Sequence record: NC_135730.1
DNA length: 64,000 nucleotides
Strand: one strand, 5' to 3'
Origin: a phage
In this document: positions 1-64,000 of the stretch, in pieces
Layout of the letters: each line of letters starts with the position of its first letter
How positions within the stretch are numbered: the stretch's first letter is position 1
The notes under the pieces: generated by a model
The model's database searches: none
Seen by the model: only the letters and a program-made list of their open reading frames with translations
What the model was told of the DNA's origin: nothing
Program-made: the position numbers and the translations under genes

Positions 1-39
1 CGCCGTATTGACAAGAAAACGAAAGTTGATGATTTTGCA

Positions 40-270
40 GTGGCAATTACTGCAGAAGCAAAAGATGTCTTGACTAATCTAGCTGAGCCGTTGTACGATT
101 GGATCAAGAACGGTGCTGAGTCCACTGACCATCAAGAACCTCAGGCTGCCAAACAGGAAGCAGCTCCACAGCAAAACACTGTAGACGCTCCTCCTGTAAA
201 TGATGCGGAAGATGACCCAATGGATCAGAATCCAGCACAGTACGTCTTTGATGATGACATCCCATTTTAA
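40..270 (+). CDS. hypothetical acidic Gln/Pro-rich protein (GTG start)
   Basis: 76-codon ORF in track; in-frame stop at 28-30; weak RBS. Confidence 0.3.
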   Translation: MAITAEAKDVLTNLAEPLYDWIKNGAESTDHQEPQAAKQEAAPQQNTVDAPPVNDAEDDPMDQNPAQYVFDDDIPF

Positions 271-333
271 CATTTAGTTAACATAGCCCTGCCCGAAAGG
301 GTGGGGCATTTTTGTATAAGGAGATCTAAAAAA

Positions 334-750
334 ATGACATTAGAAGATATCATTGTTAAACCTGAGAACTATGACCAATACAACCTGTCAACTCAATCTG
401 TAGACCTTGGATGCGCCACGGTCAGTGCGTGGCTGGTTAACGGAAAAGAGCTGGATAAATGCTTAGAAGCTCACATGTCTATTAACAAGTTTCTGGATGA
501 AAATACTCACTGGCTTGAGGGTGCTGGAGTATATGCTTCATGGTTGGAGAGTATGGGATTCGACTACCAATCTGAAGAAGGGTGGTGGAGCTATTTAGCT
601 ATCTGTCCAGAGACGCTACAATGCTTCATGAAATACTCTGAAGATTTAGAGTACCGGGCGGTGGTTGATAGTGCTATTGCCCGTTATAGCCGTAAACCTT
701 TTTCCCACGACATTAAAACTGTGGAAGAGTTTGTTGAAGTTTTCTGTTGA
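334..750 (+). CDS. hypothetical protein
   Basis: ATG at 334 (internal to track ORF 301-750) preceded by AAGGAG at 319-324 and an upstream hairpin. Confidence 0.6.
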   Translation: MTLEDIIVKPENYDQYNLSTQSVDLGCATVSAWLVNGKELDKCLEAHMSINKFLDENTHWLEGAGVYASWLESMGFDYQSEEGWWSYLAICPETLQCFMKYSEDLEYRAVVDSAIARYSRKPFSHDIKTVEEFVEVFC

Positions 751-846
751 CACAGGTTGAAAGGTGTGCAATTATAACTTCATATGACTGGAGGACGTGA
801 TGAACGAAGAAAACTGGGATGTATAACTAACAGGAGGCCACTGCCC

Positions 847-1044
847 ATGATTTATCGAATCCGTGTAAGAGAAGATGCACCAGGCTGTTACTTTGACTGG
901 CGTGGGTGGTGGTTTCTCCACCCAATGGATGGACTCACAGATAGAATGCTGGATGCTGCCCTTTATACAGATACCGACATAGAGTATAATCTCTATCTGA
1001 AGGACGGTATAGATAACGGCCTGTTTGAAGCAATTCCTGTGTAA
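847..1044 (+). CDS. hypothetical protein
   Basis: ATG at 847 (internal to track ORF 784-1044) preceded by AGGAGG. Confidence 0.5.
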   Translation: MIYRIRVREDAPGCYFDWRGWWFLHPMDGLTDRMLDAALYTDTDIEYNLYLKDGIDNGLFEAIPV

Positions 1045-1112
1045 GAGACTGTGATAGCCATGTTTTATGATCTTCCTGTAGCACCACCACCTGTTGAACC
1101 CGGAGAACTAAG

Positions 1113-1538
1113 ATGATCTATGAAATGCCAAAACTGATTCGTGACGATGCCCAAAACGCTCACACCATTATTATGGGCAAACGCATGGATATTATTTGTC
1201 ATAAAGATTTCTGGAAAGGAAGTTACTTCACAGAGTATTTTGGTAAACTGGACAATGGTCTGCTGATCCAGTTCTACACCGATGCGGAAAACAACATTCA
1301 CTGGGAGTTCGAAACTGAAGATATCCATAAACTTTTCACCTTCCTCGGTATTAAGGTTGAGGCCAAGTTTGAAGAAGGTGAGTGCGACGATTGTGGATTC
1401 TATGAGGTAACAGATTTCTATCTTCCAAGTGGTGAGAACCTTTACTATGAAAGCCACTTCGGCAACTCCAATATGCCACAGTGTTGGACTGAGTTTTTTG
1501 AAATTGCGGAAGAGGAGCTGGCATACCGTGATTATTGA
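1113..1538 (+). CDS. hypothetical protein
   Basis: 141-aa track ORF with GGAGAA RBS. Confidence 0.6.
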   Translation: MIYEMPKLIRDDAQNAHTIIMGKRMDIICHKDFWKGSYFTEYFGKLDNGLLIQFYTDAENNIHWEFETEDIHKLFTFLGIKVEAKFEEGECDDCGFYEVTDFYLPSGENLYYESHFGNSNMPQCWTEFFEIAEEELAYRDY

Positions 1539-1986
1539 TACTGTAGGTGGAGATCTAATCTCCATTTTCAAGAAAGGGTCAGGCCACATGATCCACGGTT
1601 GTAACTGCTTTCACACAATGGGTGCAGGTATAGCGAAAGATATTGCCCGTGAGTTCCCTCAAGCACTGGCAGCCGACAAAGAAACTGCTTATGGTAATCT
1701 AGACAAGCTGGGTATGTTTTCTTGTTGGGAGCATTTTGCCAAGAACAGGGTCGTATATGGAATCAACCTGTATACCCAGTTCTACCCAGGGCCCAATGCT
1801 GAATACTTCTCAATCATGAAAGGTTTTGAGCGAGTCAACGAGGTATTCAAAGGTGTGTCATTGCCGTTCTACATTCCTAAAATTGGATGCGGTATTGGCG
1901 GTCTAAAGTGGGAACATGTAGAAGATGTAATTAATCTTGCAACCACAGATATTGATGTGGTTGTAGTAGAGTACAAAAAGTGTTGA
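1528..1986 (+). CDS. macro domain protein (TARG1/OARD1-like ADP-ribose hydrolase fold)
   Basis: GTG at 1528 overlapping upstream stop; motif HGCNCFHTMGAGIA resembles the TARG1/DarG-type macrodomain core; N-terminal GGDL. Confidence 0.6.
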   Translation: MIIDTVGGDLISIFKKGSGHMIHGCNCFHTMGAGIAKDIAREFPQALAADKETAYGNLDKLGMFSCWEHFAKNRVVYGINLYTQFYPGPNAEYFSIMKGFERVNEVFKGVSLPFYIPKIGCGIGGLKWEHVEDVINLATTDIDVVVVEYKKC

Positions 1987-2237
1987 CGACCATCTTCTGA
2001 GGTGATATAGTCTCCACAACAACTAAGAGAGGAGAGCACTGTGGAGACTAGAATCTTAATTCTTGCTGTGGTAGATACAACCGAAGGAGCTATATTCGAA
2101 TCTGCAGGAGGGTATTTCTACCTACCATACGGAAAAAGAACTTCCGAGCCAAGTAAAGATTCAATCCTCAAAGTGTTCCCGTGTGCTTTCTGGCTGGAGA
2201 TTTTGGTATAAGATTGCAGAGGATTTGGGAGAGAATT

Positions 2238-2432
2238 ATGAGAAACAAGAAAGAGCTTTACTCTGGTGAGTGGATCAACGATCAACAGGTTGGAGAGGTG
2301 ACCTGCTTCCGATGTTTTACCAGGTACAATCTTAAAACTGCACCAAAAAGTGTTCCAAAGACTGATGGTTATTACATAAAAGAACCTCATTGCCCAAAAT
2401 GTAAATGCCGATTATACTGGAGTAACCTGTAA
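2238..2432 (+). CDS. hypothetical Cys-rich (Zn-ribbon-like) protein
   Basis: ATG at 2238 within track ORF 2181-2432; CxxC and CPKCKC motifs. Confidence 0.5.
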   Translation: MRNKKELYSGEWINDQQVGEVTCFRCFTRYNLKTAPKSVPKTDGYYIKEPHCPKCKCRLYWSNL

Positions 2433-2495
2433 AAGATTGACATCTGAAAACTGCAGTGTATAATATATGCATAAACTAACAGAGAGTGATGTATT

Positions 2496-2687
2496 ATGGT
2501 AATTTTTAACCGGGATGGTATCATAGTTAGACAGCACCCGTTCCTTGAATACTATCAAATTGAGCAATGGTGCTACGGGGATTGCAGTCACTCTTATGGG
2601 CAAAGTTGGGGATATCGCACAGTTTTTGAATCAACAGACCTTGACAAAGTAAGACAGAAAGTTTTAGACCTTATTAACAACAAGTGA
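2496..2687 (+). CDS. hypothetical protein
   Basis: 63-aa track ORF, weak RBS. Confidence 0.4.
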   Translation: MVIFNRDGIIVRQHPFLEYYQIEQWCYGDCSHSYGQSWGYRTVFESTDLDKVRQKVLDLINNK

Positions 2688-2697
2688 GTATCGTGCC

Positions 2698-3030
2698 ATG
2701 GTAACATTGGAAAGACGTAAAGCTATCGCCGCCACACTGGCAGACATCTTTTGGGATTGCAACTTAAAAGATACTCGAAATTGTGGCGCATCTGTAGATG
2801 TATTATTCCCACGGCCCACCATTGTTGCAATGGGAAACCTGTTAAACGTAGTGTACGGAGCATGGGACAAAGAAGGTGGATTCTATATCTGGCAACCTGA
2901 CTACGGAGCCTGGAAAGAGGTAAGGGGTGCGGATGACTTTGGGCCTACAGTTGCTAAGATGGATGGCTGGGAAATTTATGTTGGAAACGACATGAAGCTG
3001 AAAGGCGAGATTGTTTACTGGTTACCTTAA
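2698..3030 (+). CDS. hypothetical protein
   Basis: 110-aa track ORF. Confidence 0.5.
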   Translation: MVTLERRKAIAATLADIFWDCNLKDTRNCGASVDVLFPRPTIVAMGNLLNVVYGAWDKEGGFYIWQPDYGAWKEVRGADDFGPTVAKMDGWEIYVGNDMKLKGEIVYWLP

Positions 3031-3050
3031 GAAAGCGCAGGAGATAAAGT

Positions 3051-3296
3051 ATGAGCAAAGGGTGGACATTTGTAGACGGCGTTAAAAACATGCCTCTTGG
3101 AAAGTATATCGTAGCCATGGCTGATGAGGATGGCAATGTAGATTTCGGAGCTTGCGAGGTTGTTCTTGCAGGATCTGGTAACTATGTGGACAAAACCGGG
3201 ATAATTAACGGTCAGTTCTACTTTGATCACAACCCTGTTGTAGCGTATATGGCTATGCCAGAGTTCAAGTTCCCAAAGGAGGGTGCAGATGTTTAA
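3051..3296 (+). CDS. hypothetical protein
   Basis: 81-aa track ORF with AGGAG RBS. Confidence 0.6.
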   Translation: MSKGWTFVDGVKNMPLGKYIVAMADEDGNVDFGACEVVLAGSGNYVDKTGIINGQFYFDHNPVVAYMAMPEFKFPKEGADV

Positions 3297-3486
3297 GCTT
3301 AAATCTGCATGGAACATCGCTGTGGGGGACGAGATCCGTATCCCAGGTGGAAAGACCATTATGAAGATATCTCGTATTGAGTACGAAGGTGACCGTGTAT
3401 TCCACATCTTCGCAGAAGATGGTCGAGAAATTTATATACAGGCAGGTTCTCACATCTATATCCGTAAGAAAGGGGACGACAAATGA
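3289..3486 (+). CDS. hypothetical protein
   Basis: ATG at 3289, 7 nt after AAGGAGG; overlaps previous stop. Confidence 0.5.
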   Translation: MFKLKSAWNIAVGDEIRIPGGKTIMKISRIEYEGDRVFHIFAEDGREIYIQAGSHIYIRKKGDDK

Positions 3487-3815
3487 CAGAGATCATCGTT
3501 TCAACTGCAGGGTATGTATTCCTGACAATCATTGCGCTGGCTATTCTGGTGGCGGTGTATGGATTTGTTATCCTGCCTATTCTTGAGACATTTAGTTTGT
3601 GTCGGTGTTGGAGAAAAGCTTACGGACCACAACCGTGGAAAGACTGGTTCCATTTGGTGCGTATAGCGTTCTCTTATGCCTATGACCACTCTAGCAGTGC
3701 ATGCGTAACCGGGTACCATGCCTACAACTGGAACTGGGAAGGGCTGGGGAGATGGACTGTTACAAAAACTATACCCTTACGGTTGTACAAAGGAAAGAAC
3801 ACACTGGGAGCCTGA
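3483..3815 (+). CDS. hypothetical membrane protein
   Basis: 110-aa track ORF with hydrophobic N-terminal segment. Confidence 0.5.
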   Translation: MTEIIVSTAGYVFLTIIALAILVAVYGFVILPILETFSLCRCWRKAYGPQPWKDWFHLVRIAFSYAYDHSSSACVTGYHAYNWNWEGLGRWTVTKTIPLRLYKGKNTLGA

Positions 3816-4416
3816 TATTTTAAGTTATCAGGTTGCCAGAGATCAGGAGGATTTCTAAAATGGATTTCCTCCTTTTGATATTTTACCTGCCAGGATATTT
3901 TAAAATCCTTAGAAAATCAGAAAATGGATCGAAAACTAAAATGGATTTTTCAGAGTAGGCGCGACAAGCTGAATCACTCATCCTACCGTTTGCACCATAT
4001 TCCAGACCACCATTATAGATTTCCCGCACATGCTTACATCTCGCTACTAGAACTTCCTCCACTTACCCTTGACCTTTTATAGCAATAATCCAACCACTAT
4101 CTTGAAGTTGCGGTGCAGCTTTCCAGGTACTCGATCTGTTTTTCGTTTCAAAGATTGAATTTTCTGAAAATTTTTCTCGATAAATTTCTCAGTACTCGAT
4201 CTGTTTTTCGTTTTCTGAATCGGATTTTCTGGAAATCGCTCCGGCTCTTGGCCTAAAATTTTTGGGGACGAAATCGATTTTTCGTTTTCAGAAATGGATT
4301 TTTAAAATTTCTATACGGGAATATTTTATGGGATACTGTTTTATAGGAAATTGTTACGGAGGGTAATTAGCGTGCTAATTAAATTTATTAAATGCGAGGA
4401 GTTCTCATTTAGAATT

Positions 4417-4435
4417 TTGAATGATAATCATTCTC
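4417..4435. promoter_or_regulatory. Fur-box-like site A
   Basis: ttgAATGATAATCATTcTC matches the 19-bp Fur consensus GATAATGATAATCATTATC at about 15/19. Confidence 0.45.
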
Positions 4436-4449
4436 GTTTGCAGAATAAC

Positions 4450-4495
4450 GGGCAGGCCCGGTGATTGTCTCCCGGCCCCTGTTGCCCCGGCTTGT
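4450..4495 (+). repeat. GC-rich hairpin element, copy 1
   Basis: ggcaggcccggtgattgtctccc core shared with 4590-4629 and, inverted, 13459-13507. Confidence 0.6.
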
Positions 4496-4552
4496 TATTA
4501 TAGTATCACACAGGACAAAGAAAGCAAGGATTTTTTGCATAAATTTTTAAAT

Positions 4553-4571
4553 GATAATGATAACCGTTCTC
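4553..4571. promoter_or_regulatory. Fur-box-like site B
   Basis: GATAATGATAAcCgTTcTC matches the Fur consensus at 16/19. Confidence 0.45.
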
Positions 4572-4589
4572 ATTTTATGCAGCGCCCAT

Positions 4590-4629
4590 CCCCGGTGGTT
4601 GTCTCCCCCGTCACCGGTGCCTGCCGTCC
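4590..4629 (+). repeat. GC-rich hairpin element, copy 2
   Basis: ccggtggttgtctcccccgtcaccggtgcctgcc with internal inverted repeat ccggtg/caccgg. Confidence 0.6.
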
Positions 4630-4889
4630 TTTCGATAGGTATATTGTGCCACCTGGCGGGGCCGCTGTCAACACTTTTCAAAAAATTTTTCTAACCTGAT
4701 GCGCTAACCGCTGCCACCTGGCGGGGCCAGCCTGGAAAATGTAGCTATTAATGACGCTGAGGCTATCACCCTGGTTGAAAAGGCCATGGCGGGAGCGTTG
4801 GAACATAAAGAAGAGTACGAAAAAATGATGGTTAACCTGGCAGGGCGGCGGCAGGTGGATTCTATCATAAAAATAATTTAAAATAGTCG

Positions 4890-4918
4890 TTGACAACAAG
4901 GTTAATCATGGTATTATT
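4890..4918 (+). promoter_or_regulatory. sigma70-type promoter
   Basis: TTGACA, 17-nt spacer, ATTATT. Confidence 0.6.
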
Positions 4919-4967
4919 ACCCTACAAGGTGAACAACACCGCACTAACCAGTAAAGAGGATAAATTT

Positions 4968-5165
4968 ATGAACGCATACGGGATCAAAGTACGTCGCAAC
5001 ACTCGCCAGGTGGTCACCAATCAAGTGATTTGCCGGGTGGATGTAACCATCAACAACGGGCAAGGCCTTTATAAATTTCGTCGCGGTCATAGCTATACCC
5101 TGCAACAGCTTAATCGTTGCGCCCTGACAAAAGGTCAGATCAACCACTGGTTTAATAAAAAATAA
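4968..5165 (+). CDS. hypothetical protein
   Basis: ATG at 4968 after AGAGGATAA RBS; internal to track ORF 4890-5165. Confidence 0.55.
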   Translation: MNAYGIKVRRNTRQVVTNQVICRVDVTINNGQGLYKFRRGHSYTLQQLNRCALTKGQINHWFNKK

Positions 5166-5168
5166 GTA

Positions 5169-5197
5169 TTGACATATAGTCCGACACCAAATACACT
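5169..5197 (+). promoter_or_regulatory. sigma70-type promoter
   Basis: TTGACA, 17 nt, TACACT. Confidence 0.55.
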
Positions 5198-5229
5198 AAA
5201 AGCACAAAAGACACTAAGAGGATAAAATC

Positions 5230-5628
5230 ATGAAAACCACAACCTTTAATTTTGATAATGCCGACTTTTCTTTTTCTGATGTCAAGAACTGCCGCCGTGA
5301 TCGTGGATTTTACAAGGCTTATAATCTAGTGGGCCTGGACGATGACAATAATTTGCACGAAGTAGCTGAGATCCGGTATTATGCCGCCGCCAGCGGGAAC
5401 ACTTACTACTGCGTTTTTTGGATACACGACAACAAGAACAATAAGTACGGCTATACTGGCGGCAAGGCGAGCGGTCACGGTTATGATAAAGCTAACGCAG
5501 CATTTGAGAGCGCATTAAATGCTATGGGGATCACTGCCAACGGCTGGATCTATGAAGAAGAGTTTTTGTCGGCACTTGCTAACCACCTAGGCTATAAAAA
5601 GCACATTGTAACATGTGCCCACGAATAA
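5230..5628 (+). CDS. hypothetical protein
   Basis: 132-aa track ORF; AAGAGGA RBS. Confidence 0.65.
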   Translation: MKTTTFNFDNADFSFSDVKNCRRDRGFYKAYNLVGLDDDNNLHEVAEIRYYAAASGNTYYCVFWIHDNKNNKYGYTGGKASGHGYDKANAAFESALNAMGITANGWIYEEEFLSALANHLGYKKHIVTCAHE

Positions 5629-5638
5629 AAAAAAATTA

Positions 5639-5666
5639 TTGACACGCTGCAAAATTAAAGTAAACT
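5639..5666 (+). promoter_or_regulatory. sigma70-type promoter followed by 5' leader hairpin (5677-5695)
   Basis: TTGACA, 16 nt, TAAACT; leader hairpin ggcgggaatgtttcccgcc then CA-rich leader. Confidence 0.55.
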
Positions 5667-5714
5667 AGACACAAAAGGCGGGAATGTTTCCCGCCAACAC
5701 AAAGGAAAAAGATC

Positions 5715-6110
5715 ATGAATAAGAACGTACGCCGCATCATGAACGAACTGGCAAACGATGAAAAAATTATTGATATGCATTTGGTCAACATTTGCCGCCG
5801 TTGTGTAACATATAACAACCGCGCCGCAAAAGCGCGTGAGATGAACGCAAAAGGCACCTTAAAGCCCTTTCAGGTGGTTGTAAAATCTATAGCTAATGCA
5901 GCAGGCCAGGCGCATGACCACAACAACGAGAGCACTAATATTGATCCGTCTTACGTAATGAAACGGATCCGGACTTGCAAGAATAAAGAGCAGGTGTATA
6001 ACGTCATAGATTGGCTGGACTCCATGGGCGATGGGGTTTATAATAGGTTTTCTGCAGCTATCGAGATCCAGCTTGACAGATTGGACGGGAAAGTACTGAA
6101 AACTTACTGA
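5715..6110 (+). CDS. hypothetical protein
   Basis: 131-aa track ORF. Confidence 0.65.
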   Translation: MNKNVRRIMNELANDEKIIDMHLVNICRRCVTYNNRAAKAREMNAKGTLKPFQVVVKSIANAAGQAHDHNNESTNIDPSYVMKRIRTCKNKEQVYNVIDWLDSMGDGVYNRFSAAIEIQLDRLDGKVLKTY

Positions 6111-6121
6111 GTTTATTTTTA

Positions 6122-6158
6122 GATGGCCTTGACACCAGGGCCATCAATAAAGTAAACT
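6122..6158 (+). promoter_or_regulatory. palindrome-embedded promoter, copy 1
   Basis: GATGGCC-ttgacaccag-GGCCATC inverted repeat with TTGACA in the loop; near-identical copies at 6741 and 10484. Confidence 0.55.
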
Positions 6159-6189
6159 AACCACAGTTGAGCGGAAAGGGGGCTTAAAG

Positions 6190-6309
6190 ATGAGTACTAC
6201 ACGCCAGCACACAAAGGTAACTATTATCGTTTGCATCATTGGTTACATCCTGGCGCAAATGTTGATGGGTAGCGCCAACGGTATCGCAAAATTTTTCTTA
6301 AACTTTTAA
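6190..6309 (+). CDS. small hydrophobic peptide (39 aa)
   Basis: MSTTRQHTKVTIIVCIIGYILAQMLMGSANGIAKFFLNF after AAAGGGGG RBS; below track size cutoff. Confidence 0.4.
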   Translation: MSTTRQHTKVTIIVCIIGYILAQMLMGSANGIAKFFLNF

Positions 6310-6337
6310 TTGACAAGCTAACTTAGATCAGTATACT
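6310..6337 (+). promoter_or_regulatory. sigma70-type promoter
   Basis: TTGACA, 16 nt, TATACT; leader hairpin gggaaaacttccc. Confidence 0.6.
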
Positions 6338-6387
6338 AACCACATAAACGGGAAAACTTCCCAGAACACACAAAAGGAGAAAACACC

Positions 6388-6729
6388 ATGACTACTATGA
6401 CCGCCGCAGATAAAGCTATGCAGATCGCCGCGCTGAAAAAACAGATCGCAGACCTTGAGAATAAGATCGATAACTTTGAAATCGACGAGGACAAGTACGA
6501 CGAAAACTATGATGAATGGTTAGACGAGATCTACGGCGAAATTATGATCGGAAACATTTCTTTTCTTCCGTCGCGTATCCTCAAGGAGCTAGATCCTATC
6601 GCTTACCGCTGCGGATTTAGCGACTACATCGACAGCCTGGATATTGAGGACGATGAAGAATACCAGGAATTACAGACAGAGTTGGAAGAAGCAAAAGAAG
6701 AGCTTGCGGAGCTGGAAGAAAACGAGTAA
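6388..6729 (+). CDS. hypothetical acidic coiled-coil protein
   Basis: 113-aa track ORF; AAGGAG RBS. Confidence 0.65.
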   Translation: MTTMTAADKAMQIAALKKQIADLENKIDNFEIDEDKYDENYDEWLDEIYGEIMIGNISFLPSRILKELDPIAYRCGFSDYIDSLDIEDDEEYQELQTELEEAKEELAELEENE

Positions 6730-6740
6730 GATTATTTTTA

Positions 6741-6777
6741 GATGGCCTTGACTCCAGGGCCATCAATAAAGTAAACT
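6741..6777 (+). promoter_or_regulatory. palindrome-embedded promoter, copy 2
   Basis: gatggccttgactccagggccatc. Confidence 0.55.
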
Positions 6778-6818
6778 TTATACTGTTAACACTGAACTAA
6801 TGCATAGGAGTTAAAACC

Positions 6819-7064
6819 ATGGCAGCACTAATCACCAAATATTATGCCCCTACCAACACCAAAAGCGCCCGTATCATGGTAAAAGGCTTCGGACGTAAAA
6901 AGGTTTACACCTGGGATTATGCCTTAGACACGGAAGACAACTACACCAACGCGATGACCGATTTTATTAATGATCTGAACACGCGGATCTTGACAAATTA
7001 TAAAATTACCGATATTGCCTATATAGGGGAAGGCGGGATCTGTTTTGTCGGTATCGTCAAATAA
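6819..7064 (+). CDS. hypothetical protein
   Basis: 81-aa track ORF; ATAGGAG RBS. Confidence 0.6.
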   Translation: MAALITKYYAPTNTKSARIMVKGFGRKKVYTWDYALDTEDNYTNAMTDFINDLNTRILTNYKITDIAYIGEGGICFVGIVK

Positions 7065-7139
7065 GCTGTTTTTTCGGTGGTCCTGGTAGCAGGGCCATCT
7101 ATAAAGATAGTTTATCAACACAATGAAAGGAGAAAGTAC

Positions 7140-7493
7140 ATGATCAGCGGGGCAAGTTTTATTATTGGCGCTATTGCTACGGCTTTAATTGTAAACAAGA
7201 TCCAATCTAAAAACGAAAAAGAGAGCAACGCGCTCACAGAATACCCATTTTGGGTATTCAACGACAATGAAGACTACATTATCAAGTACAAGAATGAGAA
7301 GGGCGACCAGGTAACACCGCGACCGATCCCAGCTTACAAGATGCAAGAAACACTATACCGCCTAAAGGCTGGAGGCGCAAAAATCGTAGACTTTTGGGGA
7401 TATGATTGCAAGGATCAGGAGGTTATAAAGCGCCGTATCCGGGCTATTCAGGCCAATATTGAAGTTAGCAAGGGGGGAATATATGAAGATTAA
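7140..7493 (+). CDS. hypothetical protein with N-terminal hydrophobic segment
   Basis: ATG at 7140 after AAAGGAG; track ORF 7077-7493 starts at a GTG inside the upstream palindrome variant. Confidence 0.55.
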   Translation: MISGASFIIGAIATALIVNKIQSKNEKESNALTEYPFWVFNDNEDYIIKYKNEKGDQVTPRPIPAYKMQETLYRLKAGGAKIVDFWGYDCKDQEVIKRRIRAIQANIEVSKGGIYED

Positions 7494-7680
7494 TTTTGAG
7501 AAGATTGTAAAGCGATCTCATGATTCCAAAGAGCTGCCGGAACGACGCCAGCGCAACAATAAACTGAATAAGCCAAAAAGATTTGGGAAGATCTGGCGGA
7601 ATCATTATGATCGTAAATTGCCGGGCCTACTTTTGGAACGTGAACGACAGGCGGAACGATACCGCCACAAAGGCAAATAA
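7483..7680 (+). CDS. hypothetical basic protein
   Basis: ATG at 7483 within track ORF 7459-7680; followed by a terminator. Confidence 0.5.
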   Translation: MKINFEKIVKRSHDSKELPERRQRNNKLNKPKRFGKIWRNHYDRKLPGLLLERERQAERYRHKGK

Positions 7681-7687
7681 CAACCAA

Positions 7688-7716
7688 CGCCCCGCCATTG
7701 TGCGGGGCTTTTTTAT
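7688..7716 (+). terminator. rho-independent terminator
   Basis: gccccgc-cattgt-gcggggc followed by TTTTTT. Confidence 0.7.
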
Positions 7717-7863
7717 TTCTATCCTACGAATAGCGCCCCTGGTTGGCCCTGTAAACGCCATAAAAGCCCCTACCTATGCAATCCCCTTTCTTAACCTGAA
7801 AACAGCGTCTAGGGCCGTTTTATGGCGTTAAAAATGTTATTGACAGTGATTTTATTTAAAGCT

Positions 7864-7891
7864 TGACACCTTGGAATAGTCCGGATATACT
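7864..7891 (+). promoter_or_regulatory. sigma70-type promoter (second TTGACA at 7839)
   Basis: TTGACA, 16 nt, TATACT. Confidence 0.6.
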
Positions 7892-7926
7892 GACCACATC
7901 AAAGCAAGAAGGAAGGAGTAAACGCC

Positions 7927-8187
7927 ATGCGTAAATTGAAAAATTTTGATAAGGTAGATGTAGTACTGAATAATTTTTACTACTGCAATAATAAAGCCGT
8001 TTGGTGGCGTGATAGTTCCACCGATAAAGTTAAGGCGCGCTTTCTCCAAGGGCACTGGCAAGGCCGTCCAGTGATTAAAATCATGGGGCAATTGGTAGCG
8101 TTTAAAAATTGCCGCCGTGTTGATGACGTTGAAGAGATTTTAAGCATTTTGCGCCACAATAATTTAAAAAATAGTGTTGACAAGTAA
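7927..8187 (+). CDS. hypothetical protein
   Basis: 86-aa track ORF; AAGGAG RBS. Confidence 0.65.
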   Translation: MRKLKNFDKVDVVLNNFYYCNNKAVWWRDSSTDKVKARFLQGHWQGRPVIKIMGQLVAFKNCRRVDDVEEILSILRHNNLKNSVDK

Positions 8188-8204
8188 ATCTCGATAAGTA
8201 TACT
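8177..8204 (+). promoter_or_regulatory. sigma70-type promoter with leader hairpin (about 8215-8233)
   Basis: TTGACA, 16 nt, TATACT; hairpin ggcgggaaaacttcccgcc. Confidence 0.6.
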
Positions 8205-8261
8205 TAAACACACAGGCGGGAAAACTTCCCGCCACTAACAAAGAAAATAGGAGAAAATATC

Positions 8262-8885
8262 ATGACCACCGTTAACATTACCACAGGTTACAATTTATCT
8301 TTCGACGTGCTGACCGATGAACAAAAAGAAAAAGCTATTGAAATGGTCCGCGAAAGAGAAGAACACAGCGGGGATAACTTTTTTGCAGAAAGTGTAATTG
8401 AAGACTATAAAGAACATATCTTTCCAGAGTATGGCCTTGAAGATACCAAGGTACATTGGTCCGGCTTTTGGTGCCAGGGCGACGGCGCGTCAATCAGTGC
8501 GGAAAACGTGGATTTAGAAAAATTCTTGCGTAAAGTCAAGTCTCTGACTAAATTCCGCTCAATTCGTCACTTGTTCGGCACAATGCACGATGGCGAGCTA
8601 TCCGCAAGTGTTGAGCGTGATCCATATAGCCGCTATAGTCACGAAAACACTGTAAGCGGGTACATCGATACTACATGGCTAGACCTGACAGCCAAGCAAG
8701 AAAGTAAGGTTGAAGAGCTGGAAGAGCTGATCACCGAGACGGTACGGGAGCTATCCCGCAAGGTTTATGTAGACCTGGAGGAGGCCTATCTAGAACAGTT
8801 CACTACCGAAAACCTGATCGGCCTTATTGAGGCCAATGATTGGCGGTTTGATGTGGATGAATATGGAGAGATGAGTTTTTCATAA
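8262..8885 (+). CDS. hypothetical acidic protein
   Basis: 207-aa track ORF; largest gene of the early array. Confidence 0.7.
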   Translation: MTTVNITTGYNLSFDVLTDEQKEKAIEMVREREEHSGDNFFAESVIEDYKEHIFPEYGLEDTKVHWSGFWCQGDGASISAENVDLEKFLRKVKSLTKFRSIRHLFGTMHDGELSASVERDPYSRYSHENTVSGYIDTTWLDLTAKQESKVEELEELITETVRELSRKVYVDLEEAYLEQFTTENLIGLIEANDWRFDVDEYGEMSFS

Positions 8886-8974
8886 ATAAAGTGTTGCAAT
8901 AATCTAAAAACTTGCTATATTAAAACTCAAGGGGGCAAGACGTTTGCCCCACACAAAACAAAGAGGAAAACATT

Positions 8975-9355
8975 ATGAAAAACACTACTAAAGCTATTGA
9001 CACCGTTATGTTTAACCTGGTTACCTTTCGCGAGGATATGAAAGATCTTCCACGTGAAACAGTGTGCGATCACATTGAAAACTATCGCAAACTAATCAAA
9101 GAGTTGCCTTTAAAACGTGACCAGTATGCGGCTAACGCTATGCTCAACGCCATGATCAAAAAGATGATTCAGTGTGATTTAACCCTGGCTTATGATTATG
9201 CAGGTGGTCGTTTTGCAGTATACAATCAGCCCGTGCCTGGTATGGGCACCACCGAAGAATTGCACGCGCTCAATCTAAAACAAGACGTGTGGGATAGTAT
9301 GCCCCGCGTGGTGGTGTGGGCAGAAAGCGGAAAGATTTACGGCGATAATTTTTAA
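8975..9355 (+). CDS. hypothetical protein
   Basis: 126-aa track ORF; upstream TTGCAA/TATATT promoter and leader hairpin. Confidence 0.65.
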   Translation: MKNTTKAIDTVMFNLVTFREDMKDLPRETVCDHIENYRKLIKELPLKRDQYAANAMLNAMIKKMIQCDLTLAYDYAGGRFAVYNQPVPGMGTTEELHALNLKQDVWDSMPRVVVWAESGKIYGDNF

Positions 9356-9364
9356 TCAGGTAAC

Positions 9365-9392
9365 AGGCGGCATATTTGCCGCCTTATTGTTA
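9365..9392 (+). terminator. rho-independent terminator
   Basis: ggcggca-tattt-gccgcc followed by TTATTGTT. Confidence 0.55.
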
Positions 9393-9419
9393 AACAGAAC
9401 TGCAAAAGAGGTACATAGA

Positions 9420-9791
9420 ATGGAATTTATTATTTTGGCCGTATTAGTTTCCTTGTTTAACGCCTGGATCGCTGGCAAGATGGGTAGATCCGCCTTTTTA
9501 TGGTTTATTATATCTATTTTCCTGGGGGTGGTTGCAACTATTGTACTTGTTATCCTTGCAATTGTTGACAAGGGGAATAATAGAAAGGGTAAAGTATTTT
9601 CAGACCTGTACGACGCTCAAACATTTGTCAACGCCTACTACAGCGATCTTCCAGTCTCCCTACGTTGCAGCCTTGCACAACAGGTTTTCGATGAAGCTAA
9701 AACCAGAGATCACGCCCATGAGATTTGTTTAACTGAGGCGGATCGCCTATTTGAGAGGAATAGAAAATATGTGGACCAGCCGTTTAAATAA
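9420..9791 (+). CDS. hypothetical membrane protein
   Basis: ATG at 9420 within track ORF 9387-9791; two predicted TM segments. Confidence 0.55.
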   Translation: MEFIILAVLVSLFNAWIAGKMGRSAFLWFIISIFLGVVATIVLVILAIVDKGNNRKGKVFSDLYDAQTFVNAYYSDLPVSLRCSLAQQVFDEAKTRDHAHEICLTEADRLFERNRKYVDQPFK

Positions 9792-9990
9792 TGCCACGTT
9801 AATTAATCCCTTTAGTGAAGATTTGAAGCCAGCCGCCTGGCGCGATGGATTCAATAACGAAAGCTTTATTTTCAGGCCTGATCTTAAGGAATTTTATAAC
9901 AATGGATCGAACAACGACAGAGATAATTTTTCTTGTAATGTGCGTGGTGATAATACTCCTGGGGGCCATTGCAAACCACGTCACTGCTAA
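9769..9990 (+). CDS. hypothetical Asn-rich protein (an alternative frame 9902-10027 encodes a TM peptide)
   Basis: ATG at 9769 with GAGAGGA RBS; competing overlapping frame. Confidence 0.3.
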   Translation: MWTSRLNNATLINPFSEDLKPAAWRDGFNNESFIFRPDLKEFYNNGSNNDRDNFSCNVRGDNTPGGHCKPRHC

Positions 9991-10010
9991 CAGGAGGGGA
10001 GGGGGAGACG

Positions 10011-10130
10011 ATGACAACCAAGGATAAGCCCCGCACCGATAAGGTGCGCCGTGTTATGGTATGGCTTGAGATCATCGCCCTTGAAATATTGTTAGGCGTA
10101 GGGATGTACTTTATCGCTGTAAGTAACTGA
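10011..10130 (+). CDS. small hydrophobic peptide (39 aa)
   Basis: MTTKDKPRTDKVRRVMVWLEIIALEILLGVGMYFIAVSN after AGGAGGGG RBS. Confidence 0.35.
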   Translation: MTTKDKPRTDKVRRVMVWLEIIALEILLGVGMYFIAVSN

Positions 10131-10133
10131 TAA

Positions 10134-10166
10134 CGGCCCCCAATCCCTGGGGGCTTAACTTTTTCA
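10134..10166 (+). terminator. rho-independent terminator
   Basis: gccccca/tgggggc stem followed by a T-run. Confidence 0.5.
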
Positions 10167-10270
10167 AAAATTTTTCTTCCCGGGTGTTGCAATCCGGTCC
10201 GGAATATGGATAATAACAATCAACGGGGAAACATCCCCACCAACACAAAAACCAGAAAGGAGAAACAAAA

Positions 10271-10471
10271 ATGAGCAACAATATCCGCGTTATTAACTTC
10301 AAAAAAGAAGAAAAAATTGCCGTGCTGATTGACGGTCAAGAAATCTTCAAGGGCGACTATGAAGATCATCAAACGGCGATTAGTATCACTCGCGTGATTG
10401 GTTACCATAATTTTTACCCCCAAGGCGCTGAGGCGGCGGTTAAACGAATCAAAGAGATTGTAGGCCTGTAA
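10271..10471 (+). CDS. hypothetical protein
   Basis: 66-aa track ORF; leader hairpin ggggaaacatcccc; AAAGGAG RBS. Confidence 0.6.
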   Translation: MSNNIRVINFKKEEKIAVLIDGQEIFKGDYEDHQTAISITRVIGYHNFYPQGAEAAVKRIKEIVGL

Positions 10472-10483
10472 AATTTATTTTTA

Positions 10484-10520
10484 GATGGCCTTGACTCTAG
10501 GGCCATCAATAAAGTAAATT
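10484..10520 (+). promoter_or_regulatory. palindrome-embedded promoter, copy 3
   Basis: gatggccttgactctagggccatc. Confidence 0.55.
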
Positions 10521-10556
10521 TAAACCCTGTTAAAATAATCAGTGCAAAAAGGAGTA

Positions 10557-10862
10557 ATGATCATGTTTATCCAGGCTAATAATCTTTATTTCTTTGATGG
10601 TCAGATCGTAGACGGCGTGGAGGTGGAAATCACCGGGTGCCCTGGCGGTCAGGTTATGACTTTTCGGAATAATGCCTTTGATGATTCTCATATCGTTATG
10701 AGAATGGAAGTTAGTAAGCTGGATGACAAGAAAACACTTATCGACTATTCTGTGAAAGATCATCCAGACTACCACATGATCTATGGTGATTTGTGCGTTG
10801 TTGACCGTGACAAGGTGGGCGGCATTGTGATCGCTATTGTGAACGATGTTTTCTCAAACTAA
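10557..10862 (+). CDS. hypothetical protein
   Basis: ATG at 10557 (or 10563) after AAAGGAG; within track ORF 10542-10862. Confidence 0.55.
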   Translation: MIMFIQANNLYFFDGQIVDGVEVEITGCPGGQVMTFRNNAFDDSHIVMRMEVSKLDDKKTLIDYSVKDHPDYHMIYGDLCVVDRDKVGGIVIAIVNDVFSN

Positions 10863-10879
10863 TTTCAGCAGGTGATTTT

Positions 10880-11230
10880 ATGAAAGTAAAACTATATTAC
10901 CTTAATGAGCTTAACCCCCTTGCCCAGGTCCGCGCCATAGCTAATACCTTGATTTGTGAGAAATCTGTATATTGTGTTGAGCTTAACGCCATGCGTGAAC
11001 GTCTCAAAGGTGGTTACTTTGACATCCATACTGCAATCAACGGCCTGAATATGGAATTTATACGCTTACGTAACAGCCGCTGGAATCTGGCAAGAATGGA
11101 ACAAGATCCGGCCTACCTTCGTAAGCTGGTTATTGAAAATCATCTGATGTTTAATGCCGAGGGTGATTATTACCATTTTCACCGCAGACGCTGGTACCGT
11201 GGCGGCAATACAGGCAAGAATGCAAAATAA
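10880..11230 (+). CDS. hypothetical protein
   Basis: 116-aa track ORF. Confidence 0.6.
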   Translation: MKVKLYYLNELNPLAQVRAIANTLICEKSVYCVELNAMRERLKGGYFDIHTAINGLNMEFIRLRNSRWNLARMEQDPAYLRKLVIENHLMFNAEGDYYHFHRRRWYRGGNTGKNAK

Positions 11231-11261
11231 GGCCCCTAGCAGGGCCTGCAGCAATATAATC

Positions 11262-11300
11262 ACATAAAGGCTATGCGGTTGCATGGCCTTTATTATTTTG
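11262..11300 (+). terminator. rho-independent terminator
   Basis: 8-bp stem ggctatgc/gcatggcc followed by TTTATTATTTT. Confidence 0.55.
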
Positions 11301-11430
11301 GCGTTACAACGGCATACGGGGCGCTTAAAAATTTTTAAAAAGTACTTGCATCATTCCCGACAATATGGATAATAGGACGCATCAGGGGGGCGGCCCCCAA
11401 TCATTAACCGGATAGATAGGAGTTAAAACC

Positions 11431-11715
11431 ATGGCTATTGTTACCGTTGGCGATGTAGTGGAAATGGAAGCAAAATACTTAAAAGCGGGTATGCATATCC
11501 TTCGGAACGATCAAGAAATGTTGCTGACTATGGTTGACTATAATCCTGGGCAGGATTATCCTAGCGTTGACTACTTTTTCCAGTATGTTGATGAAGAATT
11601 AAAAGAGGATGAGGCTTATTGCGGTGAGTTCTGCAACTTCTTTTGCCCGGATGAAGTTGTAAAAGTTATCTATCAACCTGGCGTACCTTTCCCGCTACAC
11701 GCTATCAATAAATAA
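11431..11715 (+). CDS. hypothetical acidic protein
   Basis: 94-aa track ORF; TTGCAT/GATAAT promoter; ATAGGAGTTAAAACC leader as for the 6819 gene. Confidence 0.65.
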   Translation: MAIVTVGDVVEMEAKYLKAGMHILRNDQEMLLTMVDYNPGQDYPSVDYFFQYVDEELKEDEAYCGEFCNFFCPDEVVKVIYQPGVPFPLHAINK

Positions 11716-11771
11716 ACCTGGCGGGGCCGAAAAGGCCCCCCAATTATGAAAATAAAGAGAGGCAAATCATC

Positions 11772-12002
11772 ATGATGGAACAAATTAAACGCGCCGAGGC
11801 TATTAATGGCAACGTGATCTATTTTGTCAGCAATAACGAAAAAGGCGTACCATATGCGGCGGTAATAGTACAGCCTGACGGCGATTATTGGTTTACTGTG
11901 TACGGCGCTTACTCTTTTGGGCGTCCAGTGCATGATAAAATTTTGAAAGTAGCGAACCCTACCGGGAAGAATATCACAGCAGAAAAATTTTTTGAAAAAT
12001 AG
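11772..12002 (+). CDS. hypothetical protein
   Basis: 76-aa track ORF; leader hairpin ggggccgaaaaggcccc. Confidence 0.6.
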   Translation: MMEQIKRAEAINGNVIYFVSNNEKGVPYAAVIVQPDGDYWFTVYGAYSFGRPVHDKILKVANPTGKNITAEKFFEK

Positions 12003-12082
12003 TTGACATGGCCTTATAAGACTGTAGAATATAAATCAAAGGGGGCAACAAGCCCCACCAACCACAAAGAGGATAAAAAATC

Positions 12083-12262
12083 ATGGCTATTATTGCAAAG
12101 ACTGAGATCGTAGGCTTAGATTCTATTCTCCTCGCATATGAGGAAGCTATAGAAATGTATGTGGTTTCCTATGGTGAATATATCCGTGAATATAAATCTA
12201 TTGATCTGGCTTTTGAATGTTATATTCGCCAGGTTAATAAAGCGTACGATGATTATCGTTAA
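12083..12262 (+). CDS. hypothetical protein (59 aa)
   Basis: own TTGACA promoter, leader hairpin, AAAGAGGA RBS; below track cutoff. Confidence 0.45.
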   Translation: MAIIAKTEIVGLDSILLAYEEAIEMYVVSYGEYIREYKSIDLAFECYIRQVNKAYDDYR

Positions 12263-12352
12263 AATAGCTTGACAACAAACAACCATCTAACAAAGCATAA
12301 TACATAAGGCGGTGGAATGGTCCGCCACCTGGAACAAGAAGAGGAAAACAAG

Positions 12353-12457
12353 ATGAAACAGAAATTAATTGATGCGGTGATCCTGGTTATTGCCCTGGGT
12401 ATTGGCCTGATTGCAACCATGTCTAATATGATCTTGTCTTCCAACGGTATCGGGTGA
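12353..12457 (+). CDS. small hydrophobic peptide (34 aa)
   Basis: MKQKLIDAVILVIALGIGLIATMSNMILSSNGIG after promoter, hairpin and AAGAGGA RBS. Confidence 0.4.
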   Translation: MKQKLIDAVILVIALGIGLIATMSNMILSSNGIG

Positions 12458-12466
12458 GGTTGGCAA

Positions 12467-12682
12467 ATGATCACTAACAAAACAGGCAAAACAGAATTTT
12501 TACGCAACTTACAGATCGGCAAGCCTGAGATCTGGTATTGCACTAAAACACCACGTGACGAAATGAAAGACTTCACCGCCACGCTGCAACGGGTAAAGAT
12601 ATCCATCACGCAGAAAAAGGCCTTATTAGTGGTGGAAGGTGAGATCCCCCAAACCGTTGTTATAGTTGAGCGTACAGCATAG
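12467..12682 (+). CDS. hypothetical protein
   Basis: 71-aa track ORF. Confidence 0.55.
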   Translation: MITNKTGKTEFLRNLQIGKPEIWYCTKTPRDEMKDFTATLQRVKISITQKKALLVVEGEIPQTVVIVERTA

Positions 12683-12773
12683 TTTAATTTATACCGATAC
12701 CCGAAAATTAACCAACAAAGCATAAACAGGCGGTTACCGCCGCCTTAAACGTAGCAGAAAGAGGATAGACACA

Positions 12774-13058
12774 ATGAAAAAGATGATCGCAGTGGTTGCC
12801 CTGGTTGTTGGACTTAATGCGCCTGTAATGGCTAAAGAGCTGGCAAAAGAGGTTAATCTAACGGATATTCATGCCGTCAATCAAATCGGGGTTACTTATC
12901 GCTTATGCCTTGCCGCTAAAACTTTCCAGGACGGCACGACAGAGTACTACGGATTCGAGGGTATCCGGTGCGGTGAGCTTGCTCGCGACCTTAAGGAAGA
13001 TCCAGATCTGGAAGATCTACCCATCACCGTAAACGGTAAAGCTTACGTAAACCGTTAA
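12774..13058 (+). CDS. hypothetical secreted/periplasmic protein
   Basis: 94-aa track ORF; N-terminal signal-peptide-like MKKMIAVVALVVGLNAPVMA. Confidence 0.6.
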   Translation: MKKMIAVVALVVGLNAPVMAKELAKEVNLTDIHAVNQIGVTYRLCLAAKTFQDGTTEYYGFEGIRCGELARDLKEDPDLEDLPITVNGKAYVNR

Positions 13059-13060
13059 CC

Positions 13061-13195
13061 ATGAGAAAGATAACCATCACCTTGGGGATTGTGGTAGCAA
13101 TACTGGCGCTCTTTCCCCTTATGGTTAGGTATGTGCTGATCAGTGTTGTCCTGATAGTCAGTGATCTATTGGAAACGGTTGGCACCTTGTTTTAA
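13061..13195 (+). CDS. small hydrophobic peptide (44 aa)
   Basis: MRKITITLGIVVAILALFPLMVRYVLISVVLIVSDLLETVGTLF; below track cutoff. Confidence 0.35.
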   Translation: MRKITITLGIVVAILALFPLMVRYVLISVVLIVSDLLETVGTLF

Positions 13196-13208
13196 AGAGC
13201 GATAAAAA

Positions 13209-13400
13209 ATGAATATCGAACAAGTTAGAAAGGTATTAGCGGTACTGCGTTATCATAATCATAGAAAGGTCATAGACGATCCTGATTATGTTGATTCAAG
13301 CCTGGAAGAGGATACACTACAAGCCATAAGTAACATGCAAGAATTGCTAAAGCGCATGACAGAGAAAAACCGACCGGACTACATAGGCGAAAAAATATAA
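13209..13400 (+). CDS. hypothetical protein
   Basis: 63-aa track ORF followed by a terminator. Confidence 0.55.
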   Translation: MNIEQVRKVLAVLRYHNHRKVIDDPDYVDSSLEEDTLQAISNMQELLKRMTEKNRPDYIGEKI

Positions 13401-13416
13401 TATTTATAAACTACAA

Positions 13417-13446
13417 AACAGGGCTTGCAATGGTCCTGTTTTTTGT
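13417..13446 (+). terminator. rho-independent terminator
   Basis: acagg/cctgt stem followed by TTTTTTG. Confidence 0.55.
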
Positions 13447-13458
13447 TATACTTATTCC

Positions 13459-13507
13459 ACGGCAGGCACCTGGCGACGGGGGGAGACAATCACCGGGCCT
13501 GCCTGTC
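13459..13507 (-). repeat. GC-rich hairpin element, copy 3 (inverted)
   Basis: reverse complement reads ggcaggcccggtgattgtctccccccgtcgccaggtgcctgcc. Confidence 0.6.
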
Positions 13508-13611
13508 ATATAAGAACTATAAAAACCGTTGACATCTGCCATGGGGTGGGGTAACATTTATCTTGAAGGGGCAAAAGTGCCCACACAACACCCAGGAGAG
13601 AGGAAAACATT

Positions 13612-13884
13612 ATGTCAAGCTGGATTAATCAAGAAGTCGAATCACGTTTTAATGCTATATGGGATCTCATCGAAAAAGAGGACGGAACATCAAGCCCCTA
13701 CCTCAACAATTTGGAATTCCATTTTGTGGAAGCGATGAACGCAGAACATGATCACGAAGGTGGCGCGGATGAGTTCGCTAAAGGTTATGGCTTTAACAAT
13801 GCCAACGAAATGATCGAGGCGGTCGTACTCCAGGCTGAGGAAGATTATCAATTAAAAACGCTTGAATTCTGCCGCCGTAAGTAA
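13612..13884 (+). CDS. hypothetical acidic protein
   Basis: 90-aa track ORF; TTGACA promoter at about 13533; leader hairpin gggcaaaagtgccc. Confidence 0.65.
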   Translation: MSSWINQEVESRFNAIWDLIEKEDGTSSPYLNNLEFHFVEAMNAEHDHEGGADEFAKGYGFNNANEMIEAVVLQAEEDYQLKTLEFCRRK

Positions 13885-13944
13885 TAAGATAATGACATGG
13901 GCCAAAAGGCCCACTAATCAGAACCACACAAAGAGAGAAAGAAA

Positions 13945-14163
13945 ATGACAACCCGTAAAATTAAAGTTGTTTGCATTGAATCGACTGGGGGCGCTTTTGT
14001 AGTTGGTCAGGAATATAATGCGGTTTTAATGGGTACGGATTGGAAGGTTAAAGGCCTTAATGGTTACGAGTACGGCACTACTTGCGGCTTGCGTGGTCGA
14101 ATCGGATACGTGAGTTTAGACAATAAAGAAAAATTTGTTTTCGACACCCTTGTGAGTAAATAG
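13945..14163 (+). CDS. hypothetical protein
   Basis: 72-aa track ORF; leader hairpin gggccaaaaggccc. Confidence 0.6.
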   Translation: MTTRKIKVVCIESTGGAFVVGQEYNAVLMGTDWKVKGLNGYEYGTTCGLRGRIGYVSLDNKEKFVFDTLVSK

Positions 14164-14240
14164 CATGAATTGCTAAAAACTGATCTGCGAACTGCTGTAT
14201 TATCAACTAATCAAAACGAACCACATAAAGAGGAAACATC

Positions 14241-14504
14241 ATGAAACGTCTGGATCAGCTTAAATTAGTTCAGTACATGGCCTACAGAATTCTTGAAGTC
14301 CAAAAAGGTAGCAAAAAAGAGGTTTGCGAGAAAGCTTATAAGATCTTTACCCGCAAAAAAGATGACTGGATGCTACGCCAGACCAAAAAGGCTGACATCT
14401 TGGGGTACCTGGAAGAAGAGATCCGCCTTGAAGAGCAAGAAGAGATCCGCCGTAGTGAGGCAGATTATCAGGCAGCTTGGGAAAGCTGGATGAGTAACAA
14501 ATAA
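14241..14504 (+). CDS. hypothetical protein
   Basis: 87-aa track ORF; AAAGAGGA RBS. Confidence 0.6.
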   Translation: MKRLDQLKLVQYMAYRILEVQKGSKKEVCEKAYKIFTRKKDDWMLRQTKKADILGYLEEEIRLEEQEEIRRSEADYQAAWESWMSNK

Positions 14505-14646
14505 TACAACAAGTTACGGTCAGGGGGTAATAAAGCCCCTTGATCACATAAAAATTATGCTATCCTTGGTTGACAAGGATCGGCAGTTTTGCTATATTCT
14601 TTTTGAAGGGAAGTTGTAAGAAAATTAACTAAGAGGTAAAAACACC

Positions 14647-15066
14647 ATGAACATTAAATCTAATAATCCGGCATATAGCTTTGATAACGCTTTTTGTCAC
14701 GGTCCGGCGGCGAAAGGATTCGAAATCGATGGTAAACTAATTATTGTCAATGTTGACGGGGAAGAGGTTGCAGTATATCCGGTGGCAGACGTTAAAAGCC
14801 GTTTGCAATGCCGCATGGATGTTACCGCCTATCAGCTTGATCCGGTCCGCATAGTTGCCCTGGTCCTGGAAGAAGAAATTAAAGCCATGCACCATAGCAA
14901 CAGGTTTATTGGTGACGCTCAGGATAATATGAAGGTATGCCGCTATAAAGTTAATGAAGTGCTTAAAGAATATGGATTTAAGGATCTGATGATCAAACGT
15001 GATGAAAAATTCCGCTACCGTAACGACCTGGCAAATCGGATTTTTGAAATATACGAATCATTATAA
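14647..15066 (+). CDS. hypothetical protein
   Basis: 139-aa track ORF; TTGACA/TATATT promoter at about 14567-14600. Confidence 0.65.
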   Translation: MNIKSNNPAYSFDNAFCHGPAAKGFEIDGKLIIVNVDGEEVAVYPVADVKSRLQCRMDVTAYQLDPVRIVALVLEEEIKAMHHSNRFIGDAQDNMKVCRYKVNEVLKEYGFKDLMIKRDEKFRYRNDLANRIFEIYESL

Positions 15067-15084
15067 TTTTTTAACTGAATTATC

Positions 15085-15110
15085 AAGGGGCTTAGGCCCC
15101 TTTCTTTTTG
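15085..15110 (+). terminator. rho-independent terminator ending the + strand early block
   Basis: aagggg-cttag-gcccct followed by TTCTTTTTG. Confidence 0.65.
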
Positions 15111-17500
15111 TCTGCTCTTCCCCCTACCATAAACGGCCCTACCTGGCAAGTGGAATAATTGACGAGCCATCAATCCCACACACTGTACAAATATACATGT
15201 AAAATAGCTATTGCATAACCTTTCATTGTGTGGTAGCAGGGCTATTTTACCCGTTTTCCCTTCCAAAATTGCACGTAATGCCGCTATTGCACAAATTTTA
15301 ACCTGATGCAGATCTTCAATATCTTGTCAACAAATAAAAATTCTTATAAGTCATACACTTACACCAACACAAAAGCGTTTTCTACGTGAAAAATCGAGTA
15401 TAACTATAGCCGCCAGATCTCAGAATTTACGTACGCTCACCATTCTATAGCCTGCTAAGTATTTATTCCAACCATAGAATAATGGAATAGTCAATACCTG
15501 CATAAAATAATTATTCGTTTAAATTGCATAACATAAATCAGCCAGGGTGTCAACATTTTTCGTAAACAGTCCGAAATTATCGCTGTGAATTATCATAAAC
15601 AGAGAAATCTTTAGTCGTCTAATGTTTACTGTACGTTACTATACTGACTGGAATCATTAGATGACTAAGAGAAAGATAAGAAATAATTAACAATACAATT
15701 ATTTTATCTGTAACAATAAGGCAACTATGCAAACGAATGGCATGGCGCGACGGAGTCGCGACATAATATAAAAGCAGTAACCATCACCCCCGTGATAGTT
15801 TGTCTGCAATCTATTAATCAGATCATAGTTGCCTTGTATTTAGTTAATCATGACATAACAAGCAAGGCAACTATAGATCTTCTAATAGTTGCCCTGCTTT
15901 TATATTATGTCATAGAAACACCCGAAGGGGTGACCAAAGGTCACCTGGCATAGCCAGCGAAAGATTATTAACTTGCTAATCGTTATCATGCAAACGAATG
16001 GCATGGCTTATAATTTTTGAGCAAATAGTCTATACGTGAACAGTGAGGCATGCAATAGTAACAATTGTTATTATATCCAGTGTTTAGTATGCCCAGTGTG
16101 TCAAAGGTGTCTAAAGTGTCAGACAAGTTTTTCTCCTCTTTGTCAAGTGCTGCATGAAAAATTTACAATCTGGTATGGTAGCATTTTTGCGGCCCTGTTT
16201 ACATCCAGTTGTGTATGTATAACCCTTGTTGTGTGGGCGTTTAGACGTCTGGACGGTTGGAAGTCTACAGGTCAATATCTAATCTATCGGCTGCTAACTA
16301 TATCCCACACAAATAGTAAGAAATATAATTGTTATATGCGTAAACAGTAACTCATGTTATCAATCCCTGTATGTATCGCCAGTGGTGCGCATAATGGGTA
16401 TTATGTTAAATTGCCCGTAATGATAATGGTTCTCACAATGATATGTATTCTCATTCCCCCACACAAAATAGATTGCAAATGTTGTGCCACTATGTGAACG
16501 GCCTCACCTATTAATTTGCCTCACTGCCTCGATATTTGAGAATTGTTATAAGAATGAGAAGTATTCCCATTTCGTCCGCCTGGCAGCACTCCTGTCGGTC
16601 AGGTCAAAATCGTGGTATAACTGGACCTGTTCAGATATTTCTGGCTGACTCTTCAGGCCTGTGTGGGAAAAGCCGACCCCTCCGGCGGCGGGGAGGGGGT
16701 CAATTAAAAAATTTACGGGGTATATGAAGCGCTCTTCAGGTAAGGCAGGTATTATGGGATGAAACCCTCTTCAGGTAATGATATTTGTGGGTGTGATATT
16801 TGCTGGAAAGCCAGATATGACGGGACTCCCGGCGGGGCAGGGGTAGTACAGACAGGGAAAATATGGAGGATGTGGTTGGGTAAATTGATCAGACAGGTAG
16901 AGTATGGAATATGTTATGAATATGTTAAATATAGAGGTTGAATATCTGTAGGATTTGTGTGTAAAATCAAAGACTTAAGTGGTGTTGTGGTATTTTCTAT
17001 AAATAATTCAAGTTTAATAGGTGATATTTGTCCCTATCTACTTTGTGTGGTAAACAGATTCAGATGAGATTGGTTTACGAGTGTATACATAATATACAAA
17101 TTAAAGATACAAGAAACCCCCCTCCCCCTTCGGCTACCATTCACCTTTTCCTCTGACTGGTACTTAAACACTTATTCAGACTCTTCAGGTTATCACCCAT
17201 ATATCATATGGCAGTGACTGGTGTCCTCCGGCCCCTCTTTCGTCACCCGTCCGCTTCGCCATGCTAATGCCATAGCCAAATGTTCGGTTGTTCACCCTGT
17301 TCACTCAGGTGTATCTCCATACCCCTTCAAACCGAAGAGAACAGAAAACCCGAATTACTCGGTAAAAGAAAAGAGAAGAACTTAATTTTATCAGGATAGG
17401 CAAGAATGTCAAGGCATGACTGCTCACTAAACAAGCAAACAGTCATGTGTGGGAGGTAAGTGATTGTGGTGGTGGGAAATTTAGTTGAAAGATGTGCTAC
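15111..17500. other. 2.4 kb non-coding repeat-rich region at the convergence of the two transcription blocks
   Basis: no credible ORF with RBS; nested inverted repeats 15757-15915, duplicated atgcaaacgaatggcatggc, four ctcttcagg repeats, CCCCTCCCCC motifs. Confidence 0.6.
16672..16705 (-). terminator. candidate minus-strand terminator
   Basis: gacccctcc/ggagggggtc hairpin followed on the minus strand by GGCTTTTCC. Confidence 0.35.
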
Positions 17501-17541
17501 AGGTGCGCTTCCAGCACTTTAGCCGGGCAGCTAATTGTGTG

Positions 17542-17757
17542 TCAGTCCAGCGGTTCATCCTCTACTTCACTGAAATCAATGTTCATGGTCTCTTCCCAAC
17601 CATCGATCTCAGCACAAGAGTGGAGTTCTTTAGGGTTTACTCCCAAAGCCTCAGCAACAGAGTCTATATTTAACACCTCTGGCAGGTATGATTCATCGAA
17701 TTCAAGGTAAATCAGGCCACGAGTGTTGTCAGCTCCACCAAATATTTCTATCTTCAT
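17542..17757 (-). CDS. small acidic protein (family A-like)
   Basis: ATG at 17757 after AGAGGAG RBS; starts MKIEIF; within track ORF 17542-17823. Confidence 0.5.
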   Translation of the reverse strand: MKIEIFGGADNTRGLIYLEFDESYLPEVLNIDSVAEALGVNPKELHSCAEIDGWEETMNIDFSEVEDEPLD

Positions 17758-17877
17758 GAAATCTCCTCTGGAAATGAGAATGTGAACAGGGTTTATATGT
17801 TCCAATGCACTGGAATTATGCACGTTTGCCTCTTCAGGCCATGCTTTAGCATGAGGAACCTGTGTGGGCTCGGTGCT

Positions 17878-18090
17878 TCATAGTCTACCACCTCTGAACT
17901 CTTCGTGCTCAGGCATAATAGAGAACCAGATATCTACGATGTCTTCCCACGTTAGGTCATCAGCCTCAGGATCTACCTGGAGCGAAGATGGAGAATCTTC
18001 AGAATCGAAGTTTTCCTCTTGCACTGGCTCAGTCAAGGGACATATAGTCACTCCTTTGGATGTCTCTTCAGATGCATGTGTGTTTATCAT
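17878..18090 (-). CDS. hypothetical acidic protein
   Basis: ATG at 18090 overlapping the stop of an upstream 29-aa TM peptide (ATGA coupling); within track ORF 17878-18291. Confidence 0.4.
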   Translation of the reverse strand: MINTHASEETSKGVTICPLTEPVQEENFDSEDSPSSLQVDPEADDLTWEDIVDIWFSIMPEHEEFRGGRL

Positions 18091-18176
18091 GTTCCACCCG
18101 TGAGTATTCCGGCAACAGCCACTATGGACGTAATGATCATCAGGATCACCACCAAAACCTCTGACAATGTTTTCAT
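18087..18176 (-). CDS. small hydrophobic peptide (29 aa)
   Basis: MKTLSEVLVVILMIITSIVAVAGILTGGT downstream of a minus-strand TTGACA promoter near 18225-18255. Confidence 0.3.
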   Translation of the reverse strand: MKTLSEVLVVILMIITSIVAVAGILTGGT

Positions 18177-18450
18177 TGTGTATCCCATATTCTCCAAACG
18201 ATGTGTGGATACTATCACTGGAGCGGCAATGTGTCAACAGAAACGCCGCGAGGGTTTGGTTAAAATCCGAGCGTATGGTGATTTGGGTCAAAACGGACGT
18301 GCGTTCTCGCTACGCTCGAAAAAGAGAGTTGTTTGTAGGAAGCTCTTAAACGCTCTGTAAGGAGATTATCTGTCCAAGGTATGCAATCGTGCACCAGATA
18401 AAGAAAAGGACGCCACAGAGCGTCCTAGGTGTCTTAAATTTGATATTTTG

Positions 18451-18750
18451 CTATACCCATGATGGCTTATCAAGGTTGGAGTAGCTGAAAGGTGTCAAAA
18501 GGTGACTGTCAAAATCTCTCAAACTATCCAGATCTTTTTCCTCGTCCTGACACCATCTGTGCCTGCATTTATTGTTGTAGTGCATAGAATGCATGGCGTT
18601 CTGCAACTTAACAGGCACAAGTGATTCCGGAGTAGATAGTATTGTTGGGTATGCTAGAACCACCTCAAACAGTGGAAACACATCGAAACTAAAATCTACC
18701 TCTGCAGAGGTTGATGGCATGTAGGAGTATTTAGCCGTCTTTGTAGACAT
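18451..18750 (-). CDS. hypothetical protein
   Basis: ATG at 18750 after GAGGTGGA RBS. Confidence 0.5.
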   Translation of the reverse strand: MSTKTAKYSYMPSTSAEVDFSFDVFPLFEVVLAYPTILSTPESLVPVKLQNAMHSMHYNNKCRHRWCQDEEKDLDSLRDFDSHLLTPFSYSNLDKPSWV

Positions 18751-18758
18751 AATCCACC

Positions 18759-19085
18759 TCACACAGGTTTGATAATACCTTCACCGAATAACTCTTCATA
18801 TCTAATCTTATCCGGATCCCACTCCTGGATAATTTCGAAGACAATATCCAACCCTGGGATAATCACTTCTCCAGTGTCAAGTTTGGCAAGAACAAAACCA
18901 GAAGGCTGAATGGTTTCCCAGTTGCGACGATTGGAATAGAAGACCTCGAAAATATCACCGACCTTGATCTGTTGATCAAGATGTTCAAGGTTCTCTTTCA
19001 TGTAGACGCAGCGTATTTTTCGTGCAGGCCATAGACCACCTGCATCACGTTCATTCAATTCTTTTACAGTGATCGGTATACCCAT
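18759..19085 (-). CDS. hypothetical protein
   Basis: 108-aa track ORF; GAGGGAG RBS. Confidence 0.6.
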   Translation of the reverse strand: MGIPITVKELNERDAGGLWPARKIRCVYMKENLEHLDQQIKVGDIFEVFYSNRRNWETIQPSGFVLAKLDTGEVIIPGLDIVFEIIQEWDPDKIRYEELFGEGIIKPV

Positions 19086-19104
19086 CTCAAATCTCCCTCA
19101 TAGA

Positions 19105-19135
19105 TAGTAAAAAGAGGGGCTTTGGCCCCTCTTTG
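19105..19135 (-). terminator. rho-independent terminator (hairpin usable on both strands)
   Basis: agaggggc-tttg-gcccctct with T-run on the minus strand. Confidence 0.55.
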
Positions 19136-19138
19136 TCA

Positions 19139-19444
19139 TTATTCTACAGAACGTTTGAACAGAATGTCTGCCTCGGACATGTGTTCAACCTCTTCTTCGA
19201 TTTTAGCTCGACGTTTTTCAGCCTCATAGCGAATATCGAACTCGGTAGCCACCAGAGATTTGATGAATTTAGGAGAATACAGGTGATCCTGCTTCTCAAC
19301 GAGAATGATATCCTTAATGGCATCTTTCAGATCTTTAATCTGAAGTTGGAGTTCTACCAGTTCTTCGATTGTTTTGCGAAGGCGATCACGCTCTGCAGTG
19401 TCAGAAGGAAGAGAGGTGAACAGTTCAACTTTAGATTTAGCCAT
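19139..19444 (-). CDS. hypothetical coiled-coil protein
   Basis: 101-aa track ORF; TAAGGAG RBS. Confidence 0.65.
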   Translation of the reverse strand: MAKSKVELFTSLPSDTAERDRLRKTIEELVELQLQIKDLKDAIKDIILVEKQDHLYSPKFIKSLVATEFDIRYEAEKRRAKIEEEVEHMSEADILFKRSVE

Positions 19445-19472
19445 AGTAAGAGTCTCCTTATGTTGTTTTAAA

Positions 19473-19724
19473 TTAACGTTCTACAAAAATACCGTTCAGT
19501 TCAATAACCAGGAATTTCTGGTCTTCACTATCGTCTCGTGCCAGCACCTCACAGACGTATCGGTCATCCCCATCATCATCGCAGTCAAATACAAGACTGA
19601 GGACTTTATCATGGTAAACCTTCGCCACTACCGCCTCGTAAGTATTGCCGATTGTGAATCCAAGATAATCTCCGATGCATTTGACAACAACATGGTCTCC
19701 AGCATTTAAGTCAATCTTCGTCAT
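19473..19724 (-). CDS. hypothetical acidic protein
   Basis: ATG at 19724 after AAGGAG; within track ORF 19473-19790. Confidence 0.55.
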   Translation of the reverse strand: MTKIDLNAGDHVVVKCIGDYLGFTIGNTYEAVVAKVYHDKVLSLVFDCDDDGDDRYVCEVLARDDSEDQKFLVIELNGIFVER

Positions 19725-19879
19725 TACTGCGCTCCTTGGGTAATAATACTGTATGTAAAACTTTAACCAGAGATGTGAATAACGCCCCAAAACACACCGA
19801 TAGCGCTAAAACAGACAAGGCCATCATTAAAGCTTCAGTAAAATCAGTCATTCCTCACCTCTTGTTAGTCACTATACTA

Positions 19880-20143
19880 TCATTTATCCTTGTCGTCAAG
19901 AACTTTTTTAAATCTTTCAGGGATATCTCCCGTTCTTAGATAGTTCATGACCTCGCAAGGTTCCCACTTGAATTTCTTACAGAGCAGGGCGGCTGAGATT
20001 GTTTCATTGCGAAAAGAAAGGATATTAATATCCCACTCTGAGAACCCCAACTTCCGAAGGGTAGCTACAGAAATCCTCACCGCAACCCAGCAGCAAAAAC
20101 ATGCAACAAACGCCACTGCTACAACCCACATCAGGATGTTCAT
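19880..20143 (-). CDS. hypothetical membrane protein
   Basis: 87-aa track ORF; N-terminal TM ILMWVVAVAFVACFCCWVAV. Confidence 0.55.
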   Translation of the reverse strand: MNILMWVVAVAFVACFCCWVAVRISVATLRKLGFSEWDINILSFRNETISAALLCKKFKWEPCEVMNYLRTGDIPERFKKVLDDKDK

Positions 20144-20232
20144 ATAAGCACCTTACTGAAATACAAGACACAGTGTTAAGGTTACTGACCAGCAAATAAT
20201 TAACAGTGCCGTTGCAACCTTGGCAAGATTTA

Positions 20233-20520
20233 TCATAGTGCCTCTAAGATTTCATATCCTTCGGGTCGGAATACAAGCCACTCCGTGGCTCCGTTTGGTC
20301 GATACGCTTTATACAGAACAACCTGGTCTCGGCACATGCACATGGCTACATAGTTTTCATCCACACCTGCAGCCTGCATTGCATCTTCTTCTCCGGCAAC
20401 TGCTTTGCTTACAACTTCCTTGGTAGGCAGGTGTGCGATCAGCTCGTCACCATCATTAATTCCAAAATGGCCGAGTTCGCCGTTGGTATCTTTAATCTTA
20501 ATCTTAACCAGATCTTTCAT
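20233..20520 (-). CDS. small acidic protein
   Basis: 95-aa track ORF in tightly packed operon. Confidence 0.6.
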   Translation of the reverse strand: MKDLVKIKIKDTNGELGHFGINDGDELIAHLPTKEVVSKAVAGEEDAMQAAGVDENYVAMCMCRDQVVLYKAYRPNGATEWLVFRPEGYEILEAL

Positions 20521-20849
20521 TAGTCTTCCCCCAGGTTCAAAGGTCCTAAGATTTCATATGCCAGATTAGAAGTTACAAGAGGGTCTTCTGCGTCTTTAGT
20601 ATTATACCACCCGTGAATAACCAGAGTCCCACTCTGTTTCATATCTAACTGGAACTGTTCTGCAGTTTCCTCATCCATCTCTAAGATCTCCATAAGGTAC
20701 TTGATGTTAGGAAGGTATGCAGCTGTTACAGTTCCCTCTACCAGACCTTCGGGCCAACCTACATCCGGATGACAAGTAGGAACCAGATTAGTCAGCTTAA
20801 TAGTGTACGCTTTTTCTGCACGAGCCTTCAGTAACGGGTCAATCTTCAT
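20520..20849 (-). CDS. hypothetical acidic protein
   Basis: 109-aa track ORF; stop/start overlap with neighbours. Confidence 0.6.
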   Translation of the reverse strand: MKIDPLLKARAEKAYTIKLTNLVPTCHPDVGWPEGLVEGTVTAAYLPNIKYLMEILEMDEETAEQFQLDMKQSGTLVIHGWYNTKDAEDPLVTSNLAYEILGPLNLGED

Positions 20850-21199
20850 TATTCGTCCTCCTCTTCGGTGCCTGCTTCCAGTAATAAGTTAAGAATATCT
20901 TCTGCACAAGGTTCATAGAACTCTTGGCCTTCATTATCGATGATTTTGTAGTCATCTCCACGAATAATCAGGGGATCACTCTCAAAATTATCGAGACCTT
21001 TAACAACGACAACACGATCGATTGCCATCATTGTAAGAACTTTATCGACATCTTCCTCTGCTACACCATACTGCAGCAGAATGTCTTTGGTAGGAGGAAC
21101 AGCATCCACCACAACGCCGTTACCAAAACCTTCTGGAAGTTTAGCTAAAATATCTTCCGGAACCACATTCACATCAAAACCGGTAATTTCTACTTTCAT
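20849..21199 (-). CDS. small acidic protein (family A-like)
   Basis: 116-aa track ORF; starts MKVEITGFD. Confidence 0.6.
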   Translation of the reverse strand: MKVEITGFDVNVVPEDILAKLPEGFGNGVVVDAVPPTKDILLQYGVAEEDVDKVLTMMAIDRVVVVKGLDNFESDPLIIRGDDYKIIDNEGQEFYEPCAEDILNLLLEAGTEEEDE

Positions 21200-21460
21200 T
21201 TACAGCACCTCTTCGTCAACTACTTCATAAAAATGGCCTGGGATTGCAATAGCGTTCTCACCTTCACCTACAAACACAGTTCCGTCAAGAATCAACATCA
21301 TAAGAATTTCTGTAATATCCTCTTCCGGAACGTTGCCAAAACCTTTAATCAGCTCGTAGGTTGGAATATTTACCTCTAAGATGTCACCATCTTTAGAACG
21401 GAAATCAACACCGTCCTGAATCTCTGCCGTTTCAAGGTTTTTCAATTTAATCTTCATCAA
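21200..21460 (-). CDS. small acidic protein (family A-like)
   Basis: 86-aa track ORF; starts MMKIKL. Confidence 0.6.
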   Translation of the reverse strand: MMKIKLKNLETAEIQDGVDFRSKDGDILEVNIPTYELIKGFGNVPEEDITEILMMLILDGTVFVGEGENAIAIPGHFYEVVDEEVL

Positions 21461-21536
21461 TCGGTCTCCTGTCTTGTTAAGATGAAGGTATTATTTCACA
21501 CAGGGTTGGCGTTGTCAACACCTGTGTGCAAGAAAA

Positions 21537-21932
21537 TTACTGAAACAGTGCGGATAAATTACCTTCTGGTGGGAACTTATCTGCCAAAAACGGTGTTAGC
21601 ACAGTAGCCTTCTGAAGATCTGGGGTCCACTCGTTGTTCAGAACATCCCAGTAGTACGCAATGTTGCTGTGTGGGTGCCGCATTACGAACTTTTTCCCTT
21701 CGTAGTCATCTGAAACCTCTACAGAAGAAATAACAACAGAATCTTCAAGGGTTTCTTCATAGAAAGATCCGCCTTCAAATTTCCAACGAGATGCAAGAGC
21801 CCCTGCCTTGAACGCTGCAGATAACGGACTGTCGGCAAGAACATACATTTCTTGCACTCTGTCGCTGCGATCTTTGCTTCTTACGTTGTATACAGTATCT
21901 GAGCTATACTCAACACGGTATAGGCTTACCAT
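21537..21932 (-). CDS. hypothetical protein, paralog family B
   Basis: 131 aa; shares HP(D/H)S...YW(N/D)...(T/E)WTP with 23739-24137. Confidence 0.65.
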   Translation of the reverse strand: MVSLYRVEYSSDTVYNVRSKDRSDRVQEMYVLADSPLSAAFKAGALASRWKFEGGSFYEETLEDSVVISSVEVSDDYEGKKFVMRHPHSNIAYYWDVLNNEWTPDLQKATVLTPFLADKFPPEGNLSALFQ

Positions 21933-22264
21933 TACCGCACCTCCTCAATAACTTCCACATCTGAACCTACCACAAATGCAAAAGGACAGGTTTCATGAAA
22001 GACATCCGGATCGCCGCCAAGCTTGCTAACAATCTCTCCACCACTAATAAACACAAGCTCACCGATATTCATCAGATTGCTGAAATAGTACCCATAATGA
22101 TTAAAGAATGCAGCAGGGTCAGGTAGACTAGTAGCCTCAAGCACTACATCAGTTGAGGTTACTTTCTTATCATAACCTCTCGCCTTCTGAGATGCAAGAT
22201 CTGCAGAATCTTCAGGCGACCGGAGATGCACAGGAATTGTTTCACCAATAAAGCGTACTTTCAT
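21932..22264 (-). CDS. small acidic protein (family A-like)
   Basis: ATG at 22264 (MKVRFIG); C-terminal FAFVVGSDVEVIEE resembles family A tails. Confidence 0.55.
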   Translation of the reverse strand: MKVRFIGETIPVHLRSPEDSADLASQKARGYDKKVTSTDVVLEATSLPDPAAFFNHYGYYFSNLMNIGELVFISGGEIVSKLGGDPDVFHETCPFAFVVGSDVEVIEEVR

Positions 22265-22268
22265 ATTA

Positions 22269-22532
22269 TCACCCAACAACCATAGCTTCAAAAGGGGTCA
22301 TGAACGAATAAACGGCATCATCATCTGCTTCAGGGAATGCTCCCAAAGACTTCATGTCTGAGCCTTTGACAAATACAAGGTTTTGATCAAAAGCTTCTTG
22401 GGGGTCAATCCGATACATATTTCGTAGAATATCGCCTACCTCCTCATCAAGAGGTGAGTATGCTGTGCACGTTTTTCCGATCAAGCTTTGAGAATCAGGG
22501 TATCCACCTGAAGTTTTAAAATAAACAATCAT
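22269..22532 (-). CDS. small acidic protein (family A-like)
   Basis: 87-aa track ORF; VFVKGSDMKSLGA motif. Confidence 0.6.
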   Translation of the reverse strand: MIVYFKTSGGYPDSQSLIGKTCTAYSPLDEEVGDILRNMYRIDPQEAFDQNLVFVKGSDMKSLGAFPEADDDAVYSFMTPFEAMVVG

Positions 22533-22623
22533 ATAGTATCACCTATGGTAAGAGATTGGGATTCCTTTCCCACAAATAATTACAAACCTTCCTTGTCGAG
22601 GAAGTATGCTAATCCAAGCAGGA

Positions 22624-22893
22624 TTATTCCTCTACAATCTCATACACATCCGGAGTTACAATCAACTCTTCTCCGTTACCTGGTGCAACAAACACCACCA
22701 TTCCTTCAGGTGTGTGCTTTTTAGCCATCTCGATAACATCTTCTCGCAGAGCTGGCTCCATCAGATCAAAACCTTCACCCAGGGCATCACGAACCACCTT
22801 CATATAGTCAACTGGTTGTGCTTCGACAATCATGCCTTCAACCAGTCCACAGTTTTTGTCTGCCAGCTCAGTTTTGAATAATTTAATTTTCAT
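22624..22893 (-). CDS. small acidic protein (family A-like)
   Basis: 89-aa track ORF; MKIKLF start, YEIVEE end. Confidence 0.6.
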   Translation of the reverse strand: MKIKLFKTELADKNCGLVEGMIVEAQPVDYMKVVRDALGEGFDLMEPALREDVIEMAKKHTPEGMVVFVAPGNGEELIVTPDVYEIVEE

Positions 22894-23030
22894 TTAGAGG
22901 TCTCCTCAATTATTTGATATTAATAGCCGTAACCTAACACATTAACTACAACTGCGATTGCAAACATAATTTCAAAGCATGCAATCTCTACATTTGGGAC
23001 TAGTTTCTTAATCACGCCCATTGTAGCACC

Positions 23031-23348
23031 TCATTCTCCAAAGTCAATCTTTACTTTGCCTTTCCCCTTACCTTTCTTTCCACCGCATTTAGCCAGCTGA
23101 CGTGCTGCAACATCTACCATACGGTCAGTTGCCTCGTAAGCATCACCACCTTTAGCCTTGGCAATAACTTCTTTTCCAGAATTGTCAAAAATGAGCGCCA
23201 TAACTTCCTGGTGATCATTTTCAACTTTTACACTCACACGTGCATAGTTGGCAGAGGGGTGCAAACGCTCCAGCTTAGACATTTTGTGGGAAATGAAAGA
23301 CACCATACCTTCAGTGATTTCTACGTTGCCAGTGATTTCAATTTGCAT
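23031..23348 (-). CDS. hpf: ribosome hibernation-promoting factor (HPF/RaiA family) homolog with Lys/Gly-rich C-terminal tail
   Basis: MQIEITGNVEITEGM...KLERL...VKVEN...ARQLAK parallels E. coli HPF MQLNITGNNVEITEAL...KLEQY...LKVEK...ARQLTK as recalled. Confidence 0.65.
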   Translation of the reverse strand: MQIEITGNVEITEGMVSFISHKMSKLERLHPSANYARVSVKVENDHQEVMALIFDNSGKEVIAKAKGGDAYEATDRMVDVAARQLAKCGGKKGKGKGKVKIDFGE

Positions 23349-23430
23349 AACGTGTTCCTTTTAAAGAAGAGGGAACCAAACCCTCTTTGAAAACAATGAT
23401 ACTAAATCTGAAGCGTTGTGTCAACAGTTT

Positions 23431-23721
23431 TTACAGCTTGTTGTCGATAGTTTTTAAAATATCCACAGCAAGATCTGCCATTTTTCGAACATACTCTGCA
23501 AACTCAACAGGATCCTTGATCAAAGAATTCACAGGGTCGTACCCTAGAGCGTTTAAAATGGCTGCAGCATCTACAACCTTCTCATCATTTGCGAAGATCT
23601 CTCCGTCAAACTTGTAGGTCCATTTTGAGTCAACCTTAGCAGAGCAGGGTTTGTCCATGCTTGTTACACCATCGTCTTTAAACTCTCCTGCGTTATCAAT
23701 ATTTAGAATTAAATCCATCAT
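23431..23721 (-). CDS. hypothetical acidic protein
   Basis: 96-aa track ORF. Confidence 0.6.
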   Translation of the reverse strand: MMDLILNIDNAGEFKDDGVTSMDKPCSAKVDSKWTYKFDGEIFANDEKVVDAAAILNALGYDPVNSLIKDPVEFAEYVRKMADLAVDILKTIDNKL

Positions 23722-23738
23722 GGTGACACCTCACTGTT

Positions 23739-24137
23739 TCAGTTTAGCTTTTCTTCAACAACCCCATAACTTGGGGCAGAGTCAAGAGCTTTCTGGTTTA
23801 AAAGTGGCGTAGCAGAATCTGCAAACGGTGTCCAAGTTTTTGTTCTGGCATTCCAGTAATGCTTCACTCTGGAATCTGGATGCACTATAACAAAAACTTT
23901 TTCACTTGTCAACACATTAATTTCTTCTACACCCTTGCTGATAATTTCTCCGTCATAGCCCCCAGTCTGGTATCCTTCGTACCAGGTTCTTGCATAGGCA
24001 TAGCCAGCCTGCCAGCATGCAGCCTCCTCCGAGGTGGAGACTACGTAGAAGTCTTTCTCAAATTCTGGAATACGCCCTTGCTTTACGCTCCAAGCCCCGC
24101 GAATTTTCATTGTAACTTTAAACAGTTTATTTTTCAC
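23739..24137 (-). CDS. hypothetical protein, paralog family B
   Basis: 132 aa; paralog of 21537-21932. Confidence 0.65.
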   Translation of the reverse strand: MKNKLFKVTMKIRGAWSVKQGRIPEFEKDFYVVSTSEEAACWQAGYAYARTWYEGYQTGGYDGEIISKGVEEINVLTSEKVFVIVHPDSRVKHYWNARTKTWTPFADSATPLLNQKALDSAPSYGVVEEKLN

Positions 24138-24149
24138 AACGGTTACCCA

Positions 24150-24404
24150 TCACAGCTCTACAATATCTGCATCTGACCCTACCCCAAAGGCATAATAGGA
24201 CTCTTCCCCGAAATAGTATTCAGGTGCACCAGCGGTGATCAGGTCTGATCCCAAGATAAACACCACGTTGTGGCCTACATAACTGTGATGTTGCCGCACA
24301 GGATCATCCCACGGCAACCCTTCAAAGTATACCGCAGGAACGACCTTTCCATTCAGGAAGGATTGTCCCAAGTAGACGTTAGAATCAAGAATTTTAACCT
24401 TCAT
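24150..24404 (-). CDS. small acidic protein, paralog family A
   Basis: MKVKILDSNVYLGQ...GSDLITAGAPE...DADIVEL. Confidence 0.65.
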   Translation of the reverse strand: MKVKILDSNVYLGQSFLNGKVVPAVYFEGLPWDDPVRQHHSYVGHNVVFILGSDLITAGAPEYYFGEESYYAFGVGSDADIVEL

Positions 24405-24621
24405 GATCGTCCTCCACTACCTCTACATCCTCACCTAGGGCAAAGTTATAGGTCCACTGACTGTCAAAGCATTCCTGAGATGCACCAGCGGCAATAAGAT
24501 CTGCTCCTTTTATTTTTAAAAGGTCAGGGTAATCTTCGTTAGGGACAGCAGTAAACACTTTTCCTACTAAAGGCTCCTGACCAATATAGAAGCTTGAATC
24601 TAAAACTTTAACTTTCATCAA
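24394..24621 (-). CDS. small acidic protein, paralog family A
   Basis: MKVKVLDSSFYIGQ...GADLIAAGAS...DVEVVED. Confidence 0.65.
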   Translation of the reverse strand: MMKVKVLDSSFYIGQEPLVGKVFTAVPNEDYPDLLKIKGADLIAAGASQECFDSQWTYNFALGEDVEVVEDDHEG

Positions 24622-24905
24622 CGGTCTCCATCGGGTGGTTGTGGGACGTAAACACTGTTACGAATATCGTCAGCAGTGTAGTAATAAGTGGTTCCAACCC
24701 TGTCTCGGGCTGCAATGTACTCTGCTATACCAATAAGTGCCATTGATTTGGTGGCGTATCTTCCCAACTCGTTAGCTCCCCAGTAGAGTTTAGACCAGTA
24801 GGGAATAAGACCGAACAAATATACCTTTTGACGAACTTCCCAGTAAGTGCCTTTTCCGACAAGTTTAAACTCTACTTCACTACTGTTAATCTTTTTCATT
24901 ATCAA
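24618..24905 (-). CDS. hypothetical protein
   Basis: 95-aa track ORF. Confidence 0.6.
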   Translation of the reverse strand: MIMKKINSSEVEFKLVGKGTYWEVRQKVYLFGLIPYWSKLYWGANELGRYATKSMALIGIAEYIAARDRVGTTYYYTADDIRNSVYVPQPPDGDR

Positions 24906-25198
24906 TCTCCCTCTACCGTGGTCGGATTGTCAGTAAGAAATTGAGCATTGGCTGGAGGCACGCCTGACATTTTCCACACAACCATAAGTTTGTAACCAGG
25001 CACTCTATTAAGTGCAGATCGAGTAGAGTTTGTGCACGTATACTTTCGCTTTCCAAACCCGTTCTCCATCATAATCCAGTACCCAGTATCTTTGTCACCA
25101 GGTATCGGTAGACCACCTTCATCAACCCACTGAATGGACCACGGCACGATGGCTACAGCTTTATATTTAAACTTTTTAAACCACTCAAAAAGTTTCAT
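24902..25198 (-). CDS. hypothetical protein
   Basis: 98-aa track ORF. Confidence 0.6.
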   Translation of the reverse strand: MKLFEWFKKFKYKAVAIVPWSIQWVDEGGLPIPGDKDTGYWIMMENGFGKRKYTCTNSTRSALNRVPGYKLMVVWKMSGVPPANAQFLTDNPTTVEGD

Positions 25199-25383
25199 AA
25201 TTCAGCCTCGCTTGGCAACTCTTCTACCTTAACATGCCGAAAAGTGTTACCGTAATGGTTGATCCATGACATCAGCTCGCTTTCTTGCTCTTCCTCTGGG
25301 ATGAACTCTCGAATGCTGACAAGTTTTAAGAAAACCCAATCACAATCTGCACCCATTCTACCAGACAGGCAATAGTGCTTCAT
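25195..25383 (-). CDS. hypothetical protein
   Basis: 62-aa track ORF, overlapping stop/start. Confidence 0.5.
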   Translation of the reverse strand: MKHYCLSGRMGADCDWVFLKLVSIREFIPEEEQESELMSWINHYGNTFRHVKVEELPSEAEL

Positions 25384-25401
25384 AAAACCCTCCTGCCTGG
25401 T

Positions 25402-25596
25402 TTAGAATATTGCTTCTTCCATTGCGCCTGAGAGCAACAAAGAGGTGATCTGGCTAACATTCATCTCAGACTCTACTTCCTCCCCTTTGAAAGGTTCGCG
25501 GCAGAATAGGACTGTTTCAGGACTTTTACTTCGAACAATATAATACAAATCATTCAATGTGTTGTAGTAATAAGTGTTAAAACGTAAGTTTTTCAT
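25402..25596 (-). CDS. hypothetical protein
   Basis: 64-aa track ORF. Confidence 0.5.
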   Translation of the reverse strand: MKNLRFNTYYYNTLNDLYYIVRSKSPETVLFCREPFKGEEVESEMNVSQITSLLLSGAMEEAIF

Positions 25597-25880
25597 TTTC
25601 TAGTCCTCTTCTTAGATTTTTGGGGAGAAACGCTTTCTGCAATACGAGACAGACGTTCTTCTGAAGCCTTACCTACTCCAGGTTTTTTGAGTGGATTATC
25701 TTTATGACCACAATCCAACTGGATATTGGATACCTCTCCAACTTTGTAAGTCAATTCTAGCAAAAGGTTGTCGTCCTTGTCAAATGTTTTTACGATAAAT
25801 TTTTTATCGTTCTCCTGAACTTCATATCTGGTACCTGCAGTATACAGCATGGTGCCATCAGCATAGGATATCCAGATCAT
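25593..25880 (-). CDS. hypothetical protein with basic C-terminus
   Basis: 95-aa track ORF. Confidence 0.55.
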   Translation of the reverse strand: MIWISYADGTMLYTAGTRYEVQENDKKFIVKTFDKDDNLLLELTYKVGEVSNIQLDCGHKDNPLKKPGVGKASEERLSRIAESVSPQKSKKRTRK

Positions 25881-26224
25881 TGAGCCTCCTTTTGCTGCAA
25901 CAGCATTAACTCTTTGTTAGAGATCTTTACTGCTGTTTTTATTGTTCCATCTTCACGAAACCACGACCAGAACTCTACAGTGTCACCACTATCAAGTAAA
26001 GCATGCCCATGGTAAAAATCTTTGTCCTTAGACAGTTTCTCATCTATATCTGCATCAACACATTCGTGATCCATAGCATTTTGCCTGAACGCATCGGTTA
26101 TGCCAATGCACGCCTTGCTCTCAAGACTGGTATATCCGATATCTTTTAATTCAGTTTCCCAAGTCCAGTACCCTATAAAAGCTAAAACAGCTACCCACAG
26201 TAATAACGTTTTAATCTTTGGCAT
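25877..26224 (-). CDS. hypothetical exported/membrane-anchored protein
   Basis: 115 aa; N-terminal hydrophobic LLLWVAVLAFIGYW. Confidence 0.55.
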   Translation of the reverse strand: MPKIKTLLLWVAVLAFIGYWTWETELKDIGYTSLESKACIGITDAFRQNAMDHECVDADIDEKLSKDKDFYHGHALLDSGDTVEFWSWFREDGTIKTAVKISNKELMLLQQKEAQ

Positions 26225-26286
26225 TCTCTCTACCTCTTTCTTAGTTTATTTCACTATGGCACATCCTTTGTGCCATATCTCAACTA

Positions 26287-26757
26287 CTACTTAAATAGTA
26301 GTTCAAAATAGTGCAAAATTAACAGAAGTTGAACTACACCTAGTGCAACGGCGAGTATGTTAATCTTAGAATCGAAAAACTTCTTAACTTTTACTCTAAA
26401 AGGTTCCTTAATGTCCTTTACGATCCTATCTATAGATGACCTCATATCTCTGATTACCATCCTGAACATTAAAGACGGATGCTCCCCCATCTCTGTAACG
26501 GAATCGAAAACATACTCTCTTCGGTCATAAGGGCCGCCAGCTCTGCGTATTAACCTCTCCACAGAGACCTCGAACGTCACACCTGTAACGTAATCATCTA
26601 TAACAAGTCGTGACGGGTCTTTACCTTTACTATCAAGAGGTATCAAAGTTATCTTTCCAGATTTTGTTAAAATTTCCCCTTTTTCAAGCAAGGTGTACCA
26701 ATGCTCTCTGCCAAGACTGTTGAGGCACGTTTTTACATATTTAACAAACATCGTCAC
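26287..26757 (-). CDS. hypothetical protein with C-terminal TM anchor
   Basis: 156 aa; C-terminal ILAVALGVVQLLLILHYF. Confidence 0.55.
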   Translation of the reverse strand: MTMFVKYVKTCLNSLGREHWYTLLEKGEILTKSGKITLIPLDSKGKDPSRLVIDDYVTGVTFEVSVERLIRRAGGPYDRREYVFDSVTEMGEHPSLMFRMVIRDMRSSIDRIVKDIKEPFRVKVKKFFDSKINILAVALGVVQLLLILHYFELLFK

Positions 26758-26939
26758 CCCTCATCGCACGTCTGATATAACCACTCTATAAAATCTTGAT
26801 ACCATTCGCCCTCTGAGCGCTCCGTAGGCCAATAATCTTCACCCTCTCGTGCATTAAAATCTGAGTATTCAACTTTCCACTCCTTTACCAGCTCGTGGAG
26901 AAGGTTTTCAGCCTGCTCTAAAGATTTATTTTTTACCAT
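26754..26939 (-). CDS. hypothetical acidic protein
   Basis: ATG at 26939 after AAAAAGGAGA; track ORF starts at upstream TTG. Confidence 0.5.
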   Translation of the reverse strand: MVKNKSLEQAENLLHELVKEWKVEYSDFNAREGEDYWPTERSEGEWYQDFIEWLYQTCDEG

Positions 26940-27022
26940 TGCTGTCTCCTTTTTCAAGATAGTTATACATCAGAACTGCACCACCTAAGATGGCTACCAG
27001 TAACAATATCCCAGATAGCATC

Positions 27023-27175
27023 TCAATAAACATGGCTTGAAACACTGGAAGGTCTCCCTAAATTAACGCACCATTTTAAATACATGCTCTTTTCCCATAA
27101 AGGTGCCTGGCTAAGATCTGCGTAGAACGCAATCTCTTTAAGAACAGTATAGATAGTTTTAGGTGCGGTCTCCAT
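27023..27175 (-). CDS. hypothetical small protein
   Basis: ATG at 27175 (METAPKT) after AGGAAGGAGAG. Confidence 0.35.
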   Translation of the reverse strand: METAPKTIYTVLKEIAFYADLSQAPLWEKSMYLKWCVNLGRPSSVSSHVY

Positions 27176-27386
27176 CCCTACTCTCCTTCCTGATATTCTT
27201 GTAGTAATCAACTAGGCACATTATTACGATGAAGATAACAACAGGCCAAAAAGGTGCAGCAGTGATGATGGTGATAAAATCATCAAACTTCACCCTTCGT
27301 CTGGACACGATGCATACACCTGTCAAGAATACCGCTGTTATAACGGACATTACCAGGTAACCTATTAGCACAACATTTATACTCAT
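27159..27386 (-). CDS. small two-TM membrane protein (holin-like topology)
   Basis: 75 aa; two hydrophobic helices and charged C-terminus KNIRKESRDGDRT. Confidence 0.45.
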   Translation of the reverse strand: MSINVVLIGYLVMSVITAVFLTGVCIVSRRRVKFDDFITIITAAPFWPVVIFIVIMCLVDYYKNIRKESRDGDRT

Positions 27387-27416
27387 TGGTCCTCCCTTTG
27401 TAGGTTAAATTGTATA

Positions 27417-27950
27417 CTACAAATGGTCGCTGAGGGTGTCAAGAAAATTATCCCGTTCTTTCTCAGAGTTTTCATGTGTGTAGCTGAAAAACATATCGAG
27501 AATAACCTTATTGATATATTCCAGCTCCTCTGTGTTCAGATGCTTAGCAGGATCTACAATGACATCCCAAATATCATACAGACCACACTCATGATACCCA
27601 TAACGCCACTCAATTGTCAAGCTGAGCGGCAAATCTTTACCTTCACAAACAACCTTCCATCTACATATGTTGGTATCTGGTCGTACCTGTGCACGGTACA
27701 CCTGCACAAAATCCAATTTGAATTTGAGGTACTCGTCATACAATTTAAGCACAAAGCTCTCGATTTGTGGAGACACTTTTGCAGCAAACTGTGCGTATTT
27801 GTACTTGCACTGGATGATCTTTCTGCGTTTTGCAGTTAAATTTTTTGCCGCCAGTTGTTCTTCAGTGTATCTCCACCTACGATCAACAAACGCAACAGGG
27901 TCTTTGTCCCCATAGAGGTCTTCCCAGTTAATCAGAAGCATACCTGTCAC
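27417..27950 (-). CDS. hypothetical protein
   Basis: 177-aa track ORF. Confidence 0.65.
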   Translation of the reverse strand: MTGMLLINWEDLYGDKDPVAFVDRRWRYTEEQLAAKNLTAKRRKIIQCKYKYAQFAAKVSPQIESFVLKLYDEYLKFKLDFVQVYRAQVRPDTNICRWKVVCEGKDLPLSLTIEWRYGYHECGLYDIWDVIVDPAKHLNTEELEYINKVILDMFFSYTHENSEKERDNFLDTLSDHL

Positions 27951-28180
27951 TCCTCCACAACTTCAAGGCCTTTACCGCCTCGCTCTGGCAGATTACTTAA
28001 AGATAGGTAATACATATAATCAGGAGAGATCCTGCCAGACTCTGCACCTGCAGCTAGTAAATCCTTCCCTTTAACCAGGACAACATTCTCGTTTGCAGAT
28101 AGCCGTTTTGCTTCCACAATTTTACCGACACAGTCAACCAAGGAAGGGTACCCTAAATCTGTAAGAAATTTAACTTTCAT
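27947..28180 (-). CDS. small acidic protein, paralog family A
   Basis: MKVKFLTDLGY...GKDLLAAGAESG...GLEVVEE. Confidence 0.65.
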   Translation of the reverse strand: MKVKFLTDLGYPSLVDCVGKIVEAKRLSANENVVLVKGKDLLAAGAESGRISPDYMYYLSLSNLPERGGKGLEVVEE

Positions 28181-28217
28181 GCTACCTCCTACCTACCGTC
28201 CCTGGTAAGATAAATTA

Positions 28218-28616
28218 TTACTGAACAGAGCGCGGTGCTGGGAAGGATAACTCTTCTAAAGAGAAGATTTCATTTCCTACCACCCAAGTTGCTGGGTCAT
28301 CTGGATCAACAGGTTGGATAATCATTACCTCATCCGCCTCGCACACACGTTTCCCACCCATAGTAGCGTCAGCCACTAACATACGCGGCTCTTCAGAAAT
28401 GCACAGGTAGCCACCTCGGCCCACTGTTCCTTCCACGGGATCCTGCCCTTTGACCACAATGAATACCTTCTCTCCTGTGGAGATATTACTTTTCACACTA
28501 ACAGTTTGACCAACTTTAGATGTACCGATCTTGGTGGCTTCAAACATTAAATCTCGAATTACTGTTGCATAGTTGCCGGACACTTTCTTACCTTCTTTAG
28601 TAATCTCAATCTTCAT
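28218..28616 (-). CDS. hypothetical protein (MKIEIT start, family A-like N-terminus)
   Basis: 132-aa track ORF. Confidence 0.6.
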   Translation of the reverse strand: MKIEITKEGKKVSGNYATVIRDLMFEATKIGTSKVGQTVSVKSNISTGEKVFIVVKGQDPVEGTVGRGGYLCISEEPRMLVADATMGGKRVCEADEVMIIQPVDPDDPATWVVGNEIFSLEELSFPAPRSVQ

Positions 28617-28888
28617 AATCTAGGCTCCTTAAATGAATCTATGTAATCAATTAAATCCCAAGCATCGCGATGGGCTGTCAGAGGGTATACTTCTCCGAGA
28701 GGGATCATAGCAATAAGTCTATCAAAAACCCAGTCTGGACGCAACATTTTATGGTGATATTCCCACTCACCTTCCACAGATTTTTTCTGAGTGATCAGGA
28801 TCTCTGTGTAGTGTTTCGCCTGTCTTGAGTAGATTGAAAATGACTTGTACATAAATGACCCCCTCTTGTTGAAAACAACAATACACAA
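28613..28888 (-). CDS. hypothetical protein
   Basis: 91-aa track ORF. Confidence 0.55.
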   Translation of the reverse strand: MCIVVFNKRGSFMYKSFSIYSRQAKHYTEILITQKKSVEGEWEYHHKMLRPDWVFDRLIAMIPLGEVYPLTAHRDAWDLIDYIDSFKEPRL

Positions 28889-29203
28889 CTACCAGGTTAC
28901 TGTCAAGTAGGCAACCGTATTATTTTTCTCTGGGGAGATCCCAACAACATCTACCTGCAGACCTCCTGCCCTTAAATCTCCAACAATGTGCGGGAAGTAA
29001 TCTGAGAGATGCGAGGGTAGATTTATCGAAAATCCGCACCCCAGAAAGCCTGCTAACGCTTTATTTTGTATCTCCCCTACAATCGCATCATAAATGGAGT
29101 TAAGCTCGTCAGGGAGCGTTACAGGGCGTTTTAGCGCTAGCTGGTGTAATTTGTCCTTAGCACTCATTTTCATTTCAGGTCTACCTCTGGGGGTGCCAAC
29201 CAC
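28889..29203 (-). CDS. hypothetical protein
   Basis: 104-aa track ORF. Confidence 0.55.
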   Translation of the reverse strand: MVGTPRGRPEMKMSAKDKLHQLALKRPVTLPDELNSIYDAIVGEIQNKALAGFLGCGFSINLPSHLSDYFPHIVGDLRAGGLQVDVVGISPEKNNTVAYLTVTW

Positions 29204-29703
29204 ATAAACGGCGGCAAGTCTAAACGGTTTTTCTTATCCCACACAAAATATGCATATGCTTGCCCGTCAGTTCTGCCGTTTGATTGAAATGATGGACGCT
29301 TAGATATTGTGATCACAGTAGTAGGTGCATTATCAAGCCACCATTCAAATCTGGCTTTGCTTTCCAGAAAATTAAGACGCAAAAGCATAATAACTACGTC
29401 AGCATCTTTCAACGCCTTGTCTACAAACTCACGAGCCAGGCTGTATGGTGGGTTGGTGATAATACAGTCAACATGGTTGTATTCTGTATTCAGATAGTCA
29501 ACACCTTCTTGTATTTCTCCCCATGCAGATCCTAACGGCATACGGGAGTAGAACACACCTGAGGCACTATTCCTGCAAGGCTCTAAGTAGGTCCAGTCTT
29601 CTGGGAACGGAATAAGGTCATACAGCCCTTCTGCACACCACTCCGGTGTCACATACTCATCGTAGGCGTTACGTTGTTCATCAGGTTTTCTAGCACAAGT
29701 CAT
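29170..29703 (-). CDS. DNA N6-adenine methyltransferase
   Basis: catalytic motif IV CIITNPPY. Confidence 0.65.
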   Translation of the reverse strand: MTCARKPDEQRNAYDEYVTPEWCAEGLYDLIPFPEDWTYLEPCRNSASGVFYSRMPLGSAWGEIQEGVDYLNTEYNHVDCIITNPPYSLAREFVDKALKDADVVIMLLRLNFLESKARFEWWLDNAPTTVITISKRPSFQSNGRTDGQAYAYFVWDKKNRLDLPPFMWLAPPEVDLK

Positions 29704-29754
29704 GCAAATCTCCAGATCATAAAAGCCCTCCGAAGAGGGCTTTAGAATTAATGT

Positions 29755-30804
29755 TTAAGCTTCTTCGACAATTCCTGCACCCAGGATTTTTTCATTGAGC
29801 TCTTTTGCTGTTTTAATAATATTGTCCACCAGACGCTTGCGAGTCTTATCTTTCACCTTAACCTCTTCACCGCCGTTCAGAGTAGTCTTCAATTGAGACA
29901 GAATATCCTGAAGTTCAACGACAGAGAATCTCTGCAGATCTTCTGAAGTAATCTCACCCAGGGCAATTCTGACGGTCTCGCCACTCTCCATCTGCAGATT
30001 CAGGAACACAGTGTGAACATCACCTTTCGAACCACCCGCTTTTGCAGATTCAACAGCATGAACTAACTCATCTAAAGATGTGCACTGGTGAATCTCCGGA
30101 AGACCTGCTTCACCTAACACGCCTTCTTCATCACCTTTTGCCAGAAGCTTTTTCGGTTTTTGTCCGTTCTGGATGCGTTGTATGTTGCCTTCATCCAGAA
30201 TAATAGCTCCAGTGCGTGCTGCCAGCTCTTCTCCGTCCAACCACACTTCGCCACCAGCTGTGATGGATGCGATCTCATCTTCTGTCAGCACCCCACCGTA
30301 GTATTTTTCGATCAGGCGTTCAAAACGTTTTTTCCAGTAGCTGACCTGAGTATTCATGTTCACACCGTTACCATAAGTGCCACCTTGATAGTAGTGGAAC
30401 ATAAACTCTGTGTCCGGAGCCACAGTACGTTCTTTACAACCAAGCCATAAGATTGTTCCAGCAGAGCAGCACATCCCTTCAGCATGTGCAACAACGCTTG
30501 CCTGAGACTCGCGGAATGCCTGCAAATACGCCATAGCAATGTGAACGCAACCACCAGGACTGTTAATGATTACACGGATACTTTCTTCTGGCTGAGCCAT
30601 ACGGATCGTCTGCAGACGAGACATATGATCTTGTAAGTCTTCCAAATCGTCGATATAAAGAACGTGGTCAACAACAGGTGTTGGGTAGCTGTATGTTTCC
30701 ATAATACCACCCGGCATACCAAACATTTTATTACTCATAGGTTCGAAACCGTTCTGTTTTTCTTTCATGCCGTGTACCATGGTGCTGCGAGGTGTTAAAT
30801 TCAT
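29755..30804 (-). CDS. ClpP-like serine peptidase (S14) with about 170-aa helical C-terminal extension
   Basis: SPGGCVHIAMAYL and GMCCSAGTILWLG resemble the ClpP active-site region; Lys/Glu-rich C-terminus. Confidence 0.6.
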   Translation of the reverse strand: MNLTPRSTMVHGMKEKQNGFEPMSNKMFGMPGGIMETYSYPTPVVDHVLYIDDLEDLQDHMSRLQTIRMAQPEESIRVIINSPGGCVHIAMAYLQAFRESQASVVAHAEGMCCSAGTILWLGCKERTVAPDTEFMFHYYQGGTYGNGVNMNTQVSYWKKRFERLIEKYYGGVLTEDEIASITAGGEVWLDGEELAARTGAIILDEGNIQRIQNGQKPKKLLAKGDEEGVLGEAGLPEIHQCTSLDELVHAVESAKAGGSKGDVHTVFLNLQMESGETVRIALGEITSEDLQRFSVVELQDILSQLKTTLNGGEEVKVKDKTRKRLVDNIIKTAKELNEKILGAGIVEEA

Positions 30805-30864
30805 GAGAAATCCTTAATATTGGAAGTTGAAAGCTATTTATTTAAAACTGATTCACATTTACCT

Positions 30865-31176
30865 TTATTTAGCAATCACTAGGGAATACTTACGATTGTC
30901 AGAAGCATCACAGCTCAATGATTGCCAGTCTACCACATACCACGTATCATTGTCAACAATTACTTTATCGCCTGTTCTGTAGCAGGTGCTGCTTTCAATA
31001 ATCCGAGACTCGATAAAGAATCTGTGTCGGCGCTCACGTAGCAACGCTAAGTTGATTATATTACCACCACTGTCCTTGATCCACACATTCTTGGATCCTT
31101 TATTTGCCAAAATTGTCTCGCCGTTATAGACAAACAGGCAGTATATTTTATTCAGTCTCTCTTGTATTGTAGCCAT
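30865..31176 (-). CDS. hypothetical protein
   Basis: 103-aa track ORF. Confidence 0.55.
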   Translation of the reverse strand: MATIQERLNKIYCLFVYNGETILANKGSKNVWIKDSGGNIINLALLRERRHRFFIESRIIESSTCYRTGDKVIVDNDTWYVVDWQSLSCDASDNRKYSLVIAK

Positions 31177-31231
31177 ACTATCTCCTTCTCCTTGTTTTGT
31201 CCGATAATAATACCTAAAGCTTATCTGTTTG

Positions 31232-32161
31232 TCAACAATTGTCTTCTAGAAACTCTACAATATCATGAGAGTACCAGAACCACTCCGTTGCCCCGTCGAA
31301 ACCTTCGAAGTGGCAGTTGCGATCTGCAAAGACTTTATGCACCAATTTTTCAAGCTGCATGGTAGCACACCCCTGCTCGAAAGTAAATACTTTAAGCACG
31401 TGAACAGGAAAATTTGTGTTCCTTCTTATGTTGTATAGTCTGCTCTGTAGATTGATAGTCACCCCAACTTTTATAACCGTGGGAATGGTAAGATCATCAA
31501 CAAGAAGGTACAGACAGCTCTCTTTAGTACTCTGCCTGAATCCTGAAGTAGAGCATTCTGGGCAACCGTTACCGCACAGGTGGTTTGCAGGCTGTTGAAG
31601 AAACTTACACCCGCAAGACTTGCAGATAATGGTTACAGGAGTGTGGGTATTCACATACTTCACTTCTGAATAGTCATATATGTCTCCGTGTAGTTGAGTA
31701 GCATCCTCTATGAATCTATCTTTAGACTTCCTCATCTTTTTAGCTGTCGCTCTTTTTCCACACTTGTAGCACCCACCAGCTAAATGATTTGCAACTGTCT
31801 GCTTGAACTCTCCGTGGATGGGGCAAATAATAGTAACAGTGTCGTTCCTGTTAGAAAAACTTTTTACAAGAGAGTAGTCATACTTCCCCTTGTGCAGTTC
31901 TGTTGCCCTTTTTACAAACTCCTCCTTAGACATTCGGAATCTCTCACTTAACTCCCTGTTCTTACAATCTGGGCATCCTGCGCCTATAAGGTGAGACTTA
32001 GGAGTTTTACTAAAAACTGTACCACACTTGTTGCACACTATATTCACAGGTGTTGTGTTGTTTTTGTATACAACTTTGGAGTAATCATACTTGTCACCAT
32101 GCTTATCAGTAGCTTTCTTGATAAACACTTCTTCTCGTGATAACTGTTCTCCTAAACGCAT
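31232..32161 (-). CDS. putative free-standing homing-endonuclease-like protein (three Zn-ribbon repeats plus T5orf172/GIY-YIG-like C-terminal domain)
   Basis: three tandem repeats KYDYS...P(V)(N/T)I(V/I)C..CG..F...P..HL.G.GCP.C; C-terminal domain family named from memory. Confidence 0.45.
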   Translation of the reverse strand: MRLGEQLSREEVFIKKATDKHGDKYDYSKVVYKNNTTPVNIVCNKCGTVFSKTPKSHLIGAGCPDCKNRELSERFRMSKEEFVKRATELHKGKYDYSLVKSFSNRNDTVTIICPIHGEFKQTVANHLAGGCYKCGKRATAKKMRKSKDRFIEDATQLHGDIYDYSEVKYVNTHTPVTIICKSCGCKFLQQPANHLCGNGCPECSTSGFRQSTKESCLYLLVDDLTIPTVIKVGVTINLQSRLYNIRRNTNFPVHVLKVFTFEQGCATMQLEKLVHKVFADRNCHFEGFDGATEWFWYSHDIVEFLEDNC

Positions 32162-32202
32162 CTTAAATAGAGGGTGAATAATATCACCCTCTCTCCTATA
32201 TA

Positions 32203-32997
32203 TTATAAACCTGCCTCAGGGGTCCACACACCTTTATTACGGTCAGTCATAAGGCCTAGTGCAAACAGTCTACCAATGCCTGAGCGAACCACATCTTCTG
32301 GCTCGTCAAAATCTACGATACCAACACCGTTGATTTCGTGCCTCGTTACAAAGTCGATCAGCCACTGAAGTCCTGAGGTGCCTTTGAGATCGTTCTGTCG
32401 TAAGTCTCCCATGCAAATCATTTGTGCATGCTCACCAAGCCGTGTGGCAATTGCCAAAGCCTCTGCACAGGTTGTCAACTGAAACTCATCAACTAGGATG
32501 ATGCAACGATCAGAGAAATCTCGACCTCGGATTGTTGCAACCTCTTGCACCTCGATGCGCCCAGTCTGACCGTCTCCCAATAACGTACTATAAGCACCAG
32601 GTCCGAGTCGTTTTTTGAGAGTTTCTAAAATTGATTTTAAGAAAGGTTCGTTTTTCTGTAATACACCTCCAGGTTTGAACCCCGTGCCATGGCTTCCACA
32701 TTCAACATTTGGGCGGCAAACAATAATTCTATCAATCTCGTTCTTACGAAGCAGGTCTGCAGCATAAGCTGCAGCCATAAACGACTTGCCTGTGCCAAAC
32801 AGCCCTGTTGCGATCACTAACTGTTTAGTTTTAAGAAGGTGGAGATAATACTCTTGTTTTTTATTCATCGGTCGGAGAGCTGGAGCTGTGTGCTCTCGTT
32901 CTTCAGCAAATTTCTCAGCAGCTTTACGCAGGCGATCAGATTTGCGAGCCTCTTTAGCTTCATCACGCATGCGTTTTGTTTCTTTAGCTCGACCCAT
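32203..32997 (-). CDS. phoH: PhoH-like ATPase
   Basis: P-loop ATGLFGTGKSFMAAA and Walker B ILVDEFQ in PhoH-like arrangement. Confidence 0.7.
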   Translation of the reverse strand: MGRAKETKRMRDEAKEARKSDRLRKAAEKFAEEREHTAPALRPMNKKQEYYLHLLKTKQLVIATGLFGTGKSFMAAAYAADLLRKNEIDRIIVCRPNVECGSHGTGFKPGGVLQKNEPFLKSILETLKKRLGPGAYSTLLGDGQTGRIEVQEVATIRGRDFSDRCIILVDEFQLTTCAEALAIATRLGEHAQMICMGDLRQNDLKGTSGLQWLIDFVTRHEINGVGIVDFDEPEDVVRSGIGRLFALGLMTDRNKGVWTPEAGL

Positions 32998-33035
32998 GTT
33001 GGGACTCCTTTCAGATTGAGATGTGTCTGGAACTT

Positions 33036-33386
33036 TTACTGCAACAGTTTTTCAATAGCCGCTTCCATGCTGCTTGCAACAGCCTGAACTCGGATATTCA
33101 TCTCTTCTTGGTGGATCAGCTCCTTAAGCTCTTTAATGGTAAATTCTTTAGAGAAACCTTCCACCATAATCTTGTGTAAGGCTTCTTGCGTACCTACTTG
33201 CAAGAACTTTTCCAGTTTGTTGGCAGAGGCTTCTAAATCAGCCCGAATACGAGGGTCATCTGTGCGATTCAGCATTAGACGTAAGCCATCAAGATTAGTA
33301 GAAATAGCATCTGCATGTTGAGTAACTAACCGTGGCAAAATGAGATCTACAAACTTATTAGCCAAATCGATACGTTCTTGTGTCAC
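33036..33386 (-). CDS. hypothetical alpha-helical protein (GTG start)
   Basis: 116-aa track ORF; GTG start overlaps stop of upstream micro-ORF. Confidence 0.55.
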   Translation of the reverse strand: MTQERIDLANKFVDLILPRLVTQHADAISTNLDGLRLMLNRTDDPRIRADLEASANKLEKFLQVGTQEALHKIMVEGFSKEFTIKELKELIHQEEMNIRVQAVASSMEAAIEKLLQ

Positions 33387-33496
33387 TGTTGCACCCCCTC
33401 TTCATCTTCATGATGTTTCTTTTCACGCTTGTGTTTTTTCTTAAGCTCAAGCGCAATCTCTTTCTTGTACGCCTTCTTCAAGGCTTTTTTAGCCAT
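33383..33496 (-). CDS. Lys-rich micro-protein (37 aa)
   Basis: MAKKALKKAYKKEIALELKKKHKREKKHHEDEEGVQQ after GAGGAGGTG RBS; coupled to downstream GTG. Confidence 0.4.
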   Translation of the reverse strand: MAKKALKKAYKKEIALELKKKHKREKKHHEDEEGVQQ

Positions 33497-33560
33497 TTGG
33501 CACCTCCTCTGCTTTCATTTTACGATAATTATACCTATCTAAACAAAGCTTTGTCAACAA

Positions 33561-34034
33561 CTAGTCTACCTGGACCCAACCGCCTGCTACTTTTTTAAAC
33601 ATTCTTTGGTTATCGCTACCTCGGAACGGTTTCTTGGTTGGTAAATCTTTTACATACTTACCGTCAATGATGATATCAGCCAGTTTAAGAACATTACTAG
33701 AGATATGGTCAAATGTGAACCCAGTATATACAAGAATAGTTTTCTTGTCACCAAATTTTTCCTTAATTTTCTCCATCAGGCTAATAATATCTGGCTCATT
33801 ATAGTATGCTAAGGGTTCTCCACCCAGCAGAGAGATACCGCACACAGACGGGTTATCTAAATCTGACAAGATTTTTTGCAAGTCTTCTTCAGTAAACTCT
33901 CTCCCCTTATCTTTTGACCAAAATGCCTGATTAAAGCAACCAGGGCAAGCGTGTGGGCACCCAGATACCCATAAGGCAGTTCTAATACCTGGCCCTTCGG
34001 TGTAAGATATTTCTGTGTATCCGGCAATATTCAT
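33561..34034 (-). CDS. nrdG: anaerobic ribonucleotide reductase activating protein (radical SAM)
   Basis: CPHACPGC cluster near N-terminus; adjacent to nrdD. Confidence 0.8.
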   Translation of the reverse strand: MNIAGYTEISYTEGPGIRTALWVSGCPHACPGCFNQAFWSKDKGREFTEEDLQKILSDLDNPSVCGISLLGGEPLAYYNEPDIISLMEKIKEKFGDKKTILVYTGFTFDHISSNVLKLADIIIDGKYVKDLPTKKPFRGSDNQRMFKKVAGGWVQVD

Positions 34035-34147
34035 AGATACTCCGCATCACATTTAGGGCAATGCCAAATAAAATCGTCCAGTGCCTTGCACCAACGAAGA
34101 TTGCAACGACAACCACACTTGCAAATTTTATAAATACCTGTAGACAT
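34031..34147 (-). CDS. Cys-rich Zn-ribbon micro-protein (38 aa)
   Basis: MSTGIYKICKCGCRCNLRWCKALDDFIWHCPKCDAEYL after AGGAGG; stop overlaps nrdG ATG. Confidence 0.45.
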   Translation of the reverse strand: MSTGIYKICKCGCRCNLRWCKALDDFIWHCPKCDAEYL

Positions 34148-34210
34148 ACTGTACCTCCTAGCTCACTGTGTGTCAATAATATGCCACATCCTTGTGGCTT
34201 TTGTCAAGTA

Positions 34211-35206
34211 TCAGCAACCACAACTTCCGTAGTGCTTAACCCGTTCTATAACTTCCGCTTGCTTACCTTTATTGTAAGGACGGGAGTTTGGACTAGACAG
34301 GTACCCGGATACACGTCTGATCACACTGATCGTTCCCTCTTCATGGTTTCCACACTCTGGGCATACGAATCCCTTAGCTGTTGCACTGAACTCACCAGAG
34401 AAACCACACTTAAGACATTTATCCACAGGCTGGTTGATACCAAAATACATAATGTGTTTATATCCGAAATCAACAAGAGCTTCCAAAGCATCTAAGTTGT
34501 TTTTCAGATTTGGTGTCTCTACGTATCCGATGTTGCCACCAGAGGAGATCATAGCAAAACCTTCCTCATACTCCCACTTATCAAAAGGAGAGCTATTGAT
34601 CCATACTGGCTGATGGAAACTGTTGGTGAGATATTCATGCTCGTGCTTCAACACTTCAGGATATTCACGATCCAGACAGGTTGCAGCTTTATAGCATAGA
34701 CTCTCAGAAGGGGTGCCGTACAAGCTAAATGCTAGTCCACTTTCCTTCTTATATCGCTCACAAGCATCTTTCATGTGCTGAAGGATTCCAAGAGCTAAAG
34801 CCTTGTCACCCTCTCTGCCCAAAATCTGACAGGTTTCATACACACCAATATACCCAATACTGATGGAAGCGTACCCGTCATAGAAGAGTTTATCAATACT
34901 CTCTTCAGGATCCAGGCGAGCAAGAGCGCCTTCACACCACATGATGGGGTTCTGCCCTGCCTTTGTTCCTTTTAGACGGTTAACCCTTACAAGGTGAGCC
35001 TCGTATGCAAGATCTAAGTATTCGTCAAGAACTGCAAAGAAATCAACACCTTCCGTCTTAGCTTTTGCCGCAATCATTGGCAAGTTAAGGCTAACAACAC
35101 CCAAGTTGAATCTGCCAAGGTATTTCTCCTCGCCTGTTACAGGGTCGCTATATTTCGATAAGAAACTTCTACACATTATGTTCAGGGTGGTTCGCAAGTC
35201 CACCCC
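34211..35206 (-). CDS. nrdD: anaerobic ribonucleoside-triphosphate reductase NrdD, exon 2 (C-terminal part; 5' boundary approximate)
   Basis: glycyl-radical region RVSGYL and C-terminal Zn-ribbon CPECG...CGC; frame open upstream of the first track Met. Confidence 0.75.
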   Translation of the reverse strand, partial: GVDLRTTLNIMCRSFLSKYSDPVTGEEKYLGRFNLGVVSLNLPMIAAKAKTEGVDFFAVLDEYLDLAYEAHLVRVNRLKGTKAGQNPIMWCEGALARLDPEESIDKLFYDGYASISIGYIGVYETCQILGREGDKALALGILQHMKDACERYKKESGLAFSLYGTPSESLCYKAATCLDREYPEVLKHEHEYLTNSFHQPVWINSSPFDKWEYEEGFAMISSGGNIGYVETPNLKNNLDALEALVDFGYKHIMYFGINQPVDKCLKCGFSGEFSATAKGFVCPECGNHEEGTISVIRRVSGYLSSPNSRPYNKGKQAEVIERVKHYGSCGC

Positions 35207-35935
35207 CGCACCTTTACGTGCTGCTGCATGTTCCCATGCAGATCAGACTATATCTTCACACTTAGTGTGTCTACCATTTCGAGTGTCATCGGCTTACACC
35301 CTACACCGCTACATTCATCACGGTTAGTCGTTAGGCATTTCGTAACAGAACTCGTAATCATAGTTATTAGGCGCACCACGTTTCAGGATAGCAGATATTC
35401 TTTTTCTATCCACTCCTAAAACATCAGCACAACATCTCAGACTTTTAAAGTGGAAAACCTCACCAGTTAATTTGTTGGTGGCTTTCACACCGTGGCATCT
35501 TGTGTAAAAAGCATAACAGTTGTTGTTGTATCCTTCTTGCGTATTGTCTGGGCAAGCTCCCCACTCAAGGTTGTATACACTGTTATCTTTCCTGTTGTCC
35601 CCTTTGTGCTTAACATAGGGTAAATTGTCTGGATTTGGTAAGAACGCTTCAGCAACAAGTCTGTGAACCCTTAGGCAAACAGTCTTTTTGTTCTTGCGTA
35701 TCCTAACAAGACGGTAACCTGTGTTTATCTCTTCCCACGAATGAATAATTCTTTCATTTTCGTAGCGGGTGCAATAAACATTGCCCATCTCGTCAATTTC
35801 ATAACCTTCAAAATCACGAATTTGTTTTCTCATTTCAGGACTCCTCTTGGTCAGGAGTTCTGTTACGTTTAGCACGGGATTGTCCGTTCTGGAGTTTCCC
35901 CGTTTAGATAGATTTTACATGAGCAGTTATAGTTT
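35207..35935 (-). mobile_element. group I intron in nrdD (boundaries approximate)
   Basis: core elements on minus strand: P-like cuaAACGGGGAAAcucc, Q-like AAUCCCGUG, R-like AACGACUAA, exact S AAGAUAUAGUC; exon ends GGGU. Confidence 0.65.
35324..35875 (-). CDS. HNH homing endonuclease (intron-encoded)
   Basis: HRLVAEAF...VKHKGDNRKDNSVYNLEW HNH motif; lies between the two NrdD halves. Confidence 0.7.
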   Translation of the reverse strand: MLNVTELLTKRSPEMRKQIRDFEGYEIDEMGNVYCTRYENERIIHSWEEINTGYRLVRIRKNKKTVCLRVHRLVAEAFLPNPDNLPYVKHKGDNRKDNSVYNLEWGACPDNTQEGYNNNCYAFYTRCHGVKATNKLTGEVFHFKSLRCCADVLGVDRKRISAILKRGAPNNYDYEFCYEMPND

Positions 35936-37096
35936 ACCCATGCTCGTTACTTTGCCATCTGTCGAGCCTGTCACTTTACGATTTAGTGGAACAGAAACAA
36001 AGTCAGGATAAATCCGCTCTGCAGAGCATTCCAGAGCTAATCGTTTCAAATCATAGTTAGGATCTCCAGGGTTCATGTTGACACCCTCTTCTAGGAAGAA
36101 CAGCACTTTAGGGAACACAGGTGTGATACGTTCTTCACCAAGACCCATTTTGTGGACTTTCAAGTAATTTTTGGTAATCATTCTACCAAAGACCGAGGTA
36201 TCCAGACCTAAACTTAATGTGATGAATGGGGTTTGCCCGTTGACAGAAGTTAACGTATTGATTTGATAGAGTAAAGTCTGCATGCTGTCAAATACGTCTT
36301 TATCTGTCATCTGCATTGCAACAGTCTCAGCATCTGGCAACCAATGTTCCTGGCAAAATTTAAGGTTCTTCTCATAAGTCGCCTCAGCATACTGTGCCAG
36401 ATAATGATCAATATGGCTCATAGTCTGACCCCCATATTGAGCACTAGCTACCGCACTAGAGATTTGGCTAAGGATTGTTGTTGCAACCCCTATTGACTTC
36501 GGCTTACTGACATGGGCGTTACCAATGTTGAATCCGTTTTCCAACATATCTGGATAATTTACCAAACAACAGTTTGTTAACGGACTGATCAAGTAGTCAA
36601 GATCATGCACATGGATGAAGCCTTTATTGTGCTCTTCTGAGACACGGTCTGGCAGGATCTGTGTTGATGCAAGGTGTTTGCTAAGGATGCCTGCAAGCAG
36701 GTCACGATGAGTGTGTACATGATTGGTAGGCTTATTTGCGTTTTCTTTTGTAAATTCATCACAAGTTCGATCCAAGAAGCCACTAATATCTGCAAGCAGT
36801 TTTCCACCTGCCTCTCTGTTATTATCTCTTGTCTGTCTATACTGGATGTATTCTCTGGCTGCACATTTTAAACCCATATCCATAAGAGCATCTTCAACAA
36901 GGATATGGATATTTTTTACAGAGATCGTGCACTGGTCGGTTGGTAGATTGTTAGCAACAACTTCATTAACCGCACAAGCGATCCGGTAAGCTTCTTCTTC
37001 AGTATGTCCAGACTCAAGTAAGGCGGACTCTGCCGCCTTGATCACCTTAATTCCGTTATAGAACTCTTCTCTACCGTCCCGTTTTACAACTTTCAC
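35936..37096 (-). CDS. nrdD: NrdD, exon 1 (N-terminal part; track ORF reads through 3 codons to stop at 35927)
   Basis: N-terminal ATP-cone-like MKVVKRDGREEFYNGIKV; ends where intron begins. Confidence 0.75.
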
Positions 37097-37371
37097 TTTT
37101 TCTCTCCAAAACCATTCTTAACAAAAGAGATGAAATCGTCGGCACCGCCTATATGGATACTGTCAAGATCGCTTTCTAAGAAGATCTGCGGCAACGTTCT
37201 GGGGACGATTGGACTACACTTCTCAATAAGCTCTTCTTTTGTGTAGCCCTCGCCAAGTGTCTTATATACAAAAGGCAGACCTTTGCTGATTGCAAATTCT
37301 TTTGCTCTGACACAATGTGGGCAGTTATCCTTACCGTAAATGATGATGAAAAAAGATTTTTCGCAGCTCAT
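37093..37371 (-). CDS. glutaredoxin/NrdH-like redoxin
   Basis: CPHC active-site motif; 92 aa; between nrdD and nrdB. Confidence 0.75.
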   Translation of the reverse strand: MSCEKSFFIIIYGKDNCPHCVRAKEFAISKGLPFVYKTLGEGYTKEELIEKCSPIVPRTLPQIFLESDLDSIHIGGADDFISFVKNGFGEKK

Positions 37372-37374
37372 ATA

Positions 37375-38463
37375 TTAAAACTCCCAAATTTCTTCTTCAG
37401 CGTCGTTAACAGTTGTGTTGACGCGGTAGTCAGTGTTCGACATTTCTTGGTTCGCCGTCTGTTGTAATGAAGGTTTCATCCACACCTGCATAAACGGTAG
37501 CGGGTCCTTTGTTGGCGGCACAAAGTCTTTGTCGATGTCGTAGTAATCATAAATCGGTGAGCAGTTATAGTCAACCCACTCTTTAAGCAACGGTGAGTTA
37601 AGACCTATAATCGCTCTTCCTTCGCTGAAAATATAGTCACTCCAACCGTACTCTTTGGTTCGTACTTCATCAAGAATCTCTTTTAACTCCCCCTTTATCT
37701 CAAGGAAGCTTTTCTCCCATGCGGGATCATTAAGCAAGATATCAATGATGGCAAAATCACCTTTCGAATGCAGCATTTCGTCAAGCATGATTTTTTGAAC
37801 AAGCTGCGCCACCTGAACAAAGATACCCTGTTCAGCTACTGCGAAAGTGCATGCAAAACTTGCAATAAACTCAATACTTTCCAGAGCTAAAAGCGCAAAA
37901 AGCGCTCTAAGAATGCATTTCCGCACAATATCTTCTTCAACACTAGAAGGATCCAGGCGGTATTTTGCACCAATAACCTCAAGCTCTTGCATGTATTTGA
38001 CAATAACGCCGGATCTGCTCAGAACGTTTTGGTTTTCCTGAATCTCTTCTATAATCTCACGGGCATTGGGGAGGCATTGTCTAACAATCTCTGAGTAAGT
38101 TAGTGCGTGAAGAACTTCAATCTCTGACTGTTTCATCAATAGAGTGAAAAGCTCACTATTAGTGATGAATGGTGAAAAGAGGCAGATGATCGATCTTGCC
38201 GCAACGCTATCAGCCTCCCATTGCCACATCAAGGTCTGCACCATCACGTCATAAGTTGACTTTGAGCATGTTACAAAATCTGAAATAGATTGCGACAAAT
38301 CCACTTCATCCTCTGCCCAATCTTGCTCTTTTTGTTTTTTGTATAGTTCAAACAGTTGTGGATATTTTTTGTTGATAGAGTCGTACATACCCATTTGCTG
38401 TCCCAGAAACAGCGGATAGTCACCAGTTTTATGAGCGGTGTTCTCAGCATTAAATACAGCCAT
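37375..38463 (-). CDS. nrdB: ribonucleotide reductase class Ia beta subunit
   Basis: ATG at 38463 after AGAGGTAG RBS; size and position next to nrdA. Confidence 0.8.
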   Translation of the reverse strand: MAVFNAENTAHKTGDYPLFLGQQMGMYDSINKKYPQLFELYKKQKEQDWAEDEVDLSQSISDFVTCSKSTYDVMVQTLMWQWEADSVAARSIICLFSPFITNSELFTLLMKQSEIEVLHALTYSEIVRQCLPNAREIIEEIQENQNVLSRSGVIVKYMQELEVIGAKYRLDPSSVEEDIVRKCILRALFALLALESIEFIASFACTFAVAEQGIFVQVAQLVQKIMLDEMLHSKGDFAIIDILLNDPAWEKSFLEIKGELKEILDEVRTKEYGWSDYIFSEGRAIIGLNSPLLKEWVDYNCSPIYDYYDIDKDFVPPTKDPLPFMQVWMKPSLQQTANQEMSNTDYRVNTTVNDAEEEIWEF

Positions 38464-38501
38464 TATTCTACCTCTAAAATGGGGCCGAAGCCCCTTTAAA
38501 A

Positions 38502-40817
38502 TTATAGTGCACAGCTTTCGCAATACGGATCTTCAACTGAACTATCTGCAATCAAAGGATAGTTCTTTCTGGTTTCATCTTCAGCCTGTTTCTTGGCATG
38601 AAGTTCCTCTGCCAAGGAGTCACCAGCACCAACCCTAGAGTTTAAATAATACCATGTCTTCATCCCGAATTTAGTGGCACGGATAAGGTACCCTAACTGC
38701 TCCTTCATTGAAATTTTACCATCTTTCAACTTGGTGTAGTCTATGTATAAATCCGCGCTGATTGCCTGACCTGTGAATTTTTGAATCACGGCATACATAT
38801 CGATCATGTCGTTAGTATCAACGTCCCAAGCCGAGGTGTAATACTCTTTCAACTCATCATAGTCAGGAACGATAAACAGCACCTGCCCTTGTGGCGACTT
38901 TTTAAAGATAATGTGCTCACGGACAGGATAAACCCCGTTAGTGGTGTTTGTTGCCAGCGAAGAGCTTTCATTAGGCATATATGCTTCAAGAACGCTATTA
39001 CGTAGCCCACCATTCTCAATGATTTCTTTACGTAACCCTTCCCAATCCTGTTTAAGAGAAGGATCTTTCACCACGCTATCGACCTCTTTGTTATAGGTGT
39101 CGATTGGTAACCAACCTTCTGGATATTTTGTTTTATGCATCCACTCGCAGACACCACGCTCTTTTGCCAACCGTAAACTTGCCTTATGCAAGCTGTAGCT
39201 GTGAAGTTCTGCAAGATCGTGAACGAGCTGTTTACTTTCAGGAGACCCGTAAGTAACCTTGTGGCTGGCAATAAAATGTGCAACATTGGTAAGGCCAACC
39301 CCGATGGATCTGCGTTTTTTAACTGTGCTTTCCATATTTTCATACGGATATGTCATGATTTCCATAACATTGTCAATCATAAGCACCGTATAGTATGCAA
39401 CATCCTCATACTCCTCTGGAGTAACCCTCCCAGCTACAAGAGATGACAGGAAGCACAATGCAACCTCTCCATCATCAGCATCGTACTTGAAGATATTACG
39501 CATATCTGAATAGCCTTTTGTCGGGAGGGCTATTTCTGCACACAGGTTGCTTGAATAGATCACATCTTTAAAAGGTGTATGTCTATTCATCTCATCTGTC
39601 CAGTATACGTACAGCCTTCCCACCTCAGTGCGCTGCGTGATCAGTTCAACAGCAAGATCTCTAGCTCGGATCCATGTTTTAGGAATACTGTCATCTTTAG
39701 CAATACGATCAACCTCTGCATCAAACTCCTCCATAGACATGGTGAAGATACCCTCATGCAGTTGAGGCGCGTGCTTATAAGAAACAAGCATCCAATCTAA
39801 ATTCTTAGCCACACGGTTGATAAACGACCTATTAATACCGATGGAGTAGTCCATGGTGTTGATTCTTTTTGAAGCAACAGTCATAGGGTTTCTCAAACGG
39901 ATTAGCTCATCAATCTGCGGGTCCAGTGCAAGGAATGATACTGTTGCAGAACCACCACGTGATTGTTGTCTGTTCTCCTTAACCCCAGCATCAATACCTC
40001 GATAATATGGAATCTTACCCATATGTTTAATAGTGTTACCACGAACACCATCGCCTGCAGATCTTGAGGATAAGTAGTAGCCGATACCTGCTTGGTTAAC
40101 CGTCATTGTGTACGCAACTTCACGTGCCACACCAATAGATTTTGCTGTATCGTCAGCTTTTATTACACAACAAGATGCATACCCTGTCTTACCTGTGCGC
40201 AGCCCGTTTAAGTACGGTGTTGGGGCATTGATCTTTAAGTCGGACAGATAAGTGTATAATTTTACAACATCGTTGATACGACGTTCTTTCGGCATATTCT
40301 TCATGACAGCCATTGCTATCCCCATAAACATCATCTGGGGAGATTCAAACAAGGTGTCTTTAAGAGTATCCTTGATCCCGTATTTGTCGCGAAACTGTTT
40401 AAGGACTGCATAGCCATAACCGAGATCTTTACTGTGGTCAATAACAGCGTCTAAAGTGTTTAGCTCGGTAAAGCTATAACCCATATCCTCCCAATAACCT
40501 TTCTTAACCATGTCATTGTAAAATGATGGTAAGGAAGGGATCTTTGTAAACCCTCCAAAAGCCTCTTTATAGATCTGACCAATAAGAACACGACCAGCCA
40601 TACGGGAATGTGCTTCGTCTTTACGGCTAACACAAGAGTCTATAATAGCTTGGTTAACTTCTTTGGTTGTACATCCATCATACAACCGCTTGTAGGCATC
40701 CAGTGCAATATGTGACCAATTGCCGTTACCATCGTCACCGAAAATAGCTGCCTTATTTAAACGTTCTGGATCGAATGCCACTTCACATCCGTTGCTTTTA
40801 ATTACCTTGGTGATCAA
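38502..40817 (-). CDS. nrdA: ribonucleotide reductase class Ia alpha subunit (TTG start)
   Basis: 771 aa; N-terminal ATP-cone; TTG start 6 nt after GGAGGA, no in-frame ATG/GTG upstream. Confidence 0.85.
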   Translation of the reverse strand: MITKVIKSNGCEVAFDPERLNKAAIFGDDGNGNWSHIALDAYKRLYDGCTTKEVNQAIIDSCVSRKDEAHSRMAGRVLIGQIYKEAFGGFTKIPSLPSFYNDMVKKGYWEDMGYSFTELNTLDAVIDHSKDLGYGYAVLKQFRDKYGIKDTLKDTLFESPQMMFMGIAMAVMKNMPKERRINDVVKLYTYLSDLKINAPTPYLNGLRTGKTGYASCCVIKADDTAKSIGVAREVAYTMTVNQAGIGYYLSSRSAGDGVRGNTIKHMGKIPYYRGIDAGVKENRQQSRGGSATVSFLALDPQIDELIRLRNPMTVASKRINTMDYSIGINRSFINRVAKNLDWMLVSYKHAPQLHEGIFTMSMEEFDAEVDRIAKDDSIPKTWIRARDLAVELITQRTEVGRLYVYWTDEMNRHTPFKDVIYSSNLCAEIALPTKGYSDMRNIFKYDADDGEVALCFLSSLVAGRVTPEEYEDVAYYTVLMIDNVMEIMTYPYENMESTVKKRRSIGVGLTNVAHFIASHKVTYGSPESKQLVHDLAELHSYSLHKASLRLAKERGVCEWMHKTKYPEGWLPIDTYNKEVDSVVKDPSLKQDWEGLRKEIIENGGLRNSVLEAYMPNESSSLATNTTNGVYPVREHIIFKKSPQGQVLFIVPDYDELKEYYTSAWDVDTNDMIDMYAVIQKFTGQAISADLYIDYTKLKDGKISMKEQLGYLIRATKFGMKTWYYLNSRVGAGDSLAEELHAKKQAEDETRKNYPLIADSSVEDPYCESCAL

Positions 40818-41044
40818 TTTGCTTCCTCCACTTCACTAACGTATTTATCAAGGCAGGTATCAGTATCTTGCTGGATAAAAGTATCCTCTTCTACAGAGAT
40901 ATTTATAATTTTACCTGTATACTCGTCATAATAGACATCATCATACATTTTAATATCGTTTGTCAGGCCATTGAACCAAAGCCAACCAACATACTCTGCC
41001 CGACTTGCAAAACCAAGATCCTTCCACTTGGAGTTATGACTCAT
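40814..41044 (-). CDS. hypothetical protein
   Basis: ATG at 41044 after AAGGTGGTG RBS. Confidence 0.5.
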   Translation of the reverse strand: MSHNSKWKDLGFASRAEYVGWLWFNGLTNDIKMYDDVYYDEYTGKIINISVEEDTFIQQDTDTCLDKYVSEVEEAN

Positions 41045-41054
41045 CTTCACCACC

Positions 41055-41555
41055 TTAGCTTTCAATACCGAATAATTTTTCCAGGCGATGCAGATCTTCA
41101 AAATTGAAAGGTTCATCAACAATATGAATATCTTCAGCCTTTTCAGATTGTTTTGTATACTTTCTTACATTAACACGATCCTCTACAGGGATATCATACG
41201 GGAGATCTTGAACAAGCATTGCCTCACCAGGTGCTTTATCTACATCTAAAATATCTACACCGTTATACATTTGTGGGTATCTAAAGTCTGCACGCATGAC
41301 ACCAGCAAATACATCTGCCTTTCGATAATGTGTTGGCTTATTTTTGCATCGAACGTTTTTTCCACGAAGAACATCAATACTTTTTAAATCAAACCCTACG
41401 GCAAAGAGTGCAGCTCGGAGACCGTTTCGTGTGCGAACGTTAAACCCGGGGACGGTAGATAGAAAATCTAAAGTAACTGAAATAAATGTCTTTTTAGGAA
41501 TCATAACATTACTCATATCTGTCTCCATTTCTGGCTCACCAACAAAGTGAGCCAT
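41055..41555 (-). CDS. hypothetical protein
   Basis: 166-aa track ORF in nucleotide-metabolism block. Confidence 0.6.
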   Translation of the reverse strand: MAHFVGEPEMETDMSNVMIPKKTFISVTLDFLSTVPGFNVRTRNGLRAALFAVGFDLKSIDVLRGKNVRCKNKPTHYRKADVFAGVMRADFRYPQMYNGVDILDVDKAPGEAMLVQDLPYDIPVEDRVNVRKYTKQSEKAEDIHIVDEPFNFEDLHRLEKLFGIES

Positions 41556-41614
41556 TATTATAGATTATCTAATACTATTAGTCAACACAAAAGTTACCTA
41601 TCGCTGTGATAGGA

Positions 41615-42598
41615 TTAACCTTTCACGAAGTGGTTATTAAGCAGCTGTCTGTGCTGAACCCACCCACAAAAGTTGGCAGACCAGAATTTACCATCACGGT
41701 CTTGATGGGTTACACCTTCCTGCCAAGTACTGATGTCTTGTGTGATTTCACATGAAGACAGGTAGTAGTTTAAACGTTCCATTGCGTTATCGTGATCCAT
41801 AGGTGTTGCCTGGTGCTCGTAAGGGCTTGCATGAATACGATCCCCACCAATCAATTTTTTAGCCACACTATCTGCCTTTTCAAACGTGCTGTCAATATTT
41901 CGATAAGATACTTGTGCACAGCAACTAGCACTGATAGACAGAGCTTCTTTAGTATCGAGAATGCAGAGCTTTCCTTCTGTGTCACGTACAGCGTAGTTAA
42001 ACTCTCCGTCCAAATAAACGTGCTCTACATATGGGGTGTGCCATTGACCCGGTTTAAGGATTTCAGGAGTGCTATTCTCAAGAGCCTCCCACATACAATT
42101 AGCTAACATCTGAATTGTAGGATCCGCATCGTGCCAGCAACGGAGGTGGAAAAAATTATTCCACTCGGTGCTTGTTACAACTGTTTTCATGCGCTGGAAC
42201 GGCTCCACTAAGCGGTTACATACTTGCTTATGGTAACCAGCAAGGGCGAACTTCTCTGCATGCCAAGCGGCGTTTTTTGCAGCTTCTTTCCAAAACTCTT
42301 CAGGAGTTAGCTCCATGTCAGTGTACTCTACACGGATCTTTTGATCGTGTTCCCCACCATCTTCCATTCCTCGCTTATTTACACCGAAGCGAACTGGCAT
42401 TGCCGGATTCTCCACAATCTGTTGTAGCATCTTGCCGACAGGTACTGCACGGGAAGACATGGCGTTTCGGCTGAACACTCGGTGCGTCATAAGCTCTGAG
42501 TGAATAATTCGAGGATACTCTAGTTCAAAAGTGGTGATACGCTTACCTTTCTCGGAAATGCTGTCAGCAATAATCTTTGCAGTGCACAGTTTTAGCAT
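41615..42598 (-). CDS. thyX: flavin-dependent thymidylate synthase (ThyX-like)
   Basis: ELMTHRVFSRNAMSSRAV resembles the ThyX HR...S.N..S.R signature. Confidence 0.6.
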   Translation of the reverse strand: MLKLCTAKIIADSISEKGKRITTFELEYPRIIHSELMTHRVFSRNAMSSRAVPVGKMLQQIVENPAMPVRFGVNKRGMEDGGEHDQKIRVEYTDMELTPEEFWKEAAKNAAWHAEKFALAGYHKQVCNRLVEPFQRMKTVVTSTEWNNFFHLRCWHDADPTIQMLANCMWEALENSTPEILKPGQWHTPYVEHVYLDGEFNYAVRDTEGKLCILDTKEALSISASCCAQVSYRNIDSTFEKADSVAKKLIGGDRIHASPYEHQATPMDHDNAMERLNYYLSSCEITQDISTWQEGVTHQDRDGKFWSANFCGWVQHRQLLNNHFVKG

Positions 42599-42798
42599 TA
42601 TTTAGCTCTCCTTGTTTTAATTTTGGAAATTTCGTCTGGGTTTATGTTGGCCTTAAATGCAAGGTATCTGTTGAACATGTCAGAGCACATATCTTGGGTG
42701 ATCCTAGAGGCATACACTAGCTTACCTCCTAGATCATACACCTCTAGCCAGTCACCGTATCTGACTACAGGATCGCCACCTTTAGAACATCTGCCCAT
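42598..42798 (-). CDS. hypothetical protein
   Basis: 66-aa track ORF. Confidence 0.5.
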   Translation of the reverse strand: MGRCSKGGDPVVRYGDWLEVYDLGGKLVYASRITQDMCSDMFNRYLAFKANINPDEISKIKTRRAK

Positions 42799-42799
42799 T

Positions 42800-43393
42800 T
42801 CAAATACCTTCTAAAAATTTTCCTATTTTATACCAGCTATTAGCGGTATAGTCAACACTGACCTTTAACTCCTCGAATTGCTCATAAGGCGTATCTTTTA
42901 GGATTTTAATAACTTCAGGTCGTGAAGCGAATTGGTTCAGGTATTCATGCCTGTCGTCAATTATAACATCTACAGCCACATTCCCTTTGAAATGTGTGGC
43001 GTAGAAGCCGTGGCCCTGGGTGTGATCGTCCAGATCCATAAAATCACTGGTCCAACGCTTTAAGAACCTTGATTTAGATGCAAGGTGACCTTTCTTGCAT
43101 ACCGAGATAAATGCAAGCTTGTGACCACGAGCCACCAAATCTTTCATAACCTCAATAGCCCCCTCTTCAGGCTTAAGGAAGTCGTAGAGGAACGGATCAC
43201 TCCAGAAATCAAAAGGTCCTATGATGTTTTCTTTGGGACGATCAGGCCAATACTTTGACAGATCGTAATACATTAACCCATTAGAAGGTTTAGCTACTGT
43301 CTTACTGGCTGGACCATACAAACGCTCCAACCACTCCCACCATGCTGTTCCTGAATCTACCAGTGTCAGATCTACATCAATTCCGATTAACAT
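42800..43393 (-). CDS. HAD-superfamily phosphatase (5'-deoxyribonucleotidase-like)
   Basis: N-terminal GIDVDLTLVD (DxDxT motif I). Confidence 0.5.
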   Translation of the reverse strand: MLIGIDVDLTLVDSGTAWWEWLERLYGPASKTVAKPSNGLMYYDLSKYWPDRPKENIIGPFDFWSDPFLYDFLKPEEGAIEVMKDLVARGHKLAFISVCKKGHLASKSRFLKRWTSDFMDLDDHTQGHGFYATHFKGNVAVDVIIDDRHEYLNQFASRPEVIKILKDTPYEQFEELKVSVDYTANSWYKIGKFLEGI

Positions 43394-44001
43394 TCTTCTT
43401 GGGCCTCTTTAGCATCAATATACTTGCACACAATCTCCGATGCACACTCCCAAGGTGCACCTTCAGGGTTTACAACATCAAACTCAACCCCTTTTATTCC
43501 GTTCTTTTCCAGACTTAGATAGGTTCTGGAATCATTTCCCCAGTCATATCCTACACGGTGAATACGGAACAACAACAGACCTCCACCTGTGCTGTATGCG
43601 TACTCGCTAAGGCATGCCAGCTCCTCTTTGAATCCCCCATCGGAGTAAACAATAACCCCTTTACCTTCAGGGAAATCTTTCTTCAAAGATGCGACTGCGG
43701 CTTTACCGAAAGCATCTTCACCAAAGATAGGTTTAATCAGATTTTCACTACAATGGATCATCCATTCTCGCGGAGAAACATGCTTGCCGTCTATCATTAA
43801 GAAAGGGCAAGGCTCTTCTTTGTAGTGGCGGTCATAAAGTGCATTCCAGAGTTGAGGAGTTACACCAGCTGCCTTAATTGCCACACTGAAGAGCATTTCC
43901 TTAACCTCACGGTGGTGTGAGTTAGGAATAGCTTCCAACAAGAGATCTGCAATGTGATCCTTACCACTGCTGGGTGGGGCGTTAAGAACAATAATATCCA
44001 T
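43387..44001 (-). CDS. deoxynucleoside monophosphate kinase
   Basis: P-loop NAPPSSGKDHIAD resembles T4 gp1 GVKRSGKDTTAD. Confidence 0.6.
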   Translation of the reverse strand: MDIIVLNAPPSSGKDHIADLLLEAIPNSHHREVKEMLFSVAIKAAGVTPQLWNALYDRHYKEEPCPFLMIDGKHVSPREWMIHCSENLIKPIFGEDAFGKAAVASLKKDFPEGKGVIVYSDGGFKEELACLSEYAYSTGGGLLLFRIHRVGYDWGNDSRTYLSLEKNGIKGVEFDVVNPEGAPWECASEIVCKYIDAKEAQEEC

Positions 44002-44204
44002 TAAAAACCTCCGTGGTATTCTTCAACTGCATCAATAATACTTTTACACTTATCTACCAGCTCGTTAGCCACTACAGCATCGTCTTCCCAAACAGCCTCC
44101 TCAATCTGATCAAGCAATGATCGCATCTTACTCATCATTTCTGGGATAAAGTTTTCTGAAAAGCTGTCTGGAATTGTTAACTCTAGTGTCATTTCGGTCT
44201 CCAA
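44001..44204 (-). CDS. hypothetical acidic protein
   Basis: 67-aa track ORF. Confidence 0.5.
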   Translation of the reverse strand: METEMTLELTIPDSFSENFIPEMMSKMRSLLDQIEEAVWEDDAVVANELVDKCKSIIDAVEEYHGGF

Positions 44205-44219
44205 TCATACTATGCGTTA

Positions 44220-44678
44220 TTAGAAGTTTGTTTTTACACGTCCCTTCTCATCAACCTCGTTGTTAGCTAAAAGCGTTACAAAGTCTGTGAAACGAACATG
44301 AAGAACCCTTTTCTTATCAAGGTATCCTAAAGCCACCCCTGAGAAATTTAGCATCAAAGGGGCTAAAGAAGCTCTGGCACTGAAATGCTGTTGTTCTACC
44401 CTTCCAACACCCTTAGTGTAGGATGGGTTAAGATTGTAAGTTCTGAATCCCAGTTTTGTTGGAGCTTTAGAATTAAAAACGACTTTATAGCGTTTCTTAC
44501 TCAACTTATGCTCCAGGATAAGCATTCCCTTATCACCTTTGATAAGTTGAAAATCTGTAAAGTGCTCTTTTAAGACGAAAGGTAGTGCCAGTCCCATCGC
44601 CTGTCCTCTTTGTACCGCTGTCTCACCAAAAGCTTTTGCATCAGTAAGTTCTTTGGTCAAGTCTATGCTTTTGATCAT
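44220..44678 (-). CDS. hypothetical protein
   Basis: 152-aa track ORF. Confidence 0.55.
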   Translation of the reverse strand: MIKSIDLTKELTDAKAFGETAVQRGQAMGLALPFVLKEHFTDFQLIKGDKGMLILEHKLSKKRYKVVFNSKAPTKLGFRTYNLNPSYTKGVGRVEQQHFSARASLAPLMLNFSGVALGYLDKKRVLHVRFTDFVTLLANNEVDEKGRVKTNF

Positions 44679-45459
44679 ACCTGGTCTCCAAAATGTATTG
44701 TAGTTCTTTCTTACCTATACTCTTCATTCCAGCAGTCTTACCTGCTTCTTCTTGAAAAGAAGAATAGCATTCAGCAAACACTCTGTCAACACCGTTAACT
44801 AAAGATTTTATGAAATATGTTGATTCTTCAGATTTTGGGTCATCATCCCCCAATACTTTTCCAGCATTATACCCAACACGTCTTACACAGAAGTCGTAGT
44901 CATCTGGTGTGCTAAAAGAAAATAACTTATTCTCTCCAATCTCTACAGGATCCCTATTGCACGCCTTTTTCTCCCAAATTTGGAAAACACATGGCACGTC
45001 ATAAGGTTTGCCATTAAGTAAAAACGAATTCTTAGGGCACCTTTCGCTGTAGACAAGGTGCATCGACATGTCCAGTTTGTTTGCAAAAAATATTTTTTCA
45101 AATGTCCGTGGCAAGATGAAGGCTATAGCCCCTCCAAGCTCTAGCAATGATGCACAATGGTTAAAGAATTTGCAAGCTAAGGATGAATTCTTGCCAAATG
45201 GTGGGTTACCTATGAAGACATCTGCCTTGGGATGCACCTCCAAGAAGTTTGCCTGAATGCACGGTGTTGGTCCTTCAAATTCAGGATCTGGTACTAAATC
45301 GTACGACAGTATCTCTGAAAATAGTTTTGAAAAAGAACCCCTTCCAGCAGAAGGCTCAACGTATGCACAATTCCCATACTTATCTTTTACTTTACCAACA
45401 AGATATTCTGCATACTCAGGGTTTGTGTAGTATTTGTCGTTGGACTCTTTCTTGCTCAA
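44641..45459 (-). CDS. DNA N6-adenine methyltransferase (second)
   Basis: motif I EPSAGRGSF and motif IV IGNPPFG. Confidence 0.6.
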   Translation of the reverse strand: MSKKESNDKYYTNPEYAEYLVGKVKDKYGNCAYVEPSAGRGSFSKLFSEILSYDLVPDPEFEGPTPCIQANFLEVHPKADVFIGNPPFGKNSSLACKFFNHCASLLELGGAIAFILPRTFEKIFFANKLDMSMHLVYSERCPKNSFLLNGKPYDVPCVFQIWEKKACNRDPVEIGENKLFSFSTPDDYDFCVRRVGYNAGKVLGDDDPKSEESTYFIKSLVNGVDRVFAECYSSFQEEAGKTAGMKSIGKKELQYILETRYDQKHRLDQRTY

Positions 45460-45504
45460 AGTGCCTCCAAAAGGAAAAGGGAGGCTTGCGCCTCCCTATA
45501 ATTG

Positions 45505-46488
45505 TTAGATTATCTGAATCAGGGTATTTTTCATTTCTTCTCTGGTGCGGATGTTGTTACGGTCACGAACAACAGATCCACAACCTTCACAGCGGTATGT
45601 TTTAAATGCACTCAGTTGAGTATACGCCAAAGCTTCTTCCTCGTGAAGGTGTTCTCCACCACAGCGTGGGCAACGAACTTTTGGCTCCTCATCCTGGTAG
45701 TACAATGACATGTTGGGGTGCTGCTTAGCAAACGGGCGAGCCAGCAAATACAAGCCTTCCAGAGACAGGATATCACCAACATTATACTCCCGCATCTGTT
45801 TAAATGCCTCAAGATCGCCATGGACACACTTGATCCACATTTCAAATGTGTGGTCAATCAGTTTCTGTCGGGCCAGTTGGAAGTATTTGCATGCATACTC
45901 TAAAGTGTTTGCATTCAAACGGAATGCCTTCTTGATCATTTTAAGGGTGTCAACCTCTTTGTAGGGGCTTGTTGGAGGCAACCCGTGAAATGCAAATCGT
46001 TGGTTGGCCCACCCGCAGTCAAAACCTGAATTGTGGGCTACTGCGACATCGCATTTATCCAGATAATACCACAAATCCTGAATCAATTCGAGATCATTGT
46101 GAATATCCTCATCCCACATTTTGTAATCTGGAAGAGCGCAGTCAACCACACTAGGGCTGTCTAACCACTTACCTGCGAAAGTTAGCATATAGGGCATAAC
46201 TTCAATACCACAGGTTTGAATGTTGGTCTTATAGTGCCCAAAGAACCAGCCGTTTGTTGGGGATGTCTCTGTATCATACACCCAAACTTTAGCACCTTTG
46301 TGCTCTTCAAGGAAGCGCTCCGTTGCTTCTCCTACAATCTCTGACATATTCTCTTGTGCACGTTTAAGCTGTAGTCGGATCCAGCTCTCACGTGACTCAC
46401 GGCCTAAAAATTCACGAGCAATTTGTCTATTAGTGTATCCTTGTTGCTTTAGTGTTAAAATTTGCTCAAGAGTTAACTTTGTCATCAT
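45505..46488 (-). CDS. DnaQ-like DEDDh 3'-5' exonuclease with N-terminal HTH
   Basis: VYDTET (Exo I), HNSGFDCGW (Exo II), HGDLE (Exo III). Confidence 0.6.
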   Translation of the reverse strand: MMTKLTLEQILTLKQQGYTNRQIAREFLGRESRESWIRLQLKRAQENMSEIVGEATERFLEEHKGAKVWVYDTETSPTNGWFFGHYKTNIQTCGIEVMPYMLTFAGKWLDSPSVVDCALPDYKMWDEDIHNDLELIQDLWYYLDKCDVAVAHNSGFDCGWANQRFAFHGLPPTSPYKEVDTLKMIKKAFRLNANTLEYACKYFQLARQKLIDHTFEMWIKCVHGDLEAFKQMREYNVGDILSLEGLYLLARPFAKQHPNMSLYYQDEEPKVRCPRCGGEHLHEEEALAYTQLSAFKTYRCEGCGSVVRDRNNIRTREEMKNTLIQII

Positions 46489-46500
46489 CGTTAAGATTCC

Positions 46501-46722
46501 TTAGTAAAACTGAAGAATGTCTTTTAAAGCGAAGTCACGATATTCGCCCTTGTCTACATCGAAGGCACGCATCAACCACTGCTCTTCTTTATGATACTCT
46601 GTAGAGCCAAACCATAAATTAGGCTCAGTAACGCAGCGATCTGCAACAACACCTTTCCAGTTACGGTATTTCATCCTGATCAGGACTGAGTCGCAAGGAT
46701 TGAATACCTTTTTCATCCCCAT
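46501..46722 (-). CDS. hypothetical protein
   Basis: 73-aa track ORF. Confidence 0.5.
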   Translation of the reverse strand: MGMKKVFNPCDSVLIRMKYRNWKGVVADRCVTEPNLWFGSTEYHKEEQWLMRAFDVDKGEYRDFALKDILQFY

Positions 46723-47266
46723 AGAAATCTCTCTCCTCAGTTTTCTTTATAAACTCCTGCATGTAGAGCTCAATAGCCTCATGCTTGGTGCACTCTGGAT
46801 TAATGACAAGATTGAGATCTGATTCTGCTCGTGCAATAATCGTAGCTTTAGAGCATCTCCTCAAGAACTTTGTCATATCATCTCTGTAGTTTTTGTGGAG
46901 CGGGAAGTCGCTGTAGTCTTTCTCCAAATAGTCAGCCATCCGGCGCAACGCCTCTGATAAACTGCAATCTGTATACTCGTTACAGTATTTCATCCAGTAT
47001 TTAAGCACATACCCCTCAAAGGTATTAGTGCATTGAGACAAAACACCCCTGCAACGACCAGTCAGATGATCATGATCTAAACAAGGCTTACGAAGTGGCT
47101 CGCACAAGATCGGATCAAGACCATCCTGCTCCTCTGACAATTCTTTTCGAAAGTTGGCTATGTCCTTAGAATCTTTTAACCACCCGTTATGAACTGGGGC
47201 TTTGACAGCTTTCTTTCTTATTTTACGCTTTGCGATAATCCCTCCAGATGAGCCCTGCCTATCCAA
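46661..47266 (-). CDS. endonuclease VII-like Holliday junction resolvase
   Basis: CLDHDHLTGRCRGVLSQCTN parallels T4 endo VII HLDHDHELNG...RGLLCNLCN. Confidence 0.7.
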   Translation of the reverse strand: MDRQGSSGGIIAKRKIRKKAVKAPVHNGWLKDSKDIANFRKELSEEQDGLDPILCEPLRKPCLDHDHLTGRCRGVLSQCTNTFEGYVLKYWMKYCNEYTDCSLSEALRRMADYLEKDYSDFPLHKNYRDDMTKFLRRCSKATIIARAESDLNLVINPECTKHEAIELYMQEFIKKTEERDFYGDEKGIQSLRLSPDQDEIP

Positions 47267-47847
47267 TAAGCATCTGCGAGATCGGTCTTACCTTGTACCA
47301 AATTGATCCCGTCTAGGAACCCAGGTTCAGATACTTCGCAGGCCTTAACCATCAACTTTTTATCCATTGTAACAGGTTTCTTCACAGTATGCTCTTTACC
47401 TGTCTTTTTGTCAAGCTTTTTCTTCTCCTCAAAAGCAAGTTCTTCAGGAAGATGACTACGAGCAAACTTTTTGGCAGTTGTTGGTGTCACTGTGTGGACC
47501 TTAAACAGGCCGTCATTTTCACAATCAGCTAAGGCATCCCAAAGCATAATTTCAAGACCGTAAAACAACCCAGCCAGTTCACGTGTGGCATCCCCGCGTG
47601 ATCCAAAGGAAAGCCCTTCCATAACCACGGTGTCAACGTGATGCGTGTGGATATAATATCTGACCTGTTTGCAGATCCAGTCAATACGCTCAGCAGCTGT
47701 TGCAAAAGAAACCGTCCCTGGTTTCTTCTCTTTTGCAGATGAGCTTTGAGTTCGTAACACAACCTTATGAACAGGCTTTCCATCGTCCCATACAACGCAA
47801 GCTGTGTGTGTCAACGACTGGTCTATGGATAATAGACGCTCTCTCAT
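47218..47847 (-). CDS. putative RuvC/YqgF-like nuclease
   Basis: N-terminal LLSIDQSLTHTACVV resembles the RuvC-fold first catalytic strand. Confidence 0.4.
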   Translation of the reverse strand: MRERLLSIDQSLTHTACVVWDDGKPVHKVVLRTQSSSAKEKKPGTVSFATAAERIDWICKQVRYYIHTHHVDTVVMEGLSFGSRGDATRELAGLFYGLEIMLWDALADCENDGLFKVHTVTPTTAKKFARSHLPEELAFEEKKKLDKKTGKEHTVKKPVTMDKKLMVKACEVSEPGFLDGINLVQGKTDLADAYWIGRAHLEGLSQSVK

Positions 47848-48179
47848 GCTTCCTCATCCTCCTCTCCTTCATCAGGAGCATAAGCCTTATCTTTGAACAA
47901 GACGAGAGAGCAAAGCTTAACATCTGTTTCCACACTGGTGAACATGCATAACCGCTCGCCCTCAATCAACTCACAATCCTCTTTTAAAACAGCAGACCAT
48001 ACACGGTCATCTGCGTAATCATCTGTGTACAGGATGTATGAAATAGTGTCATCTTCATACAACCGCCACATACCTGTGGCAACAATAAATGTATTTTTTG
48101 TTTTAATGGTCCCTGTTGTATGATCATCCTCAAAAACAGCTTCCATAATTGCATTATCTACAGAATTTTTAGTCATCAA
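47844..48179 (-). CDS. hypothetical acidic protein
   Basis: 111-aa track ORF. Confidence 0.55.
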   Translation of the reverse strand: MMTKNSVDNAIMEAVFEDDHTTGTIKTKNTFIVATGMWRLYEDDTISYILYTDDYADDRVWSAVLKEDCELIEGERLCMFTSVETDVKLCSLVLFKDKAYAPDEGEEDEEA

Positions 48180-49315
48180 ATTGCTCCAACATTTCTAAGA
48201 ACGTTAACAAGTTTTGTTCGATCATTGAATGTTCGCTTCATATACAAACAGTCAAAAATTATACTCATCCACTGACCTACGGAAATTCTACGATCAATAC
48301 CATTGAAGTCAGTATACTTAACAACACCTTTCGGGAACCACTTCTTGTACTGATCAATAATAGCCGCCCACATCTCCTTTGGAGTGCTGCACTGAGACAG
48401 TAGGTAGAATGCTGAGGCATCCCCGAACTTACCCTTACCGATAAGTCCTTGATACGGCTTGATGTTGTCAGCAGAGTCACCACACAGCATTTGGTATCCG
48501 AAGAACAGCATTCCGTAACCACCAACCTCTCCATTAGGCTTCATGAAGATGTTACCCATACCGTTATCGATCAGCATAGGGGTTTCCCTTACAAAATCTC
48601 CCTTATCATTTCGCATGGGATCGAACACAAGCCCCGGTAGTGTTCTTTGGTCCTTATCAATAGAGATAATAAACTTGTTGAACTTACCTGTTTTTTGGTA
48701 GTGGTTCCAACCTTCAAATTGCTGGATAGCTAACCAGTCGTCAGCCTCGATACCGTTGATCACTTGAGCATTATACTGCTTTTGGAGATACTGTCTTGCA
48801 TCTCCAAGCAGCAGTGGTCGAAGAGTATTGTTACGGTTGGCTTTATATCTTTCCGGCATTGGGAGATCTAGTCTGAAGTTACCTGTGCCTCCCAGCACCC
48901 CAACGCACCGATCTTCCGGAATACCGAGATAATTAAGGACTGCATTAGCTTTACACTTAATTGTGTGCAAGCAGTTCTCTACAGGATCTGGGGTTTGGAT
49001 ATCCAAGACGTCGAAATCTTCTCGTGTCCACGGAATAAACTCCTTGCCAGCCTTTTTACATGCAGCTTCACGGTTGGTATTCTCAGCTTTTAACCAACCA
49101 CCAACGGTGTTCTTCTGCCGCCCCCAGAACTCTGTTCGTGTTTTAAACATCTTCTTACGTCCGGAGGCTTTGTGTGTTACCTCAATTGTCCTTTTTTCAC
49201 AACTTGCTGCAGCTTGATATGCAACCTGATCGAAGTCATAATAAACTATAGCGTCAGGTTCAAGAAGATCAGCCAGACAATCTATGGACTCAATAAGTGG
49301 ATATTCTCTACTCAA
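48176..49315 (-). CDS. putative 5'-3' exonuclease / flap endonuclease
   Basis: INGIEADDWLA resembles FEN motif G(Y/I)EADD. Confidence 0.5.
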   Translation of the reverse strand: MSREYPLIESIDCLADLLEPDAIVYYDFDQVAYQAAASCEKRTIEVTHKASGRKKMFKTRTEFWGRQKNTVGGWLKAENTNREAACKKAGKEFIPWTREDFDVLDIQTPDPVENCLHTIKCKANAVLNYLGIPEDRCVGVLGGTGNFRLDLPMPERYKANRNNTLRPLLLGDARQYLQKQYNAQVINGIEADDWLAIQQFEGWNHYQKTGKFNKFIISIDKDQRTLPGLVFDPMRNDKGDFVRETPMLIDNGMGNIFMKPNGEVGGYGMLFFGYQMLCGDSADNIKPYQGLIGKGKFGDASAFYLLSQCSTPKEMWAAIIDQYKKWFPKGVVKYTDFNGIDRRISVGQWMSIIFDCLYMKRTFNDRTKLVNVLRNVGAI

Positions 49316-49616
49316 AGACCCTCCTGTTAGTTATTCTGCAAGATGGTTGGATGCTGTAATGGAATGCATCATCACTCTCTGCAATAAGTGACTCAACATC
49401 CCAATACTTTTCAAAAAGGAACGGATTAGACCCCCAGTGGTGGGTTATTTTCATCAAGGAGTCTGGTATCATATAACCACAGATCTTAATTACATCGCCA
49501 GGTTGAATTGTGTTTTCATGAAGGTTGCTTGCCTTCTTCAGAATCATACCTTTATGATTCTCGTTTGCATACAACTGGACAATATCTTTATCTTCAATAA
49601 TAAAAATTTTAAGCAT
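49308..49616 (-). CDS. hypothetical protein
   Basis: 102-aa track ORF. Confidence 0.55.
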   Translation of the reverse strand: MLKIFIIEDKDIVQLYANENHKGMILKKASNLHENTIQPGDVIKICGYMIPDSLMKITHHWGSNPFLFEKYWDVESLIAESDDAFHYSIQPSCRITNRRVFE

Positions 49617-49675
49617 ATCTAGTTCTCCTAGTTTATAGATATCTGACCGATAATATCAGATTAATAACACTTTTG

Positions 49676-49969
49676 TCAAGACTTTTTAGTCTTTCTTGGA
49701 GAGCTTTTTGTTGATCTTTTCCTTTTGTGGTAGATTCCAAGTGCAGCGTTTTCTTGGGCGCACGTTTTAACAGTTCTCAGACAAGAACTTTCAGCTTTAG
49801 GCAGGTTTAACTCCCACCAACCAAGCCAGTAAAGTTCTGATTCAGACAACTGCTCAGATTCAGCCTTCCGATACAAGGCTTGCATACCTCTGATGATATC
49901 GTCCAGAGGTGTATCGAATACAAAAGCTGTCTTATCGAATTTCTCTTTTACAGGTCTCTTAGCCATCAA
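49676..49969 (-). CDS. hypothetical protein
   Basis: 97-aa track ORF. Confidence 0.55.
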   Translation of the reverse strand: MMAKRPVKEKFDKTAFVFDTPLDDIIRGMQALYRKAESEQLSESELYWLGWWELNLPKAESSCLRTVKTCAQENAALGIYHKRKRSTKSSPRKTKKS

Positions 49970-50423
49970 GGTAACCCTCTATCCACGAAAAGTCAGTCTT
50001 CCATTCTGGAACTTTACTAAGCTCACGCCACTCTGCAAAGCAGTCTCGGTAATACGCCTCTGCCATACCTTTGGTGATCTTATTCACCTTAGCCAACTGA
50101 TTAACTGCCTGAGCATACTTTCCACGGATATTTGCTAACCCAGGATGCACCGATGTGTGACAATCTGGGCACAACGCTATCAGTCCGACAAGCCGGATCA
50201 CTCCCTCTTCGAAAGTGTAAAGTTCATGACACTCCACTGGGTGTTTGCTGCCTTTACCGCCGCACACCTCACAGGTGTAGTTGGCTTCTCTATAGCACTT
50301 CTTGCGGATCTTATCCCACTCACTCTTCTTTACAGCGTTTCGGAGGTTATTATACCAAGCTGTTTCTGGGATCAGTTGCACAATAAGCCTGCGTTCAGAC
50401 TTCATTAAACGTCCGTCTTCCAC
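49959..50423 (-). CDS. putative HNH/Zn-finger nuclease
   Basis: CEVCGG...HPVECHELYTF...CPDCH. Confidence 0.45.
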   Translation of the reverse strand: MEDGRLMKSERRLIVQLIPETAWYNNLRNAVKKSEWDKIRKKCYREANYTCEVCGGKGSKHPVECHELYTFEEGVIRLVGLIALCPDCHTSVHPGLANIRGKYAQAVNQLAKVNKITKGMAEAYYRDCFAEWRELSKVPEWKTDFSWIEGYLDG

Positions 50424-50432
50424 GTATTCTCC

Positions 50433-50639
50433 TCATTCAAAGAAATGGGTGCGAGGGCAGGAACCTGCCTCACCTTGTTTCACAAGTTCGTAGAGCTCAC
50501 CTTGGCTTGTCTCATAAAGGCAAATACGTTTACCATTGTCCCGATATACATCGACAAGATACGCTGTTTCACCTGCAAACACGACACCACAGGCCAGACA
50601 TGCTGCCATGAACAAAATTGCCAACAGAAAATCTTTCAT
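50433..50639 (-). CDS. small lipoprotein
   Basis: LFMAACLACG signal plus lipobox Cys; 68 aa; immediately downstream of endolysin. Confidence 0.55.
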   Translation of the reverse strand: MKDFLLAILFMAACLACGVVFAGETAYLVDVYRDNGKRICLYETSQGELYELVKQGEAGSCPRTHFFE

Positions 50640-50702
50640 GGTTAAACCCTCCTAAACATTTTATGAGGTAAAAATACCACGTCCGTGTGGTTATGTCAAT
50701 GA

Positions 50703-51173
50703 TCAATCAAGGACAACACCGCCTGCCTTTTTAAACACCTCGATCAACTTCTCAATCTTCTGTTCATGCTGACCATATCCAGCACCAGGTAACGAAGCCC
50801 AGCGGGAACGGCATTTATGGATAGCCTGGTGAATACGACCTTCATCAATATCATCGAGCGCCTTACACTCACGGATCAGTTGCAACGCAATCTTGTCCTG
50901 GCTGGCAGGTCCAAAATCTGGTAATCCTAGCTGTTTCATATAGTGTTTAGCAAACTTCTCCAAAATCTGGTAACGCCCAGCAGCAGAAGAGGTAAGTTTA
51001 GCATTTAGCTTAACGTAAACACCTGGATGCTTGCTGTAATCGCTGAACAGATTGCCACCGACTATGACATCGTATCCACGATCCTTGGTAGGTTGTCTAC
51101 CATTATCTGTGCCTTCTGAATATGCGATCATATCCAAGAAAGCTTTTCGTTGAACATTTTTATCAAGTTTCAT
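50703..51173 (-). CDS. endolysin, lambda R-like lytic transglycosylase
   Basis: QRKAFLDM...EGTDNGRQ...GYDVIVGG...AGRYQ...WASLPGAGYGQ closely parallels lambda R as recalled. Confidence 0.85.
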   Translation of the reverse strand: MKLDKNVQRKAFLDMIAYSEGTDNGRQPTKDRGYDVIVGGNLFSDYSKHPGVYVKLNAKLTSSAAGRYQILEKFAKHYMKQLGLPDFGPASQDKIALQLIRECKALDDIDEGRIHQAIHKCRSRWASLPGAGYGQHEQKIEKLIEVFKKAGGVVLD

Positions 51174-51296
51174 TTTTCATACTCTCCAGTTTACTCATAA
51201 CTAACCCGATCAACAACACTACACAGTGTGGTTATGTAGGTGCCGATTGAAAACCATCATTCAATTGGCTACCGTTACCTACTGAACCTTCCTACA

Positions 51297-52580
51297 TCAT
51301 TCAAGCACCTCCCAAGTATCTGGGTTAACATTTCGGACGCAGATACCGACAGGGAATTGGTAGTTGTTGTCTTCTGTCCTTGCTTGGTATTTGAAGGTGA
51401 CAAACTTGCCGATCATTTCCTGCATCCTGTCATAGCTACGCTCCTCGTGCGTGCCTTTCATCTTCATTTTAACAACAATACCTTCCTTGTCAACGCAGAT
51501 AAGAACACCTTCATCATTCTTATCTTTCTCAACGTCAATAACTTTCACCTCTGCGTCGTTGAACTTTTTCCATTTCAATGCTTCAGATGTTCGCTGACCG
51601 TACTCGTATTTACCGCAGAAATTACGCATGATAGTACCTTCATATCCTTCGGACATGAATATACCAACAGATTCTTCGCAATGATCAACTGTGTACGCAA
51701 GCTCTGCGTCAACAACCTTGATATGGTCAAGCATCAGAGTGGTAACGGTATCCTCTGCATCCATAAGATCCTTGCAGCGTCCAGACTCTGTTTCTGGATC
51801 CCACCACACCTTGTCGCTAGGAATATCAAAAATGTGATACTCCAGATCGTAGCTACAGTATCCACCGTAACGCAAATCATCACGAACAGGCTCAACATCG
51901 ACAGGAATATCTACCTTGTTGAAGTTTTTGTATGTTGATAAGCCTGCCTTAATTGCTGCATGACGGCGTTTTTTATCTGCCTCATAGTCTTTATCGATCT
52001 CGGCCTGAATCTCTTCCTGTGTGCGCCACCGTTTAGCAAGAGACACTATTTTCTGCAAAGGAAGACCATGAATGTATAGTTCCCCATCAAGTTGTTTAAT
52101 CCCAGTGGTAGAATGGAAAGAACGAAGTTGCTCTAAAAGCTTTCCTTGAATAGGGTAGGACTTATTACCACGGGAAATAAATTTAGGCTCACCATTTTGG
52201 AAAACAACAAGCAGACGAAGGCCATCTAACTTACGCAAGATCCAGCAAGGTAATTTAAGTGCCTTGCCACGCTTCAGGTAGTCATGCACCAGCATAGGTA
52301 AAAGATCAACACCCTGCTCGCAATCTTCCATGTTTTCAACATACCCCAGACGGACTTGTTTTTCCCACTTGCTGATAGCCTCAAGCTCGGCCTGTTGCTC
52401 AGCTGTAGTCTCGTTGGCACGACCTACGTTTTTAGGTGTACATACCGTCTCTTTGTACTGCAATTTACCGTCAAGCTTGCCAAACTCTACGATAACCTTT
52501 TCGCCATCAGTGAATACTTTCCACTGTTGGTAGCTGCCATCTTTGTTCAGTGCGTACAGTGTTGTTTTGATTTGATGCAT
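51297..52580 (-). CDS. ATP-dependent DNA ligase
   Basis: adenylation motif I KLDGLR; 427 aa. Confidence 0.8.
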   Translation of the reverse strand: MHQIKTTLYALNKDGSYQQWKVFTDGEKVIVEFGKLDGKLQYKETVCTPKNVGRANETTAEQQAELEAISKWEKQVRLGYVENMEDCEQGVDLLPMLVHDYLKRGKALKLPCWILRKLDGLRLLVVFQNGEPKFISRGNKSYPIQGKLLEQLRSFHSTTGIKQLDGELYIHGLPLQKIVSLAKRWRTQEEIQAEIDKDYEADKKRRHAAIKAGLSTYKNFNKVDIPVDVEPVRDDLRYGGYCSYDLEYHIFDIPSDKVWWDPETESGRCKDLMDAEDTVTTLMLDHIKVVDAELAYTVDHCEESVGIFMSEGYEGTIMRNFCGKYEYGQRTSEALKWKKFNDAEVKVIDVEKDKNDEGVLICVDKEGIVVKMKMKGTHEERSYDRMQEMIGKFVTFKYQARTEDNNYQFPVGICVRNVNPDTWEVLE

Positions 52581-52849
52581 TACTCGGCCTCTTCCTTAAA
52601 AATTTTAAACATCTCTTCTTTACTCATTACCAACCAGTCTCCCATAAAGTCAACTAACCAATCTCCCTGGTACAAAACCAAGTTGCCAAACGGCTCAACA
52701 AGCTCACACATGCGACGAATATCTCTGGTCCGAACAGGTGACGATGTAAACACACCTGTATCAATCCACCGTTGCAGATCAGATACTGATGAAGAGCTTC
52801 CATCAAACTGGTGTGCTTCTACAGGTTTAGCAAGATTAAATAACGGCAT
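52580..52849 (-). CDS. hypothetical protein
   Basis: 89-aa track ORF. Confidence 0.55.
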   Translation of the reverse strand: MPLFNLAKPVEAHQFDGSSSSVSDLQRWIDTGVFTSSPVRTRDIRRMCELVEPFGNLVLYQGDWLVDFMGDWLVMSKEEMFKIFKEEAE

Positions 52850-53144
52850 TGCAGTCCTCCTTCTGTAGTAGGTCTTTTATAGGATAAACAAGTAAGTGTG
52901 GATAGGAATAACGTATAGTCCTATTCTGCCACACTATGAACTTTATTACAACCAAATTTACAATATCTTTATCACCATGTAGCCCAACACACACATTTGT
53001 CCATATTTTGTGGTTGAAGATCTTGCTATCGATGTAGATTTTAGTGTCAAACTTATCTTCCATTCTACCTATAAGTTTGATCAGCTCCTTCATCTGATCG
53101 CCAAACACAGCATCTTTTTCAAGATCTCTGGAATGCTTGTACAT
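52836..53144 (-). CDS. hypothetical protein
   Basis: 102-aa track ORF. Confidence 0.55.
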   Translation of the reverse strand: MYKHSRDLEKDAVFGDQMKELIKLIGRMEDKFDTKIYIDSKIFNHKIWTNVCVGLHGDKDIVNLVVIKFIVWQNRTIRYSYPHLLVYPIKDLLQKEDCNAVI

Positions 53145-53206
53145 AACTAACTACCTCACTGCATACTTTCCATAATAAGTAAAGCCGGGTAATCCCGGCT
53201 ATGTTG

Positions 53207-53920
53207 TTAAATATACTCTGTTACATCCTTGAAGCTCGAAGGCTTCATGATCTTACCTTTACTGTCAAGGAATATGATAACTTTATTACCGTTGTAGAAT
53301 TCTTCCTTGGCAACAAAACCTTCATATCGACCATCAAAGCGGCGTTCAAGATCTTTAATCTCCAACTCGATTAGTTGTTCAGCAGGCATATCTGCACTGG
53401 CACCGTGTGAATACCGTAGATGGTTGACCCGTGCAAACTTGCTGTCATTCGATTTGAGAACCTTACGCATCATCCCGCACACATCGCCGCGAAGCTGGAA
53501 CAGCAAAGCTGTTGACAACTCTGCTAAGCGGTAAGCAGACGCTCTTTGCTTAGAGGTGTTTTTCGCAGCGATCAGTGTATCATAGAACTCGCCGATCTTG
53601 AACTTAAGACCTCGTGGATTATCAAACAGGTTTGACCACTTTTCGTGATTATCATTAACAAGATAAGCGGCATAACTTGTGACAACGTGAAGATCGCAGG
53701 CCTCTTTTAGCAGGTGATCTCCACCATCACCTTTCTCCAGCTCTTCCAAAACCTCATTGAACTCTTCCTCAATGAAGCTAAGCTGTAATTCGAATGGCGT
53801 GTATGATTTTTTCACTTTAGCTGCCACACGGTTCCAGTTTTCCACCCAATTGGCAGACCAAAGGTAGTTTTCAGGCTGAGACAGTTTTTCCAGGTTGTCG
53901 ATCAGTTTAGTATTCAGCAT
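53207..53920 (-). CDS. hypothetical protein with MazG-like all-alpha NTP pyrophosphatase motif
   Basis: EEEFNEVLEELEKGD...LLKEACDLHVV resembles MazG/HisE EExxE repeats. Confidence 0.35.
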   Translation of the reverse strand: MLNTKLIDNLEKLSQPENYLWSANWVENWNRVAAKVKKSYTPFELQLSFIEEEFNEVLEELEKGDGGDHLLKEACDLHVVTSYAAYLVNDNHEKWSNLFDNPRGLKFKIGEFYDTLIAAKNTSKQRASAYRLAELSTALLFQLRGDVCGMMRKVLKSNDSKFARVNHLRYSHGASADMPAEQLIELEIKDLERRFDGRYEGFVAKEEFYNGNKVIIFLDSKGKIMKPSSFKDVTEYI

Positions 53921-53933
53921 TAAAGGTCTCCTT

Positions 53934-54695
53934 TTAAAGTTCCATAAAGTTTTCTACAGTTTCAATAAATGCTTTATCAGAGAAAGCGTCAACAGCACCG
54001 TTAAACCATACAGGGATCCCGCGATCCTCATATTGATAAAGGTCGCTACGTGAAATGCCACTTCCATCTGCACTCTGCGAATCATACTTGTTTACAATCA
54101 GCAGTTTTGTTCCTTTACAAGTAGCAGGAAACAATTCCCAGTTAAAATTAATAACTGTGTTAGAACAACCCACTAGGATCACCATATCATTGCTGGTGAG
54201 AGATGTCAACAGGTCATACATGTCTGTATACTTAGGAGCAACCTCGCCGAAGAACACTACATTGGGCTTAACCCAGGTATACTTGCCTGTATCTACCTCC
54301 GTGTATCCGATATTTTTAATTACATCATTACCTTCAGCATCTTCGTAGGTGATTTCAGGCAAATACCCGTGGACATGTAAAATATCTTCATGTTTTACAC
54401 CAGCCCGCTCCAGCAAATCATCTACATTGGTGGTAAGGTTGATCACACGACCAGACCAGCGGGAATACCACTCAGCGATCCGAAGATGTGCAAGGTTAGG
54501 ATCAACACTGCCCAGAGCTACACGACGTGCATTGTAAAAGTCATGCACCTTGTAGTAGTTCTTGGCAAAGGTGTGGATGTTGCACACCTCATCGATGCTG
54601 AAATTCTCCCACATTGCAGTGCTACCAGATCGGAAAGTGGGAATACCAGATTCAGCGCTCAAACCAGCACCGGAGATAATAATCAGTCGTCGCAT
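53934..54695 (-). CDS. Sir2-family NAD-dependent deacylase/ADP-ribosyltransferase
   Basis: GAGLSAESGIPTFRS NAD-binding motif, TTNVDDL, HG. Confidence 0.75.
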   Translation of the reverse strand: MRRLIIISGAGLSAESGIPTFRSGSTAMWENFSIDEVCNIHTFAKNYYKVHDFYNARRVALGSVDPNLAHLRIAEWYSRWSGRVINLTTNVDDLLERAGVKHEDILHVHGYLPEITYEDAEGNDVIKNIGYTEVDTGKYTWVKPNVVFFGEVAPKYTDMYDLLTSLTSNDMVILVGCSNTVINFNWELFPATCKGTKLLIVNKYDSQSADGSGISRSDLYQYEDRGIPVWFNGAVDAFSDKAFIETVENFMEL

Positions 54696-54703
54696 AAGTG
54701 TCC

Positions 54704-55054
54704 TCAGTAGATGTTTTGTTTAATCTCTATTCCAAACTTTTTAAACGAGTCAGCTGCAAGCATGAATTTACGAGCCGCTGATGGGTTAGAAGTATGCACG
54801 AAAATCTTCACGTTGTCAACTACAGGGGGCTTACCAAATACAAATTTTTCCTCCAACATAGATAGGCAATCGTACCCTTCGAACAACTCTCCAAGGTCGT
54901 TGTCCATGTGCCACTCAGAAACGCGTCTGTAGAGCTTTCTATTATCGTTAATAAAATCTATAAACTCGGAGGAATTCTTTAGCCAAACAGCGTCTTGGAG
55001 CCCGTAATTTGACGGATCTCTCAAGTCATCCAGCCACACAATCAACTTCTTCAT
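54704..55054 (-). CDS. hypothetical protein (possible flavodoxin-like fold)
   Basis: 116-aa track ORF; IVWLDDLRDP motif. Confidence 0.5.
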   Translation of the reverse strand: MKKLIVWLDDLRDPSNYGLQDAVWLKNSSEFIDFINDNRKLYRRVSEWHMDNDLGELFEGYDCLSMLEEKFVFGKPPVVDNVKIFVHTSNPSAARKFMLAADSFKKFGIEIKQNIY

Positions 55055-55986
55055 TGCATATAGTTCTCGTTGTGGAAATAGTAATCAAGTATCTCACGGC
55101 GTTCCTGCTCCAGGAGGCAGTTCCACACATCTTCTGTGTAATTGTTACGAATGAAGTTTACCATGCCGTAAAACTCTTCGTCAACACGTTTAAAGATATC
55201 ATCATCCCAAATCTTCCAAGCTTTACCCCTCATTACGGCCTTCCGTGCCAGGTAGTATGGAGACTTGATCTTCAGCTGCAGGTCATAAGGGTAGTAAGGC
55301 TTACGGATCATATACCCTTCGCCCATTGTTTCTGCAGCTAATTCTTTTGCATAGCTGAACGGGATTTCACGCACAGTGTGAGGACGTTTTGCACCAAGGT
55401 ATTTGGCAATCCCATCTAAAGCTGCTTCTGGTAGCATTATTCCAGAATCATTATATCTGCAACCTATCAAATATGCGCCATGGTCTTCTTGAACAATATG
55501 CGGATCTGAAGGGTGACAAATTTCAAACATGAATGTCATGTTTTCATTGCCCATAACCTTCTTGATAAGATCTAAATTACCACATTGCTCTTGGATGGTT
55601 TCCTTTGCAAGGTTACAATATGGAGAATCAAGAGACCCGGTTGTTGAGAACAATAGGTCACCTTTATGAGATGATACCACACCAAGGAATCCGTTCTTTT
55701 TCTCTACCGCCGTCACAAGCTTATTGTCAGGCAGGTTGGTGGAGTTTTCTCCCAAGTTAAACACTTTTGTGAAGGGCCATGCCACAACATTCCCTTCATT
55801 ACCTACAACAATGCCTCGGCACTCCAGCAGACGAGGAGACAAATGCCATAAATTGTTGTAAAATACTTTTCTGGCATATTTATAGATCTTTAATCCAAGA
55901 TCTGGGTAATATCTGCTGGTTACAAGACCTTTGTCAACTAGGTCGTCTGCATTAAAATACTTCATCATGCGTTCCTCATTTGTCAT
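55051..55986 (-). CDS. putative RNA ligase (Rnl1/Trl1-type nucleotidyltransferase)
   Basis: motif I KKNG, motif IV EGYMIRK, motif V LKIK; separate from the KLDG DNA ligase. Confidence 0.55.
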   Translation of the reverse strand: MTNEERMMKYFNADDLVDKGLVTSRYYPDLGLKIYKYARKVFYNNLWHLSPRLLECRGIVVGNEGNVVAWPFTKVFNLGENSTNLPDNKLVTAVEKKNGFLGVVSSHKGDLLFSTTGSLDSPYCNLAKETIQEQCGNLDLIKKVMGNENMTFMFEICHPSDPHIVQEDHGAYLIGCRYNDSGIMLPEAALDGIAKYLGAKRPHTVREIPFSYAKELAAETMGEGYMIRKPYYPYDLQLKIKSPYYLARKAVMRGKAWKIWDDDIFKRVDEEFYGMVNFIRNNYTEDVWNCLLEQERREILDYYFHNENYMQ

Positions 55987-56029
55987 TTTGTCAGTCTATC
56001 CTGCCACACAAATAACCTGGTGTCAACAC

Positions 56030-56058
56030 TTGAAATTAACAAAACAGTTGGGTATACT
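56030..56058 (+). promoter_or_regulatory. sigma70-type promoter in divergent intergenic region
   Basis: TTGAAA, 17 nt, TATACT; a TTGACA box for the minus-strand RNA ligase lies back-to-back. Confidence 0.55.
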
Positions 56059-56087
56059 ATCGTTGAAATTAAAACGGAGGATTACTA

Positions 56088-56497
56088 TGTCTAAAATGCT
56101 ATATATCGTGCGTGGTCTACCAGGGTCTGGCAAATCAACACTGGCAAATGCGCTATCTTTAGACGGTCTGTATCCACATTTTGAGAACGACATGTTCTGG
56201 TACGACGATGATGGAAATTATAACTGGGGTGCAAGTAAAGTAACACTTGCAGCAAAATGGTGCAAAGATAACGTAGAAGATATGATGCGTATGGGATACG
56301 ACCGTATCGTGGTAAGTAATACGTTTACAAAAGAAAAATATGTGCAAGAATATATTGACATGGCGATCAGTCATGGGTATAGTTATACCGTGATCGTGGT
56401 TGAAAACCGCCATGGTAATAAAAGCATTCATGATGTTCCAGACAGGGTTGTGGATCGTATGGAACGCCAGCTTAAAAACTGCATTAAACTTAAATGA
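56088..56497 (+). CDS. polynucleotide 5'-kinase-like P-loop kinase
   Basis: GLPGSGKST resembles T4 Pnk kinase domain GCPGSGKST; ACGGAGGA RBS. Confidence 0.6.
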
Positions 56498-56504
56498 GGA
56501 ATGT

Positions 56505-57059
56505 ATGAAATACTTTGTAACAAGCGACACACACTTTCTCCACCAGCGGGTCATGGAGTTCGATTCATGTCAAAAACACAGATCTCAGTATGATCACAAT
56601 CTTGACAGTATGAATGCGGGAATCATCACCAAGTGGAACTCTGTTGTGTCACCTGCAGACACTGTGTTTCACTTGGGAGATATTGCGTGCACTAATGATA
56701 AGAATATCAACAAATTGCTCCCAGATGTTCTAAATATGTTGAACGGACATATTATTCTTGTTCGTGGTAACCATGACACAAGGACGACTGTCAGAATTAT
56801 GAAAGAGTTCGGTCATGAGGTTGTAGATTATTACGAGCTTCGCCACAACAAGAATTTGATCTGTATGAGCCATTACCAGTTTGCAAAGTGGAACAGAAAG
56901 CCTCACGGATCAGTCCAACTGTTCGGTCATGCTCACGGAACCACACAGCAGTTGTTTGGCAGGCAGTTTGATGTCGGTTGGGATGTGTGGGGGAGACTCT
57001 TACCATTGGAAGAGGCATACCGTATTGCAATGAGTCTTGCTATTGACAGCGGGGAGTAA
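56505..57059 (+). CDS. calcineurin-like metallophosphoesterase
   Basis: ATG at 56505 (MKYFVTSDTHF) within track ORF; GDI, GNHD and HAHG metal-binding motifs. Confidence 0.7.
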   Translation: MKYFVTSDTHFLHQRVMEFDSCQKHRSQYDHNLDSMNAGIITKWNSVVSPADTVFHLGDIACTNDKNINKLLPDVLNMLNGHIILVRGNHDTRTTVRIMKEFGHEVVDYYELRHNKNLICMSHYQFAKWNRKPHGSVQLFGHAHGTTQQLFGRQFDVGWDVWGRLLPLEEAYRIAMSLAIDSGE

Positions 57060-57106
57060 TCCCTGCTATTTTAAAGAAAATTGCCACACAAGGAGAATCA
57101 GGAGAT

Positions 57107-57457
57107 ATGAAAGATGGGGATAAGCTGCTATATCTTAAAGTCCCCCTTGAAATACTGTCTATGTCAAAAGTTTTGAATGACACAACTGGGGAGGTTGTTG
57201 TTCTTGACTTATATGACAAGATCGTATACTGCTACCTGCACAACTGGTATAAGCTTGGAGGAAATTCACGCTTCACACCCAGCACAAGGAAAATTGCAGC
57301 AGATGTTGGGATAAAGAAAACAAAAGCAGCAGCGTGCGTTAAAACTTTAGAATGTGCAGGAGTGGTTGAAATATCCACACAAGGGAGAGGTAAAAGATGT
57401 ACATTTTCCAAAGTTTTGCCACCAGAAGAGGTTATTCGAATGTCAACAACTGGTTAG
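57107..57457 (+). CDS. hypothetical protein, possible DNA-binding protein adjacent to iterons
   Basis: 116-aa track ORF; CAGGAGA RBS. Confidence 0.55.
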   Translation: MKDGDKLLYLKVPLEILSMSKVLNDTTGEVVVLDLYDKIVYCYLHNWYKLGGNSRFTPSTRKIAADVGIKKTKAAACVKTLECAGVVEISTQGRGKRCTFSKVLPPEEVIRMSTTG

Positions 57458-57531
57458 ACCAGTAAAAACTTAAATATCTGTACTATAAGGATTAGTATGT
57501 TTTATGTTCGCTCTGGAACAGAGGTTAGTAA

Positions 57532-57760
57532 CTGTCCGTGATACGGACACTACTGTCCGTCACGCGGACACATCTGCCCGTAATACGGACACTAACTGTC
57601 CGTGATACGGACACATAAAGAATATAACTAAAATAACTAAATAATAAAAATAAAAGATCTAGTACTTATGGTACTAAGTACATATACTTAACTTATGTAG
57701 AATATACTAGATCCTAAGTACCATGTTTTAAAATTATTACTTACTATAGGTAGTGTCGGC
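57532..57760. promoter_or_regulatory. origin-like element: four palindromic iterons plus AT-rich tract
   Basis: CTGTCCGTgATACGGACAc repeated at about 57532, 57553, 57574, 57596 (21-22 bp period), then about 150 bp of AT-rich DNA. Confidence 0.55.
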
Positions 57761-58010
57761 CCTTCATTGGCACTCGCCTACGAGGGGCGAGATGCCGGGC
57801 CTCCTTGGTGCACACAATAACAGAAGTGCATACATGCAGGTCTGTTAACATGTGTGGGAGCGAAGCGATAGCGCAGGCCAAAGGCCGAGCACTGATGTGG
57901 ACCACCGACGAAAGCTTGCCAGCGCCGTAAGGAGTCGGTTGAGAGTCTCCCGCGCGAGCTTGGATGAAGTTTATGTGTGGAAACTGACAAGAAGGCCCCT
58001 AAATCGCTCC
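57760..58010. other. GC-rich structured segment (candidate ncRNA or cis-element)
   Basis: about 250 bp GC-rich island with many short hairpins; only a spurious-looking minus ORF. Confidence 0.3.
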
Positions 58011-58116
58011 ACAGCTATATAAACTATACCAGGTAATGCAATCGCACCAGTTTGATAGAAAAGCTCGTTACAAAGTGATACAGTGAGTTTTTCTATAACT
58101 TGAAGAGGAGGCAGCT

Positions 58117-58695
58117 ATGGGTTCACGCAAAGATGACCGTGAAAAGATTGCAAAACGTTATCAGAATGAAGAACAGATGGAGAAAACTTTCAAGTGGAAG
58201 CCTGGTTTCCAGCGTAATCATTCTAACGCTCGTGATCGTAAGCATCCGGATAAGTGGCTAACACCGCCAAATGATGGCATGCAGGTTGGTGATGAGAAGG
58301 AGATGTCACCTGGAAAAGATGGCAACTACATTCGCACTAAGGAAGCTGGTCCAAAGGATGACAGCTATCTTGTAGATAAGGTTCTTAATGGTATTGATGT
58401 AGATGTTGACACTGCACGAAACCTTTTTCTTGGTTGGTATCGTACAGGGTTTTTCGACATCAAGGCTATTCGTCGTGTTTGCGATATTAAAAAGTCTGCC
58501 TATGATGATGACTCCCTACATCGCACTCTGAGACAATACTCAGAGAGATACGGTCATCCAGTTATCACTCTTGACGATATTAACGAAGTGATGTATCATG
58601 CAGAGGTTGTTGCAGGTAGATTCGGTGATGCATATCTAGATATCCTTTCTGCAAAGGATGAGGTAATGTTAAATAAGATTTACTATGAACGCTGA
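58117..58695 (+). CDS. hypothetical protein
   Basis: 192-aa track ORF; AGAGGAGG RBS. Confidence 0.65.
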   Translation: MGSRKDDREKIAKRYQNEEQMEKTFKWKPGFQRNHSNARDRKHPDKWLTPPNDGMQVGDEKEMSPGKDGNYIRTKEAGPKDDSYLVDKVLNGIDVDVDTARNLFLGWYRTGFFDIKAIRRVCDIKKSAYDDDSLHRTLRQYSERYGHPVITLDDINEVMYHAEVVAGRFGDAYLDILSAKDEVMLNKIYYER

Positions 58696-58705
58696 GGGGT
58701 GCTTA

Positions 58706-58894
58706 ATGAACAATCCGGTAGCAAAGAACTGTACTAAGTTTAACAAGTCTGCGATTCACACTGACAGGAAAAAGGGCTGGTCTCCTGACATTGACGAGGA
58801 GCTTGAGAGTTACTTTGAAGACCTGGTCACTAATGCAGATGAGGTTGCGATTAAAGAATACGCAGACAGGAAGGATAAGGCCGGAATCTGTTGA
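58706..58894 (+). CDS. hypothetical acidic protein
   Basis: ATG at 58706 within track ORF 58685-58894; GAGGGG RBS. Confidence 0.5.
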   Translation: MNNPVAKNCTKFNKSAIHTDRKKGWSPDIDEELESYFEDLVTNADEVAIKEYADRKDKAGIC

Positions 58895-58970
58895 CAAAAA
58901 TAGTGTTACCTGATAAGATCTGCAATATGATGTGATGCAATTTTAACTTACGAGGTCTACAGGTAATGCT

Positions 58971-59213
58971 ATGTTTAAGGTTAAGCTCGTTTTTCGTTCC
59001 ATGAATGAGGATTATTTAGAAGATGAAGGTGAATTTCGTGCACTGGATGATGCAATAGATTTTGCCAACGATTTAGCTTGTATGAATACAGGTTATGGGC
59101 TATGTTGTTGGGATGGTGGTGTTCAGATCGGTGATAGCAAGATCTTCTACTTCTACCCTGAGCCTGATAACAAACAAATTAAGTATGTTTTATTTATTTG
59201 TGCTTTACAATGA
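58971..59213 (+). CDS. hypothetical protein
   Basis: 80-aa track ORF; TTGACA promoter at about 58893. Confidence 0.5.
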   Translation: MFKVKLVFRSMNEDYLEDEGEFRALDDAIDFANDLACMNTGYGLCCWDGGVQIGDSKIFYFYPEPDNKQIKYVLFICALQ

Positions 59214-59239
59214 GGTTGTTTTCGTGTATCATGATGAAT

Positions 59240-59500
59240 ATCCAATTTAAAGATGAATTTGATGGCTTTATCTCTGGATGCTTTGAAACAGGGTTCGGAG
59301 AAGGCTGAGTTCCCCTTAGAGGGCTTGATAGTGCACCACACTTAAAATGGTAGGGGCAGCCAGCACATGACGATGTGACCCCAGCCAACCTGTAACAAGG
59401 TCGAGCCGAAGCGCGGGTAATAGGCCTCTGGTAACCCACTTGGTGGGTCTTGCTGGTCCAGGACGCTGGACAAGTCGCAGGGAATACCACCCTGCGGCGA
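59240..59500. other. GC-rich structured segment (candidate ncRNA or packaging element)
   Basis: clean hairpins gtccag-gacg-ctggac and cgcaggg-aatacca-ccctgcg; no credible ORF. Confidence 0.3.
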
Positions 59501-59502
59501 AC

Positions 59503-59531
59503 TTGACAATCAGTATTTGCTATGATAAAAT
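59503..59531 (+). promoter_or_regulatory. sigma70-type promoter
   Basis: TTGACA, 17 nt, TAAAAT. Confidence 0.55.
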
Positions 59532-59559
59532 CCACCTATCACGTGATAATGGAGGAAAC

Positions 59560-59898
59560 ATGGCGGATACAACTAAAAAGCGTCGCCGTAGAGGCAGACC
59601 TCTGAAAGAGGAGTCCAACGCCATTCAGCTAGAGAAGAACATCCTTGATATGAAGGAATCTTTTATAGCGATGGTTCCAGAAGCTCACAAAGTTTTAAGA
59701 GAGCTGATGTTGGACCCGAAAACCAAACAAAATATTCGTCAAAGCATTGCAGAGTATGTTCTTGATAAGGCAGACCGAATGCAGGAAGAATATGATGAGA
59801 TGTTTGGTGAAGAGGAAGAGGTGGTAGTGGAAGAGGCTGAAAAACCAGCACCTTTTATGCCATTTACTACAGAAATACAGCCTGTTAGCAATAGCTAA
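59560..59898 (+). CDS. putative terminase small subunit / DNA-binding protein
   Basis: ATG at 59560 after AATGGAGGA; basic N-terminus KKRRRRGRPLK, acidic C-terminus; upstream of terminase large subunit. Confidence 0.4.
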   Translation: MADTTKKRRRRGRPLKEESNAIQLEKNILDMKESFIAMVPEAHKVLRELMLDPKTKQNIRQSIAEYVLDKADRMQEEYDEMFGEEEEVVVEEAEKPAPFMPFTTEIQPVSNS

Positions 59899-59907
59899 AA
59901 TATTTTC

Positions 59908-59936
59908 TTGACAAACTTTGCTTAACAGTGTAATAT
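59908..59936 (+). promoter_or_regulatory. promoter of tRNA cluster
   Basis: TTGACA, 17 nt, TAATAT about 60 nt upstream of first tRNA. Confidence 0.55.
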
Positions 59937-59994
59937 TGTAAACATGGTCTCCCACCTTTTCTGGCGGCTAAGGTGTAAAAGAAAGCCACCCAGT

Positions 59995-60069
59995 GCCCTG
60001 TTAGCTTAGTGGATAAAGCAGCGGCCTTCTAAGCCGTTGACACTGGTTCGAGTCCAGTACGGGGTGCCA
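59995..60069 (+). tRNA. tRNA-Arg (anticodon UCU)
   Basis: manual cloverleaf; anticodon loop CTTCTAA; T-loop GGTTCGAGTCC; CCA present. Confidence 0.7.
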
Positions 60070-60073
60070 AATT

Positions 60074-60160
60074 GGGGAGTTATCCCGTAGAGGTAGCGGT
60101 GTAGACTGTAAATCTATTGTCATTGCGACTCGGGTGGTTCGACTCCACCACTCCCCACCA
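60074..60160 (+). tRNA. tRNA-Tyr (anticodon GUA), type II
   Basis: acceptor GGGGAGT/ACTCCCC; loop CTGTAAA; long variable arm; T-loop TTCGACT. Confidence 0.7.
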
Positions 60161-60274
60161 AATTTATATTTTTAGATGCATAAATAATACAGATAATGGC
60201 ATTGATATTTATCGTCGTTTATACTAGTCACTAACTGCTCGAAAATCAGTGTCATTATCAGTATAATTTATAAA

Positions 60275-60365
60275 GGAGGGTAGGGAGCAATGGTGCTCAA
60301 GCGGTCTTGAAAACCGTCCCGTTGAGGATGACTCGATGATGGTTCGATTCCATTACTCTCCGCCA
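60275..60365 (+). tRNA. tRNA-Ser (anticodon UGA), type II
   Basis: anticodon arm CGGTCTTGAAAACCG matches E. coli tRNA-Ser as recalled; long variable arm. Confidence 0.75.
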
Positions 60366-60463
60366 CATTGTTGACCTTGTAATTAAGCGAAAGCCGGAAG
60401 CAGAACCGGATTATCAAATGTTACAGTCGTCATCGCCGACTAGCAACATGGTCAACATACTGA

Positions 60464-60562
60464 GCTAGGTAAGCCCTTTGGCAAGGGCGAGGATTTTTAA
60501 TCCTGAAAATAGACGAGGTAGTCGTTGAATACATAGGTGGTTCGATTCCATCGCCTAGCACC
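60464..60562 (+). tRNA. atypical type-II-length tRNA-like gene, anticodon ambiguous (UUU or UAA)
   Basis: good acceptor, D and T arms; anticodon stem only 4 bp; about 29-nt variable region. Confidence 0.4.
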
Positions 60563-60567
60563 TTTTT

Positions 60568-60643
60568 GCTGATGTAGCACAATCGGTAGTGCAATTGATT
60601 TGTAATCAATAGGTTGTAGGTTCAAGTCCTGCCATCAGCACCA
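60568..60643 (+). tRNA. tRNA-Thr (anticodon UGU)
   Basis: all four stems pair cleanly; loop TTTGTAA. Confidence 0.8.
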
Positions 60644-60644
60644 A

Positions 60645-60719
60645 GGCCCTGTAGCTGGAAGGTTCAAGCAAGCGACTCATAATCGCCAGACGGTGGTTCA
60701 ATTCCACCCAGGGCCACCA
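60645..60719 (+). tRNA. tRNA with CAU anticodon (Met or lysidine-Ile)
   Basis: acceptor GGCCCTG/CAGGGCC; loop CTCATAA; T-stem GGTGG/CCACC. Confidence 0.7.
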
Positions 60720-60730
60720 AATAGTAAATA

Positions 60731-60807
60731 CTCCGCGTAGCTCAGCTTGGTAGAGCGCCTGATTTGGGATCAGGAGGTCGAGTGTTCGAATCACTCCGTG
60801 GAGACCA
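60731..60807 (+). tRNA. tRNA-Pro (anticodon UGG)
   Basis: C1:G72 first pair typical of bacterial tRNA-Pro; loop TTTGGGA; clean cloverleaf. Confidence 0.8.
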
Positions 60808-60853
60808 CTTTCAGTTATACTTTAAACATATACAAACAAAAGGAACCTTTAAA

Positions 60854-61123
60854 ATGTATACACTTAAAATTGTAGAGCGTGTAAATCCAACCCATACCGT
60901 AGATTTTCGTGACGATTTCAATCCTCTGGCTGTAAATCTTCGAGAGTCATATCATGAACTCAGCTGCGATGCAGTGGTGGTCTTTTTTGAAGACAACTCT
61001 GAAGGGGCAGTAGCTTGTGTTGTTGATAGTGAGCAGAAGTTTTATATTTACAGAGATGTAGATGCATACTTGATGAATGAAAATGCAGTTACTGTTAGAA
61101 TCATCCACCGAGTGCCTCGATAA
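60854..61123 (+). CDS. hypothetical protein
   Basis: ATG at 60854 (MYTLKIV) after AAAAGGAA; track ORF 60764 start overlaps tRNA-Pro. Confidence 0.55.
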   Translation: MYTLKIVERVNPTHTVDFRDDFNPLAVNLRESYHELSCDAVVVFFEDNSEGAVACVVDSEQKFYIYRDVDAYLMNENAVTVRIIHRVPR

Positions 61124-61174
61124 GTATTAGTCTCCTTTTAGTTAGTTTCGATCTATTTAGGTTACTCAATTTTA

Positions 61175-61215
61175 ACCCGCCCCGTTAGCTGCATAGCTGC
61201 GGGGTTTTTTCGTTT
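61175..61215 (+). terminator. rho-independent terminator
   Basis: GC stem around agctgcatagctgcgggg followed by TTTTTT. Confidence 0.5.
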
Positions 61216-61228
61216 CTGGAGCCTTAAA

Positions 61229-61627
61229 ATGATTTCAGTTTTAACATGGCTGAGTAGGTATAAAGGGATCATAAAAGGTTTAGTTTTTGCAGCTGCGATA
61301 GGTACAGCTTATCTTGGGGCCGTGTATTGGTTTAACTCTAAGCTTAATGATGCCTACCAGGAGGGTGTGTCAGCAACAGAGTTAAAGTGGGAACGGATCC
61401 TTGATCAGCAACAAAAGCAGGCCGACAAGATTAAAATGGGCCACGCAGAGGAGGTTAAAAACCTTGAAAAATCTCTTTCTGATCTGCAGGATAAATTAAA
61501 TATAGCTGAGAGGGCAGGTAGAGAAAAGCAGATTATCTACCTCCAATCACCTGAAGGTAAGAAGTCAACACTCCCTGATCAGCTTATAGATATTTATAAT
61601 GAGAGTATCAATCAGGAGGATCGATGA
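61229..61627 (+). CDS. i-spanin (Rz-like)
   Basis: N-terminal TM LVFAAAIGTAYLGAVYWF then coiled-coil; overlaps next gene start. Confidence 0.6.
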   Translation: MISVLTWLSRYKGIIKGLVFAAAIGTAYLGAVYWFNSKLNDAYQEGVSATELKWERILDQQQKQADKIKMGHAEEVKNLEKSLSDLQDKLNIAERAGREKQIIYLQSPEGKKSTLPDQLIDIYNESINQEDR

Positions 61628-61911
61628 GAGTTGCTGCACTGTTTATTGTGTGCTTTTTATTATGTGGGTGTGCAACCAGCGTTGAGAGAGAATACAAGAT
61701 TGACCCTCCAGATGTAGGAAGGTTGATTGTTAAACCCCCGGAAGGTGCCATGAAACCACCTGCTAAAGCTATGCCTTTGAAGAAAGGTGCTCCAGATGCA
61801 GTAAATTCTGGCATTATGAGGGATAATAATTTGTCTTGTAGCAATGATAGAGCTAAATTGATCATTTTGCAAGACTATATTAGAACACTGTTTCCAAAGG
61901 AGAGAGGTTAA
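61624..61911 (+). CDS. o-spanin (Rz1-like lipoprotein)
   Basis: signal plus lipobox FLLCGCATS; Pro-rich mature region. Confidence 0.6.
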   Translation: MRVAALFIVCFLLCGCATSVEREYKIDPPDVGRLIVKPPEGAMKPPAKAMPLKKGAPDAVNSGIMRDNNLSCSNDRAKLIILQDYIRTLFPKERG

Positions 61912-62336
61912 TGTCTAAGATTTACGGACCGTGTTCTGAAAAGCAGAAGATGATCCTCGAAAACGATGCAGATATTTTGGTAATCGGCGGTGCCGCAGGG
62001 TCTGGCAAGTCGTTCCTCTTGCAGTTGATGCCGCTTAAAATTATTGATGACCCCCACAGCTCTGTGGTTATGTTCCGAAGAACAACCCCACAGTTGGAAG
62101 GTGAGGGTGGGCTATGGCCTAAAGCAGTAGCTATTTATAGTGATCTGCCTGAAAACATTAAGCCAAAGTTCAGAGAGAAGGATCATAAGTTCATTTTCCC
62201 ACGGTTTGATCCGAGCACTGGCAAGTGGGATAGAAGCAAAAAGGGAGCTGTTGTAAAATACTGCCACATGGAGTATGTCCAAGATAAGCTTAACCATCAA
62301 GGTCTTGAGTACACCATGGTTTGCTTCGATGAGGGT
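61911..62336 (+). CDS. terminase large subunit, exon 1 (ATPase domain)
   Basis: Walker A GGAAGSGKS, Walker B MVCFDE; ends at intron 5' splice site. Confidence 0.8.
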
Positions 62337-62653
62337 TAATTTGTAGCTCTCGTAAAACCTCCCTAATTGCGGGGAAATCTTTACTATTAATACCACCAAC
62401 CTGTCATGGTAACATGATAGAGGCTTCGAAGAGAGATCGAAGGTATGGTAACAGTGTGTTAATTTAGATAATCCGCAGCGAAGCATCCGAGAGGATGAAC
62501 GTTCAACGACTAGTCGAAAGACGTAGAATCAAGCGATTCGAAACGGGAGGGTAAGCGGTTGTTGTCGCTTATAAGATATAGTCTGGTCTGCATGGAGACA
62601 TGCAGCTGCCTGAAAAATGGCGGGGCAAGACTAGCGACCTTGCCCGAACATAG
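62337..62653 (+). mobile_element. ORF-less group I intron in terminase large subunit gene (3' boundary +/- 3 nt)
   Basis: all four core elements in order: P AAUUGCGGGGAAA (about 62364), Q AAUCCGCAGC (about 62470), R GUUCAACGACUAG (about 62501), S AAGAUAUAGUCU (about 62573). Confidence 0.75.
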
Positions 62654-63778
62654 ACGACACAATTCGAATGGGAGCAGATAGACTATCTGATGTCTCGTCT
62701 GCGATCTCAGTCAAAGTATCCATCAAGAATGGTTATCAGCTGTAACCCCGATTCAGAACACATGCTTGCCAAACTGGTTAGATGGTGGTTGGACGATGAA
62801 GGGTATCCAGATCCGGAGAAATGCGGTAAGAAAAGATATTTTATCCGACGCGACGGTGAATTTATATGGGGAGATTCTAAAGAAGAGTTGATAGAGAAAT
62901 ACACCACGGTTAACGGACTGGGTGTGGAGATCAAGCCAAGACCGTTGTCATTCTCGTTTATAGGCGCAACAATATTCGATAATCCTGTTTGCTTAAGAGA
63001 CAACCCAGAATACCTTGCTTTCCTTGAAGGTCTGCCGGAACTGGAAAAAGCTCAGCTTCTTCATGGTAACTGGTTTGCAAAGCCTGAGGGTGCAAACTAT
63101 TTTCAAAGATCTTTCCTTCGTGATGCCGATAGAGTACCCCTTGGATCAGTATCTTGCAGGGCATGGGATAAGGCAGGAACCGAGAGAACTTCCGGTAATA
63201 AATTTCCTGACTTTACCGCCAGTATTAAGGTAAGTAAAGATAGCGACGGCTTTTATTACCTGTCCGGTGATTATTGTCCTGAGAACGTGGATGACGGGAG
63301 GTATTCCACAGGTCTGGAAGGCAAGTTCTGTAAAAAGGCTGGTGAACGAGATGTGATCATCAGGAAACAGGCGCAGTTTGATGGTGATGATTGCATAATC
63401 GTATTCTCTGTGGACCCTGGTCAGGCAGGTAAGAGTGAGTTCTTAACCTCATCCAGATCCTTGCTTGCCGAAGGGTTCAGGGTTGAAGAAGACCCAATGC
63501 CTTCCAACAAGTCTAAACTGACAAGGTTCTCACCTTTTGCCAATCTTGCCCAACAAGGAATGGTGAGGATTGTAAAATCCAGTTTCCATCCTGATACTCT
63601 GGAAGCATTTCTGACTGAACTTGAAAAATTCAACGGGGAAAGATCAACATTTAACAGAAAAGACGACTGGGCCGACTGTGTAGCTTCTGCGATTAATTTC
63701 CTAGAGAAAGAGGAGGTAGCACTTCCTTGTGTGATTCCATCAATCTCATCACCTTCTATGTTCAAGCGTTTTATCTAA
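62654..63778 (+). CDS. terminase large subunit, exon 2 (nuclease domain)
   Basis: frame open from 62654; nuclease-domain region IVFSVDPGQAGKSE; track ORF begins at internal Met 62690. Confidence 0.75.
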   Translation, partial: TTQFEWEQIDYLMSRLRSQSKYPSRMVISCNPDSEHMLAKLVRWWLDDEGYPDPEKCGKKRYFIRRDGEFIWGDSKEELIEKYTTVNGLGVEIKPRPLSFSFIGATIFDNPVCLRDNPEYLAFLEGLPELEKAQLLHGNWFAKPEGANYFQRSFLRDADRVPLGSVSCRAWDKAGTERTSGNKFPDFTASIKVSKDSDGFYYLSGDYCPENVDDGRYSTGLEGKFCKKAGERDVIIRKQAQFDGDDCIIVFSVDPGQAGKSEFLTSSRSLLAEGFRVEEDPMPSNKSKLTRFSPFANLAQQGMVRIVKSSFHPDTLEAFLTELEKFNGERSTFNRKDDWADCVASAINFLEKEEVALPCVIPSISSPSMFKRFI

Positions 63779-63827
63779 GTGTTGCCAATCTTAATTAGAT
63801 GTGGTACAATAAAGTAATTGGAGATAC

Positions 63828-63855
63828 TAGCCCTCTGACGAGGGCTATTTTGTTA
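63828..63855 (+). terminator. rho-independent terminator
   Basis: agccctc-tgac-gagggct followed by ATTTTGTT. Confidence 0.55.
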
Positions 63856-63878
63856 TACTGTTTTGAGGGGTAAAGCTT

Positions 63879-64000
63879 GTGTCCAAAAAGAACCGCAGGA
63901 AACACAACGCCACAGCCAAAACTGTGAATAAATCTGGGAACGCAGGCGCACCAACTCATAATGTTCGTATGAGTGAGATCGGTTCTGGCGCACTTTCCCA
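63879..64000 (+). CDS. hypothetical protein, 5' partial at window edge (GTG start)
   Basis: GAGGGG RBS then open frame to window end; position after terminase suggests a structural gene. Confidence 0.35.
   Translation, partial: MSKKNRRKHNATAKTVNKSGNAGAPTHNVRMSEIGSGALS

Follow-up and report, generated by a model that had tools for sequence, protein, structure and literature searches.

The stretch between positions 4890 and 15110 of the window, by which we mean all 64,000 nucleotides analysed, is probably a variable early-gene array of a Vequintavirus, built from about 20 portable cassettes of the promoter-early stem-loop (PeSL) type. The original prediction, a gene array with repeated leader modules, is confirmed as a whole. 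The source phage is an rV5-like coliphage (E. coli) with 94-98% identity to many records; 238 phage records match the window, and rV5 itself is 94% identical.

Results

Counting the open reading frames of the region yields 29 genes of 34-207 aa, all on the + strand, at positions 4968-15066 (Table 1), close to the roughly 30 originally proposed. All 29 match a PHROG family and are thus real and conserved in phages, and each of these families is of unknown function. No Pfam family was found for 28 of the 29 proteins, gene 8 falling in PF08200, the T7 gp1.1 family (E 3.8e-10); the earlier statement that none of the products has a recognisable fold was nearly right, failing for gene 8. Gene 10 gives a confident structure model without a convincing PDB match, no PDB sequence relative was found for genes 2 and 29, and gene 26 is a homologue of RB49p266 (36% identity, E 3.5e-10). 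The host-takeover or anti-defence role originally suggested is a conjecture for these genes. The BASEL study reports exceptional sensitivity of Vequintavirinae to restriction-modification systems (PMC8594841), an argument against effective anti-restriction genes.

Table 1. Cassettes, genes, hairpins and terminators of the array.
Feature	Position	Strand	Details
Gene 1 cassette	4890..4967	+	TTGACA-16-TATTAT (11/12, TG-extended); no hairpin; leader CA-rich; SD AAAGAGGA
Gene 1	4968..5165	+	65 aa, phrog_7119
Gene 2 cassette	5169..5229	+	TTGACA-17-TACACT; no hairpin; leader A/C-rich; SD AAGAGGA
Gene 2	5230..5628	+	132 aa, phrog_7028
Gene 3 cassette, type A	5639..5714	+	TTGACA-16-TAAACT, 10-nt gap, hairpin, leader AACACAA, SD
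Gene 3 leader hairpin	5677-5695	+	GGCGGGAA-tgt-TTCCCGCC
Gene 3	5715..6110	+	131 aa, phrog_13245
Gene 4 cassette, type B	6110..6189	+	49-nt repeat copy; −10 TAAACT ends 6158
Gene 4 type B hairpin	6122-6145	+	10 bp, encloses −35 TTGACA (6129-6134)
Gene 4	6190..6309	+	39 aa, phrog_16391
Gene 5 cassette, type A	6310..6387	+	TTGACA-16-TATACT (11/12); leader AGAACACACAA; SD AAGGAG
Gene 5 leader hairpin	6350-6362	+	GGGAA-aac-TTCCC
Gene 5	6388..6729	+	113 aa, phrog_9294
Gene 6 cassette, type B	6729..6818	+	hairpin 6741-6764 encloses −35 TTGACT; −10 TAAACT
Gene 6	6819..7064	+	81 aa, phrog_3199
Gene 7 cassette, degenerate type B	7064..7139	+	hairpin 7076-7099 kept, two G-U pairs, workable on + strand only; −35 lost (CTGGTA)
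Gene 7	7140..7493	+	117 aa, phrog_12734
Gene 8	7483..7680	+	65 aa; overlaps gene 7 end
Canonical intrinsic terminator	7689..7718	+	7-bp all-GC stem, then TTTTTTATTT
Gene 9 cassette	7840..7926	+	promoter 7863-7891, TTGACA-17-TATACT (11/12); no hairpin; orphan −35 TTGACA (7840-7845), site of extra genes in relatives
Gene 9	7927..8187	+	86 aa, phrog_11241
Gene 10 cassette, type A	8177..8261	+	TTGACA-16-TATACT (11/12)
Gene 10 leader hairpin	8215-8233	+	GGCGGGAA-aac-TTCCCGCC
Gene 10	8262..8885	+	207 aa, phrog_5162; absent from phage YP-6
Gene 11 cassette, type A	8894..8974	+	TTGCAA-16-TATATT; leader ACACAAAACAA; SD AGAGGA
Gene 11 leader hairpin	8932-8950	+	GGGGCAA-gacgt-TTGCCCC
Gene 11	8975..9355	+	126 aa, phrog_7352
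Hairpin 5′ of gene 12	9365..9394	+	AGGCGGCAtattTGCCGCCT; weak T-rich tail (5 T in 10 nt); no promoter; may be a leaky terminator
Gene 12	9420-9791	+	123 aa
Gene 13	9769-9990	+	73 aa
Gene 14	10011-10130	+	39 aa
Terminator-like hairpin	10135..10165	+	GGCCCCCaatccctGGGGGCT, then TAACTTTTTC
Gene 15 cassette, type A	10187..10270	+	TTGCAA-16-GATAAT; leader ACCAACACAAAAACCAGA; SD AAGGAG
Gene 15 leader hairpin	10225-10238	+	GGGGA-aaca-TCCCC
Gene 15	10271..10471	+	66 aa, phrog_12347
Gene 16 cassette, type B	10472..10562	+	hairpin 10484-10507 encloses −35 TTGACT; −10 TAAATT
Gene 16	10563-10862	+	99 aa
Gene 17	10880-11230	+	116 aa
Second hairpin 5′ of next terminator	11230-11247	+	
Terminator	11264..11303	+	13-bp hairpin, then TATTTTGG
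Gene 18 cassette, type A	11346..11430	+	TTGCAT-16-GATAAT
Gene 18 leader hairpin	11385-11398	+	GGGGG-gcgg-CCCCC
Gene 18	11431..11715	+	94 aa, phrog_12610
Hairpin before gene 19	11723..11739	+	GGGGCC-gaaaa-GGCCCC; promoter absent
Gene 19	11772..12002	+	76 aa, phrog_9227
Gene 20 cassette, type A	12003..12082	+	TTGACA-16-TAGAAT (11/12); leader ACCAACCACAA; SD AGAGGA
Gene 20 leader hairpin	12042-12056	+	GGGGC-aacaa-GCCCC
Gene 20	12083..12262	+	59 aa, phrog_9374
Gene 21 cassette, type A	12269..12352	+	TTGACA-18-AAGCAT (weak −10)
Gene 21 leader hairpin	12307-12330	+	AGGcGGTGGA-atgg-TCCGCCaCCT
Gene 21	12353-12457	+	34 aa
Gene 22	12467-12682	+	71 aa
Hairpin before gene 23	12728..12745	+	AGGCGGT-tacc-GCCGCCT; promoter decayed
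Gene 23	12774-13058	+	94 aa
Gene 24	13061-13195	+	44 aa
Gene 25	13209-13400	+	63 aa
Terminator-promoter composite	13415..13452	+	11-bp hairpin, TTGCAA −35-like box in loop; T run after hairpin doubles as promoter spacer, then TATACT
Gene 26 cassette, type A	13529..13611	+	TTGACA-17-TAACAT; leader ACACAACACCC; SD AGGAGAGAGGA
Gene 26 leader hairpin	13569-13582	+	GGGCA-aaag-TGCCC
Gene 26	13612..13884	+	90 aa, phrog_7287
Gene 27 cassette	13862..13944	+	weak promoter TTGAAT-17-TAAGAT; leader with GAACCACACAAAGAG
Gene 27 leader hairpin	13898-13913	+	TGGGCC-aaaa-GGCCCA
Gene 27	13945..14163	+	72 aa, phrog_27558
Gene 28 leader	14164..14240	+	no convincing promoter or hairpin; contains GAACCACATAAAGAG
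Gene 28	14241..14504	+	87 aa, phrog_11701
Gene 29 cassette	14562..14646	+	TTGACA-17-TATATT (11/12, TG-extended); leader not CA-rich
Gene 29 hairpin	14562-14580	+	ATCCTTG-gttga-CAAGGAT, overlaps −35
Gene 29	14647..15066	+	139 aa, phrog_12277
Terminator at array end	15085..15112	+	AAGGGGCttagGCCCCTT, then TCTTTTTGTC

With promoter-like sites defined by at least 9 of 12 consensus positions and 200 dinucleotide shuffles as background, the + strand carries 32 sites against 12.3 ± 3.3 in the shuffles, and the − strand 7. An own upstream σ70-like site precedes 16 or 17 of the 29 genes (at least 10/12 in 10 of these), so that the claim of a promoter for nearly every gene was overstated, while "most" is fair; the consensus scan of the array found none for genes 8, 12-14, 17, 19, 22-25 and 28. 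Genes 12, 13 and 14 (9420..10130) are closely packed without cassettes of their own, and genes 23, 24 and 25 (12774..13400) are likewise closely packed. AT content 5′ of the −35 boxes is 76%, versus 57.5% for the array. Such near-consensus promoters would be read by unmodified host RNA polymerase directly upon infection; no expression data for the array genes were found, and promoter type is the sole basis on which we infer the label "early".

GC-rich hairpins stand in the leaders of 12 genes (3, 5, 10, 11, 15, 18, 19, 20, 21, 23, 26 and 27), in line with the "at least ten" foreseen; all are intergenic, none lying inside an upstream coding sequence, and a convincing promoter is absent for three (genes 19, 23 and 27). 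Hairpins 9-12 nt 3′ of a −10 box, which mark the main cassette class (type A), form nine promoter-hairpin pairs, against 0.25 ± 0.5 (maximum 2) in shuffles and none on the − strand. The gap from −10 box to stem is near-constant (10.7 ± 0.7 nt) whereas the leader from stem to SD varies (12.6 ± 3.9 nt; F = 31, p = 3e-5), and thus the hairpin is anchored to the promoter. Across three genera the main stem begins 9-12 nt past the −10 box in 35 cassettes with 33 distinct hairpin sequences; selection need not be the full cause of this constancy, to which shared ancestry of paralogous cassettes and their homogenisation could have contributed. The gene 21 cassette has a paralogue in the sequence 5′ of the gene 23 hairpin.

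The 10 nt past the leader hairpins hold 0-3 T, versus 5-9 past the five canonical terminators of the array; lacking a U tract, the hairpins are not canonical terminators, in agreement with the original prediction. The leaders are CA-rich as described, with 81.5% A+C versus 52% array-wide (0 of 20000 random sets as high), and 31 ACA motifs lie 5′ of the SD versus 12.1 ± 3.7. In the enteric bacterium Salmonella, ACA motifs at this position have been proven to enhance translation (PMC3879156). In folding predictions, nine of nine predicted 5′ UTRs form a single 5′-proximal hairpin and leave the SD region mostly unpaired. Taken together, the data support a shared module in which promoter, hairpin, CA-rich leader and strong SD recur as a unit.

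Comparison with 10 or 11 related loci points to selection on the stem structure. Divergence from the window is 0.000 for the −35 box, 0.029 for the SD and 0.028/0.055 for the stems, while loops (0.145) and promoter spacers (0.112) drift. Among about 110 orthologous leaders, the hairpin is kept in all but two, which have single mismatches. Pairing survives the changes GGGGG/CCCCC to GGAGGT/GCCTCC in gene 18 orthologues, GGGGCG/CGCCCC to AGGGCG/CGCCCT among related leaders and ATCCTTG/CAAGGAT to ATCCCTG/CAGGGAT in relatives of gene 29; several further stem changes yield G-U pairs, and the gene 23 stem covaries between two Phapecoctavirus loci (L016 and L017). The promoter-hairpin architecture is also present in Phapecoctavirus and Justusliebigvirus, to which gene 19 is common, its Phapecoctavirus homologue having a complete promoter-hairpin cassette.

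A second hairpin class, missed in the original prediction, encloses the −35 box (type B). Its 49-nt repeat unit occurs at 6110, 6729 and 10472 and, in degenerate form, at 7064; the gene 29 promoter carries a related hairpin. Across the array and its relatives, hairpins of this kind enclose the −35 or −10 box.

Most gains, losses and replacements of genes between relatives have their junctions within cassettes. Gene 27, missing in seven of nine Vequintavirus loci compared, has its indel junction in a repeated leader, GAACCACA[C/T]AAAGAG, with one copy in its own leader and a second in that of gene 28; in Phapecoctavirus it is found with 90-91% identity behind a −10-enclosing hairpin. The junction of the gene 10 loss falls on two −35 boxes, and genes 4-5 were lost between two of the 49-nt type B repeats. 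Four relatives carry an extra gene bordered by a 32-nt repeat of leader and start codon; replaced segments run between a −35 box and an SD. Genes common with Phapecoctavirus stand in a different order there. Counter-selection of deletions that disrupt genes could alone enrich junctions in intergenic DNA, and the losses of gene 17 (three independent in relatives) and gene 24 have junctions outside cassettes. Being repeated, the cassettes would act as homologous recombination sites, through which small genes would be added, deleted and swapped between related phages.

Discussion

A cassette comprises, in order, an AT-rich stretch, a near-consensus σ70 promoter, a short GC-rich stem-loop, an A/C-rich leader with ACA motifs, presumably unstructured, and a strong SD. 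Taking the usual 7-8 nt between −10 box and +1 as the only guide to where the hairpin falls on the mRNA, a type A stem is predicted to begin at about +3 to +5; the constant 9-12 nt from the −10 box would place the hairpins within a few nt of the mRNA 5′ end, congruent with the original prediction. There, a hairpin would shield the triphosphate end from RppH and 5′-end-dependent RNase E attack, and the U-poor, ACA-rich leader would recruit ribosomes and present few RNase E sites. We infer that the hairpin would serve as a 5′-terminal stabiliser and the ACA-rich leader behind it as a translation enhancer, a reading that the −10-to-stem distance fits. Predicted unpaired 5′ tails measure 1-6 nt; at 4-6 nt, such a tail may give RppH or RNase E room to engage. 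Both enzymes require single-stranded 5′ ends, and 5′ structures therefore stabilise mRNA (review PMC3997798). No start sites, 3′ ends or half-lives for rV5-like phages were found in the literature searched.

The proposed mRNA-stabilising module stands in part, in that the placement suits a 5′ stabiliser, but this cannot be the sole role of the hairpins. A hairpin enclosing the −35 or −10 box cannot belong to the downstream transcript, and hence the hairpin has at least one role besides 5′ protection. Transcripts that read through from promoters further upstream would also contain these stem-loops, type B included, which would there act as attenuators or 3′ barriers insulating neighbouring genes.

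Judged by sequence, the array module appears to be a PeSL-type cassette, known from T4-like phages; no earlier description of such cassettes in the rV5-like group was found in the literature. PeSLs are defined by a strong σ70 promoter with AT-rich DNA upstream, a Gn-loop-Cn stem-loop that can take any of five positions, and SD plus ATG; they occupy indel sites and hyperplastic ORFan regions (PMC2839356, PMC4122927). Direct reading of the RB49 cassettes reveals the same architecture, including CA-rich leaders, and every sequence-level feature of the PeSLs of RB49/phi1 recurs here in a different phage lineage. What the PeSL authors measured, for a single RB49 stem-loop, was an activity like that of a terminator and not stabilisation; they proposed termination or attenuation together with recombinational gene shuffling (PMC2839356, PMC4122927), and the indel junctions of the rV5-like array fit the shuffling.

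Phage identity and genomic setting

The 10.2-kb stretch of the array finds matches in 238 phage records, 73 of which cover at least 80% of it. Foremost, at 97.5-97.8% identity, are two records submitted as Campylobacter phages C5 and C2. Many Escherichia Vequintavirus genomes come next (92-95%), rV5 itself stands at 94%, and given these identities the window is assigned to an rV5-like coliphage. The GenBank records of the closest relatives (MG065659, MG065655 and about 20 others) are labelled 'Campylobacter phage' with Campylobacter jejuni as host, which looks like a host mis-assignment or a contaminant of that data set. In the rV5 record, the homologous region spans ORFs 164-196, all 'hypothetical', with six sigma70-type promoters annotated. 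Genome-wide, the rV5 paper predicts 33 promoters and 20 terminators, and it puts the array genes at the far end of a long transcription unit (genes 10-1-238-164), with no mention of leader hairpins (PMC3606486).

GC skew and ORF orientation divide this part of the genome into a region of + strand genes, approximately 2.7 kb without credible ORFs, and a large block of - strand genes (see table). Short direct and inverted repeats occur in the gap between the array and the - strand block. A HIDEN-SEQ preprint describes a ~2-kb intergenic region of the Vequintavirus Bas54 without any tolerated transposon insertion (bioRxiv 10.1101/2025.11.20.689424), here taken to be equivalent to this gap, which may represent an origin or a packaging-related site. 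Non-coding sequence upstream of the array holds two sets of repeats, those of ~52 nt directly upstream of it, and relatives vary in length close by; an Rfam search of the repeat region gave no match. Elsewhere, the window carries a group I intron (RF00028; it scores 84 bits where the Rfam gathering threshold is 50) and seven clustered tRNA genes (Arg, Tyr, Ser, an odd call with an anticodon of four bases, Thr, Met and Pro).

Coordinates of the features discussed (window numbering; RB49 positions refer to locus L019)
Feature	Window position	Strand	Details
Region of + strand genes	1 to ~15100	+	
Direct repeats upstream of array	4120-4310		three of ~52 nt, spacing 65-74 nt
17-nt repeat TGCCACCTGGCGGGGCC	4647 and 4712		two copies, repeat region 4647-4728
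Length variation among relatives	near 4731-4735		57-116 nt
Array	4890-15110	+	
First to last array gene	4968 to 15066	+	29 genes
49-nt repeats (type B)	6110, 6729, 10472		before genes 4, 6 and 16
Degenerate 49-nt repeat	7064		before gene 7, 69% identical
Gene 8	7483-7680	+	
Terminator-like hairpins	7689, 10135, 11264, 13415, 15085		5-9 T in next 10 nt
Orphan TTGACA	7840		
Gene 10	8262-8885	+	
Match to RB49	8953-8984		RB49 23674-23705, 29/32 nt identical
Match to RB49	10256-10281		RB49 24685-24710, 24/26 nt identical
Gene 17	10880-11230	+	
Terminator-promoter composite	13415-13452		
Element GGCAGGCACCTGGCGACGGGGGGAGACAATCACCGGGCCTGCC	13461-13503		
Gap between array and - strand block	15110-17900		repeats around 15711-15911
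Block of - strand genes	~18000 to 56000	-	
tRNA gene cluster	59995-60807		odd call at 60464-60562
Group I intron	62327-62605	+	

Genes and promoters of the array

We mapped 29 genes on the + strand, encoding proteins of 34-207 amino acids, with start codons picked by the Shine-Dalgarno (SD) sequence and by agreement with the annotation of relatives. Each protein matches a PHROG family (E-values 8e-23 to 1e-95), all of function unknown; the genes are thus real, conserved phage genes, congruent with the roughly 30 originally predicted. With a minimum of 9 matches to the 12 consensus positions, the + strand has 32 promoter-like sites, as compared to 12.3 +/- 3.3 in dinucleotide shuffles, and the - strand of the array has seven. 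The idea that nearly every gene possesses a promoter holds in part: an own upstream site is present for 16-17 of the 29 genes (ten of these sites matching at least 10/12), while about 12 genes lack any. Several promoterless genes sit head-to-tail behind a promoter-bearing gene. The 22 nt upstream of the 16 -35 boxes are AT-rich (76% versus 57.5% array-wide), and AGAGGA, AAGGAG or AGGAG is found 6-9 nt before the ATG, in stretches that constitute the repeat families D2 and D5-D7. Within the 64-kb window the cassettes are restricted to the array. A separate element, GGCAGGCACCTGGCGACGGGGGGAGACAATCACCGGGCCTGCC, lies 8 nt past the promoter-like TATACT of a terminator-promoter composite. Its sequence is kept in all Vequintavirus loci and recognisable in Phapecoctavirus, no covariation supporting a structure was detected among these loci, and it might represent either a small RNA or a protein site.

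Regarding the products, which had been expected to show no recognisable fold, Pfam yielded nothing above cut-off for 28 of the 29, the exception being gene 8, a basic protein of 65 residues that belongs to the T7 gene 1.1 protein family (PF08200). Gene 10 (207 residues) has a confidently predicted structure (pLDDT 87.6), for which comparison to solved structures returned no convincing match. An alignment of 21 gene 10 sequences displays 12 invariant residues (G58, G68, F69, Q72, G73, D74, G75, R119, H127, R162, Y169 and L172), including a GF..QGDG motif, and distant homologues occur in unrelated metagenomic viral contigs. As an IMG/VR search with this protein gave only two close loci, relatives of the array were fetched singly from GenBank. 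For genes 2, 10 and 29, no sequence relatives were found in the PDB. The BASEL study found Vequintavirinae exceptionally sensitive to restriction-modification systems (PMC8594841), and in a transposon study of Bas54 146 of 227 genes were dispensable and a few were conditionally needed, with bas54_0108 given as conditionally essential (bioRxiv 10.1101/2025.11.20.689424).

Leader hairpins and CA-rich leaders

A short GC-rich hairpin is present in the leader of 12 of the 29 genes, where at least ten had been anticipated. Nine of them have a stem that begins 9-12 nt past a -10 box, an arrangement that is clearly non-random: shuffles contain 0.25 +/- 0.5 such pairs (maximum 2 in 200), equivalent to an approximately 36-fold enrichment, and the - strand none. 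In this type A cassette, consisting of promoter, hairpin, CA-rich leader and SD, the gap between the -10 box and the stem is tightly fixed (10.7 +/- 0.7 nt), whereas the distance from stem to SD is variable (12.6 +/- 3.9 nt; F = 31, p = 3e-5). The stem-to-SD segments contain 56% A, 25% C, 9% G and 10% T, and their A+C content was reached by none of 20000 equal-size random sets drawn from the array, bearing out the CA-rich spacer of the original prediction. Moreover, the 23-nt windows upstream of the SD of the 29 genes hold 31 ACA motifs, against 12.1 +/- 3.7 in 5000 random sets (maximum 29). Folding of the nine predicted 5' UTRs gave in every case a single 5'-proximal hairpin with a mostly open ribosome-binding region, and, with +1 assumed 7-8 nt past the -10 box, a predicted 1-6 (mostly 3-4) unpaired nucleotides before the stem. 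Nothing in the array reached the gathering score in Rfam 15 at gathering and permissive thresholds, where one sub-threshold chance match appeared.

The 10 nt past the leader hairpins, and past the type B hairpins described below, contain 0-3 T, as opposed to 5-9 T at five array hairpins that resemble ordinary terminators. Because no U tract follows, canonical termination at the leader stems is unlikely, as had been proposed. We also considered other known RNA elements. RNase III sites were rejected as the stems comprise just 5-10 bp, CsrA sites as the loops lack a consistent GGA, and a rho-utilisation site as the CA-rich stretches are only 7-19 nt and soon translated. An antitermination RNA similar to put of HK022, for which a pair of stem-loops downstream of an early promoter would be expected, was likewise discarded, since each gene here is preceded by one small hairpin.

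A second hairpin class around promoter boxes

In addition to the 12 hairpins downstream of a -10 box, five lie over a -35 box. Repeat analysis identified a 49-nt family, AGTTTATTTTTAGATGGCCTTGACNCCAGGGCCATCAATAAAGTAAACT, with three good copies and one degenerate copy, which forms a 10-bp hairpin with the -35 box in its loop (type B). A 24-nt pattern exact in the three good copies occurs nowhere else in the window, and is found in all nine Vequintavirus loci compared. At the promoter of gene 29, another stem spans the -35 box, and covaries from ATCCTTG/CAAGGAT to ATCCCTG/CAGGGAT in relatives. Hairpins that surround a -35 or -10 box, or that lack a promoter, can be involved only through the upstream RNA (or at the DNA level).

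The stem-loops might then mainly terminate or attenuate read-through from upstream, or block 3' exonucleases, so that each gene is expressed from its own promoter only and the 5' position is a by-product of packing into ~80 nt. This is what hairpins around -35 (type B and gene 29), around -10 (ahead of the gene 27 homologue in Phapecoctavirus) and at genes 19 and 23, which have no promoter, would suggest, as would the degenerate type B copy before gene 7, which has kept its stem, with two G-T pairs that fit the + strand only, after losing the -35 box. Furthermore, a stem-loop of a promoter-early stem-loop (PeSL) cassette of phage RB49 cut expression of downstream lacZ as strongly as rrnB T1, in a reporter assay that, however, cannot tell termination from RNA decay or processing (PMC2839356). 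The array nevertheless has hairpin-plus-U terminators at the five other places where T-rich tails occur, and it is from the -10 box (sd 0.7 nt), rather than from the upstream stop codon or the SD, that the type A stem keeps a constant distance. Thus, both this set distance from the promoter and the lack of U tracts disfavour attenuation as the sole role, and we regard this explanation as unlikely.

Conservation of the stems and spread to other genera

We compared nine Vequintavirus loci (L001-L003 and L010-L015) and two Phapecoctavirus loci (L016 and L017), measuring divergence per feature with the window as reference. The -35 box is invariant (0.000), followed by the two stem arms (0.028 and 0.055), the SD (0.029), the -10 box (0.047), the CA-rich leader (0.072), the gap between -10 and stem (0.097), the promoter spacer (0.112) and the hairpin loop (0.145). 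The stems, evolving 3-5 times slower than loops and spacers, are hence under selection. Column-wise pair counting in MAFFT alignments of orthologous leaders was misleading, as insertions and deletions within runs of G or C put the columns out of step, and each orthologue was refolded instead; for the same reason RNAalifold recovered only four pairs from 34 paralogous cassettes. Refolding disclosed a perfect GC hairpin at the same place in all but two of ~110 orthologous leaders, the two exceptions being single mismatches within an 8-bp stem. For example, the gene 18 stem changes from GGGGG/CCCCC to GGAGGT/GCCTCC or GGGGGC/GCCTCC with pairing kept, and that of gene 23 reads GGGGCG/CGCCCC in one Phapecoctavirus and AGGGCG/CGCCCT in the other. 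The gene 15 stem is longer on both sides in relatives, while in one relative the gene 21 stem has two changes, both improving the pairing. One-sided changes mostly produce G-T pairs on the + strand. This pattern is as would be predicted for selection on a folded + strand, as RNA or single-stranded DNA.

The design extends beyond Vequintavirus. It is even more regular in Phapecoctavirus Mt1B1_P17, where promoter and hairpin are found in 19 of 26 long intergenic regions, and is present in 9 of 16 such regions of Justusliebigvirus EmilieFrey. In both, TTGACA-N16-18-TAnnnT is followed by ~10 nt (often GTATCACATAG), a hairpin of the GGCGG..CCGCC type, a short leader and the SD. The hairpins of these two genera are fairly uniform, of the GGCGGGAA or GGCGGCAA types, after the conserved GTATCACATAG motif. 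Pooling 35 cassettes from the three genera gave 33 distinct hairpin sequences, with the main stem 9-12 nt past the -10 box, a mean folding energy of -13.5 kcal/mol and a U tract in none.

These data bear on three further explanations. The inverted repeats could act as DNA, either as operators by which a phage or host protein shuts off the early promoters, or as targets of a structure-specific nuclease or recombinase in cassette exchange. Sites over the -35 box or at +3 to +22 are classic operator positions, the uniformity in Phapecoctavirus and Justusliebigvirus would agree with a binding site, indel junctions fall inside cassettes, and one RB49 crossover was mapped to the loop of a stem-loop (PMC2839356). 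Opposing this, the variety of hairpin sequences among the pooled cassettes, and orthologues that vary yet keep pairing, indicate a folded single strand and not a sequence-specific protein site. Moreover, the tolerated + strand G-T pairs would be C-A mismatches on the other strand, and no candidate repressor was found among the array proteins. We therefore consider a role as DNA quite improbable.

Alternatively, the hairpins may be terminators of the - strand, shielding the array from polymerases that enter from the - strand block at its right. A scan flagged 7 of the 12 leader hairpins as terminator-like on that strand, because the A-rich gap between -10 and stem reads there as a U/G-rich tail, and the rV5 authors saw no terminator between convergent units (PMC3606486). 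However, a true U run is present only at the gene 3 hairpin (TTTTGTGTCT), the remaining tails being interrupted (e.g. TGTGTGTTTA or GTTGATTGTT), and the G-T pairs would again be mismatched. Such a function also leaves the strict tie to + strand promoters and SD sequences unexplained. As for the DNA-level proposal, stem diversity and tolerance of G-U pairs disfavour it, and we judge it very improbable. Finally, the hairpins could be functionless and neutral, left over from former terminators or from the duplication of cassettes, and visibly decayed cassettes do exist (the gene 23 promoter, the -35 box of gene 7 and the orphan -35 box). With slowly evolving stems, pairing kept in three genera and the enrichment over shuffles, this is the least credible of the explanations, and we give it next to no weight.

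Gene shuffling at the cassettes

Genes 10, 17, 20, 21, 24 and 27 are each absent from some relative, relatives carry extra genes, and the genes common to the window and Phapecoctavirus differ in order. Among the nine relatives sampled, we found 13 distinct insertion, deletion or replacement events, and cassettes are the recombination junctions in most: in 8-9 events a junction lies in a promoter, hairpin or leader, and six have a junction repeat of 6-49 nt. Gain or loss of gene 27 occurred between two copies of GAACCACA[C/T]AAAGAG in consecutive leaders, loss of gene 10 in YP-6 between two -35 regions, AGTGTTGACA and AGTGTTGCAA, and loss of genes 4-5 in L002, a Vequintavirus, between two 49-nt type B repeats. 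Similarly, four relatives have an extra 246-nt gene flanked by a 32-nt repeat of leader and start codon, genes 21-22 are replaced in L003 with a -35 box and an SD as boundaries, and the orphan TTGACA marks the spot of extra genes in two relatives. Genes 17 and 24 were lost through junctions outside cassettes, and cassette recombination is thus not the sole route. Gene 17 has undergone three independent deletions with differing breakpoints, in rV5 (L001), L002 and O157 typing phage 4 (L015); in some hosts the gene may carry a cost or be selected against.

Proposed function and exchange between phages

Considering the quality of the promoters, host RNA polymerase with sigma70 would start at each cassette soon after DNA entry. 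The relation of gene 8 to a T7 early protein fits early expression, although it proves nothing. With +1 taken 7-8 nt past the -10 box, the type A stem would begin at approximately +3 to +5 of the mRNA. The stabilisation of E. coli mRNAs by 5' hairpins is generally explained by the requirement of RppH and of the RNase E 5' sensor for a single-stranded 5' end (PMC3997798). Together with the fixed distance to the -10 box and the 5'-proximal folding, this leads us to view the type A hairpin as a putative 5' stabiliser, which would shield the mRNA from RppH and from 5'-end-dependent attack by RNase E; the geometry of this dominant sub-type points to such a role at the 5' end. The ACA-rich leaders would enhance translation, and their U-poor composition would offer few RNase E sites. 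Hairpins on a -35 or -10 box, or without a promoter, would instead act on the upstream RNA or at the DNA level. In upstream RNA, as the stems lack U tracts, they would cause weak termination at most, or block 3' exonucleases, which the attenuator idea of the PeSL authors fits.

We tentatively put forward, as a possibility more likely wrong than right, that the unit of promoter, hairpin and CA-rich leader is a currency of gene exchange among unrelated virulent coliphages (rV5-like, phi92/phAPEC8-like and RB49-like), with the hairpin also setting mRNA life span from the 5' end. Through near-identical cassette stretches of 25-50 nt, small genes ready for expression would pass by homologous recombination within and between families, in the manner of an integron-like cassette system without an integrase. 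Exchange is hinted at by the same genes standing behind different cassette subclasses in different genera, by the identical hairpin GGCGGGAATGTTTCCCGCC ahead of unrelated genes in two subfamilies, and by the links to RB49. These are a homologue of gene 26, RB49p266, behind its own early promoter, and DNA matches to the array, the best of which are stretches of leader, SD and start codon. In length these stretches could in principle be enough to seed recombination; as they are A-rich, convergence is possible.

The finding would extend cassettes of the PeSL type beyond T4-like phages, and make them a general means by which large virulent coliphages keep, express and exchange accessory genes. Such genes would include the pools in which transposon screens of this phage group are uncovering host-range and anti-defence functions (bioRxiv 10.1101/2025.11.20.689424). 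The cassette is also a compact, self-contained natural expression unit of ~75 nt, and the pooled hairpins offer a ready series for studying the influence of 5' hairpins and ACA-rich leaders on the stability and translation of mRNA in E. coli. In annotation, cassettes serve as signposts of genuine small genes and of transcription units in rV5-like genomes, considering how few promoters are annotated in this region of rV5. We consider the finding a useful but moderate advance.

Comparison with known systems

Several known systems share traits with the array. The Bacillus phage SPO1 host-takeover module and the pre-early and early regions of T5 and T4 comprise ~25-30 small genes of mostly unknown function, served by numerous strong promoters of the host type and by strong ribosome sites, and are the first to be expressed. 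The array resembles them as a small-gene cluster with strong host-type promoters and ribosome sites; we know of no homology between them, and to our knowledge the module of hairpin and CA-rich leader is not a described feature of these regions. The leader hairpin of T7 gene 10, a component of pET vectors, resembles the 5' stem-loop stabilisers of E. coli. Among the latter are the 5'-terminal stem-loops in the 5' UTRs of ompA and papA, a type of hairpin that blocks RppH and the attack of RNase E from the 5' end (Emory, Bouvet and Belasco 1992; Arnold et al. 1998; both cited in PMC3997798). As in these, a short stable hairpin near the 5' end, here a predicted one, precedes an unstructured ribosome-binding region, but the array hairpins fall well short of the ompA leader in size, recur in front of many genes and occur also where they cannot be 5'-terminal. 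Analogously, C/A-rich ACA motifs upstream of the SD are translation enhancers proven in Salmonella, and the sRNA GcvB targets such elements in the host (Yang, Figueroa-Bossi and Bossi 2014, PMC3879156). The array leaders have equivalent U- and G-poor, ACA-bearing stretches directly upstream of the SD, as putative enhancers.

The closest likeness is to the PeSL cassettes, described in the hyperplastic regions of RB49 and phi1 and later in PST/T4 and nt-1/KVP40 (Arbiol et al. 2010, PMC2839356; Comeau et al. 2014, PMC4122927). Their defining parts are AT-rich sequence, a sigma70-like promoter of high strength, a stem-loop that is often polyG-loop-polyC, and an SD with ATG, the stem-loop taking any of five positions (upstream of -35, over -35, between the boxes, over -10 or after -10), and they are enriched beside ORFans and at indel sites (PMC2839356; PMC4122927). 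The cassettes of the window share the AT-rich upstream stretch, the near-consensus promoter, the Gn-loop-Cn stem-loop at variable positions and the SD with ATG. They cluster likewise in a variable stretch whose small genes have no known function, and sit at insertion, deletion or replacement junctions between close relatives (8-9 of 13 here). Direct inspection of RB49 cassettes confirmed the PeSL architecture and disclosed CA-rich leaders there as well, e.g. cacacataccgaaacgaac before AGGAG, a likeness to which the gene 26 homologue adds. Judged by its predicted architecture, the regulatory module of the array is a PeSL-type cassette. The element as such is already known; its occurrence in rV5-like phages is without a report that we found, the open-access literature returning none on PeSL-like cassettes in rV5-like or phAPEC8-like phages, and the literature searched none on such cassettes in Phapecoctavirus or on transcriptomes and start-site maps of rV5-like phages.

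There are also differences. Termination, promoter strength and mini-circle formation were measured in RB49 and phi1, whereas the cassettes of the window are described from their sequence. The stem lies mostly 9-12 nt past the -10 box here, but mostly between the boxes or over -10 in RB49. Finally, the published PeSL descriptions cover T4-like phages only (PMC2839356; PMC4122927), while the window belongs to Vequintavirinae, which, unlike these T4-like myoviruses, are without the T4 transcription programme. This host range is a limit of the description and not a mechanistic feature, and a design like that of the window is found in Stephanstirmvirinae as well.

Follow-up and report, generated by a model that had tools for sequence, protein, structure and literature searches.

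A repeated hairpin resembling T7 RNase III sites and overlapping a promoter-like sequence in early operons of an rV5-like coliphage

The 64-kb window analysed here, i.e. the whole stretch of DNA, comes from an rV5-like coliphage (Vequintavirus). It was found that a repeat unit of 49 nt lies at 6110-6158, 6729-6777 and 10472-10520 (copies 1 to 3, mutually 92-96% identical) and that a fourth copy, at 7064-7112 over the 49-nt unit, has 69% identity. The 24-nt core of the unit, GATGGCCTTGACNCCAGGGCCATC, occurs at 6122-6145 and 6741-6764 with no mismatch and at 10484-10507 with one mismatch, always on the plus strand, and 0 of 100 dinucleotide shuffles had a match to it. An earlier note on this DNA had described three near-identical copies, whose coordinates proved correct within a few bases, with a 7-bp inverted repeat, which is indeed perfect (GATGGCC/GGCCATC). 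The repeat family was confirmed and has four members only, in the window as well as across the complete rV5 genome (138 kb). All of these three or four sites in 138 kb are on the coding strand and within 4.4 kb.

Each copy begins at a stop codon within an early operon, and more cistrons and then a canonical terminator lie downstream. Copy 1 begins at the final base of the TGA stop of the ORF at 5715-6110, copy 2 at the TAA stop of the ORF at 6388-6729, and copy 3 at the TAA stop of the ORF at 10271-10471, and the TAA stop of the ORF at 6819-7064 is covered by the lower stem of copy 4. The cassette between copies 1 and 2 (6159..6728, plus strand) has a 39-aa ORF (6190-6309), a strong promoter (6310-6337), and a 113-aa ORF (6388-6729), and the cassette between copies 2 and 4 (6778..7063, plus strand) has an 81-aa ORF (6819-7064). 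The small neighbouring genes mostly lack a Pfam match, while a homologue of T7 gene 1.1 (Pfam Phage_1_1) exists in the same operon. The operon holding copies 2 and 4 is ended by a canonical intrinsic terminator at 7689..7718 on the plus strand (GCCCCGC..GCGGGGC followed by TTTTTTATTT); thus, the phage uses ordinary terminators elsewhere. Terminators are annotated at matching places in phages HdK5 and Murica. As for the repeats themselves, copies 3 and 4 are labelled 'terminator' in phage Murica (GenBank KT001917; the label of copy 4 covers 45 bp), and copy 3 is labelled 'promoter' in phage Gotham.

It was revealed that the plus-strand RNA of all copies has a common fold, consisting of a lower stem of 10-13 bp, a 2x3 internal loop, an upper stem of 10 bp, and a tetraloop. 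Copy 1 (6110..6158) has a lower stem at 6110-6119/6149-6158, an internal loop at 6120-6121 and 6146-6148, an upper stem at 6122-6131/6136-6145, and the tetraloop ACAC at 6132-6135 (-25.1 kcal/mol, z -7.5). In copy 2 (6729..6777), the lower stem at 6729-6738/6768-6777 contains one A x A mismatch, and the upper stem at 6741-6750/6755-6764 carries the loop ACTC at 6751-6754 (-21.5 kcal/mol, z -5.1). Copy 3 (10471..10521) has an 11-bp lower stem at 10471-10481/10511-10521 and an upper stem at 10484-10493/10498-10507 whose loop-closing pair is G.U, with the loop ACTC at 10494-10497 (-21.5 kcal/mol, z -5.6). Copy 4 (7061..7115) has a 13-bp lower stem at 7061-7073/7103-7115, the internal loop UC/UAU, an upper stem with two G.U pairs at 7076-7085/7090-7099, the loop GTAG at 7086-7089, and no TTGAC. 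The earlier note had called this copy degenerate. Its sequence is diverged, but its structure is intact and is the most stable of the four (-28.2 kcal/mol, z -7.05).

Thus, the 7-bp palindrome is the top portion of a longer plus-strand hairpin of about 50 nt. At the RNA level the stem extends three pairs beyond the 7-bp repeat (U.G, U-A, and G-C), so that the stem takes in the TTG of the -35 box and leaves only ACNC as the loop. The claim that the -35 box lies in the loop of the 7-bp repeat holds insofar as the repeat flanks TTGAC but fails for the RNA. The AT-rich flanks form the second, lower stem, and a supposed UP element and the -10 box are its two strands. The lower stem is A/U-rich, almost pure A/U, while the upper stem is G/C-rich.

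Is it the RNA that is conserved? The four copies fold on the plus strand with minimum free energies of -21.5 to -28.2 kcal/mol (z -5.1 to -7.5), whereas the minus strand, with up to five A.C mismatches, folds poorly (-10 to -17 kcal/mol, z -1.5 to -2.2). A covariance model (model R1) gives 74-79 bits on the plus strand (79.3, 77.7, 74.1, and 78.2 bits for copies 1 to 4) against 28-38 bits on the minus strand. Across a set of 41 distinct copies (20 genomes), pairing holds in 98.5% of the pair cells, compared with 35-56% for slid controls. Four lower-stem pairs show both-sided changes (UA/CG; AU/UA; UA/GU/AU/GC; GC/AU/GU), and four upper-stem pairs vary through G.U only. These sequences are closely related (86-99% identical), so that the covariation counts stem from few independent substitutions. 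Copy 4 has lost TTGAC and kept every pair; 3 of the 10 positions of its left arm are changed, each in a way that preserves the RNA pairing. Within each class of copy, the first two bases of the loop do not vary. A 5-nt deletion destroys copy 1 in phage Gotham, and since Gotham tolerates it, a single copy is dispensable. The best explanation is that the element acts as a structured RNA signal on the plus (coding) strand inside early operons.

The fold resembles the early RNase III sites of phage T7. In T7 R0.3, R1, and R1.1, a tetraloop caps an upper stem of 9-10 bp, below which come a 2x3 internal loop and then a lower stem. The asymmetric internal loop of 2 nt by 3 nt is present in all four phage copies as in these three T7 sites, and its 3′ strand is UAU or AAU in both. 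When 7 kb of T7 was searched with model R1, T7 R0.3, R1, and R1.1 were the three best matches. Conversely, a covariance model made from five T7 early RNase III sites only (model R2; R0.3, R0.5, R1, R1.1, and R1.3) found the four copies as its top four matches in the window, full length and ungapped, at 24-27.5 bits with E values of 1e-4 to 1e-3 (copy 1, 27.5 bits, E 1e-4; copies 2 to 4, 24.0, 26.2, and 25.4 bits), and the next match in the window had 15.7 bits. In rV5 the same four copies were on top. Neither the late region of rV5 nor 530 kb of unrelated DNA gave a match to model R2. Model R2 scores T7's own sites at 47-67 bits, far above the 24-28 bits of the phage copies. A sequence-only T7 model gave no match; thus, the likeness is architectural and would be shared by any long interrupted hairpin of such size. 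The positions of the T7 cleavage sites reportedly come from the work of Dunn and Studier in 1983, and the T7 sequence record carries no annotation of them. In the library searched, no paper connecting RNase III with Vequintavirus or rV5-like phages was found.

The rule for Escherichia coli RNase III asks for a helix of about two turns, in which an internal loop allows only one strand to be cleaved, so that a protective 3′ hairpin is left; the cut is 11 bp from the tetraloop, a distal box (U-A/U.G) adjoins the loop-closing pair, and a proximal box has no G-C or C-G at position 2 and preferred pairs at positions 1, 3, and 4 (PMC1540722). The helix of the copies has 10 + 10-13 bp across the small internal loop, that is, at least 20 bp or about two turns, and the upper stem of 10 bp together with the first position of the loop fits the 11-bp distance of the rule (PMC1540722), as counted to a predicted cut. 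The distal-box position reads U.G, U-A, G-C in copies 1 to 3, and in copy 4 the U.G is replaced by C-G. In my own mapping of the published numbering (PMC1540722), position 2 of the proximal box is A-U in copies 1 to 3, which is allowed, and G.U in copy 4, while positions 1 and 3 are U-A and G-C against the preferred G-C and A-U. Next to the internal loop the copies have a G-C pair, and their third pair is U-A; the preferences in the T7 substrate that was tested are A-U and G-C, respectively (PMC1540722).

In summary, the copies share with the T7 early sites a place between cistrons of early operons read by the host polymerase, U.G and U-A pairs adjoining the loop-closing pair (in copies 1 to 3), a lower stem with a length of about 10 bp, covariance models that recover each other's sites in both directions, and a gene 1.1 homologue in the same operon. 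They differ in that there is no detectable primary-sequence similarity, that their lower stem is nearly all A/U and starts at the stop codon, that copies 1 to 3 overlap a sigma-70 promoter-like site, and that the proximal-box pairs are off the optimum, with copy 4 lacking U.G. From the shape alone, I infer cleavage by RNase III; the chance that the copies serve as RNase III-type intercistronic processing and stabilising hairpins seems a little better than even.

The promoter-like site in copy 1 (6129..6158, plus strand) has TTGACA at 6129-6134, a spacer of 18 bp, and TAAACT at 6153-6158 followed by AACCACA, and matches the sigma-70 consensus at 10/12 positions. The matching sites in copies 2 and 3 (6748-6777 and 10491-10520, plus strand) have 9/12 each, so that the boxes of the three copies are TTGACA or TTGACT and TAAACT or TAAATT across the same 18-bp spacer. 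Matches at the 9-10/12 level are common by chance (71 found, 47 expected). There is some comparative support for the promoter: TTGAC and the TAAAYT strand are invariant in 49 copies, whereas adjoining loop bases and pairing partners vary, and the TAAACT-AACCACA start region of copy 1 is common to accepted early promoters. The site inside copy 1 is absent from the rV5 promoter list, and copy 4 has no usable -35 box. Copies 1 to 3 probably carry a moderate sigma-70 promoter (TTGACN, 18 bp, TAAAYT), as judged from sequence. The resemblance to a promoter seen in the earlier note is real. A related core was said to sit near the RNA ligase gene. TTGACACCAGG does occur at 56017-56027, on the strand that codes for this gene (minus; gene at 55051-55986, Pfam RNA_lig_T4_1), but no inverted repeat flanks it and neither model R1 nor model R2 matches there. 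The window has 89 TTGACA sites, so that a second one with CCAGG next is expected at a probability of about 0.09; it is probably a chance occurrence.

The copies are also junctions of gene loss or gain. Of about 121 records, 114 have the cassette between copies 1 and 2. It is missing, over 619 bp, from ECP32, phiWec189, magaca, and the IMG/VR contig L007, where a single hybrid element lies at the junction. In 241Ecol014PP, the cassette between copies 2 and 4 is missing (335 bp) and there is one hybrid copy-2/copy-4 element, which is mismatched exactly at two covarying pairs. In both kinds of presumed cassette deletion the junction is inside the element. With a length of about 49 bp and near identity to one another, the copies appear to act as homologous-recombination joints through which the cassettes would be lost or gained.

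These features recall the PeSLs (promoter-early stem-loops), intergenic elements with an early sigma-70-type promoter, AT-rich on its upstream side, and a stem-loop in the T4-like phages RB49/phi1, PST, and nt-1 (PMC2839356, PMC4122927). Both are repeated modules running from a stop codon to the next gene with a sigma-70-type promoter (putative in the present element) and a stem-loop, are clustered among small ORFan early genes, and show cassette indels between close relatives with the crossover inside the module. On the other hand, PeSLs occur in T4-like phages in many copies per genome, while the Vequintavirus element has four copies per genome. The stem-loop of PeSLs is between the -35 and -10 boxes or over the -10 box, while here the -35 box lies within it and the -10 box is part of its lower stem. 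PeSLs have a terminator stem with a G/C tract instead of a long, interrupted, T7-RNase-III-like hairpin, and their promoter and terminator activities have been measured, whereas the promoter of the present element is putative.

The copies might accordingly be PeSL-type cassettes, in which an early sigma-70 promoter is joined to an attenuating or terminating stem-loop, RNase III has no part, and the repeats serve ORFan shuffling. The position after a stop codon and ahead of the following ATG, the small and mostly Pfam-less genes, the promoter-like site with a stem-loop, the two kinds of cassette indel with the junction inside the element as in the PeSL descriptions (PMC2839356, PMC4122927), and the Murica annotators' choice of 'terminator' for copies 3 and 4 all fit this explanation. 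An attenuator, however, needs no A/U lower stem, and yet both-sided changes preserve that stem; copy 4 has no usable -35 box, and the phage is not T4-like. Moreover, no copy has a U-tract after the hairpin on either strand, where AAUAAAGUAAA or UAUAAAGAUAG comes next, so that terminator activity of the hairpin is doubtful, and a terminator scan of the region did not flag the element, though it flagged canonical terminators there. I regard the PeSL-type explanation as rather unlikely. A Rho-independent terminator was considered as well, on account of the stable G/C-rich hairpin right after the stop codon. It was ruled against by the lack of a U-tract, the result of the scan, and the genes of the same operon downstream; the flanks of the element are U-rich on the 5′ side and A-rich on the 3′ side on both strands, the reverse of a terminator.

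Another explanation keeps the RNA hairpin but gives it a role other than RNase III cleavage, as a barrier to 3′ exonucleases or a site for a phage or host RNA-binding protein. The structural evidence fits it equally, the invariance of the first two loop bases in each class of copy could reflect recognition by a protein, and the proximal-box pairs are not those that RNase III prefers (PMC1540722). For a barrier to exonucleases, the G/C-rich 10-bp stem would suffice, which leaves the conserved lower stem and the 2x3 loop unexplained, and the register-exact match to T7 RNase III sites would be a coincidence. I find such a role improbable.

The earlier note had read the palindrome as an operator, i.e. 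a sigma-70 promoter whose -35 box lies inside a DNA palindrome bound by a dimeric phage or host regulator. It is true that, like known operators over the -35 box, three copies have a perfect 7-bp inverted repeat flanking TTGAC, and TTGAC is invariant in 49 copies. However, the conservation obeys RNA pairing on one strand and not DNA symmetry: an interrupted helix of 20-23 bp is maintained by G.U pairs and both-sided changes on the plus strand only, and the other strand loses pairing, with A.C mismatches, a z of about -2, and a halved model score. Copy 4 keeps the helix while altering the left 'half-site' and losing TTGAC. The half-site centres, as measured on the sequence, are 17 bp apart or about 1.6 helical turns, which would place the half-sites on different faces of the DNA. 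In addition, there are just three or four sites in 138 kb, all on the coding strand and close together, and no candidate regulator was found, with no Pfam DNA-binding family among the nine flanking ORFs scanned. The operator reading is not supported and is very improbable. A cruciform or single-stranded DNA hairpin for recombination or replication, with the RNA fold incidental, is barely credible: the indel junctions inside the element and the possibility of G.T pairs in single-stranded DNA would suit it, but a cruciform needs both strands and up to five A.C mismatches occur in the minus strand, all copies are gene-oriented, begin at a stop codon, and lie within operons, and plain homologous recombination of the 49-bp direct repeats accounts for the indels.

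According to the RNase III-type reading, the host RNA polymerase would start at upstream sigma-70 promoters, e.g. those at 5639 and 6310, and read through each element, and the transcript would fold into the hairpin of about 50 nt. The host RNase III may then make one cut, just behind the AAU or UAU on the 3′ side of the internal loop; by analogy with T7, the predicted cut in copy 1 is between 6148 and 6149. This cut would produce 3′ ends at ...GGCCAUCAAU and 5′-monophosphate ends at AAAGUAAA, so that the upstream cistron would keep a protective 3′ hairpin and the downstream cistron would be freed as its own mRNA. The putative promoters of copies 1 to 3 would give transcripts that begin just 3′ of the hairpin, and recombination between copies would remove or add small gene cassettes.

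It is possible, as a tentative extension, that a single module of 49 bp has two readings, in the RNA of read-through transcripts as a T7-type RNase III site and in the DNA as a sigma-70 promoter, with the -35 box in the upper stem and loop and the -10 box as the 3′ strand of the lower stem, and that it is also a portable recombination joint for cassettes of early genes. If this is true, each downstream cistron would be supplied with mRNAs of two origins, processed and newly started, whose 5′ ends nearly coincide, and the module would be a convergent counterpart, in a third phage lineage, of the T7 processing sites and the T4-type PeSLs.

On the + strand, a 24-nt core (GATGGCCTTGACNCCAGGGCCATC) is found at three positions (6122, 6741 and 10484); it was matched in none of 100 shuffles. 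With a repeat finder, 49-nt units were obtained at 6110-6158 (copy 1), 6729-6777 (copy 2) and 10472-10520 (copy 3), whose mutual identity is 92-96%, together with a fourth copy at 7064-7112 (copy 4) that is 69% identical. The earlier note, made from the sequence alone, had described three near-identical copies of a palindrome and a fourth copy, and direct inspection bore this out. The window is 94-97% identical to the rV5-like coliphages of the genus Vequintavirus. Seventeen "Campylobacter phage" records in GenBank (MG0656xx; host C. jejuni) are 95-97% identical to the window over 5.5 kb; their sequences match an E. coli rV5-like phage, and the host label looks doubtful. The copies lie in a long early transcription unit of small genes, mostly without a Pfam match. 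Each copy starts at an ORF's stop codon, and 30-45 nt separate its end from the next ATG: copy 1 lies between the ORFs 5715-6110 and 6190-6309, copy 2 between 6388-6729 and 6819-7064, copy 4 between 6819-7064 and 7140-7493, and copy 3 between 10271-10471 and 10563-10862. Strong sigma-70 promoters at 5639 and 6310 lie upstream of the copies, and canonical terminators at 7689 and 11264 lie at the operon ends.

How widely is the element distributed? BLAST matches were confined to Vequintavirus records, at three places per genome, or four where the diverged copy also scores. A covariance model of the phage hairpin copies (R1) found exactly four members, all on the coding strand, in the window (filters off) and in the complete rV5 genome (default filters), with no further member in either. 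No Rfam family matches the elements. A search of IMG/VR with the neighbouring 81-aa protein gave two loci only, and a metagenome scan with GGGCCATCNATAAAG (14 specified bases) gave 120 random matches, none of which contains the element. The neighbouring 207-aa protein, tried as a route to other genera, led to jumbo phages (121Q, phAPEC6, and K64-1) and not to other Vequintavirinae. Scanning the window by an MFE threshold was too unspecific for finding elements. Apart from this family, three tandem direct repeats of ~52 nt, 65 and 74 nt apart and each containing a hairpin, were seen at 4120-4310, where related phages have no annotated genes.

When 61 nt of the + strand were folded as RNA for each copy, one structure was common to all four: a lower stem of 10-13 bp, an internal loop (2 nt 5′, 3 nt 3′), a 10-bp upper stem, and a tetraloop. 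The free energies range from -21.5 to -28.2 kcal/mol (z -5.1 to -7.5), and no shuffle was as stable. The upper stem consists of the 7 bp recognised in the earlier note plus U.G, U-A, and G-C; therefore, the TTG of the proposed -35 box is paired and the loop is only ACNC. The AT-rich flanks that resemble an UP element and a -10 box are the two strands of the lower stem, in which the T-rich 5′ flank pairs with the A-rich 3′ flank. Copy 4, which had been called degenerate, indeed has no TTGAC, but despite this its hairpin is the most stable of all (-28.2 kcal/mol).

The core structure of 20 pairs was then scored in 41 distinct sequences, drawn from sites in 20 genomes that include the window, rV5, HdK5, Murica, Gotham, MiataMamis, and two IMG/VR contigs; an earlier pairing analysis had used a first set of 22 sequences. 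Standard pairs occupy 98.5% of the cells; sliding the 3′ partners by 1-3 columns lowers this to 35-56%. In the lower stem, four pairs are altered on both sides (GC/AU/GU, UA/CG, UA/GU/AU/GC, and AU/UA). The upper stem is paired throughout (100%), with variation at four of its pairs through G.U only. Since the sequences are close relatives, few independent events lie behind these covariation counts. The pairing pattern is consistent between paralogues and within the copy 4 orthologues, and a natural control exists: a copy 2-copy 4 hybrid in 241Ecol014PP shows mismatches precisely at two covarying pairs. Every wobble is a G.U on the + strand and would turn into A.C on its complement, and the folds of the minus strand are accordingly weak (-10 to -17 kcal/mol, z -1.5 to -2.2). 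R1 scores are 74-79 bits on the + strand versus 28-38 bits on the minus strand. These results point to copies acting as a single-stranded nucleic acid read in the gene sense, most simply mRNA.

The classical RNase III signal of the T7 early region is intercistronic and has two stems of ~10 bp with a small asymmetric loop between them. The T7 sequence around R0.3, R0.5, R1, R1.1, and R1.3 was folded for comparison, at what I take to be the positions of Dunn and Studier (1983); the T7 sequence record examined carries no annotation of RNase III sites. The R1.1 sequence used agrees with the numbered pairs and the GCAA tetraloop of PMC1540722. R0.3, R1, and R1.1 fold into an upper stem of 9-10 bp with a tetraloop, a 2x3 internal loop, and a lower stem, and the 3′ strand of their internal loop is UAU or AAU, as compared with AAU in copies 1-3 and UAU in copy 4. 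Over the first 7 kb of T7, the best three matches of R1 were R0.3, R1, and R1.1, at full length and with weak scores (10.6-13.9 bits). The search in the opposite direction is the stronger test. A covariance model of the five T7 sites only (R2), run unfiltered on both strands of the 64-kb window, ranked the four phage copies on top, all full-length and ungapped (24.0-27.5 bits, E 1e-4 to 1e-3), and the next match scored 15.7 bits. The outcome was the same in rV5, with the four copies on top and no match in the late region, and R2 had no match in 530 kb of unrelated metagenomic DNA, which consisted of the loci from the random matches of the 14-base scan. A sequence-only model of the same T7 alignment found none of the four copies; therefore, the likeness to the T7 sites is one of architecture and not of sequence, so homology is not claimed. 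It is equally possible that the copies and the T7 sites converged on what the host enzyme requires.

In outline, the copies fit the published rules for E. coli RNase III, by which a helix of about two turns may arise by the stacking of shorter helices, cutting is limited to a single strand by an internal loop, with a protective hairpin left at the 3′ end, the distance from the cut to the tetraloop is 11 bp, and a distal box consists of U-A and U.G pairs (PMC1540722). The distal-box position is occupied by U.G, U-A, and G-C in copies 1-3 and by C-G in copy 4, and the pairs closest to the internal loop differ from those preferred by RNase III. Alignment to R1.1 places the predicted cut 3′ of AAU or UAU, which in copy 1 is the junction of 6148 and 6149. 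By the folds and the covariance models, the element is an RNA hairpin that is conserved, strand-specific, and of T7 RNase III type in its architecture, situated between early Vequintavirus cistrons; its cleavage by RNase III is a prediction. In the operon of copies 2 and 4, the ORF 7483-7680 (65 aa) matches Pfam PF08200 (Phage_1_1; E 3.8e-10, above the curated cut-off). The presence of this T7 gene 1.1 homologue hints at exchange with early regions of T7-like phages, without proving it.

Does this leave room for a promoter? Copies 1-3 have TTGACA or TTGACT, 18 bp, and TAAACT or TAAATT (9-10 of 12 consensus matches), a quality for which 71 matches were found in the region versus 47 expected by chance. 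The promoter of the earlier note gains support for these copies from conservation and not for copy 4, where CTGGTA stands at the -35 position. Across 49 copies of classes 1-3, A and C, the loop bases completing TTGAC, are invariant; any of the four bases occurs at the third loop position, and two occur at the fourth. The 3′ strand AAAGTAAAYT is also invariant; variation is seen in its 5′ partners (columns 10 and 11), at times with a mismatch as the result. Copy 1 has TAAACT-AACCACA, to be compared with TAAACT-AGACACA at 5639 and TATACT-AACCACA at 6310, accepted early promoters that correspond to rV5 P194 and P192. The invariant TTGAC, the invariant 3′ strand, and the shared start region are beyond chance. 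From sequence, copies 1-3 are likely to carry a moderate promoter. Transcripts from it would start immediately 3′ of the hairpin and exclude it. Hairpin and predicted promoter probably overlap in copies 1-3. Near-identical leader hairpins (GGCGGGAA-NNN-TTCCCGCC or GGGAAAACTTCCC) were also seen at 5677-5695, 6349-6363, and 8215-8233, ~15-20 nt past the -10 boxes of the strong early promoters at 5639, 6310, and 8177, and may be 5′ stabilisers of early mRNAs.

In the promoter-early stem-loop (PeSL) cassettes of T4-like phages, a pattern of cassette indels with the junction in the element has been described (PMC2839356, PMC4122927), and the cassette differences at the copies match it. The 619 bp between copies 1 and 2, comprising two ORFs and a promoter, are present in 114 of ~121 records and missing in ECP32, phiWec189, magaca, and IMG/VR contig L007; each of these carries one element, flanked on the 5′ side as copy 1 is and on the 3′ side as copy 2 is. 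In 241Ecol014PP, the 335 bp between copies 2 and 4 (with the 81-aa ORF) are missing, and the crossover of the hybrid element lies within a shared CAGGGCCATC-ATAAAG stretch. The copies act as recombination joints for small cassettes. Copies 1 and 3 are deleted in rV5_ev146, an evolved variant of rV5 (L002, 5473-5488 and after 6900), with an overlap of ~16 bp at one junction; a repeat-mediated origin was rejected, the deletion ends not being at elements. In Gotham (L009, 6510-6545), 5 nt (GGGCC) are deleted from the 3′ arm of the copy 1 upper stem, which destroys the hairpin and leaves 13 bp between -35 and -10; any one copy can therefore be dispensed with. The deletion is either a natural knock-out or a sequencing error.

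That the palindrome around the -35 box is an operator for a dimeric regulator, as the earlier note proposed, is very improbable: the pairing obeys RNA rules and not DNA symmetry, the structure is asymmetric between the strands, copy 4 has kept the helix without the half-site, the centres of the half-sites lie 17 bp (~1.6 turns) from each other, and the few copies all have one orientation and are tied to stop codons. The related core of the same note, the 11-mer TTGACACCAGG, does lie upstream of the RNA ligase gene (55051-55986, minus strand), at 56017-56027 on the minus strand, but its kinship with the copies was rejected: there is no inverted repeat and no match of R1 or R2 at this site, and the likeness was judged to be chance, the 89 TTGACA sites of the window giving a probability of ~0.09 for such a match. 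It may be the -35 box of a ligase promoter. At 57529-57614, the inverted repeat GTCCGT-N4-ACGGAC (TAACTGTCCGTGATACGGACAC) forms four ~21-nt units in tandem, which have the look of a true array of iterons or operators for a DNA-binding dimer; they occupy a non-coding gap that coordinate mapping places next to the homologue of rV5 ORF79, a GntR-like protein annotated as "replication initiation protein".

An intrinsic terminator was rejected for lack of a U-tract: the hairpin is followed by AAUAAAGUAAA or UAUAAAGAUAG, whichever strand is read its 5′ flank is rich in U and its 3′ flank in A, opposite to the arrangement in a terminator, and a terminator scan flagged none of the four sites, though ordinary terminators were found nearby. 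Public annotation of the sites is contradictory. Copies 4 and 3 are labelled as 45-bp terminators in the Murica record and copies 2 and 3 as predicted promoters in the Gotham record, the rV5 and HdK5 records carry no annotation of the copies, and none of the 33 promoters and 20 terminators listed in the rV5 genome paper is at these sites. The next-best R2 match, a 13-bp hairpin at 11264-11293 (rV5: L012 10375-10434, minus; 18.9 bits, full length), is annotated in rV5 as terminator t177 (AAAGGCTATGC..GCATGGCCTTTAT followed by TATTTT). Its sequence resembles the T7 upper stem, and it could be both a terminator and a processing site.

No published description of the element in Vequintavirus was found in the literature searched. 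It is not a new kind of element, as RNase III processing signals and PeSL-like cassettes are already known. Phages of the rV5 type have been isolated widely and serve as candidates in therapy and biocontrol, and to my knowledge their early gene expression is barely characterised. If the copies are RNase III signals, Vequintavirus early expression would depend on a host RNase, as in T7, and the annotation of operons, promoters, and terminators would be altered across ~120 genomes. The element would also be a worked case of one sequence under DNA-level and RNA-level constraints together, and its combination of an RNA-processing signal, promoter overlap, and recombination joint would extend the PeSL idea beyond the T4-like phages.
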